Source: Marsupella aquatica
Taxonomy: Eukaryota; Plantae; Marchantiophyta
Direction of reading: 5' to 3'
Assembly: GCA_973895155.1 (NCBI GenBank)
Contig: OZ316891.1
Location: 30,449,112 to 30,513,111 of the forward strand
DNA: 64,000 nucleotides
The translations under genes were made by a program, and so were the position numbers. The notes under the pieces are model-generated. The model was not told where the DNA came from. It did no database searches and saw only the letters and a list, made by a program, of their open reading frames with translations. Position 1 is the first letter of the stretch. Every line of letters begins with the position of its first letter. This document shows positions 1 through 64,000 of the stretch, one piece after another.

Positions 1-3000
1 ATACATGTCATCACATGATTGGTGCCGTACAACTTTCTAGAAAGTGACTTAGGGGGGTCATAAATGACCCAAACCGTCGCACGTGATGTATGACCCTTCA
101 TATAGTGACCCCCCGAGACGGGCACATCTGCAGCTCCACCAGAGAAGAAAAAACCTTTGCAATGTCTTACTCTCTCTGCATCAAGAGCCAATCCCGGACT
201 CAAAATGATTGCCTCACCACGATCTCTCCGTTGAGCCTCAGCACTTCGCATATCTTCCTCCGAGTCAAGCGTCACAACGAGTAATCCGGTTCAGGGAAAA
301 ACAAACATCATAGCTTGTCAAAAAACCAGAGCTCAACTTTCACTCGTCACGACGCACTCGCTCCACAAACGTCAGCAAACCAGGTATCAAAACGACCAGC
401 TCGCTTCAACCTTCAACTTGAGCTATAACATGCGACGCCTCCCGCACCGCACAACTCACACTATAGCATAAATGAACTCTTGTCTCTCCCACAAAAAAAC
501 CATCGAACATGAAAACTCCACAAAAATACAATTTCCGCGTTTACTTCTCACTCAAAAATCCGATTGATGATTTCTAACCGCCGTTAGAAAGCTCTCACAA
601 TGATCTATCCGATTAGTCCCCCTCAAAAAATTTTCATGCGACTAAACCCCCCGGGATCTTCAACCGTCGATTACACAAGAAAACTCTTGTCACCACGATG
701 TCACCTCCCAGGCATGCTCTGATACCACTTGTTGGAGATAATCCCTATCCCGAGATACCATGCACATGAGAACACCATACAAAGTAGTCGACACAGCGAG
801 TACATGATTCACCTCATGACCGAGGCTATGTCCACAGGAAAGCAAGAGACCTTTACTTCTCTCTTGCTCAACTCCAACAATGAACTGAAGATCCACCAAG
901 GACTGGCACCAGCCCTGGCTATATACACAACAACACTACTGCTAACAGCCCTGTATACAGCAGCTCATATACAGATCCAATAACCAAAATACCCAGTTAG
1001 TAAGGTCACAAGGGAATTATAGCATTATATAGTACACTAACCCATTGGGGTTGTCTTTTTTTTGTTTACATAGACCAATTACCCGGTAACCATAAGTAGG
1101 AGATGCTCTAATGCATGGTCCAAATTTGAATCAAGTAATTATGACACTCCTCATCACTTGACTAAAATAGTGACTATAAAATCTCTTTTATTGCTACTAT
1201 TTTGAAGTGTACTAGAACCCTCGTGTACTAGAACCCTCTTAATAGCCCATTATGGATCTTCTGGTGAGATTGAAGATGTGAATGTGAGAAAAAGATGTCA
1301 AGGCAAAGTAAAGATGTTAAGGAGAGATAAAATCATATGAAAAGGAGAAAAAAATATGCCAAGGCTAGAAAAGATGTGTGATCCCAACCACGAGCCCAAC
1401 CATACAGATGTTGTGGTTGTGTTCAATGTTTAATGTTCAATGTTGCAAACAAGATATCTTTGCGTAAGAGATGTCCATGTCAAAAATATGTTGTCGCAAA
1501 AGTGATAAGAGAGAGCGTGAAAGAGGTGCTGGGAACGAGGCGAAAACATTCACACAACGCTGGGTGAAAGGTGACACCCCCCTCCTCACCCCCTTTCTCT
1601 TGGGCTGCCCCCCCCCCGCCCCACCCCTGACTCCTCCTTCCACAACCGAATAAAAGCAAGGGTGTCCCTTTTCTCCTTCTTTTTTGGTCTTAATGCTTAA
1701 TGCTTAATACTTGATTTCTTTGTTTTAATTCATCTCCATTTGCTCCACTTTGTCTCATCGCCTGCACCCACATACTTATGGGAGGGTATGACACTATTCA
1801 GCCCCTCACATACCCATGGGCCTGGTTTGAACTGTCTAACATGTTGTTGTGTTGTCCGACACAACAACTTGTCATTTGTTGGCTCCAAAAGGGCTCAAAT
1901 GTCACATATTTTCCTATATTCCCCAGCCGGTCCTAAACTTTCCTGAACCCCTCTCAGCCCAGTCCTGAACTCTCCCAAACCCCCTCCCGGCCCAGTCCCG
2001 GACTCCCCCAGTTTAGCAAGCCGGCCTCCCAATTGGGGTCGGGGTCGGGTGGGGTCGGGGCTGGGTGTGGGCCGGTCAGGGCCATGCCGGGGAGTGGGGC
2101 CACGCCGGGGAGTCTGGGCCCCAACATCCGCCATGTGTCACACATGGTCAGGGCCACGCCGGGGAGTAGGGGACAACCCGGTGTGACACATGGCGGATGT
2201 TGGGGCCCAGACCCCTCATTTGTCGGTCAAGTCCAAACTGGGCCCATGGGAGCATCATTATATTCCTCTCCTTACTTTGAACTTTAATTATGGCCTCTTG
2301 TCCTGTCCCCTCATACTGGTGTCCCAAGAGTCCCCATCTCAATGGCAACACATGGCACTCACATAGAGGGTATGCCATCATCTCCCTCCTACATAATCTT
2401 TGTGGTATACCCAAATACTTTGTCTTGTCTTTCGCCCTTTGGATTGAGTAGATTGTTTTTTGAATAATAAAAGGCCAGGATGAAAGAAATTATAAATCTA
2501 GTGGTCAGAGAATGTTCCCTCCAAAAGTGAATTTGTAAAATTTGTACAGGAGTAGATAATAATAACCCCTTGAACTTGAGCTAAAGCCCTCTATTTTTGG
2601 GGGTGTGATTGCACGCAACCCCCTCTAACCAAGGGCCTTAATGTACACAAAACACGGACCACTTAGAGCTCATGAATAGGTCTAATGGGTTCTTCCTTAA
2701 ATTTCATTTGAAGTTTAAATATGTTGAACAAGGAATAGATTAAGGAGGCCAATAAGGAACGTTTATCAGGATTCCATCCACCTCCAATAAAAAACATTAT
2801 CAAGATTCCATCCACCAAGTCAATTTCAACATCCCCCCATATGATAACCTCATTATTTTCTTCAAATCAATGATTGCACAGAGTATATCTTACCACAGTT
2901 TGATGTGTGATTACCTCCAGGGAATTGCAACGTTAGACTACTGCAAGTCCGAATGGACTTTGTGGTTTTAGCTCTCTGGCATATTAACACATGCACCTAC

Positions 3001-4271
3001 CTCGTGATCTACAGTAGGTCGTCCTGGATTCTATGCCCCACACGGATGACTATATAGGGGCTTCAAAAGTTCAAATCAATGAACAGTCTCTATGATCCAC
3101 CTTGTGGTTCAGGGCGTCCGGTTAGTGACACTCACGCGCATGCTCAACATGCATCGCCCGATCCAGAAGTCCAGTATGTCAATCCTTCAAGAGTGCACAA
3201 GGAAGTCCAGTAAATAACTACAGTACTACTGTAGTTGTTCACCTTGTGAGCTATGACATGGCCCAGTCTGACATAAATATCCAAGGCAGCGTATCCACAG
3301 AGTCCACGGTCCCAATGATATGTAGTCCCGGAACTGACACTTCAGCACTTCAGCGAATCACTGGATTCCGACGTTTATCGATCGATCTCCTCTTCAATGA
3401 AGATCGATGAACGTACGTGGCACATCGATCTGTGTAGGGACTAGTTCTGAAACAGTGCTGCAGTGTACTAGTGTGCAGTATTTAGCTGTAGGCGACTTTG
3501 TGATTTAAGGAACGAGTCCTGAAACTTTCTAAACATTCTCTCCGTGATTCATACCCTCCTACGTCACTAACGATGTCGACTTACAACACTTCAGACACTG
3601 TCGCTGTTACTGAACCACTTCCAGTTCTCAAGACGTGACTCGTAAATGACCAGTTCTTGTTGATTTCTTGTCGAGTGAAACGTGCAACGATTCCAGTTTT
3701 AAAGATGGGACTATCTTGTGAGTGACCAATTCCTGATGATTTAATTCTTGGATGATTGTTGTGTATTTGCGTTGATTAGCACGACTTGGTCCAACGACTA
3801 TGAGGATCTACTAACTGTACTTCAAACAAAGTCTCTCGAAAACGTCAATATTCTTGTTTTTTCCTCCAGCCTCGCCAAATTTTAGACGTGACTTGGTCGA
3901 ACCGTAGTTCTAAATCTGACAAGATCTTAGATTTTGTCCTTTAATCCAGCCCAAAACGTACACACGGCGAGTTCGACGAATAAGAAGCCCCACGGACAGG
4001 GTCCGTGAACCATAGGACCTGGCTGGACAGTGTGTAAAGTGTCTATTATTAAATCCAATTGAGCCGGGACTCGGGAGGCTGGACAGCACCCTGTGGATGT
4101 GACAGCAGGCCACTGCGAGCATGCCAAATTAAGTCCTATCAACGGGCCTATCAACAGACCACAAAGTCAATGTATCAATGAGAGAATTAACAGGAGTCTT
4201 GAAAGGAAATGAAGTTAATCACACACAGTCAACAGGCAGTCACCTGAGTAAGAAGGTTCATGGATCGTGAT

Positions 4272-4660
4272 CGATGTTGAAGGACTGAAACACAAAGGCG
4301 TATGAAATATCAAACTGGACAAACCGGTGTACCTTTTCTGCTGGCTTTTCCCGGATTAATATGTAGGCCATCGACCATAGAATTCATTTTGGGAAAAGTA
4401 ATGTTGAAGGCCTGAATACAAAAGGTCGATAAAATATCAAAATGAACAAACCGGTGTTCGTTTTCTGCTGGCTTTTTCCCGGACTAATATCTACAGTAGG
4501 CCATCGACAATAGATTTCATTTGGGGAAAACTAATGTTGAAGGCCTCAAATACAAAAGGCCTATATAATATCAAAATGAACAAACCGGTGTTCGTTTTCT
4601 GCTGGCTATTCCCGGACTAATATCTAGGCCATCGACCCGGGAATTACTGTAGGGAAAAGT
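4272..4660. repeat. Tandem repeat, ~3 copies of a ~125-bp unit
   Basis: AATATCAAAATGAACAAACCGGTGTTCGTTTTCTGCTGGC...TAGGCCATCGAC recurs at ~4306, ~4433 and ~4568. Confidence 0.85.
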
Positions 4661-5512
4661 GCGTAGCTTTGAGTTTTTAAATCTCATCCTTCTTGTTACG
4701 TTACGGGGTCAAGCGTTTCATAGACCCGAGTCAATTCTCCATTAGGATTGAAAGGCGCTAGCTAGCTAGACCACACAATTTGGGGTTGCGCCCACCAGAC
4801 AGTCGTCTACACTCTCAACCATTCAACGGTAGATTCTTGAAATTCTGAAACGTAGAATACGAGTGCCTCTCTCTACGTTGACAAAATTATCGAATCCACT
4901 GAACAAGTGATTAACGCGCCTCGCCGACAAATCTCTCTCAGCTCTTGAAAAACCATGGTAATCTAGACTTCGAGACCCCGCGCGAGTAGTCAGGTGATTT
5001 GATAGGCTTGGGCTGGCCCCGAATCTTGCCCAACATCTTTCGCTGTTTACGAAGTCCCGTCACTAGCAATGTTCCAACTTACTATATACTCGAATGACCG
5101 AGTGCATCGAATTACGACAAGTGCATGGCGAACTGATCTTCACAGCCCGCTTCACAGCTCCTAGCGGCTTGAGGCCGTATTGAGCTCGGTCGTGCACGTA
5201 CTATTCCCAAAGCATAAAGCGGATTGACGATTGATCAGGGTCGAACACGGACAGCACCGTCCCTAGCATTGCTTGCATTGAGAAAGTCCACCCAACACAT
5301 GCACGGTTAGACCCACAGCAATTTTCACTTTTTCAGCTATGCCATGGAGTGGACTTCGTGGGGAGGAAGGAGAACGGAAGAAGCGAGACTCGAGGGAAGA
5401 TCATGTTTATGTCCGTTGGACTTGGCAAGCTTGTGGCTAATAATCGCCACAGAAAGACAAGAAGCTCGCTGCGGGATGTTTCTCCGTTCCACACCAGTGT
5501 TGCAGCACCTTA

Positions 5513-5918
5513 GGGGGGGCTTTACAAGAACTTGGGGGCAGCCATTCCATTTTTTCTAAGTGAAAGATGCAATCCTAGCCATTCATATGTGGGAACTGGC
5601 CACATTTCACTTTACATGAACTTGGGGGCACAATGAACAAAAAGCATTACCGAACCTAGTCATCTGTCAGTGGGCCCCTTGTGGGTCCCATTTTTTGGTG
5701 AGGTGTGCAAGCTTTTTTGTCAAAAACTTAGACCTCCTCTTGAGGTGGTCTAAAAACTTGGAGCAAACGGCCGCTTGTTTTAAGGGAATTGCATTGATTA
5801 CTTCCAAACCTGACACATTTTGGCTCAGGCATTTTAACTTTTGTGGAATGAAATGGCCATCAGCTTTGCTCTGGATGAAGAGAGAGTGAACGGCCCCCAC
5901 CGTCTTGTAAAGCCCCCC
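5513..5918. mobile_element. PIF/Harbinger (Tourist-like) MITE
   Basis: TIRs GGGGGGCTTTACAAGA (from ~5513) and TCTTGTAAAGCCCCCC (to 5918), flanked by TTA on both sides (5510-5512, 5919-5921); no convincing coding sequence. Confidence 0.85.
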
Positions 5919-6344
5919 TTAGGCTTACTTACGGCACTCGCTTCGTGTTCACCATTTTAATATTGTTCTGTAGCTCTTTTGTATTTTAGTGATTATTGGC
6001 CGTAAAGTGCTACAGCGAATTGCTATAGATGCCCCTGCTGGAATCAGAAAACGTTTGCTGGAATCAAAAAAAGTTGTCACTAGAGACGGCTGAACCCCAC
6101 TTTTGGGGGGATTATGTGTAAACCGTGCTGGAATCAAATTAAAGAAGTTATGATTGTAAGTAGAGGCGGAAGTTCTGAGTGTAAGTAGAGACGTGTCTGA
6201 ACCCCACTTTTGCGGGGATGTGTGTTGAAAAGCTCTCGGAGACCTTCAAACCCGAACCTGAATCGCACCACTCCTGAATTCTACCAGTAGCCCATAGATT
6301 GCAGGATGTCCATCAATGGTTCTTTTAGGTATTTGGTTTCTTTT

Positions 6345-6410
6345 TGTGGGCATCGAACCTGCAATTACCGGCTACAGGCAGCCACACTCTACTGGAGCAG
6401 GCGCAACACA
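6345..6410 (-). pseudogene. Degenerate tRNA-like sequence (tRNA pseudogene or SINE head)
   Basis: Minus strand reads GCTC-CAGTA-GAGT (D-arm-like), TGGCT-GCCTGT-AGCCG (stem-loop) and GGTTCGATGCCC (B-box); acceptor and T stems pair poorly. Confidence 0.4.
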
Positions 6411-6426
6411 ACTTGATAACATTTAA

Positions 6427-6921
6427 CAGCTTTTTACTAACCTATCCCCCTAACTAGACGAAATTCCTATCTTGTCCCCCAAACAGTTTTATTTGTCAGC
6501 TTGCCCCCCTTTCCGTATATGCGGGTTACTTTTAACTCATCATCGGGTTCCCGCTGCCACATGTCAAGTCACGATTCCACGTCGCTAACCAGCCCGGATC
6601 TCCCTTTCCCCCCTCCCCTGCCCCATCGCGGGCTATCGCTTTGGTCCCGGGAGCTTTGTTTTTGGGCAGGACCCCTCTCAGGTGCAGCCCTGCAAAGGGG
6701 AAACTGCGACCCGGGAGCAGGAGCCCCGATGGCCCGATCGCTTCCCTCTCAAACCCCCACCTGTTTTGCCTGGCCCTCCACACCTCTCGAAAGGAGCTCA
6801 CATTTTTCACCAGGGCAATCGTTTTTGTTCACGACAAAGGCTCGCGAATGTTTACACATGTGCCCCGGCCCTGCATTGCACTCTCGAAGTTGAGGCTGCA
6901 CACAAAGAATCAGTGTTTTGC
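6427..6921 (+). repeat. Left terminal inverted repeat of the giant transposon
   Basis: Reverse complement of 28860-29342 with scattered substitutions and small indels; the match ends at CAAAGAATCAGTGTTTTGC. Confidence 0.95.
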
Positions 6922-7207
6922 ACAGGAAAGACCGTGGTGAACCTGGCGCGCATGATTGATTGCTGACTGATGGCATCAAAGTCTGTTTTGTGCTGCATGT
7001 TCTGCCCACGTTTCTAAGCAGCGTTTTTTGCCCTCGTCTTTTGCCCCAATCTTTTTTGCCTCATTCTACGCAGCATTTTGGAGCTAGCCGGCCTTGCAGC
7101 ACACATAGGTGGAGCACGGTGAGCTTCACTTTCGATCAAGAGTCTAGTTTCTAAGCTCATTCCTGAGCACCTGTCACAGTCTGCGACCAAGGAGGGTAAG
7201 ACCGGCC

Positions 7208-7789
7208 ATGGCAATGTGGACCATTGTTGTTAAGGCAATTGTAGTATGCATTTGGATGGCATTTGCACTACTTACCTCAATCTTCGGGTTCATTGCGAAG
7301 GTACTGGACACTGCTACAGAGTATCTAAACGGTTGTGTGAAGAGTTTTGATTACATAGCTGTAGCAATCCACGACACTGCACCTTCTGCACCTGAACTCC
7401 CTCAAGAAATTATGAGTCACCTCGAGAAGGGAGAAGTGGAAAGAGAAGTGGAGAGCTTTGACAGGATGAAATTAGAGGTTCAAGAAGCATTACCAGTGCC
7501 TTCCACAACAATAGCAGCAGCTTGCTTTGGAGATATTCCAGAGCTTAGGACAATTTCAGCACCGATGGGCCCTGTGATCCCGGTTGAGTATGTGAATGGC
7601 CCAACAACAACATGGAAATTCGGGCAAAAGCGGAAATTCTATGCTGTTGTTCGTGGATTTCAGCCTAGGAATTATGAGACATGGGATGAATGTAATTAGC
7701 AAGTGTGGGGATTTAGTGATTGCAAGTTCAAATCTTTTAAGACTAGGGCGGAGGCAGTAGAGTACATGCACAATGGTTTACGTACATGA
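7208..7789 (+). pseudogene. Cargo gene: N-terminal hydrophobic helix plus C-terminal RNase H1 N-terminal / caulimovirus viroplasmin (Cauli_VI) domain, one in-frame TAG
   Basis: KFYAVVRGFQPRNYETWDECN*QVWGFSDCKFKSFKTRAEAVEYM matches the YAVxxGxxxGxYxxWxECxxQVxGxxxxxxKxFxTxxEA consensus; stop at 7697-7699. Confidence 0.8.
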
Positions 7790-8350
7790 GGTACTCGGGG
7801 AATGCCCCATAAGTAGGATGTACAATCTTCTCAATTCCCAGGCAACTGTAAGCTTTGGTGCAGATTGAAGTTACATAAAGAGATTTTCTACTCAAATGTC
7901 TTTTGTGTCACTCTATATTACACTCAAATTCAGCAATGCAATATAATCCCAGTCTGTTTCATTTCAAATGAAGTGTCCAAATATATTGCAAGGACTCCAT
8001 TACAAAAATGCTGTTACAAAAAAGCCTTTCCCCAAAGAAATTGGATTGCTACCACAGGCAAATGTTGAATTCAATAAATGTTCTTGAAGAAATACTGCTC
8101 CAGTGGTCAGCATTGCCGTTGCATCGCCTCTAAAACCCCAATTTAAGGAATACTGAAGTATTAGATTAATTCCAATTTTATCTAAATATTATTAGTTAAT
8201 GAATGATCAACCTCTTTAACATTTGGTGGGATAGTCAAAAACTTCAAATGTTTTGTTGCAAGATCTTTATAACAATGCATCACTAAATGACATGAAGTAC
8301 CTCTTGATCCATGCACAAATCCTTAATTAAACTATCATTCATTGTTTCAA

Positions 8351-8928
8351 TTGTCTATTTAATTATTATAGGGTTGAATACAAAAAAGATTAACATGCAC
8401 CAGGGTGCGTGACCTACAATCATAGTAAGTACCACCCTTTAATTAATTAGTTTCTTTACAACAATTAATAGGATTGTTGTATATTACAATGTCTACTGGA
8501 CATTCATTTGAATGTCAATAATATCATGCCTTAATATCACCAAACTAAGGGCCCACTAACTAATATTATATCTTAAATAAACTAACCAACTAACTAACTT
8601 GTCTATTTAATTACTATAGGGTTGAATACAAAAAAGATTGACATGCACCAGGGTGCGTGACCTACAATTATAGTATCACCCTTTAATTAGTTAGTTTCTA
8701 TTGCTTTGACTCAATCAGGCATGGAACCATATAAAATCAGAAATCATTGAAAGTTGAGTTCACTTGAGGGTGTAACTATAATTATTATTTATTAATAGGA
8801 TTGTTGTATATTACAATGTCTACTGGACATTCATTTGAATGTCAATAATATCATGCCTTAATATCACCAAACTAAGGCCCCACTAACTAATATTATATCT
8901 TAAATAAACTAACCAACTAACTAACTTA
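8351..8928. repeat. Imperfect AT-rich tandem duplication downstream of the transposase
   Basis: TTGTCTATTTAATT...CAGGGTGCGTGACCTACAAT at ~8351 and ~8599; ATTAATAGGATTGTTG...AACTAACTT at ~8464 and ~8791. Confidence 0.8.
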
Positions 8929-9021
8929 GACGATAAGACTTGTCTAAACTTGAGTTCTCTGGCTACTACTATTCTGAGTTGCCTTTTAAACTGTATGCTA
9001 AACTACATGCTTCATTACTGT

Positions 9022-12000
9022 CTAGGATTTGTCACTTGCTATGCATGTCAAGAGATAGTCTCTTGCCTTGACAGCGACATTCTTTGGAATTCCTACCAGC
9101 CCTGTCATTGGTCCTTTGCATGCTTTGAAACACCACAAGGCAGAGGAAACATCTATTGTCTCAGCTTCCTTGTATATTGGAGATGGATCACGTTCCCATT
9201 TCTTATCCCAAGAATCTGCCCACCGCTCTCTTGGCTGCCAGTCTGATTGACCACGTTGCTTCTTTGCCATAAATGGTCTAAACCACTCAACGCCACATAC
9301 ATGAGTAAGAAGGTTTTGTTCATTCACTGGTCCTTCTACCACATCTGTAACAACTAACCCCATATGGACGGGATAAACATCCAGGTCTGAGTCGTCCGGC
9401 CGTACCAACACATAACAGCCCTTCACAACATCAACCCTAGGGTTAAAACTCTCAGGAGGTTTATCTTTTGCTGGTCCCACATAATCCACTGTTGCCTCCA
9501 ACTCACATGCCACATTTCGATATTCTGGTGGAACGTGCTCTCTCCATACTGATAAAGGCCAAAACCCGTATTCCAAGTTGTGTGCACCTTCAGGTTCATA
9601 TTGCACCTGCTCACCCTGTAGAGTATCTACAATGTCATTCCAATAATTGATGAGAGTTGTCCAACGTCGCTTTGGTTCTTCCTCTTTTGTTCGCTTTAGA
9701 ATAAACTCAAAGAATGACACATGCTTCTTCAATCCTGTCAGCACTTCAGGAAGCATTTTCAACTCCATCATTGGTAGCCGTTTGGGCACCCCAATTGGGA
9801 TGTGAGGACTTTTGTCATCTTTCCATGACCACATTTCAATACCTTCCTTGGGTAACCATCCCTGATCAGTTGACTTCATTTTGTATTGGAAGCATGGCAT
9901 ACTATCATGACGAACATAGAACCTAAACAACCTGGGTTTTAAATGCCCCACCAATGCCTCAGGGCCCTTCAACATGAATGGAGCTAAGTAGTTTTTGAAA
10001 TCTGGGACCTCCTGTAGAAAATGTGGGACTGCATTGGGTGTCCTTGCTCTCATGAACAAGGACATTAATTCAGGCAATGAGTATGTGGGGTTATGCATCA
10101 TAGACTCTGAAAAATGCCCAAACATACCGTCAACGTCCTCATGAGTATGCCCAACCACCATAAAACCAAGATGAACCTCTTCAAACACCTCCCTTGCCGT
10201 CAACAATGACAAATAAGCCATCATATATCTGTTCTTGTTGTCTGAGGCACAATTATCTAGTTGTAGCTTCAATACTCGTGGAAGGGGCCTGAACTTTGGT
10301 GCCTCAGGTGCTGCATCACAATGTAACAATCTCAGAATGCTTTTAAACAAAACCCTAGTCAGACCCTAAACCCCAATTTAGGGTTTAGGGTTTAAACCCT
10401 ATTAATGAAACCTTGGCTAGGAGGAGCAACAACTACACAAAGTAGAGTGTCAGTGTGTGTGAGCTTATATTATTAAATATTAATAAATTTAAGGATTGTG
10501 AGTAAAGTACCTAGGCTTGAGATGTAGGCAATGTCATCCTCAAATGCTCTAAGGACACTTGCCTCCAAGATATCTGCTCTCCCAAAAAGGAGGTCTTTAA
10601 AAAGACTTGTCGAGTCTGGCCCCTCCACAAGTGATTTGATCATTGGATTTGGGTTTTCCAACATCCTTAGTATTGAATCAATTGACCCAATAGTGATGTT
10701 GACATCACCTGGCCACACTCCAACATGATATTGGGCTATGGCCTTGGGACCATGACCATGAGTAAGGATACCAGTGACAGTAATTGGGAACTTTTGGGCA
10801 CCATCCACATGCTTAGGATTGAAGGGCATTCTTGGGAGAGCTGTCTTTGAATGATCCATCTTATCATGAATAAGGCATAACACTTCCTTTGGACGATGGA
10901 TGGACTCATATCTCCAGGTATGATAGCACATTCTTTGTTGTGTGTGGTCTTGGTGATGTTCCTCCTCGTCACGCCTTAGGCCCTCTAACTCTTCCTTAGC
11001 TCCTGTAAGGTTTGCTTTCCGTTGAAGCAACTCACTACAAGTTGTACACTTTGAAAAGTTGTTGCCCTTTTTGTGACGTGAGAACTCCCTGAAATACATC
11101 TGATGTAGATGACTCAAGGTGGGTTGGGAAATTGGAGGAAGACCAGCCTCCTGGTTGACAACATTAACCCTGTTTCTAATATTCTCCCAAGTAAGATTTG
11201 TTGGCAATTCCCTCAAAACCATCCTTGTATTATCTGCCATGGTTCTCAACTTGGCTGGATGATGATCAGCTGCCTCCTCAATAATCTCTTTCATTGACAT
11301 GAACGCTTGAGATACTTTCTCGGACATACGCCTTTTTCCAGCATTACCATGGGTACCTATGTTCATTCCAGCCATCACAGTCTTCTTCAAGGCATAAAAT
11401 TGAGTCTTTCCTCTTGAATGAATGATTCTCCATGCCTCCAAGCACAATACTTTGCCCTCCACTGCTAGAATCCTTTCTCCAGTACCCAAGTGTATTGTAT
11501 TTTTAATAGCCTTGATTTCCTCCTCCTTGCGCTCCGCAAAAGATTTTGACCACCACTTTTGCCTAATTGCCATAGCCAAGTTGCGGTCCAAATATTGGCA
11601 ACAATGTTCACTACAACAGTCCTTAGTGCTTATCAACAACACATCTTGACGTGCCAAAGATGTGTCTCTTCTAGATGTCTGGGAAGATGGACGTAGGACC
11701 GCTTGCCACTTGTTGGAGATGTGTTCCCTCCCACAGCTTGCCTGATGTTGTGGAAAGACAACAAGTTGCCATCCTTGGCAATGAGTTGGTCCATCGACCA
11801 AGCTTTTAAGCAATCTCTATGCTTCAGATGATCTATGGTAGCTCCCTCGACAAAATCTTTGATCAGAATTCCCACATGTGTATTCCCAAGGGTGACATCC
11901 CCAAGCTTGACTATAGGATCTAGAACATGTATAGTTGCCACTGCAAATATCAACTTGTTCTCATCCACCACCTTTACAGGCATGCCCATCCACAAGGCCT

Positions 12001-12372
12001 TTGGTAAAACTACTTCCACACCAGACCGACTCTCATTATGGTTGTTCCCATCAGAATTTTGATTGACTGGATCTTGATCATCACCAACAGTGCCAAACAC
12101 CTCCTCCGATTCCATGGGAGCTCGAAAAAGCTGATTCCTTTCCCATACAAGGTAACCCCCAATCATGTCCTTCAAAAGTTCGCCATCTTCGCATAGAATG
12201 GTCTCGTCAAAAATTCCTCCAATAGAAGAAGAACTCTGTCCGCCCCAAGAGGAACATTGTGACAAACCTTGGAAGGATCAAGACTTATCACGCGACCTTT
12301 TCCAACCTGTTTCTCACGTATGCCTATAATTACTTGTCCGCCTTCCCTGATCCAGACTGTCGATGTCACCAT
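9022..12372 (-). pseudogene. Transposase, DUF7869/Sola1-like DDD type, with two N-terminal Tnp1/En-Spm-like domains; two frameshifts and one intron
   Basis: Motifs FSKCTTC, LIHDKMD, LQLDNCASDNKN and FMVVGHTHEDVDGMFG; N-terminal repeats GRVISLDPSKVCHNVPLG and ATIHVLDPIVKLGDVTLG; GT-AG intron 10510-10311 joins the ORFs in frame; frameshifts near 12240 and 11690. Confidence 0.82.
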
Positions 12373-12439
12373 AATAATTATGATCCTGCACATCAGAGAA
12401 TATCACTGTAAGCGTATAGTCCTGTCATGTCCGTCAATT

Positions 12440-13200
12440 TCACTGCACTGTCCTGTCCCGTCGGTCAATAAGCAGAATGTAGTCAATGCACTGCGCTGCA
12501 CGCGACTGGTCGCGTGACCCTAGAGGTACCACACATACCGGCAACAGACTATGCATGGTCCGTCAGTCATGTCAAATGAATGAGAATGACCACAATTGAT
12601 TACGATCAATCATTTCACATCCACTCAGAACAAATGAGTGGACAGTCAGTAACTACTGAGGACAGTAGTGCTAATAAGCGCCAGTAAAACGTCCGTGAAC
12701 TGCATTGTCCTGTCACAACCGTCAATAAGTAGGCAGAATGTAGTCAATGCACTGCCCTGCACGCGACTAGTCGCGTGACCTTAGTCAGAGGGTGTAGGGA
12801 TAACAGGGTCTACGACGTAGAAGCTAGAAGGCTAGGCCCAAACTCTAGCTCGTACTTGGTACTTCATAAGTAAGATACGATTGCGCGTGAGACAGGAAGA
12901 TACAATTACGGATCTAAAGGCATGTCGCGTGACCGTAGTCAGAGGGTACAGGGTCTACGACGTAGAAGCTAGAAGGCTAGGCCCAAACTCTAGCTCGTAA
13001 TTGGTACTTCATAAGTAAGATACGATTGCCCGCGAGACAGGAAGATACAATTACGGATCTAAAGGCATCACACATACCGGTAAAGATAATGCATGGTCCG
13101 TCAGTCATTCCAAGTGAATGAGAACGACTACAATCGATTACGAACAATCATTTCAACTCCACTCAGGAAAAATGGGTGGACAGTACCAGTTTACCAATGA
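12440..13200. repeat. Nested direct duplications between the divergent transposase and Zn-ribbon genes
   Basis: GCAGAATGTAGTCAATGCACTG...ACGCGACT(G/A)GTCGCGTG twice (palindromes at 12500 and 12761); ~120-bp block ACAGGGTCTACGACG...TAAAGGCAT at ~12802 and ~12948. Confidence 0.8.
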
Positions 13201-13441
13201 GTGGACACCGGACAACTGAACTTCCCGCCAATTCTAATACGCGCCAGTCAAACGCGCACCCTCTTCTAGAAACCACTATGTACAATGACTAGTGGAGACT
13301 AAACAGTATAAAGCATTGAGATGATCTCTATTGCTCATTCCCCCATGCATTCCACTTTCTGGCTACTGGATAATCTATTCGCACATCAGCTCTCTCATTT
13401 CCAATTCTTAGTCTCGGTCAGCATCTCTTGTTTGAAGGGCG

Positions 13442-13982
13442 ATGACTACTCCACTGAGCTCGAATAATGAGGATGTTTCGACGGACGATTCAGAAGGTTC
13501 GACGTATCAAATTCGGGGTACTCCTTACAAAATGTGTCAGCGATGTAATATAATGTTTACGGTGACTAAATCGGGTCAAATGTTTTGTGAGAGACGACAT
13601 TGTTTGCCACATTTGTCGATGGAAGATCAGATGGAGACCAATCCGACAGAGATGACTACAAAGATGGCATCAGGGGAGAAGTTAAAGGGCAAAGCCCTCG
13701 TGGAATCCGTTTCGAGGGGGGAAGTTGAAGGCCAGAGCATGCATCGAATCCATTTCGGGGGAAGCAGCAGCAGACGCTAAGACAGTCAAGAAGGAGGCCA
13801 AGAAAGTGGACGCACCGAAGAAAAGGCAATTAGAGATGAACAAAGATTCTGATTTGTATTACAAAAAGAGCAAGCCGAGAAAATCTATGGACGTTAGGAC
13901 TTGGGCAAAGGAAGAATTTCTGGATTCAAGGGAATCCACACCAGACACCGATGAGTGGATGCCTTCATCTTGGAATGACTGA
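13442..13982 (+). pseudogene. Small cargo gene with a putative Zn ribbon and a charged C-terminus, frameshifted
   Basis: CQRC...CERRHC in 13442-13780 overlaps a Lys-rich ORF 13725-13982 in another frame; TATAAAG at ~13307. Confidence 0.45.
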
Positions 13983-14189
13983 CTCGATCGAAGTCAACAA
14001 TATTTTGAGTAGTCGAAGATTAGAACTACAGATTCAAGAGTAGTTCAAGTTAGAACTTGTTATAGATACTGTGTAGCTTAAATTCCTGGATAGTGCTAGT
14101 GGATATGGATTCCACATCCGAAGTCCTTCGGGATCGATGTAACCATTTTTGCAATCAAGGAAAAATCAAGATTCCTCTGACTGACAATT

Positions 14190-15130
14190 TGCTAGGCTGT
14201 CGACTACAATAAACAATATCAAAAAGACCTGAGATAAATTGGTTCACACGACTGTGCACGTGATGAACTACATGTGTAACCAAAAATAGGTCATCCTACT
14301 AACAAGTTGAGATCAGGCAGATCTGAGAAATAAAGGGCGATTACGTCTAAGAGTGCAGAGCTTTCGCTGACCTCTAAAACATTAACGCGACCGGGCGCGT
14401 GATGAAACGAAGACCTCGGTTTTAAAATATATTTCTGGCCAATTCGCTGGGCAGTCGACTACAATAAACAATATCAAGATAAATTGGTTCACGCGACTGT
14501 GCGCGTGATGAACTACATGTGTAACCCAAAAAACAGGTCATCCTACTAACAAGTTGAGATCAGAAAGATCTAAGAAATAAAGGGCGATTACATCTAAGAG
14601 TGCAGAGCTTTCGCTGACCTCTAAAACATTAACGCGACCGGTCGCGTGAATCAGAACTCAGTTTCAAAATAGATTTCTGGCCAATTCTCTAGGCTTTCGA
14701 CTACAATAAACATTATCAAAAGACACGAGATAAATTGGTTCACGCGACTGTGCGCGTGACGAACTACATGTGTAACCAAAAAACAGGTCATCCTACTAAC
14801 AAGTTGAGATCAGGAAGATCTCTGAAATAAAGGGCAATTACGTCTAAGAGTGCAGAACTTTCGCTGACCTCTAAAACATTAACGCGACCGTGCGCGTGAT
14901 GAAAGGAAGACGTTGGTTTTAAAATAGATTTCTGGCCAATTCGCTAGGCTGTCGACTACAATAAACAATATCAAAAGACACGAGATAAATTGGTTCACGC
15001 GACTGTGCGCGTGACGAACTGCATGTGTAACCAAAAAACAGGTCATCCTACTAACAAGTAGAGATCTGAAAAATGGACCTCGATTACGTTACGTTTTGCT
15101 AGGCCGTCGACTACAATAAACAATAGCAAA
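14190..15130. repeat. Internal tandem array, ~3.7 copies of a ~250-bp unit, each with two ACGCG-N6-CGCGT variants
   Basis: TCGACTACAATAAACA recurs at ~14200, 14455, 14697, 14952 and 15107; units contain CACGCGACTGTGCGCGTGA and AACGCGACCGGTCGCGTGA-like sites. Confidence 0.9.
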
Positions 15131-17644
15131 ACGTACGGACAACTATACGCGTACGCCATACAATTTTAGACTAGAGAATTCATTCGGATCCTCTACTAGT
15201 ACTTCTGATACATTGCTTCTGTATTGGACTTGAAACACGGATTGATCAAACTCGGAGTGAGAAATTGGACCATAACTTCATTGACTCAATTCATGCATTG
15301 AATGCATGATTTAAGGCAACTACTCTCCTCATTTATTGTGGAATTAATGCTGATTGATACTTACAAGTTATTCAGTTGCGTGTGGTCTCAGCAATGTTGG
15401 CGGCAACCCTCCGATGTTGGCGGAAACCCTCCTCCCAGCCAAGCCTCTTCCTTCCAGCGTACCCTCCTCGTCCCAGCCAACTAAGCCTCCTCCTTTGAAC
15501 TCCAATTTCCTTGAGTATCGTGATCGAATCCCACCACCTTAGAATGACAACTTGTTGATCGTATCAAGATCAAAATCCTCGACCAGACTGTGATTTCAGA
15601 ATAGCCGCTCTTTGTTGGTCCGCTAGAATGCTTCGATGAATGAGGCAGACTATGGAGGTTCTAAATGTTTGTCGTCTCGCTTCGTCGCAACTCTCCCGCT
15701 TGATCGGATGTGCTCTCCCCTAGATTGAAGGTGATACAACAAGAACTGCGCCAGCGTTGCTTGAATGAGCTCCGCCTCCGACTGGAATAGTCGAATGATC
15801 CAATCTGCTCTACCTCAAATGTGCCTTGGATCAGCCTCCGCTGAGAGCCCAACTAGTATCCTGGTAAGGAGAAACTGAAAATGAAGAATGATTCGTGAGC
15901 AATGAGATCAGTCTATTGACTCCATGGAGGATGTGTTCATCTGGACTCGATTTTGATTTTGAAAATTGGTTGAGTCTCCAGTCGTGAGAATCATTGTACA
16001 GGATTGATTTTGAATATCGGTTCTCCCCGACCGTGAGAATCGTTTTACGTTGTTTAGAGTAAGGGTTTGAATTGGCAAGATAGAGAGTGGAGTACGGATC
16101 CGGATCCGACGGTCTCCACTACCAAAATGGAATGATTTTGAAGTTTGCCTCCACTACGTGATGGAACGATCGTGAGAAAGTTGTCGTTCGTTCACATTTT
16201 GGATTTGAATTGGCATATATAGTGAAGATACGGATCCGGGGGTCCCCACTAACAATCTTTCGCAGTTGCATAATTACCGATTTAAATTTCAAATTGGCCA
16301 TCAAATAGAAATCTCTTTTAGTACGGAAAATCAAAAGGAATCCGGTAATCTTTTTTTTACGATTGCATAGTTTGTTCAGTCGATGGTGGAGTGTACGGAG
16401 ATCATCTGGAACCTTCCTGTCGCTAGGCTGTTATTAGGGTTATGCTAAAACAATACCCTAATTACTTCCTTAGTGTCGGCGCCCACGGTCTCGAGTTCAT
16501 TGTTCATTGTTGTTGTTTCTCGCTCCCTAGACTTTTGCGCGCCTGCTCTCGTCGCTCTCGCTCCTGCCCTGGATTTCATTTTTGTCGTTGCAGCTCGTTC
16601 GTTGTGGTCAGGTGCTTGTCGGCGCGTTGCAGCTCTTAGTAGTTGTCCATCGTTTCGACCAGGAGCTCGTTGGCGCATTGCAACTCGCATTTACAACTCG
16701 TATTCACTTCTAGTTTGCTAGTTCGTTGCAGCTAGCTTTTTGGGAGTGCTTGTATCAGCTCATGTAAGCCAATTTTAAGCTCATATCAGCTCGATCAACG
16801 TGTTTCAGCAGCTCAAACTACTTTTTGGCAGCTTGTTTTAGCTCCTTCCATTCAGCATTCAGGTTTGTTTCACCTCTTTGAATCTTCAGGTTTAGTGCAC
16901 TTTTATTCATGCTCAGTTTGCCTATCCACAGCTTTGATTGTACTTCTGAAAGAGTCTTTTTAACTCGATATAATGAGCTCCTTAGCATTAAGCACATGTT
17001 ATTCAATTGGTGGCAGCGAAGCTCTATGTATAGAAGTATAGAAGCTGTGTTGTTGTTGCTTAGCATATTAATATCTTCAATCTTATATTTACTTTCTGGA
17101 ATGCCCCAACAAGGTGTTCAAGTGCTTGGACGTCAATCTCTCAGACGATTACATCAATTTTTCAGAATTCAGGTGTAATTTCTACATTTTCTGCTGGTGT
17201 TGATTGTGGTTTGCTAAAATTTCTCTTGATTGTTAAGCACAATTTTCATAATGCGGTTTGTTTGTAAACTCAAATATGTGTGAATCATACAAACTCACTA
17301 ATTAAAATACAACCTGAATCGTCTTAAGTAAGTCATTACAAACTTGCACGCTGTGAATTTAATCATATAAACTCTCATGTTATGTGAATCTCATTACACT
17401 GAATCCTTTAATTGACGAATACAACCAGTAGACTGCTAAATTGAATCATCTTAGCTGGATCATTCTCTAAACTTCTAATCTATAATAGTTTCACAATGAC
17501 AGAGCTCAAACATCTGAATTATTGTAAAGTTCATGAATGAATACAAATGAATGATTATGCTTCCTCGGATTTCCTTGTCCGTACGGGTCAGTAATCACAG
17601 TTGTATCACTGTATTATCCTATTGTCCAAAAGTTGTTTCAGCTG

Positions 17645-19464
17645 TTGACGCGACCAGTCGCGTGAAAATACTATGAGGTTCCTTTTAGGACCAGTTGACG
17701 CGACCAGTCGCGTGTGAGAAGGAAACTGGATAGATTTACTGAGCGCGTACCATATCCAAATCTCCACAGAAGGTTCAGTGGATATAGTTGTTTAGGTTCA
17801 GTTGACGCGACCAGTCGCGTCTGACGTAGATCTCTCATTGACTCGCTCTGTTAGAGGAGGTAAGGTTCCTTTTAGGACCAGTTGACGCGACCAGTCGCGT
17901 GTGAGAAGGAAACTGGATAGATTTACTGAGCGCGTACCATATCCAAATCTCCACAAGGAAGGTTCAGTGGATATAGTTGTTTAGGTTCAGTTGACGCGAC
18001 CAGTCGCGTCTGAGGTTGCTCTCTCATTGACTGGTTCTGTTAGAGGAGGTAGGGTTCCTTTTAGGACCAGTTGACGCGACCAGTCGCGTGTGAGAAGGAA
18101 ACTGGATAGATTTACTGAGCGCGTACCATATCCAAATCTCCACAAGGAAGGTTTAGTGGATATAGTTGTTTAGGTTCAGTTGATGCGACCAGTCGCGTGT
18201 GAGAAGGAAACTGGATAGATTTACTGAGCGTGTACCATATCCAAATCTCCACAAGGAAGGTTCAGTGGATATAGTTGTTTAGGTTCAGTTGATGCGACCA
18301 GTCGCATTTGAGGTTGCTCTCTCATTGACTGGTTCTGTTAGAGGAGGTAGGGTTCCTTTTAGGACCAGTTGACGCGACCAGTCGCGTGTGAGAAGGAAAC
18401 TGGATAGATTTACTGAGCGCGTACCATATCCAAATCTCCACAAGGAAGGTTCAGTGGATATAGTTGTTTAGGTTCAGTTGACGCGACCAGTCGCGTCTGA
18501 GGTAGCTCTCTCATTGACTGGTTCTGTTAGAGGAGGTAGGGTTCCTTTTAGGACCAGTTGACGCGACCAGTCGCGTGTGAGAAGGAAACTGGATAGATTT
18601 ACTGAGCGCGTACCATATCCAAATCTCCACAAGGAAGGTTCAGTGGATATAGTTGTTTAGGTTCAGTTGACGCGACCAGTCGCGTCTGAGGTTGCTCTCT
18701 CATTGACTTGTTCTGTTAGAGGAGGTAGGGTTCCTTTTAGGACCAGTTGACGCGACCAGTCGCGTGTGAGAAGGAAACTGGATAGATTTACTGAGCGCGT
18801 ACCATATCCAAATCTCCACAAGGAAGGTTCAGTGGATATAGTTGTTTAGGTTCAGTTGACGCGACCAGTCGCGTCTGAGGTTGCTCTCTCATTGACTTGT
18901 TCTGTTAGAGGAGGTAGGGTTCCTTTTAGGACCAGTTGACGCGACCAGTCGCGTGTGAGAAGGAAACTGGATAGATTTACTGAGCGCGTACCATATCCAA
19001 ATCTCCACAAGGAAGGTTCAGTGGATATAGTTGTTTAGGTTCAGTTGACGCGACCAGTCGCGTCTGAGATAGCTCTCTCATTGACTGGTTCTGTTAGAGG
19101 AGGTAGGGTTCCTTTTAGGACCAGTTGACGTGACTAGTCGCGTCTGATGTAGATCTCTCATTGACTGGCTCTATTAGAGGAGGTAAGGTTCCTTTTAGGA
19201 CCAGTTGACGCGACCAGTCGCGTGTGAGAAGGAAACTGGATAGATTTACTGAGCACGTACCATATCCAAATCTCCACAGAAGGTTCAGTGGATATAGTTG
19301 TTTAGGTTCAGTTGACGCGACCAGTCGCGTTTGAGGTTGCTCTCTCATTCACTGGTTCTGTTAGAGGACGAAACAACATTTATGATTTCACGTTGTGACC
19401 CGAAAAAATCAGTCTCTCAAAGAATTGTTTATGCATTCTGATTTGTAGACGCGACCAGTCGCGT
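17645..19464. repeat. Internal tandem array, 189-bp unit built from 109-bp and 80-bp modules, with ~20 copies of the palindrome ACGCGACCAGTCGCGT
   Basis: GTTCCTTTTAGG at 18352, 18541, 18730, 18919 and 19108 (exact 189-bp period); a palindrome starts every module. Confidence 0.97.
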
Positions 19465-19505
19465 GAAAATAATCTCTGGGATATATCATTTGGCTGAAAA
19501 GAGTC

Positions 19506-19988
19506 ATGGGCGAACCTGGTCTGGAGAGCTTCAGATATCTATGCCCAATATTTGACGTTTTGGACAGAAGCCAAGATGGTCTACTTGCGGGATATTCTGT
19601 ATTTGTTGAAACACTACTACCTGGACTTCCAGATTTCATTGTCGCGGAATTGATATGGCCTCGGATCCAGGAGACTTTTAATTCCTCGGCTAATGCAAGA
19701 AATTTCTCAATAAAGGAATTGGATGAGTTTGTAGGACTATCTTCGGTGTGTCGCAGATGGCGCCACCTTGTTGGGAATACCTATCTTCTGGGTGTAATCA
19801 AGTTGAGTTTATTAGATTTGGCTTTCCCAGGAAATCCTACTAAACCGATCGGAAATGAGTCTCTCTCATCGACAGTTCAAAGTTTCTTCCAGAAATACCC
19901 AAGAATTAAATTCATGGGGTCAATGTCCACAGATCTTAGGGAACTCTTCACGAAGACTTACGATGCTCTTCACCCTCTTGAAAAATAG
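19506..19988 (+). CDS. F-box-like cargo protein 1
   Basis: LLPGLPDFIVAELIWP...LSSVCRRWRHLV, plant F-box pattern; open frame. Confidence 0.7.
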   Translation: MGEPGLESFRYLCPIFDVLDRSQDGLLAGYSVFVETLLPGLPDFIVAELIWPRIQETFNSSANARNFSIKELDEFVGLSSVCRRWRHLVGNTYLLGVIKLSLLDLAFPGNPTKPIGNESLSSTVQSFFQKYPRIKFMGSMSTDLRELFTKTYDALHPLEK

Positions 19989-20122
19989 AAATTTACAGTT
20001 AGATGCCACGAAGTTGGATACCTTGAGGGTGACATCTACGCTTTTAAGGAATTCTAGTTAACTTACGTGACGAAGCGTGTCGTATGTCTTCTAACAATGT
20101 TTTGTGATATGATAAAAGCAGG

Positions 20123-20689
20123 ATGAGCCAACTTTTGAATGAGGCTCGAGATTTCCTTTCATCTCATGAAAAGAAATAGAAAACAATATGGGATACGCTG
20201 GATGAAACCTCCTCTAGTCTCATTGGAGGAATACCAGATATTTTGGTCATTTCAAACATTTGGCCAATACTCTACGAACACTTTATTTCAATTGAAAGAT
20301 TGTGTGGATATCGACACCTCGATAACGATTTGGTTATCGATAGGGTCCGAGACCTTATTCGGCTTGGAGCTTGTAGCAAGAAGTGGAACTTTTTAGTTAC
20401 AAATACAAGGTTATGGGCTATCCTCAAACAAGCAAACCGGATTGTCGATGTCGCAAATGATGCTCTTTACAACATACCCGAAACTGAGGAGTTGGAGTTT
20501 GACTCAGTCTGTCGAGTTATTCGACAGGATATTTCTATGCTTCCAGAAATATCTGTTCTTGGGACTACTACTTCTGAAAAAATCGCATTGTTTACGAACA
20601 AATATAGGAATTTAGATGAGGAAGAACGAGATGTTCTAATCGAAAGGTTTGGTAGATTTTCTAAGAATCTTGGTGGTCCCAGTTCTTAA
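20123..20689 (+). pseudogene. F-box-like cargo protein 2, one in-frame TAG
   Basis: ATG at 20123 is in frame with ORF 20243; TAG at 20177-20179; LIGGIPDILVISNIWP...LGACSKKWNFLV. Confidence 0.65.
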
Positions 20690-20723
20690 TGGATAGGTTC
20701 TTGTTCTTAATCTTTTCCATATT

Positions 20724-21254
20724 ATGTTGCAGTCCTTTGACATGAATCGAAAATCTCATCGTCAAATGATGATGGAGCGCATTGCACGTGCAAAGGTTAT
20801 GAACCGAAACATGATATGGAGTCAAGCTGAAGACCTGATACCCGGTCTTCCGGACGATATTGTCGAGAAATATATTTGGCCATTAGTCAAAGAGTTTTTC
20901 CACTGTCTTGGGAATTTGTCGGATACTGCAATTAAAAATCGGGTCATGGACTTGATCGCCATTCGAACAGTCAGTAAGAAGTGGTGCCACATAGTTACTT
21001 ATAGTAGTACATGGGCGACGGTCACCTTGGTAGCTTACGACTTCACTAATAGACCAGGATATGAATCGCTTCGAAGGCATTTGACTTCACGGAGTGTAGC
21101 ATTAAGATTTACAGAATCCATCAGAACTCTCCCGCCGCTGGACATTCTGGGTGGATTTGAAGGATCTGAACTTGACACGTTTAGGAACCTTTGGTTTTGG
21201 TTAGATGAAGATGAGCGAGAAGATTGGGTCAAGATAAATGTTCCTAAAATGTAA
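20724..21254 (+). CDS. F-box-like cargo protein 3
   Basis: LIPGLPDDIVEKYIWP...IRTVSKKWCHIV; shares the C-terminal LDExER motif with copy 2. Confidence 0.75.
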   Translation: MLQSFDMNRKSHRQMMMERIARAKVMNRNMIWSQAEDLIPGLPDDIVEKYIWPLVKEFFHCLGNLSDTAIKNRVMDLIAIRTVSKKWCHIVTYSSTWATVTLVAYDFTNRPGYESLRRHLTSRSVALRFTESIRTLPPLDILGGFEGSELDTFRNLWFWLDEDEREDWVKINVPKM

Positions 21255-21329
21255 TTCGGCACGACGCGACCATGCGCATGTTAGTATTTTATAATAAACG
21301 TTTAACTTTCAATATTTGTCTATTTCAGA

Positions 21330-24300
21330 ATGGATCCTACCGGAACCTCAAAGCGGAAAGAAGACTCGTCTAAAGCTGCTTTTCGAAAGAAAGCCAAGAC
21401 AAAAATGACTCCCGCGGAGACATCCATACTTGCATATCGAGGAAAGTCAATCAGAGAGAGAACAACGGAGACAAAGAGTATCCATCTCTTTGAATCGACT
21501 GAGATATCCAATTTTGGAATAGTCGTTCGCAATGGGGCTGTCCGTCTTGTGGTGGCAAGAAATGATAAAGCTACAGTTTTGGAGAGATCAAAAATTCTCG
21601 GGTGTTTCTTTGAGAAGAACATGAAAGTTAAAGAGTGTACAGAGGGATTGGTTCTGCTAGTAAGCGACGACCAGCAAGAAGACAAAATAAGCATTTGTTT
21701 GGATCGAACGCAATATGTAACCTTCAATCAGCCCTGAATCGATGATCTTCTAGGTGCAAGGCACGCCTTGGAAAAGGTTACTAGTGTGGGATATCCTTCC
21801 GATCCAGAGGCATCAACGGGAGATTTGATTTGTCAATACATTATTGACGTACTTGAGTTCCAGAGAGTTCCTTTCAACCAGGGATTTCGCTTGGGAAAGG
21901 CACCGCCAGTGAGCAAGGTTGAAGTATACTCGGCGAAGAATCTTCCGAAAGTAATTACCTTAGCGAATATCGGGGCTTTGTTCGATTCTTTCCTCAAAGA
22001 ATATAGTGCTGTGAATATATTTAACAAAAAGTCATTTTTTGTTGAGACATCACGTTGTCATCTTGCACCGGACCACATCAAGTGCCGAGAGTGGAATCAG
22101 GATTACACAGATAGGCTAAAGAATTCACTCCTCTCTCATTCGGCTATAAAGTTCGAGAAGTGATGCTACTTTTTAGTCCCTGTGAAGTGGGTTCAGTCGG
22201 AGGCCGACAGAGATCCCGACTACAATGGGACGCCCTACGATTCATCGCCAAAGGAGGAGGACATTATGACCAGTCATTTCTGGATACTCGGAGGCCAGCA
22301 CACAATAATGGCGTACAAATTGTTGAGAGAGGATGACAAAGTCAGCCAAGTTGTACGAGATGCTTGCGGTATTGTAGAAGCTGTAATGTTTTGGGCAACG
22401 CTCAACAACGACAATAATGTTCATTTGATGGGATTATCGAAAGCTCTGAACCACTGTCATCAAACATCAATGGAAGAAGGACAGTTTCTCACCATTGTAT
22501 GACAGTGTCGTAATATCTGGAACTCATTTGGGCGGCCTGGATCATATTATCGTCATCCAAATTGGAAGGTATATAAATAACCCTCTTCGATCACATTATC
22601 GTATAAACTTTTGTCACGCGAACGGTTGCGTCAAGCTTAGAATTGTCATGTTTCCATTGTTTTTCAGGTATTTATGAGAGCTACGAGTTTTGTCTGCCCA
22701 TGGGCTCAAATGGGGAAGAACGAAATGATGAAATTTGGAGAATTGGCTCCGTTTTTCTTTACAATGGAGGACGAAACATTCAAGAAGTGGATGGAGGTCT
22801 ACGAACGATCAAGGACAGGAGAGCTTTTAATTTACAACGGAATTGTACAGAGGGACGCCATCAAAATTGCGGATAATCCGTGTGCTTATCATCTTCTGAA
22901 GAAGACGTTCCTTTCTTGTCAAGGGTGCTCAGACTCGATTCTTCGAAAGGCAACGGAATATATGTTGAGCGGAAGACTGTCTATACTCAAAAACCGAAGC
23001 ATCAAAGTGAAATCTGGGAAGGCGAGGAAGTCCTCTGAGGCTCCAGTGTTGTCAACGACCAACATGAGTTTGGAGCAATTCTGTATAAAGAAGAAGATGA
23101 AAGTTGAGTTTGAGATTTTATTATTGAGTAAACTCAACGGGGAAACATCCACCCGGACAGAGCTGAAAAGTCTGACAGATTCAGCGCGGAAATTGTGGGT
23201 CAAAGGAATGATTGATCGCTTTAAGCTCGACAAGATGGTGCTGAAGCAGTTGAGAGATGCGTTGAGTGGTTATCTGAAGAAGTGCTTAAATGTAAATATT
23301 AGTAATGATAATTTGTTGAAGGAGATCGACCCTATATTCTACAGGTTGGTGGAAGGAATACAGAAATCAGTTGATAGTCAAGGAAACCAACTAGTGCGGC
23401 CGGTCGGTGAGAGGCTGAAATTGCAATCCCTGCAGGATATACAAAATACTGGGTTTGCAGACTGTATCATACGTGAAGACAAGAACCTTGCGAGCTTGAT
23501 TTATTTTGATCCCTCATCAATGGGAGATTTGCGTCCGCCAAATTGCTCATTCTATGAGGGGTTATTTTGTGCTACTAGCGAGATAGGGGCAAAACCACAC
23601 CATGTGGTTATTATTGTAGCCTCTCCCGTTGAGTCTTACTTAATCAAACGGGAATTAGGGAAGTACACACACTACGTTGCTGTCGATAGCCATTATATTC
23701 AGAAGAGGCCGAAGGAGAAGAAGCTTATTGTAACCTACGCTTTTCACAGCTTGGCCTTCAGCACAATGGGCGATCCACAAGCCCTCGAGTTCCAATTGGT
23801 CTCCAAATATCAGATTGAAAAAATATCCAATTTTGAAGAGAGCGACGAGTTCACGACACCTTCCCCAGAGAGGAGAAAGCCCAGGCGGAGAAAGCCCAGG
23901 CTGAGAAAGCGGAGGCTACGAGAGTCCTTTTAGTGACAGAGGAAAATAGGGCCAAGGCGGAGAGTGAGGCGGCTGAGAGGCTTCTGGCCGAGAGGATGGC
24001 GGACGAGACCGCAAGACCGGAGAGGGTGGAGGCGAAGAAGTTGGAGGCGGAAAAGGTGGATACCGCAAGACTGGAGAGAGAAGAAGCCGCAAGACTGGAG
24101 GCAGCGAGGAAGGAGGCCGAGAGGGCCAAGGATCTTTCGCTTATTCCTGAGGCACAATGTCTACCAAAAATAAGGCTGAATTTGAAGAAGCCTTCTTCAC
24201 CCTCAGTTGCAGTTAAGAAGAAAACATTAGACTATTTTCTTCGCCCGGAGTTTGAATTTAACGATCCACCCTTAAGTACGGTCTCGTTGGATGATTGGAA

Positions 24301-24805
24301 TAAATATTCACCGGAGCAGCTCCGAGTCCAGGCAGTCCTTGCTTTGCAATATTGGAAGGGTCTTTTGATTACCGAGGAGAAGACTGCCACTGCATCCAGA
24401 ATGGAGACAATCATCAATAATGTGCGCTTTTCCGAGAATCGAGTGCAAGACCTGGGAACGTTTTTGGCACCAGACTCGGCTCAAGTCGTTAAGAGACTAA
24501 CAGCTGACTTGACGCGACCGGGTTTGTGGTCTCGACCCCGATATATTGCAGAGGTGACTCGCGCAGAAATTGTGGCACCGGATATTTTGGAATCGGATTC
24601 CCAGATTGTGGAATATTTGAATCAAATGCCACAACCATTTGAAGGTCTTCCCGCCTCATCGCTCCAACCTTCGCAAACTGGTCCGGTGGAGCGATCACTA
24701 CGGTCTCGAGGAGGGCTGAAGGATGTTGTTGCGATTGAGGCACCCAAGAGATCAGCTGCGAAAAGGCCGGATCCACCCAATCCAAAGGTCATTCGCAAGC
24801 TATAA
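21330..24805 (+). pseudogene. Large cargo gene: ParB/Srx-like domain, possible degenerate methyltransferase-like domain and E/A/K/R-rich coiled coil
   Basis: ORFs 21330, 21768 and 22182 are one frame broken by single TGAs (21735, 22161, 22500); a phase-0 intron at ~22570-22667 joins ORF 22674; frameshift at ~23865 into an EEKAQAEKAQ coiled coil. Motifs CREWNQDYTDRLKNSL, FWILGGQHTIMAYKLL, LSKALN and ASLIYFDP. Confidence 0.6.
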
Positions 24806-24939
24806 GCTTAAAGTTTCTATTATAGACGTCATTATTTTATTATTGATCTGTTATTGTTTCTGTTTTCTGAGGCTACAACCCTTAGGCTACAACCTCAGTA
24901 CGTTATTTGAAGGCGTTCTGAAATCTCTATTTTTTGCAG

Positions 24940-25728
24940 TTTTTTGAAAATTTGGCTAGTCGAATAGATCAATGCCTTGATCCTTCTAAGGATATGGAAG
25001 AGCTATTGACCAAGTTCTTACAACACTCGATCAAGAGGAAACATATGATGTGTCTGAGACCGCGCGAGTTGCTCACCGGTGATATAATTAACGCTTATTT
25101 GAGTTTTCTCGAACTGATTCTCGATAGAGTTGGAAAGTCAGACCTTGTCAAATTCTTCCAAACACACCATTTTGAGCTTCTCTCCATGGATCCTACCATT
25201 TTCGACGAGGAGAGAGCAGCTTGGACAAAGGAGTTTCCGCTAAAAATCAGTGAATATGAGAAATTGGTCTTTCTAGTACACAATGCTGTGAAAGAACATT
25301 GGTCATTGGTAGTCTTGTATCCGAAGGAGAAACGGCTGGAGTACCTAGATTCTCTAGTTCATAATCGACAAAATCCTGGGGTGCTAGATATTGTTGGGAA
25401 GTACTACGCCGACGAAATTGGTTGGAGAACTGGTGTCAACTTGGATCTCTCAGGTTGGGAATGGATATATCGGAATGATATTCCTCACCAGAGTGACGGC
25501 CACAGTTTTGGTGTGTTTATCTTGAGATACGCCAAGTGCTTGTGTCAAGGAAACGGAATTAATTTTGCCGCGGATCAAATTGAGAAATTCCGTAGGGAGA
25601 TAGTCTTGTCGTTATTTGACATGGACTTCCGCAAGCCGACGTCCGCAAGTAACCTAGTTACCGGGATCCGTGCTGCTATGATTGACATTTCCGGCAGAAT
25701 TCCAGCACTGAACGACCGTCTTGTATAG
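24940..25728 (+). CDS. Ulp1/peptidase C48 SUMO-protease domain exon; catalytic Cys replaced by Phe
   Basis: LRPRELLTGDIINAYL, KEHWSLVV, YLDSL and IPHQSDGHSFGVFIL (canonical PxQxNxxDCGVF); preceded by acceptor TTTTGCAG. Confidence 0.88.
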   Translation, partial: FFENLASRIDQCLDPSKDMEELLTKFLQHSIKRKHMMCLRPRELLTGDIINAYLSFLELILDRVGKSDLVKFFQTHHFELLSMDPTIFDEERAAWTKEFPLKISEYEKLVFLVHNAVKEHWSLVVLYPKEKRLEYLDSLVHNRQNPGVLDIVGKYYADEIGWRTGVNLDLSGWEWIYRNDIPHQSDGHSFGVFILRYAKCLCQGNGINFAADQIEKFRREIVLSLFDMDFRKPTSASNLVTGIRAAMIDISGRIPALNDRLV

Positions 25729-25812
25729 GTAATACACTTCATTTCAGTGTCTCTCTTTGTAGTCACGCGACCGTTCGCGTTATAAACTTATTTTCATTTC
25801 TTAATGTTTTAC

Positions 25813-26720
25813 AGAAGCCTATCCCGAAACCCCCTGATCGAGTATTGAAGGCACCAGTCCGGAAGTCCGGTGATCGTCCGGAGGTGGGAAACAAACAGAC
25901 CATTCTAGTACATTCTCCAAACCCTGCGGCACAAAAATCATAGGTACAGATGGCGCCTAATCCATCGGCAAAGAAGTCACCGGTTCAGAAGAGACTTGTA
26001 ATTTTTGATCTGAATCGGGTACTTATCTGGTCAGAGAAGATCAGCCCTGGGATGCCCATTCGGTCAAGGGGTGTGAGACAGATGCACAAGGTTATCTATC
26101 CAAGGCCTGATTTAATGGAATTTCTTGAGCAGGTGGCAGATCTATACGACATTGCGATCTGGTCGTGCATGTTCAAACGGAATATTCTATCTTGTGTAAG
26201 GTTGATACTTCGACCCGAAGTTTTGAAACGTATTAAATTTATATGGGGACAAGAATCAACTCGACTTATTGGGAAGAATAATAATGACATCCCTTTATTT
26301 GTCAAATGTCTCTCGGACATTGCCGCCGATATTAAAGATTACAACATCGAGAATGTCATTCTTATCAATGACGCTGCATATAAGACGAGCCTTAATGACT
26401 TCTATTCATCGCTGTATCCCGATGCATATTCTGGGCTCGATGATGACCTATTTTTTAGAAAGAAACTATATCCATATCTATGCAACATGTCAATTGACAA
26501 GTTGACATTCCGCGAGCTCCTTAGTGGATATGGGATTCCAACGTTCTCTCAAGAAAATCTTGAGAAAGATTATATTGATAAGACGAATCTTTGGAGGAGA
26601 AACGTGATCATTCGTAATCAGGGGAATAAAGACCATTTAGAAAAGTTTGATGAATTTATGAAATACTTATCTGCCGAAAAAGACCATGCTATAGAAGCCC
26701 GGGATAAGTCCAATAAGTAA
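25813..26720 (+). pseudogene. FCP1/NIF-family HAD phosphatase domain 1
   Basis: LVIFDLNRVL, PRPDLMEFLE, DIAIWSC, LFVKCLS and NVILINDAAYK; the frame from acceptor TTTTACAG has an in-frame TAG at 25941. Confidence 0.8.
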
Positions 26721-26845
26721 ATGTTTATTGTTTATTATCAATTATTATTTATAAATTGATTGAAATTGAACTTTTGGGAGTGACGTGCCCGGTCGCGTGG
26801 TTGTTTGCAATTGCATAATATGAGAATCGAATTGTTCATTTACAG

Positions 26846-27553
26846 GTGTCTAAGTGGAGCAGGTCGCGTCAACTTCTAGTTTTAGGACTGGAAAACTTCC
26901 TGTGCTCTGTTTCAAAATATACTCCTCAGCTCAAGTCGGCACCCGGAATTCGTATTGGATCTCTATGTGTCATTCCGAGGCCGCATCTTCATGATCTTAT
27001 AAAATTCTGTTATGATCATTTTGATGTGATGGTCTGGTCTATTCTCGACGATAAACTGGTTTATCAGATACTTTCAGAAGTGTTGTCGAGCACCGACCTG
27101 TCGCAGCTGATATATGTGTTCATGCGGGATCATTGCTGGAATCTTGGTTATGTGAAGAAAAATTATAAGACTGTTGTCTTCAAATCTATCGAGAGACTAC
27201 GTGATATGTTTCAAGATTATCGACCAGAGAATATAATCCAGATTGATGCCTGTCCTTCCCATACATGCCAGACAGTTGTATGCGGATTATTGTTCGCTAA
27301 GTTGTTTCAAGGATTGTTGGATGATGTCTTTTTGAGGGATGACCTCATTCCATATTTACGAAAGCTATCAAATTCAGGGCTTTGTCTTGCGTTCGCTAAC
27401 AAGTTCGATTATCCCATCTGGTCGATTAGAAATCTACATCGAGATTGGGATCTGAACGAGGATATATGGGAGCATCTGTACGTGCAGAGACATGCGGATC
27501 AAGTTCTTATCAAGCACTTCAACAGACGTCACTTATCAATGGCCAGAGTGTAG
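26846..27553 (+). CDS. FCP1/NIF-like HAD domain 2 (catalytic Asp motif lost)
   Basis: LLVLGLENFL, PRPHLHDLIKFCYDHFDVMVWS and NIIQIDA; begins at acceptor TTTACAG. Confidence 0.75.
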   Translation: MSKWSRSRQLLVLGLENFLCSVSKYTPQLKSAPGIRIGSLCVIPRPHLHDLIKFCYDHFDVMVWSILDDKLVYQILSEVLSSTDLSQLIYVFMRDHCWNLGYVKKNYKTVVFKSIERLRDMFQDYRPENIIQIDACPSHTCQTVVCGLLFAKLFQGLLDDVFLRDDLIPYLRKLSNSGLCLAFANKFDYPIWSIRNLHRDWDLNEDIWEHLYVQRHADQVLIKHFNRRHLSMARV

Positions 27554-27639
27554 AGGATGTTTTCTCTGTAATATGTGACGCGACCATTCGCGTGACTACA
27601 TCCATACGGGCTCATGCATCTTCTTGTGTTTCTCTACAG

Positions 27640-28368
27640 GAGATTCATTGCAGCAGAGAAAACGGGCTCATAGTTTTAGACGTGGAGCATCTACTCTGTT
27701 ACACTGCACCGCATTCCCGACTGATGGCGGTCTCAACTGGAATTCGGATTGGGAATATATACATTTTTCCAAGGCCTCATCTTCACGAATTCTTGAGATT
27801 CTGTTTTGAGAATTTCGATGTAGGGATCTGGTCCTCTCTTGGGAAGAACCTTTTAGATCAGATTTTAGCATCTATTTTTAATGCGATGGAAATGGCCTCA
27901 TTTAAGTATATTTGGGATCAGTCTCATTGTTACTTATGCGATGGGGTGACATCAAATAAGCGGATATTTTTGAAGTGTTTTGAGAAGGTTGGAATTTATA
28001 CGAAGGCGTATCTGCAGCAAAATATAATGCTTATCGAATCCGATGCATTTCATGCTTGTTTAGATCCTGTTGTTGGATCATTATTTCCGCCCAAATATTT
28101 TGGGTCGGTCGACGACAGTTTCCTGATTAACTTGCTGATTCCGTATCTTAGCAAGCTAGCAAACTCTTGTGAGCCGCTTGTCATTGCCAATGGAAGAGAT
28201 TATCCAGATTGGTCAGTTAAATCTATTTTTAGAGATTATGATTATAATCATACTCTATGGGAAGACCCTGTGATTCAGAGGCATGGAGATAGATATCTAG
28301 TAGAGCAATTTAACAGACGCCCAATTTTGGACGCTTCCAAAATAATAGTTGGCATGAGATCAGATTAA
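27640..28368 (+). CDS. FCP1/NIF-like HAD domain 3, paralog of domain 2
   Basis: LIVLDVEHLL and PRPHLHEFLRFCFENFDVGIWSS; a phase-0 intron (~27548-27639) would fuse it to domain 2. Confidence 0.8.
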   Translation, partial: EIHCSRENGLIVLDVEHLLCYTAPHSRLMAVSTGIRIGNIYIFPRPHLHEFLRFCFENFDVGIWSSLGKNLLDQILASIFNAMEMASFKYIWDQSHCYLCDGVTSNKRIFLKCFEKVGIYTKAYLQQNIMLIESDAFHACLDPVVGSLFPPKYFGSVDDSFLINLLIPYLSKLANSCEPLVIANGRDYPDWSVKSIFRDYDYNHTLWEDPVIQRHGDRYLVEQFNRRPILDASKIIVGMRSD

Positions 28369-28859
28369 TTTGTATTGTCGTTCTAGAAACCATTTGTAAA
28401 CTCCTTATATACTGGTTATCATATATAAAGGATCTCAAAGATTTATTTCTCTATTATTATTATTCGCGTGAGCATGTCTCTTGGTCCCGTCAAGTTGGAT
28501 TGGTTAAAATGTGACGTTGCAGTCATTTTCAGGGTTTCACGCGCAGCCACGCGTCATGTCGCCCCCTTTTTATTAAAATAATAATATTTAGTGATTTTCG
28601 GAATTTCCAAAGTTTGGTTTTCCTTAAATTGGGGTTCTAAGCTGCAATCGATCATGGGCGGAGCTGCACAAATACTGCCAAGCATCGAGAGCCAAGTCTG
28701 TCACTGGAACTGGAAGTTGAAAGGCAAAGGAGAATGTCCTTCCTGTGCAAACATCGACTGGAGTTTTTGATGGGCTAAAACATGTCCGGGGGTTTGTGAA
28801 AGGGAACTCGAACATAAGCTCCTGAGTGTGCAAAAATGTCGAGAGTTGTTGAGGCTGAG

Positions 28860-29342
28860 GCAAAACACTGATTCTTTGTGTGCCGCCTCAACTTCGAGTG
28901 TGCAATGCAGGGCCGGGGCACATGTGTAAACATTCGCGAGCCTTTGTCGTGAACAAAAATGATCGCCCTGGTGAAAAATGTGAGCTCCTTTCGAGAGGTG
29001 TGGAGGGCCAGGAAACATGGGTGGGGGTTTGAGAGGGATCGGGCCATCGGGGCTCCCGCTCCCGGGTCGCAGTTTCCCCTTTGCAGTGCTGCACCTAAGA
29101 GGGGTCCTGCCCAAAAACAAAGATCCCGGGACCAAAGCGATAGCCCACGACGGGGGAGGGGGGAAAGGGAGATCCGGGCTGGTTAGTGACGTGGAATCAC
29201 GACTTGACATGTGGCAGCGGGAACCTGATGATGAGTTAAAAGTAACCCGTATACGGAAAGGGAGGCAAGCTGACAAATAAAACTGTTTGGGGGACAGGAT
29301 AGGAATTTCGCCTAGTTAGGGGGATGGGATAGTAAAAAGCTG
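28860..29342 (-). repeat. Right terminal inverted repeat of the giant transposon
   Basis: Reverse complement of 6427-6921. Confidence 0.95.
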
Positions 29343-32300
29343 TAACATTTAATGCGAATCCCTGATTTGTACAAGGAAAGCTTACCGCCTGCTTACTGAT
29401 TTGCTTACTGCCTCGTCCACCATTGTCACAGCTATTTAATTTACACACGCTACCTTCTCGCTCATGAAACGGTCACTCTACAAATTTGGCCTTAACATAG
29501 GACCTAGATGGAGAGTACCTTTACCCCAATGGACCCTTTAAACCTTCAATCACGCATTGGCACCTTTTGGGGAATAGCCTTCACTCAGTGGCACCTTTTT
29601 CTATTCCCAAAAGCTCAACACTCGAGACCCTCATGTACGCGTTCAGCCGTTCACTGATTGACATCCTTTTCCGCCCCAAAGTCAAACCCTGTACACCTTG
29701 GCTGGCGTTCACTCATTGGCACTCTAAAATGACATCTAAAAAGACTTTTGCCACGGGTTTCAATCAGTTTGCCTGGTGGTAAGTTGATTCCAAATTTACT
29801 CAGGATATCCTTCACAAAAGATAAGCATCCATTGGAAGTTGGTTTATAATTATAGTTGATGCTTTTTGTGCTCATAGGGAAATGGTACCAATGATCTCAG
29901 TAAGATCTCAAACTTTGTGCTCATAGGGAAATGGTGCCAATGATCTCAAACTTAGATCCAAAAGCTATCCAACTAAATGTGCAAGCCTGTCAAAACCCCC
30001 CAGTTCATACTTGGTCAGGGCACAGGGAAAAACTATTTGAGGTGTCCTTGTCTGAAGTGAAGCCTCTTTTTGGTGTAAACTGGCTGATGATTTAAGCAGC
30101 CAGTCATTTTTTTTCTTTTTGGTGTAAACTGGTCATTTTTACTTCTTGGTGTAAACTGGCCCATGACTTTAAGGAAGCCAGGTGGAGTGCCATGGCAGAT
30201 CCATCTGGACGAAGTCACTTTTTCCTTTTGGTGTAAACTGGTTGTCTTTAAGGAAGCCACATGATGGGCGTGGCAAACCCATCTGGACAAAAGTGTACAT
30301 ATATGGATGGATGGGCCTGGCAACCCATCTGGACAAAAGTGTACTCGCCTCTTGTTTCCATGCGAGACTGCGAGTACTCAATGCACTCTGATTGCCATTT
30401 TCTTGGAGGTTTGTGTGTTCCTTTCATCATTAGAATTTATTCCTTTAAAAGTAACGCAAAAAGGGGGACTTATATGCTTGATGGGATTGCCAAAATAAAT
30501 TTACGTATCACTCAGGGTTTTCACTTATTTCATTTCTACCTATCACGCAAAAGTAAGTATATGGTCTGTTTATTGAATTTTTCATTTCTACCCACCACAC
30601 AAAAGTAAGTATATGGTTTGTTTGTTGAATTGACAAGAATACTTTTAAATTTATGTAGAAGAACATTAAGGATTTTAAAATACAATTTTAAGAATTATAG
30701 AAGAAGGTAGGACTTTAGAAATTAATTTTGGGAATATTTTTAGAATATTCCAATAAATAGGGGTAGAAAATAGATTTTAGGGTGTTCAATAGCTAAAAAC
30801 ATCGAGCATGTTATGAGACCCCCTTTAGAGTGAGGCCCCAGAGCCGTACCGGCCCCTATTAAGCTTTTGTTACAAACTAGGCCCCCCACAAAAATATTGT
30901 TACCTACTAGGGCCCCTATGTAAGTTACGTACACATGGTTCTTCTGTGGTGCCTAAATGCATGCCCGGGGTCCTCACTTATTTTCTTTATACTCATCACG
31001 CAAAAGTAAGTATAGGGTTTGTTTATTGGGCCAAGAATAATACTTTTAAGTTTCTATAGAAGAACATTTAGAGGGTGTTTTTCGCACAATTTCATGCCTG
31101 GGCAAGGTTCAACCGAGATTCAATATCTTTAATTAGCACTAATCTGACTAAATCTTATGCCCAAAAATGAGATTTGGAAGCTTTTTTGGGACTGCTACCA
31201 AAAACCTGAAATGAAAGTTAAGTAAATTGTTGTTTATAATTACATAAATAAAATAATAAAATAAAATAATATATATATGCATTTGGGAATTTCTGGAAAT
31301 AAAACATTCCACTATTGTTAAATTAGTGTTATTAGGGTTTTGAAATACAATTTTGAGAATCATAAGAGAAGAAAGGGTTTTAGAAATGATTTTTGGGAAT
31401 TTTTTAAAAAATATTCCAAAAAGATAGGGGTAGAAAAATAGCTAAAAATGTCAAGTGTGTTATGAGACCTTCTTTAGAGTGAGGCCCCCATGAATGCATG
31501 GTAAGCCGTACATTTCCCATTGCAATCCATTGCACTCTGTGTCACAGTCCACCACCTGTACTTCTATGCTTGATTATATATAGAGTTTTAAGGGATCCAC
31601 CGCTCTAGGATTGTGGGTTTGTACAATATTTAGCCTAAACATTTAGTCTAGTTCTTGCAGGCTAGCAAAATTTCCCCATTGATGATTGAGTCCATGATGT
31701 CCTCCTTTCACACTAAGACAATTTTTGAAAGTTGCAACAGTCATGGGAAAACAGCCAAGAGTAAAAGATATTTGGTTCCCTCCATGCTTAGACAAATTTG
31801 GGGTCTAGATGTGAGAAGATAATTTTTAAACATTGCAATTATTGGGACAAGAGGCCAAAAGTAGGGCCGGATTCATTCCATACTTAGACAAAAGAACAAA
31901 GAGAAACGTTGAAAGATCATGCAAACCCTTAGATTGCATAGGTTTGATGAAACAACCTAAAGACAAAATATAAACCTGAAGTCTTCACTTAGTAACTTAT
32001 CAATCTATTCATTAAAAATGAATTATTATTCAATTTATGAACATTTGGGCAACATAAAGTGTACATTTGGCTTTCAAAAAGTGTACAATTGGACAAAAAA
32101 TAAAGATGTTGGCCATCAGATGTACTACCATGTTCATCCTTTGTAGATGTAACACCATGTTCATCCTTTGTAAATGAACTAGGATGAGACTCCTTCTAGT
32201 ATTTAAAAAACAATTTTGCACCCTCAAGTTTACAATTGACCATTAAGTTTAGGTGTAGAGTATTGTACTATAGTGTACCTTTTGGGGTTAGAAAGTGTAC

Positions 32301-34411
32301 ATTTAGAGGCCTAAAAGTGAACAAAATAAAATACACTTTTAACTAATAGGGTGATACTTGCAATTTGTGCAAAGGCTGCCATTACTTCACGGTTCCCCCA
32401 ATGGTGTAGTTTTCCATTTAAAAGCTTGCTTTGACTCTAAACTTTAAAGTAGCTCTCACTGGTGACAATATAAAGCTAAAACTCCTTATAGTAACTTTAC
32501 AACAACATCTAACACAAAAGTGTCAAAGGGGGCCTATTATGTAACAAAATTTCATAAGGGCCTATCACCTAAATTTCTTTTGGCAGGGGTCCCATCAAGC
32601 ATATACCTCCAAAAAGGGGCAATGCAATTTTGAGGGCCATGAATTTAGCAAAAATCTGAGTCTCAACGTGTAAGAAAACCATGTAAGAAAACAAGCTAGG
32701 GCTTCCTATTTATACTTTTTGAGGCCTGATATTGCTTACCATAGGGTCATCACCATTGCCACATACTCGCCACCCTCACTTGAGATGGCAAACCACCCTA
32801 CCAACCCCAACTATGGTAATTACAATACATGGCTATATATATGTCATGAATTGGGCTCACTTTCTCATGTCATAGTACATAGTATAATGCCCTCTACAAG
32901 AACATTTCACCAGAAACTATCAAAGGGGTCTATCTGAACATAGGAGAGGGGGTCGATTAAGCATATACCTCTGTACAATAAAATCATTCAGTAATGTACA
33001 TGTTTTGTTGATGTAGATTTTACTTTGTAGCCCAAGTTTAATTTGCATTGAAACCCGCATTGAAAGCATGGCATTTTGATAATTAAATGAAAAACTTAAG
33101 ATAGTCTAATTGATAATAACTCTCATAGTTTTTATTTATTTATAAATATGCCATAGTTCCATAGACCACAAGTTCACTAACATAATCAGGGGAACCATAT
33201 ACAAAATCCCAAAGTACTTGAAAATGGAATACAAACAATGGTTGCATTCTAACTTGAAACACATTTAGTGGTACTAATGTAAAGATCTTTAGTGGTAATA
33301 TAAAGGTGGCAATCAGCTTATTTGTTAGGTGCAAATTTTAGCCAAAGTCCACCTCCCCTAAAAGTTTTGGGGAAAACTCACTAGATTCTATGTGTGTCAT
33401 TGGCCACTTTCCCACCAAATCATGGACTCCATTTGCCAGAATCTAATGGCCTTCCATAAATCTAGGGATATCTGACGGTCAAAAAATAATTCAGGAAAAA
33501 AGAAGAAGAAAAAAAATCCAGTCAACTCCTCTTTCAGAAAGACCTATATCCTTCACAGTTCACACTGGCTAAAAACCAAAAAGAAACCTTTAAAAAAAAA
33601 TCTGGTGGCAATATTATTATCTGTAACATCTTTAGTGTCAATTTATGAAATAGCAGTACTGTAGTCACGCTGAACACCCCATAGCTACAGTAGTTGACAA
33701 ATCTCAGTTCGCTTCAATTGATTCGATTCAGCGCAATGTGCATTAACTTGCTTAGTAGGGTTTACGCTTTTGGGGGGGTTTGACTATACAGACACAACGC
33801 TCCTAGATCCGTAGATTAACACGTACAAGCTTACGACTTTGCCCACCCAATGCTACATCGACTTTGTCTGCGCATGCAAGAATGCGTGGTGCAGGTGCGG
33901 AGATTTTTCCTACCGTTCTCAGTCTCCCGTATGCTCGTTCTCCTCCTTTGTGTGGATCAATCAGTTTGTCATAGGTTTCAGTAAAATAATGTTTTCAGAA
34001 TTGCATGCATGCGTGCACGAGGAGCTCATCTCGTGCTGCTTGCTGCTTGCTGCTAAAGCTTGTCCTCAATCTGTTCTGTCAGACGACCCTCTTGTCTATA
34101 TATCTCCTGCTACTTCACCACAGAAGCAATTAATCACGTCCTGCTCTTTCGATTGAGTCCGCCATCCAGTCGATTGCTGTGATATGACCTGACATGCACG
34201 TCGGGCAGAACACTGCTTGCGCGAGCAGCGAGTCGCTGGCATGCATGTTGGATCACTTCGTCGAGGTTCTCGAACGGTCGTTGAACATACAACTACTCAA
34301 ATTTACGAAAGTACCAGTCGAGAGTACATTTGTTTTGCCCAGCTTGTCGATCTGCTACTGCATATCTAGTGATTTCGTGGCCATTGGTAGAAACGAACGG
34401 AAGAACTCTCG

Positions 34412-35911
34412 ATGGCTTCAGTAGGCAACTCCAGAAAGGGTTCTGAACTTAAGCGGTCACCATTATTTTTACCGATTGGCGATGACTATCCAGGAGTGGG
34501 AATGCGACCTACGTCAAGGGCTATGGTTTCACCTTCCAAGCCTACCACGAAGCATTGGTTGGCTCTAAGCAATTTGGATCGAGTCGTGAATCCGACCTTC
34601 AGTAGTGTGATCCTCTTCTACGCGAACTTGCTGGACTCGATCCAGTTCCAGGATATCACCAGGTCTCTCAAGGACTCCCTTGCCAAGGCTCTTGTCCATT
34701 TCTATCCCCTGGCTGGTCGACTGGCCCTCCGCGAAGACGGGAAGGTGGACATTCATTGCAACGATGAAGGAGCTGTGTTTGTGGAAGCAGTCGTGGATGC
34801 GGAATTGAGTGCCGTTGGTGGACCACGGCCAATGCCGTTTTTGTCTGGCTTGGAAATTGCTGGATTGGGAAAAGGCCCTCGTTACATTCCTGATCAGATT
34901 ACTTCCATGCCCACCCTGGTTGTCCAGGTGACGAGGTTCAAGTGTGGGAGTGTGGCGATTGCTGCGAACTGGCACCATACGGTGGCTGATGGTTTCTCCG
35001 GTTGCCAGTTCATGAAGTCCTGGGCGGAGATTGGAGCTGGCAATGAGCTCTCTCTTCTCCCAAATCACAATCGCTTCCTGCTTAATCCTCGCGAAACTCC
35101 CGATACTTCCCTCGTTAACGGGTACAGCACTGGAGACATCGAAAAGATGCTCTCGAATTCCGAGCTCACGAGATATCAAAAGTTGCTCTCGGAACCGGCT
35201 ATCCTGGAAAGCTTCCATGTCAAGAAGGACACGGTGCAAGGCATTAAGGAGAGCATGAGCGTGGAGAATGATCAAGGTGGGTACTTTACTACGGTGGAGT
35301 CCATCTCTGCACATTTGTGGCGACAAATGACGAAGGCCAGAATGGAACCTGGCGAGGGAGCCGACCAAGATCCCAGTTCATCTGAACCAGATTCACTCAC
35401 CAGATTCTTCATATTTGTCGATGGGAGGAAGAAACTGAATCTGCCTGCTGGGTATTTCGGTAACGTGGTGTGCAGCGCATGTGCAGTTGCCAGTGAAGGG
35501 GAGATCTTGAACAAACCCCTAGCGCATGCGGCAAGCCTCATCTAAAAAGCCACACGCAGCATTTCTGGGGACTACTTCAGATCCCTCATCGATTGGGTGG
35601 AAGTTCAAGGAACCTCGCCAGAAACGCTCAAGTCCGGGCATGTCCTCTCCGTGGGCCATGATGTCGCCGCAACGTTCTGGACATTCTTCCCACTCTACGA
35701 AATGGATTTCGGATGGGGCCGGCCATCTCTGGCAGCCAGGAACTCTCCTCCACGCCCGCTCATCGACGGCATCGCAATGCTACCCAGTTCGGATGGACCG
35801 GAGAGCATGGTGGCACTCTTAAACCTTCACGCGGACCGCATGAAACGCCTTTGCAAGCAACCTTCCTTCAACGGGGTCTACTCACCCATGTACACCAGTA
35901 CTCTGTCTTGA
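34412..35911 (+). pseudogene. BAHD acyltransferase, intronless, with a single in-frame TAA
   Basis: FYPLAGRL, IHCNDEGAVFVEA, HHTVAD (HXXXD), GYFGN and DFGWG; ORFs 34412 and 35597 share a frame across TAA 35543-35545. Confidence 0.92.
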
Positions 35912-38017
35912 TTGATTTGCGGAGCAGATCATACTTATACTTCGGATCAAAAAGAGGACACAAACGATGGAACTGCTCTAGCCCATCAATAGTGCTCTAA
36001 GGGTAGGAAAATACAGCTCAACAATTCGGGACGTCATCTTCGATCAACGCCGCAAATTAGCAAGTAGTGGAGCCCCTCGAATTAGATTTTACGAACTGTA
36101 GAGTAGGGTCGTGTAGATGCAGAGGTTCTCCCCTCAAACTTGAAGTTTAGATACATCTACAGTAGTTCAATTCATGTCTACATTAGTGTAGTCACAAAGA
36201 TTCATCACTCACCTACTAGGACTTTCATTACTAACGGGATACTGGCTAAAGTCCTGGCAGGTCATCATAGCTAGGAAATTTTGATATCTTCATATCAAGA
36301 TCGTTGTGTTAGCTTGTAAATATTTTTGCACAACTCGTCGTATGTAGAAATCGAAACATTCCACAGTGGCTCCATACGTTAAAATGAATATTTCCACTGT
36401 AACTGGAAATGTCGAATCAAAAGATCATTGATTCAACTCTCGCTGGCTCCATACGGTAAATAAAGGAGATGATCGAACATCCCGAAAATTTGTGCGACTC
36501 ATTTTAGGTTCCAATATGTTTCTTCCGTGCATGGTTGAACTACAGTTGGTTTTGCGGTAGCATTTCTCAAGAAACCGGGAAAGGTCAGTGATGTGTGAAG
36601 CACGGTCCATCACCATCAATTTTCGACGAAGGTATGTCATATGATTGTGTATATCCTGTCAAATCAATACACTTATTGGGTGACACCCCCATCGGAACTT
36701 ACTGCACAAACCCAAATCTATCGGAATCTTCACGGAAACGCTCGCTAGCTTAAGTGCATGGGACTGCAGTGCATCAGCCTACTGTAATTCACTCATTAAA
36801 GCATGAAACAGCGAGTTCTCGTCACGTAAGGTGAGGTACTGGCAAAGATAGGGACGGAACTCAAGGGGTGTCCCAAATTATTGGATTAGGCAGGTATTGT
36901 AATGTTTGAAAAATTGCTCACTCAGGTCCTTTACCGATGTTTCGATCATATGACTTGTGAGGATCTTACGATCAAATGACTTGTGAGGATCGAACGCTCG
37001 AATTGAAGCAGGTATGGTATATGATCGAGAAGCTCCTTAATTAGTTTCCATTATCCAAGAATACGGAGCTAGAAAAGGCCAGCCTTGAATGATTTAATTT
37101 AACTTGTCTCGTACTGCATGCCCAGAGCAACTTCCTATGGTGAGCAACTTCCTATGGTCTTGGTTAAGTCTGGTCAAGTCGTGTGAAGCTAGAACAAGTC
37201 AGAATGAATGAGAATTCAATAAATGGAGAATAAAGATACTGTTTGAAAAGCGGCTCAGGTACGAACCGATATTTCCATCAAATGACTTGAGAGGATGAAC
37301 GCTAGAATTGAAGCACGTATTTGAGAAGCTCCTTAGTTTCCATTATCCAAAAATAGGGAGCTAGAAAGGGCCAGCCATGATTCGACTTGTCTCGGATGAA
37401 CAAATGCCCAGAGAAAATTCCCATGCTCGTCGTCAAGCCTTGCAAAGTCAAGCTAGAACAAGAATGAAATAGCAAAAAAATAGTTTGAACGGACGGCCGA
37501 TACATGGCTGCGCCTGAACAGGAAGAAAAAGTCTGTCCGAGAACTAAAGTAGCCTTGCAGAAGACATGAAGTTGTAGACCTGCCGACTAAGAAGCTGAAG
37601 GAATCTACCTTAGACTTCAGGCAATTATTGCAAATAAGTTCCCCTCTGTTGTCTTCATATGCTAGTTGTACGTTGAGGTGCTGACGATATGGTCTTGGAT
37701 TCTGCAGACACAACGACGACTATCACATGAGCAAATCTTGAAACAAAGGGAGAGACGGTGCATGGTCCAAGCAAGCAGTGATTGGGAAACCTTGGGAAAC
37801 CTACGCAGACTGCTTCAATGGGGACAATATGCGCAAGTACTCGCAGCACGGAGTAGCCTACCTCACGCCAGATGCTTTTTGCAAGTGATATTGTCTGGCT
37901 GGATCAAACATCTAATGCCAGTCTCAGCCTAGCTACGGAAAGTGGTTGATACAGCCGCGTTGGAGTATTAAAATCAAACACGTTCATTGACAAAGTAATA
38001 CGAGAACTAGCTAAAAA

Positions 38018-40959
38018 GATTAAGCACGAAAGACAATCTCGAGGACAATCAATGCCCCTAATCATACTAATCCGGGCAGGGAACCCTTCGGGCAGTTTTT
38101 GCTGCCACGTTGCCCTTTCAGGACCGGCCCAGGTCCTGCACGCCAGGCAAGCAGGTCCCGCTCGCCTTGGCGCCCTCCACCCTGCAAATGCCCTCCGTCC
38201 GCCCTTCACCCGTCCATGACCAACTCCATGCCAAAATGCCAAATGATGAACCCCAGAGTTAAGAGGAATGTGTTTCCCCTTGAATCTCACATTTGTGAGC
38301 GTTAGACGATTTGGAGGGTACGCTGTCACCAGCTCTTGAAGAGCTTCTAATCCTTGGAAGGTAGGGTCATTCTTGAAAGGTCTTTGTAGGGCATTTTTCA
38401 GAAAGTAGAACAATGGCTTCTCATTAGAATCCTTAATGATAATATCTTCACCATGCCACACTGGTAGATCAACAATGGAAAAGAATTGATGCTTTTGTTG
38501 AATCAAGTCTTCAACACTGGTGTCGATTTTGTTTACCTGAAATTTTCCCAATAAAAACCTGAAAATCTTCCAAAACCTTGGATTCTGCTCCCATTCGTAA
38601 GTTGCAGATGTTTTAGGTCGTCTAGAACCTAATCCTTCACTTTTCTCAAAGTCTTCATCTCGCTTTCTCTTTCCAGGTTGCCCTGAAAAATAATCCACAT
38701 TCTTTCGATCTTCTTTTACTTCTTTATGTTTTGGTTTCATTTTTTTTAAATACTTGGTCCTGGTTGAGATGTACAGTTATACTCCCCTCAACTAGAATGT
38801 TAACGCAGTTACGTACACAGGTGACCAAGTATTTAAAAAAAAACTTCAAAGAGAGAATTGAAGTAAATAAGATTTTGATTGTCCTTATGCAGATTGGACC
38901 ACGGTAATCTATTTAGAACTCTGCAAAGATAAGTGAAAAAGAAAGGCTTTATCAAAGAACAGATCACATAGCACATAGACCAAAATCTATTGACAATTCT
39001 GCAAATCTATCTAGATTTTTGCACAGGCATCTGAAAAGGAAAGTTTTCGTAAAAGAACAGATCACAGAGTCACTCCAACCAAAAGATTGTTCGCCGTCAG
39101 CCTTTGCATAAAAAATGTGCATTAAACTCAGTAGAGTAAACTGAAAAGCAAATTTTTGTAAAAAAACAGATCAAAGAGTCACGGCCACCAAAAAAATTGT
39201 CCAGATTTGCATATAAAATCGCATTAAACTCTGTAAAGTGCCAGACTGTGTACAATGTTGGACTTTGCATGAAAGAATGAATGAAAATTAGAGAAGAGAA
39301 AGAAATGAATGAAAGACAAGAAACTGACAAACTTTCTTGGGAACCCATAGTCCACTTAGGGCACAAAAGAAAACTTCTTGGAATAAGCAATATAAGTACC
39401 TTGTGAAATGGATTCTGAATTGTTTCCTTCACGCTTTCACTTGCTGGCTCTTTTAAAACTAGCTTCTCAATAGCCATAGCTATAGATGTCGGCCCCACTG
39501 TATTCCAAGCAATATCCTTGTTGCTTTAATTTGATTCTCTTCCAGATCTATTACGTCGGTAGTCCTTTCCAATCTGCTAAGTCCTTATGAATCTGCTTAG
39601 TCCTCTCTGACTTTGCTGAACCTTAGAGATGCTAAAAATTTCCAATCCCCGTAGCCATAGTGTCTCACATGGCCCCACTCTAGTCCAAATCATCTAGATG
39701 TTGGTGCCTCTTCCAATCCCCTTAGCCTTTCGACATCGGCTCAATCCAGTCCAATCTACTCAGCCCTTATGAATCTGCTAATTTTCTTGCTCAGCTATCG
39801 GGTGGATATGCTCAACACTGTTCTTTGTCCCCTTCCACACCTAAAAAGACTCAACTAGCTCCCGCTGTCCCCAACAAAACCAGACTGGAAAACCAAGCAC
39901 AGCCCTTCACTCCTAATTCTTTTTGACCCCTTCCTATCCAACATGAAAAGGAGCAACCCTAAACTCCTTTCCCCATTACGGGGTGGATGAGTGGGAGTCC
40001 TGAGAATTTTCTCTTCAATAGGTTTAACCTTTGAAGTAACTTAGCTGGGAAGATAAGGTTGGGATTGAATTTTTCTGACCTCCCCTTAACATATCTTATA
40101 GAATAGAATCCCATTATCATTATCATTTATCAATATGATATTTTTAAGTGACTCTCATTAAACTTGAATTGTGTCTTATTAAGGGCTACTCTTTTGTAAT
40201 TCAAGTGAATTTGAATTCTATTATACCCTTGAGTTTTTCTGATTAATTAAGTAGGTACTCATTTTATTCCCGTATAAATTTCTCCCTATCCAAATTCTTT
40301 TTTGGCTATTTATGAGGCCCACACTCAATTGAGCCCACGAATGCATCCCCATATCTTAACCACTATCCTATGAAAAAAATCATTGTAGCACTTAAATCCT
40401 TTGTATATCCATATTTGTCTGCCATTTGAGAGCAATTTTGAAACTATATCAGGCCTATATTACCTCTTAGGATTTGTATATCTATATTTGCCCGCCATTT
40501 GAGCGCAATTTTGAAAGCGTACCAGGCCTATGTTACCTCATAGGATGTAGAGAATGAATGTATCGAACGACATACTCAATACATTGACACTGATTTGCAC
40601 AGGCGGACCCTTTGTCGGTAGTGACTGAAGTAGAGAATGAATGTATCGAACGACATACTCAATACAGGCAGATTCGGCCGACGGGGTTGTGTAACGGACT
40701 TGATGAGATGGCTTCCCGACGGGGGTGTTGTGGGACCCACTCTGGTTGACGGACGGGTGAAGGGCGGACGGAGGGCTGGCGAAGGGCATTTGTAGGGTGG
40801 AGGGCGCCAAGGTGAGCGGGACCTGCTTGCCTGGTGTGCAGGACCTGGGCCGGTCCTGAAAGGGCAACGTGGCAGCAAAAACTGCCCGAAGGGTTCCCTG
40901 CCCGGATTAGTACGATTAGGGGCATTGATTGTCCTCGAGATTGTCTTTCGTGCTTAATC
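38018..40959. mobile_element. Non-autonomous TIR DNA transposon, 2.9 kb, ~200-bp TIRs
   Basis: GATTAAGCACGAAAGACAATCTCGAGG... at 38018 is the reverse complement of ...TTTCGTGCTTAATC ending 40959; TAAAAA on both sides (38012-38017, 40960-40965). Confidence 0.9.
38217..38740 (-). pseudogene. Captured gene fragment cut off by the left TIR; tentatively the N-terminal part of a TET/JBP-like 2OG-Fe(II) dioxygenase
   Basis: Protein-like frame IIIKDSNEKPLFYFLKNAL...LQELVTAYPP...GVHHLAFWHGVGH runs directly into TIR sequence; the family call is from memory only. Confidence 0.4.
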
Positions 40960-40982
40960 TAAAAAGGTGGTGCAGGTACGTG

Positions 40983-41112
40983 ATAATGTAGGCATCCACG
41001 CTAATAATTGTGACCAATGTAGGCCATCAACGCTAATAATTGTGACCAATGTAGGCATCAACGGTAACAACTGTGACCAATGTAGGCATCAACGGTAATA
41101 ACTGTGACCAAT
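40983..41112. repeat. Minisatellite, ~4 copies of ~31 bp
   Basis: TGTGACCAATGTAGGCATCAACG(C/G)TAA repeated. Confidence 0.85.
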
Positions 41113-41810
41113 CTGCTTAGCGCAACTATCAATAACCTTGACTACTGTAGCTCTAATCACCTGTTCTTTGAATAAATATAGACGAAGACAATAAAAACAG
41201 TCAAAAAAATTATCTATGTTATTTAAATGTCCTGTTTATATTGCCCCATCCGCATTTTTGTTCACCCTCACTTTGTTGACATTAACACGGGCTAAGAGTT
41301 ATGGTCCGAGTATATACATGTAGAGATTAACACGGGTAGAGGGCCGAAAGTAAGGGACAAATTAAAACTGGTCCAGAGGAGAATGTATATTCTAACATTC
41401 TCACTAGCCATCAGTTGAGATCCATCACTACTCCCATCAAGCCAACAGATGAGAGTAGCACACAACCACTGATGCATACAAGTGGAGCATAAGTGAGATT
41501 GGTTGGCTTCCAACTTGCAGGACAACCCAGGGTGGGTGGTCTCAACTTGCCATTCGGCGGGGCTTTTGTCACACACGTGTGTGCAACAGACCATAACTTA
41601 AGATTTGTCAGAGATCTCAAAGAGCTAGTATGTGGGTGTGTTACAGAGCGGGCGACAAACTAAGGCTATCAAGGGGGAAGGTCAGTAGTGGACCTACAAC
41701 CATAAACAAGCCATCATTCAATGCTCTGGCTTAGACCAGAAATGGGTTCTTCACCATCTCAGATACCACATGACTGTACCACCTTTGCACATCCAAAAAT
41801 TATGACACTA

Positions 41811-43558
41811 CTAGCTCAATACTCGTGCGTTGCACAAAAGATGTCGTGTCGGCCAAGATTTGGTGTTGACAAAAAAGATGTCGTGTCGGCCAAGAGGTCA
41901 TAGAGAAAAAAGATGTTGTGTCGGCCAAGAGGTCATTGAGAAAAAGATGTCGTGTTGACCAAGACTTTATTGAGAAAAAAAATGTCATGTCGGCCAAGAA
42001 GTCGTTGAGACAAAGGATGTCATGTCAGCTAAGAAGTCATTGAGGAAAAAATGTTGTTTCAGCCAAGAAGTCATTGAGACAAAGGATGTTGTGTTGGCTA
42101 AGAAGTCATTGAGAAAAAATGTCATGTCGGCCAAGACGTCATTGAGAGAAAAGATGTGTTGGCCAAGATGTCGTTGAGGAAAAATACCTGTGTGTTGCAC
42201 AAAAGATGTCATGAAGTAAAAAGATATTGTTAATAAAAAAGATGTTAATAAAAAGAGATCATTTTGCCAAAGACGTCATCATATGAAAGATGTTGTTAAA
42301 GATATCGTGAAGTAAAAGCCCAGTAAAAGATTTTAAAAGAAAAAAGTTGTCGTTTCACCCAAGCTGTCGTTATGTGAAAGATGTTGTGAAGCAAAAATTC
42401 AAGGAGGGAAGGAGTGAGTCGACCAAGAGTCAGGGTTGTCACGGCTTGATCCCGGGCTCAATGCTGTTGTCAGGGCCTGCATCCAAGGGGCGGCATGGTT
42501 TTTTGGTCCTATTCCTTTGTCTTTGTCCTTGTCTTTTTCTTGTTTTGTTTTATTTTTTACCCAAAATGCCCATGCATTTGAATGACGACCACTCCATACT
42601 AGGCGAGGGGCTGCCCTACATTGTGAGTGTGCCCCTCAACGCCCGTGCCATGCGCTTCACTATGTCTTTGGGCTGTTGGGAAAAACTGTCATCCAAGATC
42701 GACACAAGAGTCACATCAACAATGTGCACTCCAACAACTCATGCACATCAACGATGAGACTACATAGCATGTAAAAGGTTCACCCAAATGGTCTACGTCC
42801 ACTGTCGTCGAGGAAATCACTAATGATCAAATCATACATGGTCCCGATAGCCTCCTCCGCCGAGGTCTAAGGCGTATCTCCCCTCTAGGTCTTTCATCAA
42901 AGACCTCATTGTGTAGAATGAGTTCCACACTGGAACTCTCTAAGGAGTATGCTTACTAGAGTGAGCCACTCCACAAACTGTGCTAGTGTCTAACTAGAGC
43001 TCAAATGCTAACCGCAATTAGCCGAGTACAAGGTAGAGGCAATACCTAACATGGGCCTTATTATTTTTGTTGTCTGGCATTGAAAATGGAAGTGCAAATG
43101 CCTGTAAAAATCACCTCAAATATTGGGAGAAAAGTTTTTTATTGATTAGCGTATGCAATATTCTATTGACTAAAATACTTTTAGCAATTAAACTCTTCAT
43201 ACCAGTATTACGCAAAACTAACAAAACTATACTTCATCACAATATTGAATATGTACAAAACTTACTTGCATGTGAATATGTACAAAATTTCTTTGCATGG
43301 ATGGAGCTAGGGAGGATCCTCCTTGATTCTTGTGCATCCTCGTGCATTGTTAAAGTATTTCACTTTTTGTGTTGGTGTCTCGTATGATTATTTGTTGTTT
43401 GTCTTGAACAATGGTGTAACTTTTTGTGAGTCGCACTAAATTCAAGTCACACTTTGGCTTTATTACTTACCTTTGACCAGAGTTTTAAATTTCTGTGCCT
43501 TCTAAATTTGAATGACGACCAAGCCATTTTTGGCACAACCTTGTATTATAGGAGTTAA
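41811..43558 (-). mobile_element. Non-autonomous Helitron-like element
   Basis: Minus-strand 3' end GTGCAACGCACGAGTATTGAGCTAG followed by T; internal AAGATGTCGTGTCGGCCAAGA repeats; other end AACCTTGTATTATAGGAGTTAA is shared with the second copy. Confidence 0.7.
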
Positions 43559-44429
43559 TGAATGCCTCAGACTGTATAGTCACCATTATGAGATGTACCT
43601 GGCAGATTTAGATTTGCCCAATGCTTGTTTAGTTAATTACCACCCTTTAAGGTGCAGTTGTTAATTTGTTCATTGTACAAGGTGACTGCATGATCTAGCT
43701 ACAATTTCATAGTATACTCAAGTGCTCTTGTCAAATAAGTAATTCTGCTGTCAGGTTGCACTCTTTGGACATCTCGTACTGGCTTCCCTTAGTTAGTGTA
43801 CTGCACCAATCAGATTGGATATATGCATGATATTACTTTTGTAATTGGCACCTTGCTCTTATCAATAATGTTTATTCACTTTATTGTATACATCATGTTG
43901 AATTGTTGTGGTAAATGTATGTAAACACTTGTAGAGAGTCAGTCCTTATTGTTAGGAAAATAAATGAAGCCTAGATGAAGCTTCTATGGATTTTGCAACC
44001 CATATGGACGGCTCTTAGGCACAATCTAAACTCTATCATGTGTGATTCCGTTCTTTCTTTCTCATTCATAGTCTGTTTATGGAATGTAATTTGACTTGAA
44101 GCCTGGCTCCCTGGCCATTTGATTAAATATGATAATAATAATAAAATTTCCTAACCAGGACATGGACTTAAAATGTGCCACTGTGCACCTTTGCCATACC
44201 AATTGCAAGACCGTCATTCTCCCTCAAGCTTGGCACACTCCTTGGAATCCAGTTGACAGACCACTGGGCAACTCCATGGACACTTCCCGGTATTATATGG
44301 CTAGTGGAAATTTAAAATCAGCTGCACAAGCTTTGGCTTGTACATAACCTATTGAACCGAATTTCCACTTTTCCCTTTTCCTTATTTTTGTTCAAAATAT
44401 TTGTAAAATAAGATTCCTTCATGTTGTAA

Positions 44430-45592
44430 CTAGCTCAATACTCGTGCGTTGCACAAAAGATGTCATGTCGCCCAAGATGTCGTGTCCTCTAAAATGTCAT
44501 TAAGACAGAAAGATGTTGTGTCATCCAAGATGTCGTGTCCTCTAAGATGTCATTAAGACAAAGAGATGTTGTGTCGCCCAAGATGTCATTAAGAAAAAGT
44601 ATGTTGTGTCGCCCAAGATGCCATTAAGAAAAAAAGATGTGATGTTGCCCAAGATGTCGTTAAGAAAGAAAATGTCATGTTTCCCTGAAGATGACATGAA
44701 GAAAAAAAATGTTTTGTCGCCCACTCTGTCATTAATAAAGAAAAAAGATATTGTGAGAAATAGAGATGTTGAGCTAAGAAAAAGAAGTAGAGCAAAATCT
44801 ATGTCAAGGAGAGAAAAGATGACAATGTAACAAAAATTTGTGAAGATGAGGAAAAGATGTCGAGGGTCAAGGAAAGATGTTATGGTGAGATAAAAATGTG
44901 AAGGTGAGAAACAAGGTCAGATGTAGAGGTGAAAACAAATGTCAATGAGAAAAGAGATGTTAAGGTGAGACAAAGAAGTCAAGGTGAAGAAAAGATGTCG
45001 AGGAGAGAAAAAATATGGTGAAGTGAAAAAAAGACAGATTAATTAATTAAAAACTAAAAACGTCTCAATCTTAATAATTAATTAATTTTATCTTGGTTGG
45101 GTTTGGGTAGGCTATGGGGTAGCTTGGGCTGAGGTAATTGAGATTAATAGAGATATGGATGGATCGTACAATTTTTAAAAAACAAATTTTTACTTAAGAC
45201 CCAAGATTGTTCCCATTTTTTCTTGATTTTATAAATAATATCATATCCATTTTTTAGAGGATATGGTATATAGTGACTTATGATACTCTTGCATACAACA
45301 TGGTAGGTACCTTTTTTGTCTTTTGTTTCCACCATTAGATTCTTTTTTGTGTGAAAAGTGCATGCAACAGGGTTAGTTGCATTTTTTGTTAGTTGCATTT
45401 TTTGTTTTGTGTGTCCACCAATTTGATTACTGTTTGTGTGAAAAGATTTCCTGTACTTTTTGGTTCACTCTATATTTAATTTGCTTTCGGTTTTATCCCT
45501 TCTCTTTATTGATTACTTCCTTTTTTGGAACTGTATTTTTGAATGACGACCACGGCATAAAAAGACACGCAACCTTGTATTATAGAAGTTAA
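44430..45592 (-). mobile_element. Second non-autonomous Helitron-like element of the same family
   Basis: Same CTAGCTCAATACTCGTGCGTTGCAC end; removing it gives ATGTTGTAA|TTGATGACCCCAAGG, which matches the uninterrupted paralogous site at ~46303. Confidence 0.75.
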
Positions 45593-48399
45593 TTGATGAC
45601 CCCAAGGACTTGTTAAGAGTACTAGTAGATTCCCATGTGACAATTTGTGTTCTTTGGCAGTGTTTGTATATTAGTACGCTACGCATCATACGGTATGGAC
45701 CAATCCTTGAACGTCCTGTATAAAAAGGTAAGATGCCCCAAGTGTTAGATGGAATGGCTAGGTAGATAATAAATGACACATCAATGATAATATATGGTGT
45801 GCACTCATTATTAAAAGAATACAATGAGGCTTGTCATGGTTTGGAACGAGGTACGGAGGGCCCGATGCAAGGATGCTGTACACCGTATATATTGTATTTT
45901 GACCTAGCCTATGTCCAGTTACCGAGACCCAATGGCTAGGCTGGCATCCAAACTTCTTGGGAGTGCCAATAGTTTTGGAAAAGTGCCCAACATTTTTGGA
46001 AGTGTGTTCAAAAATCTATTTTAAATATTATTTTCAACATTTTGAGATTATCCTTATGCTGTACTTTTGGTAACCCTCAATCTTGCAACTACCTAAAATT
46101 GAGGCCAATAATAAAATCGATCCTATTGTTCTTATCAAAACAAAAACAAAAAAGTCTTCCCTAAGAACTGACAAAAGCGGACACTATGTTTCACGCATGA
46201 TATGCTGATTTGGGGCGGTGAGACCCTGGAGTCTTTTTCATAGACTCCACTTTTCCCTCTCCTTATATTTTGTTCAAAATATAATATAATGAGATTTTCT
46301 CCATGTTGGAATTGATGAACCCAAGGACTTGCTAAGAGTAGTATATTTTGGGATGGGGAACTTTTGGTTGGTATGGCACTTTTGGTTCTTTGGCAGTGTT
46401 GTATGCATAATTGGGCGTGTCAAAACAGGGCAGTAAGACAGTGAGGTATGACCAAGGACATGAAATTGGCAGGGACAAAAACTTTATGGGATTCCTAAGT
46501 AGATACATGATCCGTAAGGATCAGACGATCAAAAAGTCATAGCCATACGACTCAGGCAGTGCTTTGAGACACCTTAACAGTACACCACTCATCACAAGGA
46601 CCAATCCTGAATGCCATGTTCCCTAAACTCTACTGATAGCGCCTCCCATGGCATCTGAATCCCTTTGAATTGACATAGGGCCAACACTATACCCCATTAT
46701 GGGTCTATCAACTATGACAAACGTTAGCATCCGTAGCTATAACTTTCTGCTTGTCCTAGTTGATGAATCCAAGGACTAGTCAAAGTCTTAACCACAACTA
46801 CCCATATAAGGGGGGAGATGTCCAAGACTTCCTCTTTTTACACATTTCACTCATCTCTTTTTTCTAAGGTGCCCTTCTGCTCCACGGTTTTAGGAAACGT
46901 TTATTGTTTCTAGAAGAATGCAAAAAATTTGGATCCTAAGGACAGTGAGGGATATGATTAATAGACCCCTTAATAGTTTGCTTGATCAGCCCCTTCAAAA
47001 CATTTTTGCCACAATCGACCCCCCTCTTTATGGTCTGTACCCTTTTTCCTTCTAAAAGTTCGTATAAAGTGAGTTTCTGCCTTACAACGACCAAACTGGG
47101 TCACTTGTCACTGTAGCCATTTCAACCACAAACCATGCTCAAATCACACTGATTGAGGGCTGTCAAGCCGCAACCCTTCCCGGACTGCAAACTGAACTGT
47201 AGGCATTGAACGTTTGCACCGCTTGTACATCGACATTAGGGTTATTCTCATGCAAAGACATTGACATGAATGTCTTTAGTTTGTAAATGTCATTCTGTAA
47301 TTTTTTGATATCCTCCCAAATGTCCCGTCTCTTTTGTCCATGCTGAAACGGTGACGACTTCTCCGCGGCTTTTCACATGATGCATGGTTCACATGTACAA
47401 CTGAAGTGAGGTGTAAGGAATGAGAGGATATCAAAACAACTCACTAAACCTTAAATACCCTTTCATATGGAGAGTTTCTATAATTTAATTGGTAATGTAA
47501 GATCATGATTCAGTCAAACCTGGTTTGAGGCATTCATTAACTTCTATAATCAAACTATCTCCAGGAGGGGGTCTATTAAGCATATCACTCTAAGGAAGGT
47601 AGCTCTTGGATGGGCAGCTGTGGTTTATTATTAAATCTAACTTAGAGTGTGAGTTGCTAAATGTCTGGTGTTGTTATAGACAGTGCTTATTGGGTGCTTG
47701 TTGGGCAGCTTCCATCCATGGTTTTCGTCACAAAGTATCCCTGATTTTCTTCTTTTTCCCCTTTCTCACAGACTACTGTAGCGACGGACTTTCTTGTACG
47801 AATTTGTTCACCACGAAAGTATATACTAACGAAACTCTACACGCGAGGTTCTTTTCCACACTAAAGTCACTCAGACTCTCGTTCCCGTGTCAATTCATCT
47901 GTTTGTGCCTTGGACCATGAATGATCCGCATGGCTTTTATTAGTTAGTTACAGCATCTCCACGAGAAATGCAAAACGACCCTGAAATTGTCGACGAAAAC
48001 TGACAAGAGAGTTTAATTTGAATGTGGAAGACGACATGTAACTATGATTCTGTCTCGCCGATTTCCTCGGCGGATCACCGTTCATTTACGTGGAGATGGT
48101 CGCTTACTCTTATCAGTTAGCGAAAATCTGCGAGAGATCTCGTTGATTCATACATGGTTTTGTCTAGGCAGCAAAGAAATGATCACCCTCGCAATTGAAC
48201 GTAACGATGCATTGTATATAAATTGGATCCACTGCACCGACGACACAGTTTATGTTGAAGCAGCAAAGAAATGGTCACCCCTTGCAATGAACGTAACGAT
48301 GCACATTGTGTATAAATTGGATCCACTGCACCGGCCACACAGTTTATGTTGAAAGCCTGGAGATCGAGTAAGTTGCTTCGTTTCAATCCAAGTCTAACA

Positions 48400-48747
48400 A
48401 TGAGTTCCAAACTCTCGCTAGCCCTCGTGCTACTGGCCGTGGCCGTATCTTCCAATGTGCTGGGGGTTCACAGCTGCGTAAGATTTGCAGCAAGTTACGC
48501 TGACATTCCTCGCAATCCTCTGACTATAGCCGGAACTATTTACGACAATCCCGGCCTAGAGTGCACGATTTTCGGTTCCCCCAACAGTGATGGTCTGTAC
48601 ACTTTCAACTGCAATACCGGGTTTGCGGCCACTCTCGATCCCAGCAATGGATTTGTCCAATATTCTACTCCCGACGGTAGCTTCCCTTTTTCAGCACCTT
48701 ATTCAAATGGCCTCTGGCGGGCGTGCGCATTCGGTTGCTCTTGTTGA
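48400..48747 (+). CDS. Small secreted cysteine-rich protein (115 aa), intronless
   Basis: Signal peptide MSSKLSLALVLLAVAVSSNVLGVHS, six Cys, ends ACAFGCSC; TATA-like boxes upstream. Confidence 0.75.
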   Translation: MSSKLSLALVLLAVAVSSNVLGVHSCVRFAASYADIPRNPLTIAGTIYDNPGLECTIFGSPNSDGLYTFNCNTGFAATLDPSNGFVQYSTPDGSFPFSAPYSNGLWRACAFGCSC

Positions 48748-49007
48748 ATGATTCTTCGGCTTCAACCGACGATTTGGTGACTTGATCAAGTGACAGCATG
48801 TTTCTAAGTCTTTGTAAGTTGTATACAATATCTTCAGTGATAACCACCTTTCGTCTCGTACTGATTTGTGTAGACCCTTTGCTTGATCCCCCGTGGATGT
48901 AGCGAATCGATGCTTAACATTCTAGCTAGAAATTAAGTCACCGGGCTTGACGGTTCTGAAGTTCTTGTCACGGAAGCAACAGGCTGTACATGTACTTCTC
49001 TTTCAAA

Positions 49008-49302
49008 TTGCTAGTATATAAAGTTACGAGTACTTTACTTCCTGTCTCAGACGAGTATCTTTTCCCAGATTGAGAAGGAAGATCTCTGAGATAAAAGGGG
49101 GACAAGTGTCAATTATTTCTTGCACTCAGGCCCATTGTCCTGACGTTTGAGAATGGAGAAAGGTTTCTTCTGCAATTGCCATTCTGGAAAGCCTTGAATC
49201 GTGTTTTACTGTTGGTGTCAGGAATATCAATGTTCTGTTTCAGTTCTTGAGCTGTCCATTACTTTCATTTCTGTAGTAAAGTACTCGTAACTTTACTAGC
49301 AA
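49008..49302. mobile_element. MITE-like inverted-repeat element
   Basis: TAAAGTTACGAGTACTTTACT (49019-49039) versus AGTAAAGTACTCGTAACTTTA (49275-49295), plus outer TTGCTAGTA/TACTAGCAA; TSD unclear. Confidence 0.55.
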
Positions 49303-52300
49303 AGACCAATCAAATGCATCATGATCGTCCTTCAAGGACTCATTTGATCAATCAAATAAGCAACTTAACCAACTTAAGCAGCAATTCAACTGAAAGAATG
49401 GTTTTATCTCATCTGATTGATCAAAAGAGGTACCTGCATTAGAGAAGTACCTCGCCATCGAGAAGAATCTGACGGAGAGAGGACAAACTACAGATTGAAG
49501 AAGACTGAGACCGTCATGAGAGGGATACTTATGACAGGCATATACGGTGTGGTGGTCTCAATAAGCTTAATTTGTCTTAATAGTGACGATGCGCTAAAAT
49601 TCGTTGACCACATGGAATGATCAATCTTAGGAAACAAAGCAAGAATTCCGATAAAACAGATGGTTTAGCTTCTGTGATTGATCAAAGTAGTACCTGCGTT
49701 TTTAGAATGAAGTTTGAAGTGGGTAGAGAAACTCAAATTGTCATGACAGCCTACCTGATCTCCCTGTCTTGCCTGGGATAGGCAGCCAATTGTTGAGCGT
49801 GACAAGGTCTGGGAGGCAGCCTTCCTTTATCATTTCCTCATCAAGCTTTTAAGCTTCATTGGCCCGACCTACTTCGCCCGGAGAATTGATGATTCAGTTG
49901 TACAGTTGGTAACCACATCGAGGGTACCCCTGTGTTTTTTTCATTTTCTTTGTAGCACAGTAACCACCGGATACCCCTGTCAAGAGCCACGAATGCAGAG
50001 GGATCCTCGACCCTTTCGAAAAAGCTTCATCGTAACTTCAATCCGAGAATGAGCCTCCTCCGCATGACTGCGACATAAGCGGAGCGATTGTCTCACTAAA
50101 ATTATCCACAGAAAGAGAGCCTGGTTTCTCTCGCGTGTAAACCGTGAATAAGGCTCTGTGGTTCTGCAGTAGATAGTATGTCGTGGAAGGCGACGCCAAT
50201 GAGACCTCCTCGGCAGGGACCAGTATTGAAATCGTCCACTCTCTTCTCAATTTCCTCGATTCAGACGCTCTTCCCTTGCGCCTGGGGATTGAAGATTGTA
50301 ATAAGGGAGCAAATAAATTGTCAACCCTGCTGCTGTCTATGGCATGCAAAAACCCTAAACCCTATCACATCCTTCTGACGTAAGTTCAGATGGTAGTACA
50401 GCAGTAGAGCAGAGTAGAGCAATCTCAGAGTCAAAAGTGCAATTAGAGAATGTGCACTATTGCTCAATTTTAGGTTTTGCCACCAGTACACAGCTGCTCA
50501 TGAGAGCTGAGCTTGAACATGAGCACAACAAGCGCAGGAGCTGCAGCAGAGAAGAGAGGAGTGCGCTTGTTTTTCTGGTCGTCGTGCTCATTGGCACAGG
50601 GGTTGGGATCCTACAAATCCACCGTGAGCACGCGCAGGAGCGGCAAAATCTCCGCGCTGGAGTGATGAGAGATCAACAGTTGCTCGTTCTGAAACTCCAA
50701 CAACAGCAGCAGCAGCATGACCTCATCTCTGCTTGTTCCAAGTCACCGTAAAGATTGATTGGAGGGTTCATCGTTCAATTCGCACAATTCATCCATCCAT
50801 TCTTCTTTATTGATGCAAGGGACGGATCGTAATCGAACACAGGGGCTGCAAAGACTGCATTTGGGGTCACTTAAATTTCTAATCGATTCATTCTTTTGTA
50901 AGAAGAAACCATTCTTCTAGGTCCACATTGTGACCTAGTTAACAGCAATGAGAAAACGTGTTGGATCGGGGATTACGTTGGTTGTTGGGGCAGCTGGTGG
51001 TGAGGGTTGTAGGGTATTAGCGTTCACTTTATTTCTCCATCATGTGAAATTTTATACGAAGGTCGAGTTGCTGACAGCGGAAGGACTTCAGGGTATGTGA
51101 TCCCACAAGAGATACTCTTATGAAGGTCTTGGGGGACTTTTAGTGCATTATGATAACAGGCTGAAATCGACAAACATGCCACCAAATCCTCAACTGTTTT
51201 CCCATGGTTTGTGACTCCGGTGACAATCTTGCAAAAAGCATCAGCAGTCCAAAAGCTGTAACGAATTTCTGTAATATTAACTGCCCCTTCTCTGATGTAA
51301 CGTTTCCGAATAACATCTCGTTTTGCGATCCTAGGTCAGGATCTTGAATGCATTCTGATCACTCTAATTATTGTGGAAATCTCTGTCATGCTCACTAGCT
51401 TCATTCAAGGAATTCGGTCAGATTGCAATAAAACCTCGTTCCATGACGCAAAACAATTCAATTTGAATCTGTTCTGTCTTGACCATTCAACTTCTTCATA
51501 AGTCCAAAGATGAAAGGTACAAAGCGGAGGGCAGCCCAACAAGGTAACATTCGACCCAGACTGCAGAAGAGCTGATGAGCACGAATTCATCAATTCCAAT
51601 CTTGGTCGAGCAGTAAACCTTACTTGTGTTTGTGTCATGCGACCTGCCCACTGTTAAACCCCGAACTCAACAACACTTACTGTTGACAATACTGTGCACA
51701 AGTATTGGGCTATCTATGATGAGAGGCAACATGGTAGAAAAAGGTATAGAAGAGCATTCCACATGTTAAAGTGTGTTTGTTGTGGAGATGCTATGCAGCT
51801 CTTATTGGGTTGGTTTACTCTAACACTATGTTGACCAAACCAAGTAAGGTTGAACAAAAAAAGGCAACCCCAATGGATTACTGTAATACAGGGTTTTTTT
51901 ATTACTAGACCTGTATATGAGCTGTTGTGTGGCAGATTGACTTAACACAGGTTTCATTCCTGGGTTCTGCAAGATCTACCCAGGACATACGAAAAGTAGC
52001 AAAATTTGATTTTTTAACACAATCAAGTGTGCCCCTTCAATAAGCGTGTTGTAATCTGCCACTCATGGGTCCAAAACATGTAACCTGCTGCTCATGGGTC
52101 CAATGCGAGATGTGCTGAAAGGGGGCCATTTGCATTGTCACTCAGCACTAGGGTATTGCACACCTACCCAGGGTGGACCTTCCAGACAAACGAACCTCCC
52201 TCATTAGTTTATCAAGTTAATCTTGAGAAGTGAAAGCTATGATGGACACAAACACTTGACGTGATGCTGGGATGGATGTGCAAAAGTTAATCTTGAGAAG

Positions 52301-54039
52301 TGAAAGCTCAGATGCACTCAAACATTTGATGTGACTCCTGATGGACATGCGGAAATTAAATCTTGAAAAGTGAAAGCTCAGATGGACACAAACAGTTGAC
52401 ATGACACCCAGATGGACCTGTGAAAGTCAATCTTGGGAAGTGAAGGATGACCCCATATGGAGATGCCATTTGAGGTGATATCCAGATGTACATGCAAACC
52501 CTGATGGACACAAATGAAACATGTAAATTTACATGCATTGCATATGTATACTTCTATAACAAAGATGACATATAAAGATGCATTTGATCAATAATAGATA
52601 GTTTTTACAGAGGAAAGGAAGGAGCTGGGTTGCCTTTATTACCATGGATATAATCTGCTACAATTCCATATATCATGCTGCAATAAGGTTCTGGGCATAT
52701 TGTAACAGTGTAAAATTCTTGTGTTCATTCAAATAGGAGTGTCAAGTATTTGTGTCCGTCCTAGTTTCCACTTCTCCACATGCGCTCTCCTACTTGTTAT
52801 ACACTCACTTTCGAATTTCAAAACTTGGTGGCTTGCATAGAGTCTCAGTTCCCATTTTCAAGACTTGGTGGACCCAGGTCACCATAATTATTCAATAATA
52901 TTTATTCCTAACAAAATCAGAATTGACAGAAAATTGACTATTTTTCACTTCCTCTACTTCTGGGCCGATATCAGTTATAATCCATGATACACGAGGGGGG
53001 TTTGGGGCAGAGTCTACTTTAGATGCAAAATTTTGCTAGATTCCACCTCCCAACATGTTTTTGCCACTTTGGCAAAAACTTGTCAGATTATCCCATTAGC
53101 CAGTTTTCACACCTAGTGACAGACCCATTTGCCAGAATTTGACTGTTATCCTGAAATCTATGGAGATCTAGCAATCAAGAAATAATTCAGAAAAGACACA
53201 TAACAAATATTCCCAGCATCTTTTGCATTCACAGGCCAACATTTGCCACATTGGCAAAATTATCAAAACTAGCATTGTTTAGCCTAGACCTTGATGCCGA
53301 TTGCCCGCTTTTCCTGATGCCAGTATGAAGTTAAGCACTAGGTGCAAGTCTTTCTGGTCATCAGCTGCCCACAGGCTAACTGGTAGATTAGCTCTTTGGG
53401 GCTGGTAGATTAGCTCTTTGGGGCTGGTAGATTAGCTCTTTGGGGCTCGGCAGGTCTCTTATGAATCCATTCTAGTGAGAAGTGTTATTGTCATTCTTCC
53501 CACCCAAAAGTGAAATACATTCTTTCCCTAGTCACACTTACAAAAAGTGCAAGAAATGAAAAATGGTGGGCATCAGGTGAATGATCATATAATGCCCCAC
53601 TCATATAATCCGACCATGTAGGAGGGGTGTTTGTGGGCCCACTCATCTAATCCAAGTCTGGTCAAGGGCCGCACTTGGTTTAATCCAACGTGTAGGAGGG
53701 GTATTTGTGGGCCCCACTCATCTAATCCAAAGGTGGATATTTAGAGGCCCCACTTCGCTTAATTCAGGGATATAGAAGGGGTGTTTGGGGGCCCCACTGG
53801 GGAAGTCTATTTATTCACTTCATGCGTCGAAGTGAATAAATAGACTCCACCTCTCGAGTTTGGAAATCCTCTGCACAGGGCTCGAGCTCTTCGCAATTTC
53901 GTGCCACCGATGGAATTGACTCTGTTCGGACTCTGTCTCAAATCGTTTTCTGGGTGATTGACTATCACCCCACGCGATTTGTGAGCCGGCATCGCTCAAT
54001 CCGCAATCCGACTCGCAATCTCTATGCTGCTCTGTCTCG

Positions 54040-54548
54040 AGCTGATTAAATTCTGATTGCGGCGAATTCCGACACGGAGGGTTTTTCGAAGCTTGTCTGC
54101 GGACATTTCACTGTAAGAGCTTGACCCTCAGTTTCTCTGTTTCTCTGTTGCTCTGTCTCCAGCTGATGAGTTTCTCGTTGCGGCGAATTCCGACACGGAG
54201 GGCTTCTTCTACTCTTGAGCGGAAATTCCATTCGAAGAGCTTGAGTCTCAGCTGATTTGTTTCTGGTTGCGGCGAATTCCGATACGGACAATTTTCGACT
54301 TTTGAGCGGACATGTCATTCGAAGAGCTTGATTCTCAGCTGATGAGTTTCTCGTTGCGGCGAATTCCGACACGGAGGACTTCTGCGAGTCTCGAGCGGGC
54401 ATTTCACTCGAAGAGCTTGATTCTCAGCTGATTAGTTTCTGATTGCAGCGAATTCCGACACGGAGGGTTTTGTGGACGCTTGAGCGGACATTTCACTTGA
54501 ACAGCTGATTAGTTTCTGGTTGCGGGCGAATTCCGGCACGAATTCCGG
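54040..54548. repeat. Degenerate tandem repeat, ~6 units of ~75-120 bp
   Basis: TTGCGGCGAATTCCGACACGGAGG and GAAGAGCTTGA...TCAGCTGAT recur. Confidence 0.85.
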
Positions 54549-54574
54549 ACTCTCGTGTGCTATGCCTCTATTTT

Positions 54575-54575
<1 letters not shown>

Positions 54576-54642
<67 letters not shown>
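54576..54642. repeat. (CT)n microsatellite upstream of anthranilate synthase
   Basis: Uninterrupted CT dinucleotide run. Confidence 0.98.
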
Positions 54643-54647
<5 letters not shown>

Positions 54648-55284
54648 TGAATTCGGAGAGGCTTTTGGATTTGTTCGCCGCTGTCTCTCGTCGGAGCGGA
54701 GTTGGTGGTGGACTCCGAATTCTCTGTGCCACCATTTCTGCCGGCAGATTGCAATTTGAAAAGAGTTTAAGAGTTGATTTCACTGTGTGCCTGCCTCATT
54801 GTCACCCGCTCTCTCTACTTGGACGCCGTGGTCCGGTGAATCAACCACGGAATTGCTGCATTGGTTTACACACTTCGACGGTATTTTAAATACTGCATCT
54901 TCTTGACTCGACGGCATTGGCTCCCTCCCGCCTCTTGCGGGGAATTGTCAAGGGATTTTGTTATCTTGCTCTCGAGTTCGTATAAGGCCCAGAGATAATT
55001 CGGAGATGGGTTTGTTTGTCGCGCTCTTTTTTTTCGCTCTCATTACTTAGCCATTCAGTCGAGGAGATCATTTGGATTCTTCTCTCGAGGTCTCATCTAC
55101 TCATTCAGCCGAGTAAATTTCGCCGCCGTCTTGGGAGAAGGGGTTTTGTGTGCCGTTGGTGTGTGCTAAATAGTGCAAGGGAGAGATTTAGCAAGGGAGA
55201 GACTGGCTGCTTAACATTTCCTGCTTTCGTTCCCGTCCAGGAGGAATTGTTCGATTAACGTATCAAATCATCGTCAGAGGCGCA

Positions 55285-58200
55285 ATGAGTTTACAGGCAG
55301 CTCCCTTCGTCTTGGAAGGAATGGCAACCGCAGCAGCAGGAGGTCGTGTTGCAGCTCCTAATGCTGCAGCTGCTGTGGATGGAGTTCGTTGCTGCGTTAG
55401 CTGCCCGACGTCGAGAGTGGCTGTCTCTGAAGCAGCCAGAATTTTTGTTATGGCGGAGGAGCCGTCTCTGTCACGTCGCAGCCGACCTGCTACGAGCATT
55501 GGACGTGTGAAACTCGCCAAAATTCAGAAGCCAGGGGACCGTCAAGCCGCCGTGGCGTGCTCGGCTCTGCGCACAGTGCCCGGGTCAGCTCCAGTGGATG
55601 CTCCGGAGTCGTCCCCCGGTAAGCTCTCTTCTCGTCCCAATTCCGTTGTTCCGCCCGTTTGGCCTGGAAGCCTTGCAGTTTGAATCATTAGTTTCATTAA
55701 TTGTCTCCCCTTAAGCCAACTTGAATTTCTCGACCTTTTCAATCCAATTAGCATGTGTGGTCATTGCCTTCCCGTCTTCTTGGCCTTTGAATCTAATTAC
55801 CGGAGCTGCTCACTTTTTCTTTGCTGTCTCTATTTCTGATGCGAAGATCGAATTCAATTCATGGAGGCGGCGCAGAAGGGGAGTCTGATACCTGTTTTCA
55901 AGCGCATATTTTCGGATCAGCTCACTCCAGTGCTGGCTTACCGATGCCTTGTGAAGGAGGATGAGCGAGACGCCCCCAGCTTTCTCTTCGAGTCAATTGA
56001 ACACGGAGAGATCTCGAGCCGTACGGTATGTCAAGCAATATGTCGTGGTAATGGCATTCAGCAATGACAGAGGCCACATTCTGACCTTCTCACCATTTTT
56101 TGTGCAGTTTCCTCTGAATGTTCTGCTCTAAGTTTGAAATGCTGCTTTTGTGACGATCGATCGCAGGGGCGATTCAGCATGCTCGGAGCTCAGCCGGCCA
56201 TGGAGATCATTGCTAAGGAGAACAGCCTCACGGTTCTGAATCACGAGGAGTGTTCACGAGAAGAGAAGATAGTGGAGGACCCAATGAGTGCACCGGAAGA
56301 GATTACCTCCAAGTGGAAGCCTGTTAAAGTGGAGGGACTTCCCGATGTGTTTTGTGGTATGTCACACCTGTCTGTTTTTTTTACTTTGTCCTTGGTTTTG
56401 TAGAAGCTCCATACTTAGAACCATGATATGACGTAAGTGAACAGTGAATCGAGTCTCGTAAAGTTCTGCGAGGGGACTGATGTCAGTCCTGCAGTGATTT
56501 GTGTTGAGGGGGCTCGCTAGAATCCCGTTTGAAGTGATTCGGATCGGAGAATTAACCCACGTCAAAATTTTGATGCAGGTGGTTGGGTAGGCTACTTTTC
56601 GTATGATACAATGAGATATGTTGAGAGGAAAAAGCTGCCATTCAGCGGTGCACCAGAAGACGACAGAGGCTTACCTGATATTCACTTGGGACTATACACT
56701 GACGTTATTGTATTTGATCACGTCTCTAAGGTATCTTCTGTCGCTTTGTTTAGAGATTGTCTTGGTTGGAGCCAGACGTTCATTGGTCGTTCCTTCTGTG
56801 TAGACTTGGAATACTCCTGCTTGAGAGGTTACTGAATATTGTTTGCTTGATCCCAATTCCACCGCAATGATCCTAGATGTGAGGCCTACATCCTGTGGGA
56901 GCTATGTAGCCTTATAGCTTATCTGCTCAATCCTGTGTCACCAGCTTCATGTATAGCCCGGGTGGATTACCCCAACAATGCTGTGATTTGTACATGTCTA
57001 TAGCTCAGACGCATCCGGTCCTTCTCCGTTTGTCCTTGAATAGATCTGCCATATGAGCCATCCAAATGTTAGCAGGAGATTTGATGGGAAGATTCAGAAG
57101 TAGACTCTTTCCAAATCGACTTATTGACTGAAGTCCTGAAATGTACAGCTTGTGTACATTGTCCACTGGGTGCAACTGGACCAATTTGAGACTCCAGCAG
57201 CTGCGTACAGTGATGGGAAGCGCCAACTTGACCTTTTAGTGGATCGTCTGCAAAACTCTGAAGAGTTTGTGTTCTCACTTTTCTTAGAATTATATTCTAT
57301 CACCACATACTGCGAAAAACTTGTTATGAATGCTCAGCCACTGCCGTCAAGCAGTGAACTCAACCGGCCCCGTATTAGACATTATTGTCGCGGTTCCTGC
57401 GGGTCTTCCAATGAGTACTTCAGTGGTGGGGTCCTGTAGTGAAAGAGGGGTGTGTGGGCTATGTTGCAGGGTGAGACTTCTTGCAGGGACTGTGGATCTT
57501 AAGCTCGGACAATACTCGGAACCAAGTCAGGTCTCCAACATGACAGAGGACGAGTACAAAGCCAAGATAATGGAAGCCAAGGAGCACATTCTGGCCGGAG
57601 ACATTTTCCAGATTGTACTAAGCCAGCGGTTTGAGCGCCGCACATTTGCAGACCCGTTTGAAGTTTATCGTGCATTGAGGGTGGTCAATCCGAGTCCTTA
57701 CATGATATTTTTGCAGGTTTGCCTCTCAACAATCACCATTAAGAGAAGAATGTACAGTAAGATTAGTGTCTGATATTAACTAGGTTTATTTGCAGTCACT
57801 GTGAATTTGGGAATGAGAACGCTCACCAGTTTGACGAATGGATACCCTCGCCTTCTTCATTCACTTCTTCATCAACTCTTAAAACAAAGCTAAATTAGAA
57901 CAGTTTGTCCTGCAATTTTTGGAATGTGTTTCTTTGCAACCAATGCCAGACATCAGTCCGACTCGATTAAATTTGGAAGAGGCTGGAAGTATTGGTCGTA
58001 GTTCGTCTCATATCTGATCATGCTGGAATGTAATCGGGGCTAATGATGTGGTGGTCAATCTTTGGGCTTTACAGTCACGTGGGTCGATTATGGTTGGTGC
58101 AAGTCCTGAAATCCTGGCGCGCATACAGAAGGTGCTTGACAAGTACCGTCCCCGTTTTTCTAGTCTTTTAATTTTGTTTCCTTGGTATATTTCTCCTTCA

Positions 58201-59643
58201 TGTATCGCATAGATTTCCCGTATCTTCGAAATTTCTGTGACATCGTTTCATTGTGATATTTCAGGGAAAGGTTGTAAACAGGCCCCTTGCTGGAACGAGG
58301 AGGAGAGGCAAAACTCCTGAAGATGATAAACTCTTAGAAGAGGGACTCCGGAAGGATGAGAAGGAGGTGGCAGAGCATGTGATGTTGGTGGACCTTGGAC
58401 GGAATGATGTTGGGAAGGTAAGCTAATTCACAGCTAATCCTCTACTGGGCAGTTTAGAAGTTTGTAAAATGTTCTATATTCCTTTCAAATCTGACCTAGG
58501 TTGAGTCTTCAAGCCAGTCATATTGTTTGATGTACTTTATCACCATCAGAAGTTGCATTAGTAAAAACTTAACTTGTGTCTTGACAAGGATTTTCGTAAC
58601 ACTAAGTTTCTGGATCTGACTTGTTTATTGCTGTGAAGGTTTCAAAGTCAGGATCAGTGGTTGTCGAGAAACTAATGGATGTTGAGCGCTACTCACATGT
58701 CATGCACTTAAGCTCCACTGTAAGGCCTAAGTTTTGATTCTAAATCCCAACCCATGCAATCAACTTCGGTTTAGCTTACTCCACATACTACAAGATGTCC
58801 GGGATTGGGTGTGCAAGGTGTTTTTCAATCAGGATTTGAGAAGTAAATGTATCCTCTATGTGTCTCTTTACTGCATGGCATGATTTTGCTTCCTATCGTC
58901 ATCTTCAGAATGTTGTTTTAACTGTTGTACGAAGTCCTTTTCACGTCACAGTTACTTTGTCCAACCAACAGTTCAGCATTTCCGGTGGTGATTTCTGGAC
59001 TCCAGTTCACTTGCTCGTTCTGGGTTTGCAGGTGACAGGTGATCTTCTCGACGATATGACAAGCTGGGATGCACTCCGTGCTGCGTTACCAGTTGGAACT
59101 GTCAGTGGAGCACCGAAAGTGAGCTGAGCTGATCCTTTTCATTTCCTTATACCTGAATGAACTGCAGAAGTAGTTATTTGATAGTTCCGTATTCACATGA
59201 TTGCCCAAATTTCTAAGCCTACCCCAATGTTGAGAAGGAACGAAATGAGAGTGTTGCATCACACATTATGGGTCAACGATAGTTTTAAAGTATTGTTCAA
59301 CTTCTTTTTTGAATTACAGGTTAGGGCCATGCAACTCATAGACGAATTGGAACCGACACGACGAGGGCCCTATAGCGGTGGTATTGGACATGTCTCCTTT
59401 ACAGGTGACATGGACATTGCTCTGGCACTAAGGACAATGGTGTTCCCTACTTTTGATCGATACAATACCATGTATTCCTACAGGAATGCAAATAGTAGGC
59501 GCGAGTGGCAAGTATATTTGCAAGCTGGAGCAGGAGTAGTTGCTGATAGTGATCCTGCATCGGAACATCAGGAGTGCATAAACAAGGCTGCAGGGCTATC
59601 CCGTGCAATTGACCTGGCAGAAGCTGCTTTTGTGCAACAATGA
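55285..59643 (+). CDS. ASA1: Anthranilate synthase alpha subunit (component I), plastid-targeted, ~11 exons
   Basis: [92 protein letters not shown] and [10 protein letters not shown]; GT-AG junctions (exons ~55285-55618, 55847-56025, 56167-56356, 56579-56730 ... 59320-59643). Confidence 0.96.
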
Positions 59644-60323
59644 AGCTGGAGTGAAGTTGTAACAGGTAGCCGTACTGGATGTAGAGGTCAATACGCATCG
59701 TTAGCACAGATGTCGAAATCATGACATTTTCTAAACCCGGTAGCAATCACCCATATGGGAAATTTTGAGCCCCGATACATTTTCGGTGCAATTAAGCTAG
59801 ACCAGTTAGTTTGATGGTAGCCAATCTTCTGAAAGCCCGCTTGTTCAATTGTGGTGACTTATGATTGGACTATCACATCGGACATGCAAATGTAAAAAAG
59901 ACAGTTCTGAAAGTATTAGCATTTTCCCGATTTCATCTCGGAGGACACGATTTTGTTTTTATCACGACCAATAACGATGGCAGTCGAGAAACAATGGCCA
60001 CTGCAGAAAGTCTCCATTTCAAACGTGCATTTTTCAATCATGACGACATGCATTTAAGTAAAAACGTTCCCATTCATACAAAGGGTATTTTTAGCATCCC
60101 ATCCGAGCTCAAAGGTTTGGATAAAGATACCATTGGAGGTTATGCCTCGACCAAAGAAACAAAGAAAACGTCCAGAGGTGAAGAGGAAGATGAAGAACGA
60201 AAAATGAAAAATGAAAAGCTCTGCTTCTCTTCCTCAATTCAGAAATCGAACCATCAATTGCATGGCCCGTTGGACCCAATTTTATTCACTGTCCCACGAA
60301 GCACCAACAATAGAATTATTCCA

Positions 60324-63300
60324 ATGGTGACGATGGTCCAGCACGATCCAAGCGCCTTCGATCTCCTTGTTTGCTGCCCGTCGCCACTCTCCCGCTCACA
60401 GGTTCGCATTGTAGCGTCTCGACAACAACCTGCGTTCCTTGTTCATCGATCTGCTTCGAGTTTTTTAATTCGCCTTTGCATTCACTGGCCTTTCGGTTAA
60501 TTGATTACTGATTGATTGATTAATTCTTTGGTTGAGTCAATGTCGTCTGGATTTATGTCGGTGTTCTCATTGAGCTCCCCTGTTTCTTTCTTCGTTTGCC
60601 TCTGCTTTTTCTTCATTTCCTTCCTTGCGTTGTTTTCTTGCCTGGGGTATCTCTCATTATTTGGCTGAACTCCGGAACCTGTGTCTGGCTGATTTGAAAG
60701 GTATTTTAAAAGATCTACCGTGCTAAGAGACAATGGCATTCGTGAGAGAGAATGAGTGAAAGGATTTGGATTTTGGCCGTTGTAGGGAGTGGGAATTCCA
60801 ACTTCAGTGATAAAACTCTTCTAGTATATGATCCTAATCGCAAGAGCAAGCAGCAGTCAATAATGTTCTTCGTTGGCAGCAACTTGCTAACTGATGGTAA
60901 GTTGAAGGCACTCACTTTGGACCATGTTTGATGGATGTTCCAGGTTCATGTGGACTTCAGCCCAGTCTATGATCGGCAGCCGCATCCAGACGGACAGCTG
61001 GAGCAGACGATTGACAAGGTAATACGGTGGCATTTAATACTAGTTCCTTTGCCTCCTCTCGTTGATATTTGCATCTCGTTTAAGTCAATGCGAGCAATTC
61101 TTTTCATTTACCATCACTTCCTTGATCACCCGTTTTACCGTGTGAAATTGGAATCATCTTGTTGAAGGTTTGGAAGCAGCGGATTGCTGCTCAACCATCG
61201 CTTTTTAGTGCCTCTAAGTTCAGAGTAAGTGAATTCACACGACATTTCGATTCTTGGGTAGACTCTCCGCAACGATGCCCGTTTCTGGTCAAGGATTGCA
61301 GATCAGTCTGGTACATTAGGTGGTGCCCTTTGTGTCTCACATGCAGGTGGATTTCGATAGAATGCACAATGTTTCCTTAAGCTTGCATTTATTAATCCGC
61401 TCCTCACAAAATAGAAGACCTTAAAGTGAAGCAAGGGGATGGGAGGTAACTCAACCCTTGCAGAAATCATAAGCTTCAACTTACAAGAGAGAACTACTAA
61501 ACTCATATCGAAGTAAGGGGAAGGGGATGGGGTTTGAAATATTTTACGGGCGCTGCCGAAAATTATTTAAAGAACGCTCAGTAGGTGCATTTGCTTAAGC
61601 TTATGACAGACGGAAGTCTCTTCCTTGCCTAATTGCCGCAGGAACCCCAGTGCAGCTTAACACGTTAGATTAATTCCATCTCGAGTGCCAATCGATCCTC
61701 AATTGACGTGTTCTGTAGCTATATCAGGACACCGGAATCACTGCTTCAGTTCTATCCTATAGTTCAGTTTAGATATACTGAAATTTAGTCCTTAGTTGTC
61801 AAGAGCTTGACTGTGATTGAGGCATCCATGTCTAAGAAGGCTCTAGTTTGAATCCCAAGTTGTCAAAGGCTTGACTGTGATAGAGTCATGAAGATCTAAA
61901 CCGGCCGTTCGAATCCTAAATTTTCAAGACTTCGCTGTGATGAAGTCGTGGATATCTAAATTTGTTGTGTTGGACTGTTGTTTGCGATTCTCTATACGAA
62001 TAAGTATGGAGGTTTCGAAATCATAGCTCAAGAGGGAGCCGGGGACAAAATGAACGTGGTCCTTCGGCTGGGCCTCACCGACTACAAGTAAGAATCAGGG
62101 CTTCCATTGCAGTACCTTCAATTGGTTAGACCTTCGGAATTCAAATCAGGTAGAACGCACCTGTTTTATTCTTAAATCCTGTTTGGCTATTACACTTGAG
62201 AGACGCTAAATCCTAAACCAAGTGGCACACGTGAACTTGTGAAGGACTTTCATTGGGACGAATTTGAGTCCTGAATGGGAAAAATTTGCGGCGTCGGAAA
62301 CAGGTATGTTGGATCTTTCGTTTGAAGAAGAAATATCGTTGTGTGATGAAAGGTCTTCCGAATAACAGCGATTTTGGTTGACTAGATGATGCGGGCAGAT
62401 GCAAGTACACAGCAGATCCCCTTGGCAATGGGGCTATAGTAGAAACCACGGATCGTAAAATTTTGATCTTGCAGCGCAGTATGGATGTGGGCGAATTTCC
62501 AGGGTACATAGTGTTTCCAGGAGGGCATTCAGAGGTATTGATGTCTACTGCATTTTCAGTAACCAGTGCTCATTTGGCTACTTCACTGCAAATGCATCGA
62601 TTAATCCTGCTGACTGATATTGGATTGTGGGGTATATTTTACACAGCCAGAGGAGTTGGGTATCAATTCTCACTCAGTAAGCGAAACGCCCACCACCAGA
62701 ACAGAGTTGAACAATAGAATTGCACAGGAAATGTTTGATGGCATCATACGTGAAATTGTCGAAGAAACGGGAGTTCCTCCCACTACCTTAGTTTGTAACC
62801 AACCCCATTCCACTGTCTATTATTTGTCACTTGTTCTGATCTGTTGAAACCATCCTCTGCTTATAACAATCAGATTTGGCAGACACCATTGCTTGATTTG
62901 GTTTATTCTATGGCAGTCGAGACTCATTCGGAACCAACCGCTTTTATTTCAAATAATCTGACATTCGGAATGGCCTTCAGAGTGATCCCGTCTTCATTGG
63001 GGTATCTCGTCGAAAACAAAATGTTCGGCCGACTGCATTTTTCCACGCGAAATGCTCGCTAACATCTGCAGAGGTGATGGAGGTGTACAGGCACGCTGAG
63101 CACTCCTTTGAGTCAACCGTGCTCCTGAGCTGCTCGCCAGTGAGTGGAAATTAGGACCCTCTTACTATCTTCTGTACATACTTCATCTCGTAGATGGGTT
63201 CCTTCTTTGCCGACTTTTAAAAGCAGTCTTTGAGCTGACAAAACGTAATTTCTCAGTTGACCATTTGGCCGTAGGATGAATTGCTGGAAGCTGCTGGGAC

Positions 63301-63385
63301 TAACATGCCGGGTTGTCATCATGGAGGAGCGGTGCTGTACCAAATGATGCGTAAAGAATCGACCGGTTCCTCAACCAGTTATTGA
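60324..63385 (+). CDS. NUDT9: Nudix hydrolase, AtNUDX9 / NUDT22-like, ~9 exons
   Basis: FDLLVCCPSPLSRSQ|VHVDFSPVYDRQPHPD, VWKQR...LFSASKFR, LGLTDY, DPLGNGAIVET, VGEFPGYIVFPGGHSE, EMFDGIIREIVEETG and MPGCHHGG. Confidence 0.92.
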
Positions 63386-63674
63386 TTAGTGAAACATTTC
63401 CGAAGCAAGCTCGTTCTCGTCACCCGACACCAACCAATTTAGCGTGCGTCGTGCACCACGGGGATATGACATGCTTAGCTCTACACCACAGGGGTTGTTA
63501 GTGTCCTTCGCGGATGCCCCACTACCACAATTGTGTAGCATCTCGGACTGGTGTGTGTGAACATCATGCACATGAATGTGGAAGAAATTGTCTGATACAC
63601 ATGAACTTGACGCAAGGGGACTGGAGGTGAAACTACTCCTGAGATTTTTCGCATGGCAGACTTGACCTATTATT

Positions 63675-63928
63675 TCACTCGTTCATTGCATTCTTAAATG
63701 TCCATCGATCCTCTCCTCGCTTTCGGAGTTTCTTCCTCCTCCGCAGGTCCGCTCGACTAGTCGGCTCGGGCTGGTCGCTACGACGGACGGGGCGGTTCAA
63801 TGAGGTGCAGTGCCTGTTGCGCGGCCGATCGACGCGGAATGGCCACTTCTCTCCTCTCGTCTTTTGTGTGTCGTCCTCTCCTGGATCTCCGCGCGGGGTG
63901 GTGGGTTTTCTTTCGATCCTGCGACCTC
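63675..63928 (-). CDS. Probable terminal exon of a minus-strand gene that continues beyond the window
   Basis: Open basic-rich frame preceded by an acceptor-like CCTGTGTAG; no recognisable domain. Confidence 0.3.
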
Positions 63929-64000
63929 CTACACAGGGCAAACCAGTAAAGTTATGTTCTTCTAAATCTTCTGCAGTGGAGGGGAAAGCCGTGTGGTGTT

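Follow-up and report, generated by a model that had tools for sequence, protein, structure and literature searches.

The window analysed here, 64,000 nucleotides of Marsupella aquatica DNA, contains a 22.9-kb element in which long terminal inverted repeats (TIRs) and a 10-bp flanking repeat enclose a transposase gene with DUF7869/Sola1-like motifs and a long arm of cargo genes. The locus raises the question of which enzyme moved the element, how long a target-site duplication (TSD) that enzyme makes, and what the cargo arm represents. We consider it probable that this is a decayed element moved by its own DUF7869 transposase and carrying an old cargo arm, with a recurrent palindrome as a predicted binding site; the movement was likely by cut-and-paste.

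Termini and flanking repeat

The TIR on the 3′ side of the transposase gene (6427–6921, plus strand) begins with CAGC, or with AACAGC in the register of a related family described below, and the TIR at the NIF end (28860–29342, minus strand) terminates in GCTG; the two share 92.9% identity over 496 columns in blastn. Directly outside them lie the left (6417–6426) and right (29343–29352) copies of the direct repeat TAACATTTAA, which is exact at both junctions and absent elsewhere in the 64 kb on both strands. The left copy reads as a TSD, of which at most the inner 2–3 bases may belong to the TIR, and the computed probability that an exact 10-bp match would flank both ends by accident is ~1e-6. 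Without the flanking repeats the element measures 22,916 bp. These values agree with a preliminary description that gave TIRs of ~490 bp (here ~495 bp) and an exact 10-bp duplication; its second reading, ACAGC...GCTGT ends with an 8-bp TSD (AACATTTA), is likewise valid as one of several registers, the others giving repeats of 7, 6, and 4 bp; the simplest readings are those of 10, 8, 7, or 6 bp.

The TIR end reads as multi-copy: it is covered by stacked contigs from at least four runs, with differing flanks in at least three among the rows listed (24 of 267 loose-end contigs, given as consensus), and no empty site occurs among these 24 of 267. One contig across the left junction reaches just 23 bases into the TIR and was not counted as bridging. 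Scans of metagenome and viral contigs with the TIR pattern gave no match. Two outer inverted pairs in the window (957–1062 and 51856–51928) were rejected as short and unconvincing.

The transposase gene

The DUF7869 DDD transposase gene (9022–12277, minus strand) consists of an N-terminal open reading frame (12277–11633), a frameshift near 11680 that breaks the gene, a middle frame carrying IHDKMD (11816–10473), an inferred intron of 200 nt near 10510–10312, and a last frame ending with a stop at 9022 (10365–9022). The last frame holds both LQLDNC..NKN and GHTHEDVD and matches Pfam DUF7869 with an E-value of 1e-36, while the upstream middle frame covers the initial 55 positions of that profile. 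By eye, LKLQLDNCASDNKN of the last frame stands in register with positions 82–94 (ilysDncagqNkn) of the Sola1 HMM, as given in the part of the PMC5751038 supplement compared (positions 82–107). Homologs of 950 aa without introns span both N-terminal frames in the same order. A 43-sequence family alignment compared by hhalign with the ORF of locus L097, which we take to be Sola1-type from its motif and from prior knowledge, gave a probability of 96%, an E-value of 4e-9, and 18% identity over 301 columns; the L097 ORF also clears the DUF7869 cut-off. The structure model of a homolog (L001; mean pLDDT, 84), which stands in for the element's own protein, superposed on the catalytic cores of integrase and Mos1 with middling Z-scores of 8–9 and root-mean-squared deviations of 3–4 Å, and a Foldseek search with it gave no match at E ≤ 0.001. 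Altogether, the sequence comparisons agree with the earlier assignment as DUF7869/Sola1-like and indicate that the transposase is a remote relative of Sola1; its own aspartates in IHDKMD, QLDN, and HEDVD presumably form the active site.

In a quick tree, from which four of 108 rows without the motif were dropped and which holds no Repbase references and no Sola2, Sola3, MULE, CACTA, or KDZ sequences, the transposase of the 22.9-kb element is separated from the low-GC family described below and falls into its own eight-row clade (SH-aLRT, 100); the Sola1 type is represented by one row, whose branch is very long. No relative of the transposase emerged when viral contigs were scanned at the protein level, and around the animal-type DUF7869 genes of two genomes (G001 and G002) no convincing TIR or TSD was found.

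A related low-GC plant family

One low-GC family accounts for 50 of the 78 distinct loci with related transposases. Many of its longer loci stop sharply ~2–2.5 kb beyond the transposase match, and in the 22.9-kb element the transposase stop likewise lies 2.6 kb from the end. The TIRs of this family begin with AACAC, and, aligned in register, its terminal sequence agrees with that of the 22.9-kb element at 11 of 16 bases. NIF domains occur in four of the 78 loci; in the two-ended loci L046 (11.3 kb) and L074 (13.5 kb) they adjoin the far TIR on the strand opposite to the transposase, the same layout as in the 22.9-kb element, with the transposase near one end and tandem NIF genes at the other. 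Because the related family shares this layout, the transposase gene is not a nested insertion, a case that the preliminary description had allowed for; and the NIF genes, being common to a distant family, are therefore old cargo. Loci L069 and L032, which represent one ancestral insertion, have a sub-threshold MULE fragment upstream.

Length of the target-site duplication

Sola1-type TSDs are 4 bp long with the sequence AWWT (PMC3845634). Among four independent two-ended insertions of the low-GC family, two (L046 and L074) show an exact 4-bp ATAT/ATAT duplication and the other two none. In the independent flanks of this family GTG is followed by TT in 26 and 27 of 27 cases, and none of the later dinucleotides is enriched in AA; an 8-bp TSD measured from CAC termini was rejected for this family because AA occupies positions 7–8 in just two of 27 flanks. 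The ancestral cut in the group probably left an AT-rich duplication of 4 bp next to AAC termini. Since the low-GC relatives, the only ones read at two ends, have AACAC termini and in two of four independent insertions a 4-bp ATAT duplication, it is doubtful that an atypical pairing of transposase and TSD, as initially proposed, characterizes the lineage: the long repeat belongs to one junction, the single one read in the element's own family.

For that junction two explanations have to be weighed, and we give about even odds to a long TSD being lineage-wide. In the first, which has roughly an even chance, the element belongs to a lineage of its own, with a DUF7869 transposase that as a rule makes 8–10-bp duplications by a longer stagger, so that within the Sola group TSD length would have shifted. 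All 10 bp of the repeat are identical, the register homologous to that of the relatives (AAC termini) gives a 6-bp rather than a 4-bp duplication, and the 4-bp reading requires chance identity between six flanking bases and the element ends; the transposase moreover forms its own clade, and the 4-bp data of the low-GC family therefore come from a different lineage. This explanation nevertheless depends on one junction, whose left side reads ATTT followed by AACAG, that is, an AWWT target followed by the relatives' AAC terminus, and the contig-end groups X1, X3, and X4 (among the rows listed), which match through AA or TTAA before CAGC, fit AAC termini with AT-rich 4-mers just as they fit a target preference. 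The second explanation, to which we assign somewhat less than an even chance, takes the element as a normal member of the Sola1 type, which makes 4-bp TSDs, and the 10-bp repeat as a one-off, arising from an aberrant offset cut in which loss of a terminal base would yield a 7-bp duplication, or alternatively from repair copying. The TT flanks and the exact ATAT duplications of the low-GC family point in this direction, and off-length TSDs are on record for six of 77 GingerRoot copies (PMC6839031); it requires, however, a rare event plus three chance base matches.

The cargo arm

Eight cargo domains have Pfam matches: one Cauli_VI, three F-box-like, one Ulp1, and three NIF domains; the further ORFs are matchless. 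The estimate of roughly ten cargo domains in the preliminary description thus stands for eight, of which the three F-box-like ones fall below the cut-off, the rest being matchless ORFs. The Cauli_VI domain (RNase H1 N-terminal; 7148–7699, plus strand) lies at the end of an ORF and runs past its stop, with an E-value of 9e-5, above cut-off. All other cargo is also on the plus strand: two overlapping ORFs of 114 and 98 aa without a family match (13436–13982), three paralogous ORFs with the weak F-box-like matches (19473–21254), a long decayed coding region without a family match (21306–24805) that has in-frame TGA, a GGQHT motif, and an alanine/glutamate-rich stretch, a Ulp1/SENP-type protease ORF (24922–25728), and three tandem NIF (FCP1-like) domains (25944–28368) in the same place and orientation as in the low-GC family. 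The DxDxT motif is missing from all three. In the protease the His and Asp are kept and the catalytic Cys aligns with Phe. The element, described earlier as complete, is so with respect to its ends; its transposase gene is frameshifted, the reading frame at 21306–22610 is broken by three in-frame TGA codons, and the Ulp1 Cys is replaced.

Searches of the long cargo ORFs against Pfam, PHROGs, and Atlas and for homologs gave no match, and one of them folded as a single sequence reached a pLDDT of 36. No DUF1985/VANC or DNA-binding domain was detected by Pfam in the cargo, and the Ulp1, F-box-like, and long ORFs went unmatched in the 78 loci, whose sequence extends at most 10 kb upstream.

A palindromic motif and CpG contrast

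The palindrome ACGCGAC-NN-GTCGCGT has 34 matches, all inside the element (12500–28564) against 0.5 expected, distributed over tandem arrays and gaps between genes. The first two (12500 and 12761) lie in short direct repeats 5′ of the transposase gene (12442–13184). A 255-bp tandem array of 3.5 copies (14185–15131) holds six matches and a 189-bp array (17641–19470) 20, and these 26 of 34 are not independent. Single palindromes are dispersed at 21264, 22616, 25765, 26783, 27578, and 28549 in gene gaps or likely introns, with further sites at four mismatches (20065 and 28539). Between 19.4 and 28.6 kb, nine of ten copies stand outside coding blocks, though the blocks fill 85% of this region. The low-GC family has a palindrome of its own, GGTGGCCACC, with 36 copies inside and none outside five elements. 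The first, sequence-only reading had not noticed the palindrome.

With the motifs masked, the observed/expected CpG ratio is 0.86 in the cargo arm, 0.32 in the transposase arm, and 0.65 outside. At codon positions 3–1, the NIF genes have 35 CpGs against 34 expected and the transposase 13 against 43; in the low-GC family the contrast is absent (0.29, 0.32, and 0.26). The palindromes may help turn on the element's own genes, and there is about one chance in two that their role is regulatory or anti-silencing. For removal of methylation by an element-coded protein, the CpGs kept in the arm with the motifs are a proxy only.

An unlikely alternative is that the palindrome arrays are binding or assembly sites for the transposase that pair the distant ends, the CpG contrast reflecting the origin of the cargo instead of active protection. 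In the low-GC loci L046, L074, and L029, GGTGGCCACC lies within ~110 bp of an end, as such a role would suggest, in addition to interior copies. Against it, the palindromes of the 22.9-kb element are neither in nor near the transposase-side TIR and remain outside the far TIR, seven of ten cargo coding blocks have one 42–169 bp upstream, and the NIF genes, although old cargo, retain their codon 3–1 CpGs.

Proposed mechanism and significance

In the favored explanation of a self-mobilized, decayed element, the transposase would bind the TIRs, excise the element, and insert it via a staggered cut. A single dimeric protein, of element or host origin, would bind the ACGCG-N6-CGCGT dyad and keep the cargo arm transcribed and little methylated. 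A wider version, which we regard as rather improbable, holds that early land plants contain a widespread group of giant Sola-derived elements with anti-silencing that evolved independently of VANDAL, and that in the sub-lineage of the 22.9-kb element the stagger shifted from 4 to 6–10 bp; in this version a cargo protein would bind the family palindrome before cargo genes and in tandem arrays, assisted by the SUMO-protease, F-box-like, and pseudo-phosphatase cargo.

Plant surveys seldom record Sola elements (nine of 3203 active clusters are Ginger or Sola in PMC12973397), and those known are small, a picture altered by a 23-kb version with cargo common to distant plant lineages. Such Sola-related elements explain what plant DUF7869 genes are, and the palindrome bears on whether sequence-specific anti-silencing has a second origin beyond the Mutator elements. 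Should the long TSD be general, TSD length, a standard classification trait, can shift within one transposase group.

Comparison with known systems

The element resembles Sola1, which is listed for Physcomitrella in PMC9033089, in the second-aspartate motif D-n-c-a-x-x-N-k-n, in profile-level homology, and in having TIRs; its low-GC relatives show the 4-bp AWWT-type TSD in two of four independent insertions. It differs in its size of 22.9 kb (the mean in bivalves is 5.4 kb; PMC10294476), with TIRs of ~495 bp, about ten cargo ORFs, and a 10-bp repeat at its junction. Its transposase, ~1000 aa long, has additional domains at the N and C termini, and its family shows 18% identity to the Sola1-type ORF. 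The literature searched, which did not include Repbase or Bao 2009, yielded no description of a large cargo-carrying Sola relative, in support of the suggestion that the lineage is undescribed.

Pfam, scanned with 115 of the 118 ORFs of at least 58 aa (the other three repeat one array ORF), revealed no MULE, CACTA, or KDZ transposase. KDZ/Zisupton elements make 8-bp TSDs, which one reading of the repeat allows, and Pfam contains a KDZ-type transposase model, to which the match is absent. CACTA/EnSpm elements have CACTA termini, 3-bp TSDs, and a Transposase_21 gene; here the termini are CAGC or AACAGC, and Transposase_21 gave no match. Mutator-like elements have long TIRs, 9–11-bp TSDs, and Ulp1 cargo, and the element shares with their Ulp1-carrying members the long TIRs, the Ulp1 gene, and the large size, and of the readings of its single junction the 10-bp one would fit a 9–11-bp TSD. 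The resemblance noted at first is superficial: the ORFs scanned gave no MULE transposase. A Mutator-like element with a nested DUF7869 gene, which these traits and the MULE fragment upstream in L069/L032 might suggest, is highly improbable, given the 115 ORFs without a MULE match, the lack of an inner TIR pair around the transposase, and the termini and layout shared with the low-GC DUF7869 family.

The closest parallel to the palindrome arrays is the VANDAL/VANC system of Arabidopsis MULEs, whose motif, like the palindrome, is concentrated in introns, between genes, and 5′ of the transposase gene (PMC5735166). VANDAL elements differ in belonging to another transposase superfamily, in having a same-orientation 9-mer instead of a dyad, and in coding for VANC (DUF1985), to which the ORFs scanned in the 22.9-kb element have no match. 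In both systems, a short family-specific motif is tandemly amplified in non-coding repeats and differs between related families.

Ends and copies of the element

The element (positions 6427–29342; 22,916 bp) is real: a giant, cargo-carrying and Sola1-related DNA transposon, in which the left arm holds the transposase and the right arm holds an Ulp1, three F-box-like and three tandem NIF domains, together with long decayed ORFs of no known family. Its TIRs (6427–6921 and 28860–29342) are 92.9% alike over 496 columns, and TAACATTTAA lies directly outside both of them without further occurrence in the window, the chance of an exact 10-bp match abutting both TIRs being ~1e-6; the ends proposed in the preliminary description are thus borne out. 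The TIR end is covered by piled-up contigs from four public runs and, among the contig ends listed, groups of contigs in three of the four runs have other flanks, so that this end is multi-copy; the best-matching run may stem from the same source as the window. In the public run X1, contigs identical to the element interior (6582–7459) have a depth of 22–24 vs 12.7 for the flank contig (~2-fold), which weakly suggests that another near-identical copy exists, although depth is not a measure of copy number. The left flank (5950–6410) is itself repetitive in the runs, and its minus strand has a B-box-like GGTTCGATGCCC at 6320–6400; this repeat is perhaps a SINE, and ARAGORN found no tRNA in it.

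Transposase gene and its class

The transposase, DUF7869 by Pfam, is one gene assembled out of three minus-strand ORFs, the first two of which are matched in order by two intron-less homologs of ~950 aa (loci L001 and L002). Once one 200-nt GT–AG intron is taken out, the frame stays open for 812 codons between 11660 and the stop, and a frameshift interrupts the gene near 11680. The only species-named homologs are from Calypogeia fissa (59–66% identity); with the enzyme genes flanking the element, they make a liverwort or an allied plant the likely host. Window segment LKLQLDNCASDNKN is in register with positions 82–94 (ilysDncagqNkn) of the Sola1 profile in an excerpt of the PMC5751038 supplement, and the family profile matches a Sola1-type ORF with 96% probability at an identity of only 18%. 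The structure model of L001 (mean pLDDT 84) gave no Foldseek match at E ≤ 0.001; compared with integrase and Mos1 cores, it reached Z-scores of 8.3–9.1 (rmsd 3.0–4.0 for four of the top five), and its last domain showed weak SH3/BAH/chromo-like matches. A quick tree (104 rows) places the window in an 8-row clade (SH-aLRT 100), with a very long branch leading to the Sola1-type ORF. MULE, CACTA or KDZ transposases were found in none of 115 of the 118 element ORFs of at least 58 aa. The transposase is predicted to work like that of Sola and is related to Sola1, short of assignment to Sola1 proper; as a DDD enzyme, it would move the element by cut-and-paste.

DUF7869 transposases also occur on contigs within bacterial genome bins (L001 5355–8216, L002 595–3438, L010, L012, L097, and L098), two of them intact and intron-less; these contigs are probably eukaryotic contamination.

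A full-text search found DUF7869 in no paper, and found in the full-text literature, with Repbase and Bao et al. 2009 outside the comparison, neither a giant cargo-carrying Sola DNA transposon in bryophytes nor a Sola DNA transposon with Ulp1 in plants. The compared literature included parts of PMC4455052, PMC10294476, PMC3985635, PMC6839031, PMC10714607, PMC12973397 (a search of whose supplement yielded nothing on Sola elements), and bioRxiv 10.64898/2026.08.24.746577. A Physcomitrella Sola1 appears in an excerpt of PMC9033089, so that Repbase may already contain this type of transposase.

Related loci and target-site duplication

The best 80 of 474 confirmed metagenome stretches and 16 genome-contig loci (96 in all) reduced to 78 distinct loci, 50 of which form one family of ~33% GC, presumably hosted by moss. 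This low-GC family is a separate 7-row clade in the tree, apart from that of the window. Its 34 ends represent 27 independent flanks, in which the two bases outside GTG are T in 26 and 27 of the 27, respectively, with AA enriched at no later dinucleotide (best 7/27, P 0.12); the TIR accordingly starts AACAC. Both ends are present in five loci, corresponding to four independent insertions: L046 (675–11947) and L074 (2797–16315) have an exact ATAT/ATAT duplication, L044, which shares its ancestral insertion with L046, has ATAT/TTAT, and L029 and L061 have none. The ATAT duplication fits the AWWT pattern, a hallmark of Sola1 according to an excerpt of PMC3845634.

The repeat of the window can be read as 10, 8, 7, 6, or 4 bp, the empty site being the same for each. 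Its left junction (ATTT|AACAG) is canonical, and the right one has TAAC in place of the expected TT. Since a plain 4-bp reading would require six bases to match by chance, a longer event took place at this junction; a long duplication as an atypical trait of the lineage rests on this one junction, which cannot separate such a trait, an even proposition in our judgement, from a single aberrant event, which we consider a serious if somewhat doubtful explanation.

The preliminary description also named the case of a transposase gene nested in an element whose other copies carry a MuDRA transposase, and a sub-threshold MULE fragment upstream in one ancestral insertion (L069 and L032) speaks for it. 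Against it, the termini of the window element and of the low-GC family, aligned in register, share 11 of 16 positions, a sharp end lies ~2–2.5 kb beyond the transposase match in many longer low-GC members as in the window, and in L046 and L074, two of the four loci (among 78) matched by a profile of the three NIF domains, two or three NIF copies adjoin the far TIR and run antiparallel to the element's own transposase, just as they do in the window. The shared layout and agreeing termini show that transposase, ends, and NIF block belong together, the gene being native to the element. A point on the other side is that none of the 78 loci, which reach at most 10 kb upstream, matched Ulp1, the F-box-like domains, or the long ORFs. 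L074 additionally contains, nested within it, a second DUF7869 transposase piece in opposite orientation (6640–7038).

State of this copy and rest of the window

The copy is probably dead, because of the transposase frameshift, three in-frame TGA codons, and a Phe at the catalytic Cys position of Ulp1. The Ulp1, F-box-like, and NIF families act in SUMO, ubiquitin, and RNA polymerase pathways, respectively, and DxDxT is the motif of NIF domains; by analogy, the proteins of the element, whose NIF domains lack DxDxT, may target these pathways in the host.

An unrelated second inverted-repeat element of 2.9 kb (38017–40960) has ~200-bp TIRs, 93% alike, that start AGATTAAG; it is flanked by AAAA, or by TAAAAA if its ends are GATTAAG, and an ORF that extends beyond its left boundary (38776–37904) has no Pfam or PHROGs match. 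Host genes comprise a Transferase-family acyltransferase (34391–35911; in-frame stop at 35543), an anthranilate-synthase-like gene matching chorismate-binding enzymes (57330–59643), and an exon at 62382–62717 without Pfam match, which we take to be Nudix-like. Tandem repeat arrays outside the element lie at 41810–42250, 44429–44770, 52214–52444, and 54021–54540.

Palindrome arrays and CpG retention

A palindrome absent from the preliminary description, ACGCGAC-NN-GTCGCGT, has 34 matches with at most 3 mismatches, all at 12500–28564 (0.5 expected), and its half-site occurs 55 times inside the element and never outside. Of the 34, 26 sit in two tandem arrays, one with 255-bp and one with 189-bp units, two lie upstream of the transposase, and six are dispersed. 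With 4 mismatches allowed, 9 of 10 palindromes in 19.4–28.6 kb fall outside coding blocks covering 85% (P 3e-7; blocks hand-drawn), and 7 of 10 blocks have a palindrome 42–169 bp upstream. The dispersed palindromes (20065–27640) mostly precede an acceptor-like AG by 35–50 nt. An ATG follows three of them within a few bases, and none does so for NIF domains two and three; splicing may therefore join Ulp1 and the NIF domains in a single mRNA, or one leader may serve them in common.

When the motifs are masked, the cargo arm has a CpG o/e of 0.86 against 0.32 for the transposase arm (P 6e-14 between the arms), the value outside being 0.65; the shift is located near the first palindrome. CpGs at codon positions 3-1 number 35 in the NIF genes (34 expected) and 13 in the transposase (43 expected). 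A dimeric protein binding the dyad could sustain expression of the cargo arm and hold its methylation low. The low-GC family has no such contrast, a result against generality that may reflect long decay. It lacks the palindrome of the window and has its own motif, GGTGGCCACC; five elements contain it 36 times, some of the copies in tandem arrays, and it never occurs outside them. We regard the motif arrays and CpG retention as a more promising lead than the target-site claim.

According to an excerpt of PMC5735166, each VANDAL family has its own motif, which lies in introns, between genes, and ahead of the transposase gene, is multiplied through tandem repetition, and is recognized by an anti-silencing protein that the transposon itself encodes. 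The element of the window yielded no VANC-like domain; its motif distribution shows the same pattern as that excerpt describes for VANDAL.

Follow-up and report, generated by a model that had tools for sequence, protein, structure and literature searches.

A spaced palindrome in the non-coding DNA of a nested, putatively Sola1-like transposon of Marsupella aquatica, and a predicted ParB-fold protein as its candidate binder

Why would one short inverted repeat recur in the arrays, introns and spacers of a single stretch of land-plant DNA, and which protein might read it? The stretch analysed here (the window) comprises 64,000 nucleotides of Marsupella aquatica (contig OZ316891.1, positions 30,449,112 to 30,513,111), for which a reading made from the letters alone, hereafter the sequence-only reading, had described ACGCG-N6-CGCGT as the site of a dimeric DNA-binding protein and as a self tag, in cis, of a whole element enclosed by long terminal inverted repeats (TIRs). 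Our results argue for a site of this kind, but they change the element to which it belongs and the part of that element that carries it.

Sequence and placement of the palindrome

The copies described earlier are all found at their coordinates. Exact matches to the motif in the 64-kb window number 28, all of them within 12500-28554, whereas 100 dinucleotide shuffles gave 0.00 on average. Allowing up to one mismatch raises the count to 33, where 0.18 would be expected. Decayed copies included, the palindromes number 36, every one with a 6-bp spacer, and a scan of spacer lengths from 0 to 20 gave matches at 6 only, in agreement with the earlier view that half-sites and spacing are kept. No copy had been noticed outside the TIRs either, and no match with up to one mismatch was found outside 12498-28556 in the 43 kb of flanking DNA in the window. 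No other spaced palindrome of the inner element described below is as dispersed, and outside that element only A/T-rich arms recur. The motif does not resemble the TIR sequence of the inner element.

The site is longer than the 16 bp first described. Half-sites from 13 distinct contexts have A next to the core on the inner side in 21/26 cases and then C in 19/26; on the outer side they have C or G in 24/26 and T beyond it in 19/26. The resulting 20-bp consensus is T[CG]ACGCGAC-NN-GTCGCGT[CG]A; the six central positions, previously taken to vary, are thus not free except for the innermost NN. Although 24 of the 26 outer letters are C or G, pairing between positions 2 and 19 occurs in no more than 3/13 contexts. 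The half-sites vary independently of each other, as would be expected of a protein site but not of a hairpin. The surroundings are unrelated, as had been noted, with a mean pairwise identity of 28% over 30 nt among 14 sites, the exception being a left flank common to 12498 and 12759 through duplication (27/30 identical).

By our own exon calls all the palindromes are non-coding, and the single sites of the cargo block fall 6/6 within its 12% non-coding part (P 3e-6); six single sites stop 32-47 nt before a predicted 3' splice AG. The two arrays hold 27/36 sites and the duplication 2 more. Their distribution is asymmetric: the first 4,364 bp of the inner element, its transposase part, carry no site, so the element as a whole is not tagged, contrary to what had been proposed. 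Taken as sequence evidence, the fixed spacing, the independent halves, the non-coding placement and the presence of one site per sub-unit in two unrelated arrays nonetheless suggest that a dimeric protein binds here and that the site would act as a self tag.

The nested element, its genes and its CpG content

The arrays, introns and spacers had been assigned to the element enclosed by the long TIRs (6426-6921 and 28860-29343). The placement of the sites in such DNA stands, but these TIRs belong to an outer element, and the palindromes to an inner one nested within it (Table 1). The sequence-only reading named neither this nesting nor the ParB/Srx-fold candidate discussed below. The inner element has ends AACCC..GGGTT, TIRs of about 60 bp and a 4-bp CTAA target site duplication (TSD). 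Its right end is backed by reads, as depth falls beyond it and run X5 has a loose end at 28636, and its left end was placed from sequence alone. Based on termini, 4-bp TSD and DUF7869 transposase, it appears to be a Sola1-like DNA transposon; a literature search found no published work on DUF7869. The family is multi-copy, with some contigs below 90% identity, and the copy in the window is dead. The outer element measures about 2.4 kb once the inner insert is subtracted, and its duplication is either 8 bp (AACATTTA) or 10 bp (TAACATTTAA).

Table 1. Features of the window, in window coordinates.
Feature	Position	Strand	Remarks
Outer host element	6426..29343		TIRs about 490 bp, 93% identical; no palindrome of its own
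RNase H1 N-terminal-domain ORF of outer element	7148-7699		
Inner, motif-bearing element (20,503 bp)	8134..28636		TIR alignment, CTAA on both sides
Left TIR of inner element	8134..8197	+	starts AACCCCAATTTAAGGAA; CTAA before, 8130-8133
DUF7869 DDE-type transposase gene	9022..12277	-	PF25273 E 1e-36; intron about 10341-10510; no palindrome
Two sites	12498, 12759 (span 12498..12778)		short duplication upstream of transposase
Broken ORF with Cys/His cluster	13436..13982	+	possible zinc finger by eye; no Pfam match
255-bp array	14185..15066		two unrelated sub-units, one site each; 7 sites, 106-141 bp apart
189-bp array	17646..19466		109- and 80-bp units, one site each; 20 sites including both end sites
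Three F-box-like ORFs	19473..21254	+	Pfam F-box E 0.0016-0.04, below cut-off
Decayed site	20063-20082		between first and second F-box-like ORFs; two core mismatches in window copy
Single site	21262..21281		after F-box 3 stop, before ParB-like gene
Accessory (ParB-like) gene, exon 1	21330..22568	+	PH-like and predicted ParB/Srx-fold domain; 3 stops in window copy
Predicted intron	22569..22667	+	GT..AG in phase; homolog ORFs stop at same W-K/E-V position
Single site	22614-22633		inside predicted intron of ParB-like gene
Accessory gene, exon 2	22668..24805	+	helical region, possible degenerate methylase-like domain (putative), low-complexity linker
Ulp1 (Peptidase_C48) ORF	24943..25728	+	Pfam E 3e-13
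Single site	25763..25782		between Ulp1 and NIF1
NIF/FCP1-like ORFs	25815-26720, 26846-27553, 27640-28368	+	Pfam NIF E 1e-9 to 1e-14
Single sites	26781, 27576		gaps between NIF/FCP1-like ORFs
Last site	28537..28556		80 bp from right end of inner element
Right TIR of inner element	28573..28636	-	CTAA after, 28637-28640

The Pfam scan behind these gene calls covered 18 ORFs of the window at E<=0.1. Two other ideas about the cargo were dropped: integron-like cassette sites, as no recombinase ORF was seen among the 18 scanned and the gaps resemble introns, and an origin from a giant virus, as the scan of viral genomes gave no relative.

CpG content divides the inner element in two. The observed/expected ratio is 0.94 in the site-bearing block, 0.26 in the transposase part (8134-12000) and 0.65-0.67 in the flanks, and NCG codons make up 125/554 NCN codons in the cargo versus 7/211 in the transposase gene (P 3e-12). 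The change is a step at about 12.0-12.5 kb and not a gradient, in that codons of the transposase are depleted at distances of up to 800 bp from a site (1/32) and those of the cargo show no depletion at 1.2-1.6 kb (18/69). Such contrast is compatible with anti-silencing, and equally with the swap of a module. The host genome depletes CpG. In the window copy the sites themselves appear unprotected: their core deviations are CpG transitions in 9/9 cases, and private C>T/G>A changes, taken from 32 of 40 displayed alignment rows of 899 differences, fall in CG/CHG in 13/18 cases versus a 36% background, a pattern that shows decay of the methylation type (CG/CHG), as judged from substitutions. At the site at 20063-20082, the letters at 20072 and 20078 in contigs from 4/4 sequencing runs leave a single mismatch.

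The candidate binder and competing explanations

The accessory gene lies on the strand opposite the transposase of the inner element, and its exon 2 is broken near 23869-23873, where loose ends occur at 23869/23873 in runs X1 and X2. A fold was assigned via the predicted model of a 38% identical homolog (P0003, pLDDT 74.9), which in structure comparison aligned with PadC (Z 8.6, a modest value in itself; rmsd 2.8, 96 aligned) and KorB (Z 8.5, rmsd 2.7, 93 aligned). With SbnI and Atu1540 taken to be ParB/Srx-type, all 8 of the rows with Z of at least 5 are of this type. The best Foldseek rows were ParB, PadC, Noc and Srx at E 0.01-0.06, with no match at E<=0.001; the ParB-type reference structures in these searches were 6sdk, 7nfu and 8qa8. 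A profile search found no HTH. In Box II the GxxR motif is replaced by GGQHT in the window copy and by GQH[T/S] in homologs, and the arginine is absent from the window and from 13/13 alignment rows showing the motif (34 rows in total). This arginine is described, in the portions of the literature available, as needed for nucleotide binding, and a CTP clamp is therefore doubtful. Exon 2 gave an unusable single-sequence model (pLDDT only 34.8); by eye it has no canonical methylase motif, its YFDP/YLDC/FLDS being at a place that we liken to methylase motif IV, and a methylase domain found no match in Pfam, NCBIfam, PHROGs, PDB sequences or phage tblastn. Atlas searches returned no match of at least 0.9. 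The predicted ParB/Srx-fold protein is the best candidate binder of the palindromes.

We propose, at about even odds (0.5), that a dimer of this predicted protein docks on the palindromes and keeps the cargo less methylated and expressed. This draws on where the sites lie and how they are spaced, on the ends and gene content of the element and on the CpG contrast, as well as on the homolog's predicted fold. The palindrome would mark the non-coding DNA of the nested 20.5-kb transposon; the protein would occupy arrays, introns and spacers, from which it may spread, and the Ulp1, F-box and NIF cargo might assist by acting on host silencing proteins. Tandem duplication would have amplified the sites, single ones being retained where coding is undisturbed, and in the dead window copy they would decay by CpG transitions. 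A bolder statement is offered tentatively: in a land-plant transposon, a bacterial ParB-fold protein that lacks the canonical CTP-binding arginine would have become an anti-silencing factor with sequence specificity, loading on ~36 parS-like palindromes. Along with the co-encoded cargo (SUMO protease, F-box and pseudo-phosphatase), it would have held a 16-kb block free of methylation through evolutionary time. If true, plants would have a second system of anti-silencing that does not depend on VANC and whose footprint is readable as retained CpG. Since the site is defined to 20 bp, a candidate binder can be named, the family is multi-copy and the host shows CG/CHG-type decay, binding and anti-silencing are directly testable in a plant, and a positive outcome would mean that a bacterial DNA-segregation fold was reused for epigenetic self-protection, and would provide a small sequence-specific tool.

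The same protein could instead control transposition or transcription, by compacting or pairing the 20-kb element or through cargo autoregulation, with the CpG contrast left by capture of the cargo by an older, long-methylated transposase module. We consider this somewhat unlikely. The sharpness of the CpG step, without decay over distance, is in its favor, as are the last site, 80 bp short of the right end, the two in the divergent promoter region, the top fold match to KorB, a transcription regulator, and the reported switching of PAG accessory genes between transposon families in red algae (accessible part of bioRxiv 10.1101/2025.02.11.637652). The leftmost 4.3 kb, however, hold no site, and the cargo retains CpG in a CpG-depleting genome in a family with contigs below 90% identity, so that long-term escape from methylation is needed unless the capture was recent.

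It is improbable that the binder is another protein of the element, acting in the manner of VANC, TnpA or a transposase; the candidates would be the transposase itself and the product of the Cys/His-rich ORF at 13436-13982. Sequence-specific activation of their own elements is reported for transposases and TnpA, in the sources as available, and the motifs that VANC binds lie in tandem repeats of non-coding DNA; but the site is unlike the TIRs, the small ORF has no family match, and the inverted-repeat arrays in the accessible publications co-occur with ParB-like genes. A host factor, CAMTA or another CG-box protein using the sites as an amplified enhancer, had been named as an alternative and is quite improbable. 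Each half does contain CGCG, a separate perfect GCGCGT is present in 7 copies of the 109-bp unit, and the large array is upstream of the cargo ORFs, but vCGCGb fits only 7/70 half-sites (3/26 in distinct contexts), the 43 kb of flanking DNA has no match, and the CAMTA consensus, in the part of the literature at hand, lacks a fixed inverted 6-bp spacing.

We give very little credence to an RNA hairpin that governs splicing or 3'-end formation of a multi-ORF transcript: in spite of the distances to the 3' splice AG and of the three NIF acceptors being all phase 0, short introns impose such placement anyway, the 3/13 pairing of outer positions comes with no compensatory change, folding z-scores range from -2.3 to +1.6 in 8 regions, Rfam gave no family and one chance match only, and sites are also found in arrays and upstream of an opposite-strand gene. 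Highly improbable as well is a functionless by-product of tandem duplication, which would account for the sites in the arrays and the duplication but not for thirteen contexts with unrelated flanks, a hypermutable CpG-rich core that is kept, and the avoidance of coding sequence by all sites.

Known systems and relatives

VANDALs are Mutator-like elements. The comparison with them made in the sequence-only reading survives at the level of function, in that a short motif is amplified in non-coding tandem repeats of a transposon, where VANC binds it in Arabidopsis, and by analogy both systems likely serve sequence-specific anti-silencing (PMC5735166, PMC10398659, as accessible). It does not extend to the proteins or the site: VANC motifs are 8-9-bp non-palindromes, and neither its DUF1985/DUF287 nor any Mutator-type family was matched among the 18 ORFs here, the transposase being DUF7869 only and Sola-like. 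A study of red-algal Plavaka transposons, in its available text, names VANDAL/VANC as the sole case of a transposon known to bind its own sequence and modify it, and self-binding of PAG3 is only proposed there (bioRxiv 10.1101/2025.02.11.637652). There, as here, a ParB-like domain is encoded in a giant DNA transposon and inverted-repeat tandem arrays adjoin the gene; that system, however, has an EnSpm/Plavaka transposase and a 2OG-oxygenase partner domain, whereas the Marsupella element has sites also singly in introns and spacers and a readable CpG footprint.

A close parallel in the accessible text is Sola1-1_Ec32 of Ectocarpus, whose transposase best matches Sola1-1_PPa and for whose ParB-like accessory protein binding and modification of the element that encodes it have been proposed (PMC12477816). 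Both are of similar length (about 21 kb there, 20.5 kb here), with ends AACCG-CGGTT compared to AACCC..GGGTT, a 4-bp TSD ending in A (CTAA here) and a ParB-like gene on the strand opposite the transposase. They differ in TIR length (282 bp compared to about 60 bp), in a predicted N4/N6 methylase that here is only a putative domain without canonical motif, in the palindromic sites, which that paper, as far as available, does not report, in the additional Ulp1, F-box and NIF cargo here, and in the host, here a land plant.

Bacterial ParB systems are set apart from the present one by the GxxR arginine, an HTH and ParA, none of which was found here, and by the eukaryotic introns and N-terminal PH-like domain of the accessory gene. 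ParB/parS, Noc/NBS and KorB share with the element the ParB/Srx fold, predicted in our case, and many palindromic sites in cis (10.1101/2025.10.10.680097, accessible part). The sites are also alike in length, being palindromes of 16-20 bp, parS included. The Marsupella element would represent a new plant variant of the ParB self-marking systems already proposed for algal transposons, with putative binding. No land-plant description of such a system was found in the literature, but the same searches missed both algal papers, so its absence from print is weakly supported; likewise, that no full-length homologs were found is weak evidence. Scans of viral and prokaryote genomes gave no relative, and a metagenome scan gave two loci, L001, rejected as a chance antisense match in bacterial DNA, and L002, the only true related locus retrieved, which is 1.2 kb long, distant, CpG-poor and has no palindrome. 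The 20-mer was also seen once each in 2 phage contigs, which we treated as chance.

Occurrence and consensus of the palindrome

The palindrome ACGCG-N6-CGCGT, pointed out in the sequence-only reading, is a real, non-random feature: 28 exact matches were found in the 64-kb window, all within 12500-28554, against 0.00 expected from 100 shuffles of the window, and 6 was the only spacer length to occur among those scanned (0-20). With one mismatch, 33 were observed against 0.18 expected, and the total of 36 sites includes three with two mismatches (14244, 18290, 20063). When all palindromes with 5-bp arms were scanned, this one ranked first in the element with six clusters of exact matches, and outside the element three clusters were reached by A/T-rich arms only. 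In the cargo block, the plus-strand, site-bearing part of the inner element, the single sites (6/6) fall within the 12% that our own exon calls predict to be non-coding; the transposase intron, the gap between F-box ORFs 2 and 3 and the gap before Ulp1 had no site. The flanks had been described as unrelated, which holds (mean identity 28%) except for the pair 12498/12759, which shares a duplicated flank. The central 6 bp had been described as varying; they do not vary freely, because across 13 distinct contexts the consensus runs on inward (AC-NN-GT) as well as outward (T[CG]), giving T[CG]ACGCGAC-NN-GTCGCGT[CG]A.

Features of the window, with strand and basis where available
Feature	Position	Strand	Basis or remark
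Two sites	12498 and 12759
20 sites	80/109-bp array
Seven sites	255-bp array
Seven single sites	elsewhere in inner element
Outer TIRs	6426-6921 and 28860-29343		93% identical; 8- or 10-bp duplication
Outer element	6426-8133 + 28637-29343		2.4-kb, long-TIR, non-autonomous; ORF with RNase H1 N-terminal (Cauli_VI)
Inner element	8134 (putative)-28636		TIRs ~60 bp, beginning AACCCCAATTTAAGGAA; CTAA flanks both sides
DUF7869 transposase		-	Pfam (18 ORFs scanned)
Three F-box-like ORFs, weak		+	Pfam (18 ORFs scanned)
Ulp1		+	Pfam (18 ORFs scanned)
Three NIF domains	25815-28368	+	Pfam (18 ORFs scanned)
Possible decayed ORF	15368-15930	-	between 255-bp array and putative promoter region; two pieces scanned, no family match
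Transferase family (BAHD-type) host gene	34391-35911
Chorismate-binding (anthranilate synthase-like) host gene	57330-59643
Another element	37904-40960		~205-bp inverted repeats, 38017-38221 and 40756-40960
Several 35/36-bp tandem arrays	41836-45012		AAGATGTC in common
19-bp AAGATGTC repeat	1273-1331
Connected inverted repeats	957-1062 with 51856-51928

Nested elements and their genes

The outer TIRs, of an element that is presumably Mutator-like judging from TIR and duplication length, enclose the inner element, whose left end is placed from the sequence and whose right end is where two contigs of run X5 diverge from the window. Contigs of four out of seven listed sequencing runs were aligned over 19400-29500, and their summed depth, which is not equivalent to copy number, was 534-2318 inside the inner element vs 73 and 151 in the outer TIR bins for run X1, and 1176-4381 vs 115 and 552 for X2, which fits a multi-copy family with diverged subfamilies. 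Ends, duplication length and size agree with Sola1-1_Ec32, for which the available text of PMC12477816 gives AACCG-CGGTT ends, a 4-bp TSD ending in A and 21,549 bp. The families of the two flanking host genes, together with the introns, indicate a land plant as the likely host, and Sola1 in Physcomitrella makes a bryophyte the probable choice. The transposase intron (10341-10510) holds telomere-like repeats as well as a stretch (CTAAACCCCAATTTAGGG) similar to the terminus of the element itself, which may serve the transposase as an internal site.

The window copy of the inner element is dead, because exon 1 of the accessory gene from 21330 has three stops, a break lies near 23869-23873 where other copies are continuous, and the catalytic Cys position of Ulp1 differs from that of other copies. 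This gene had 28 relatives among 1.84 billion proteins searched, and their ORFs stop at a common position, where its predicted intron begins. The model of an intact homolog (38% identical, modelled with 34 sequences, pLDDT 74.9) contains a PH-like domain, matched at Z<=4.9, and a ParB/Srx domain, matched by PadC (Z 8.6) and KorB (Z 8.5); all eight structure matches with Z of at least 5 were of ParB/Srx type, and the Foldseek ranking was concordant, with no row reaching E 0.001. The window copy and every alignment row that shows the motif (13 of 34) read GQHT/S and lack the GxxR arginine, and profile searches found no HTH domain in the accessory protein. Exon 2 had two homologs; visual inspection alone hints at a degenerate methylase fold, and a methylase domain was not matched in Pfam, NCBIfam, PHROGs, PDB sequences or phage tblastn.

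DxDxT is the catalytic motif expected in NIF domains; all three here lack it, reading DLNRV, GLENF and DVEHL, and are therefore likely pseudo-phosphatases. Eight or nine same-strand ORFs run head to tail over 19473-28368, each preceded by a short gap with an acceptor-like AG, and the three NIF splice acceptors are all in phase 0; the chain would represent a single giant protein or else a set of alternative last exons.

A possible binder and the CpG footprint

In the reading we favor, at about even odds (probability roughly 0.5), a dimer of the element's own predicted ParB-fold protein would bind the palindrome, with dense occupancy of the arrays and isolated occupied sites in introns and spacers. 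The protein might spread from these sites, and a cargo so occupied would stay less methylated and be expressed. CpG o/e, which is 0.65-0.67 in the flanks, is 0.94 in the site-bearing block and 0.26 in the transposase part, and synonymous NCG/NCN was 125/554 in the block vs 7/211 in the transposase. The shift is abrupt and does not fade with distance from a site, and cargo capture by an older transposase module would thus explain the contrast too; transposon accessory genes (PAG) are known to move between transposon families, according to the available text of 10.1101/2025.02.11.637652. In the window copy, core deviations are CpG transitions in 9/9 cases, and 13 of 18 private transitions (drawn from 32 of 40 differences listed, out of 899, leaving out four minority and four outer-TIR rows) lie in CG/CHG, where 36% was expected (P 0.002), which argues that its sites were not protected, which is what one would anticipate in a copy that is dead and silenced. 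Contigs from all four runs are nearer the consensus than the window copy at 20072 and 20078; one X2 subfamily contig is unaligned over 28537-28570, the region of the last site, and no site was found in the sole related locus retrieved, a short and distant metagenome locus.

It is appreciably less probable that the ParB-fold protein and its sites serve transposition or transcription control, and unlikely that another element protein binds them. A host factor seems slightly less likely still: CAMTA, suggested earlier as an alternative binder, is disfavoured by a consensus (from the available text of PMC10417383) that fits only 7 of 70 half-sites, even if the 109-bp unit contains a separate GCGCGT apart from the palindrome. 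An RNA hairpin is highly improbable, as 24/26 half-sites carry C or G at position 2 or 19, yet the two positions are complementary in only 3 of 13 contexts, a preference without pairing that points to variation of the protein half-site type and not of the stem type, and folding and an Rfam search gave no support; passive repeats deserve equally little credence.

Judging from the available text of the sources, the analogy drawn with VANDAL/VANC probably holds for the way of working, while the element is not a member (PMC5735166, PMC10398659), and the protein of the inner element differs from the canonical ParB/parS clamp in the missing arginine and the HTH not found (10.1101/2025.10.10.680097). 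The closest kinds proposed in print, again as far as the available text goes, are the ParB plus methylase of Sola1-1_Ec32 (PMC12477816) and PAG3 beside inverted-repeat arrays in red algae (10.1101/2025.02.11.637652); available portions of PMC4738411, PMC13229309, PMC5751038, PMC11417382 and 10.64898/2026.08.24.746577 give further background. Our literature search, which likewise missed both algal papers, found no land-plant case. Relative to this recently proposed algal kind, what is new is that the host is likely a land plant, the cargo is richer, sites lie within introns and the CpG contrast is readable.

Other repeats in the window

The 290-aa ORF in the element at 37904-40960 had no Pfam match. 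The AAGATGTC arrays and the linked inverted repeats are possibly parts of a larger, older element.
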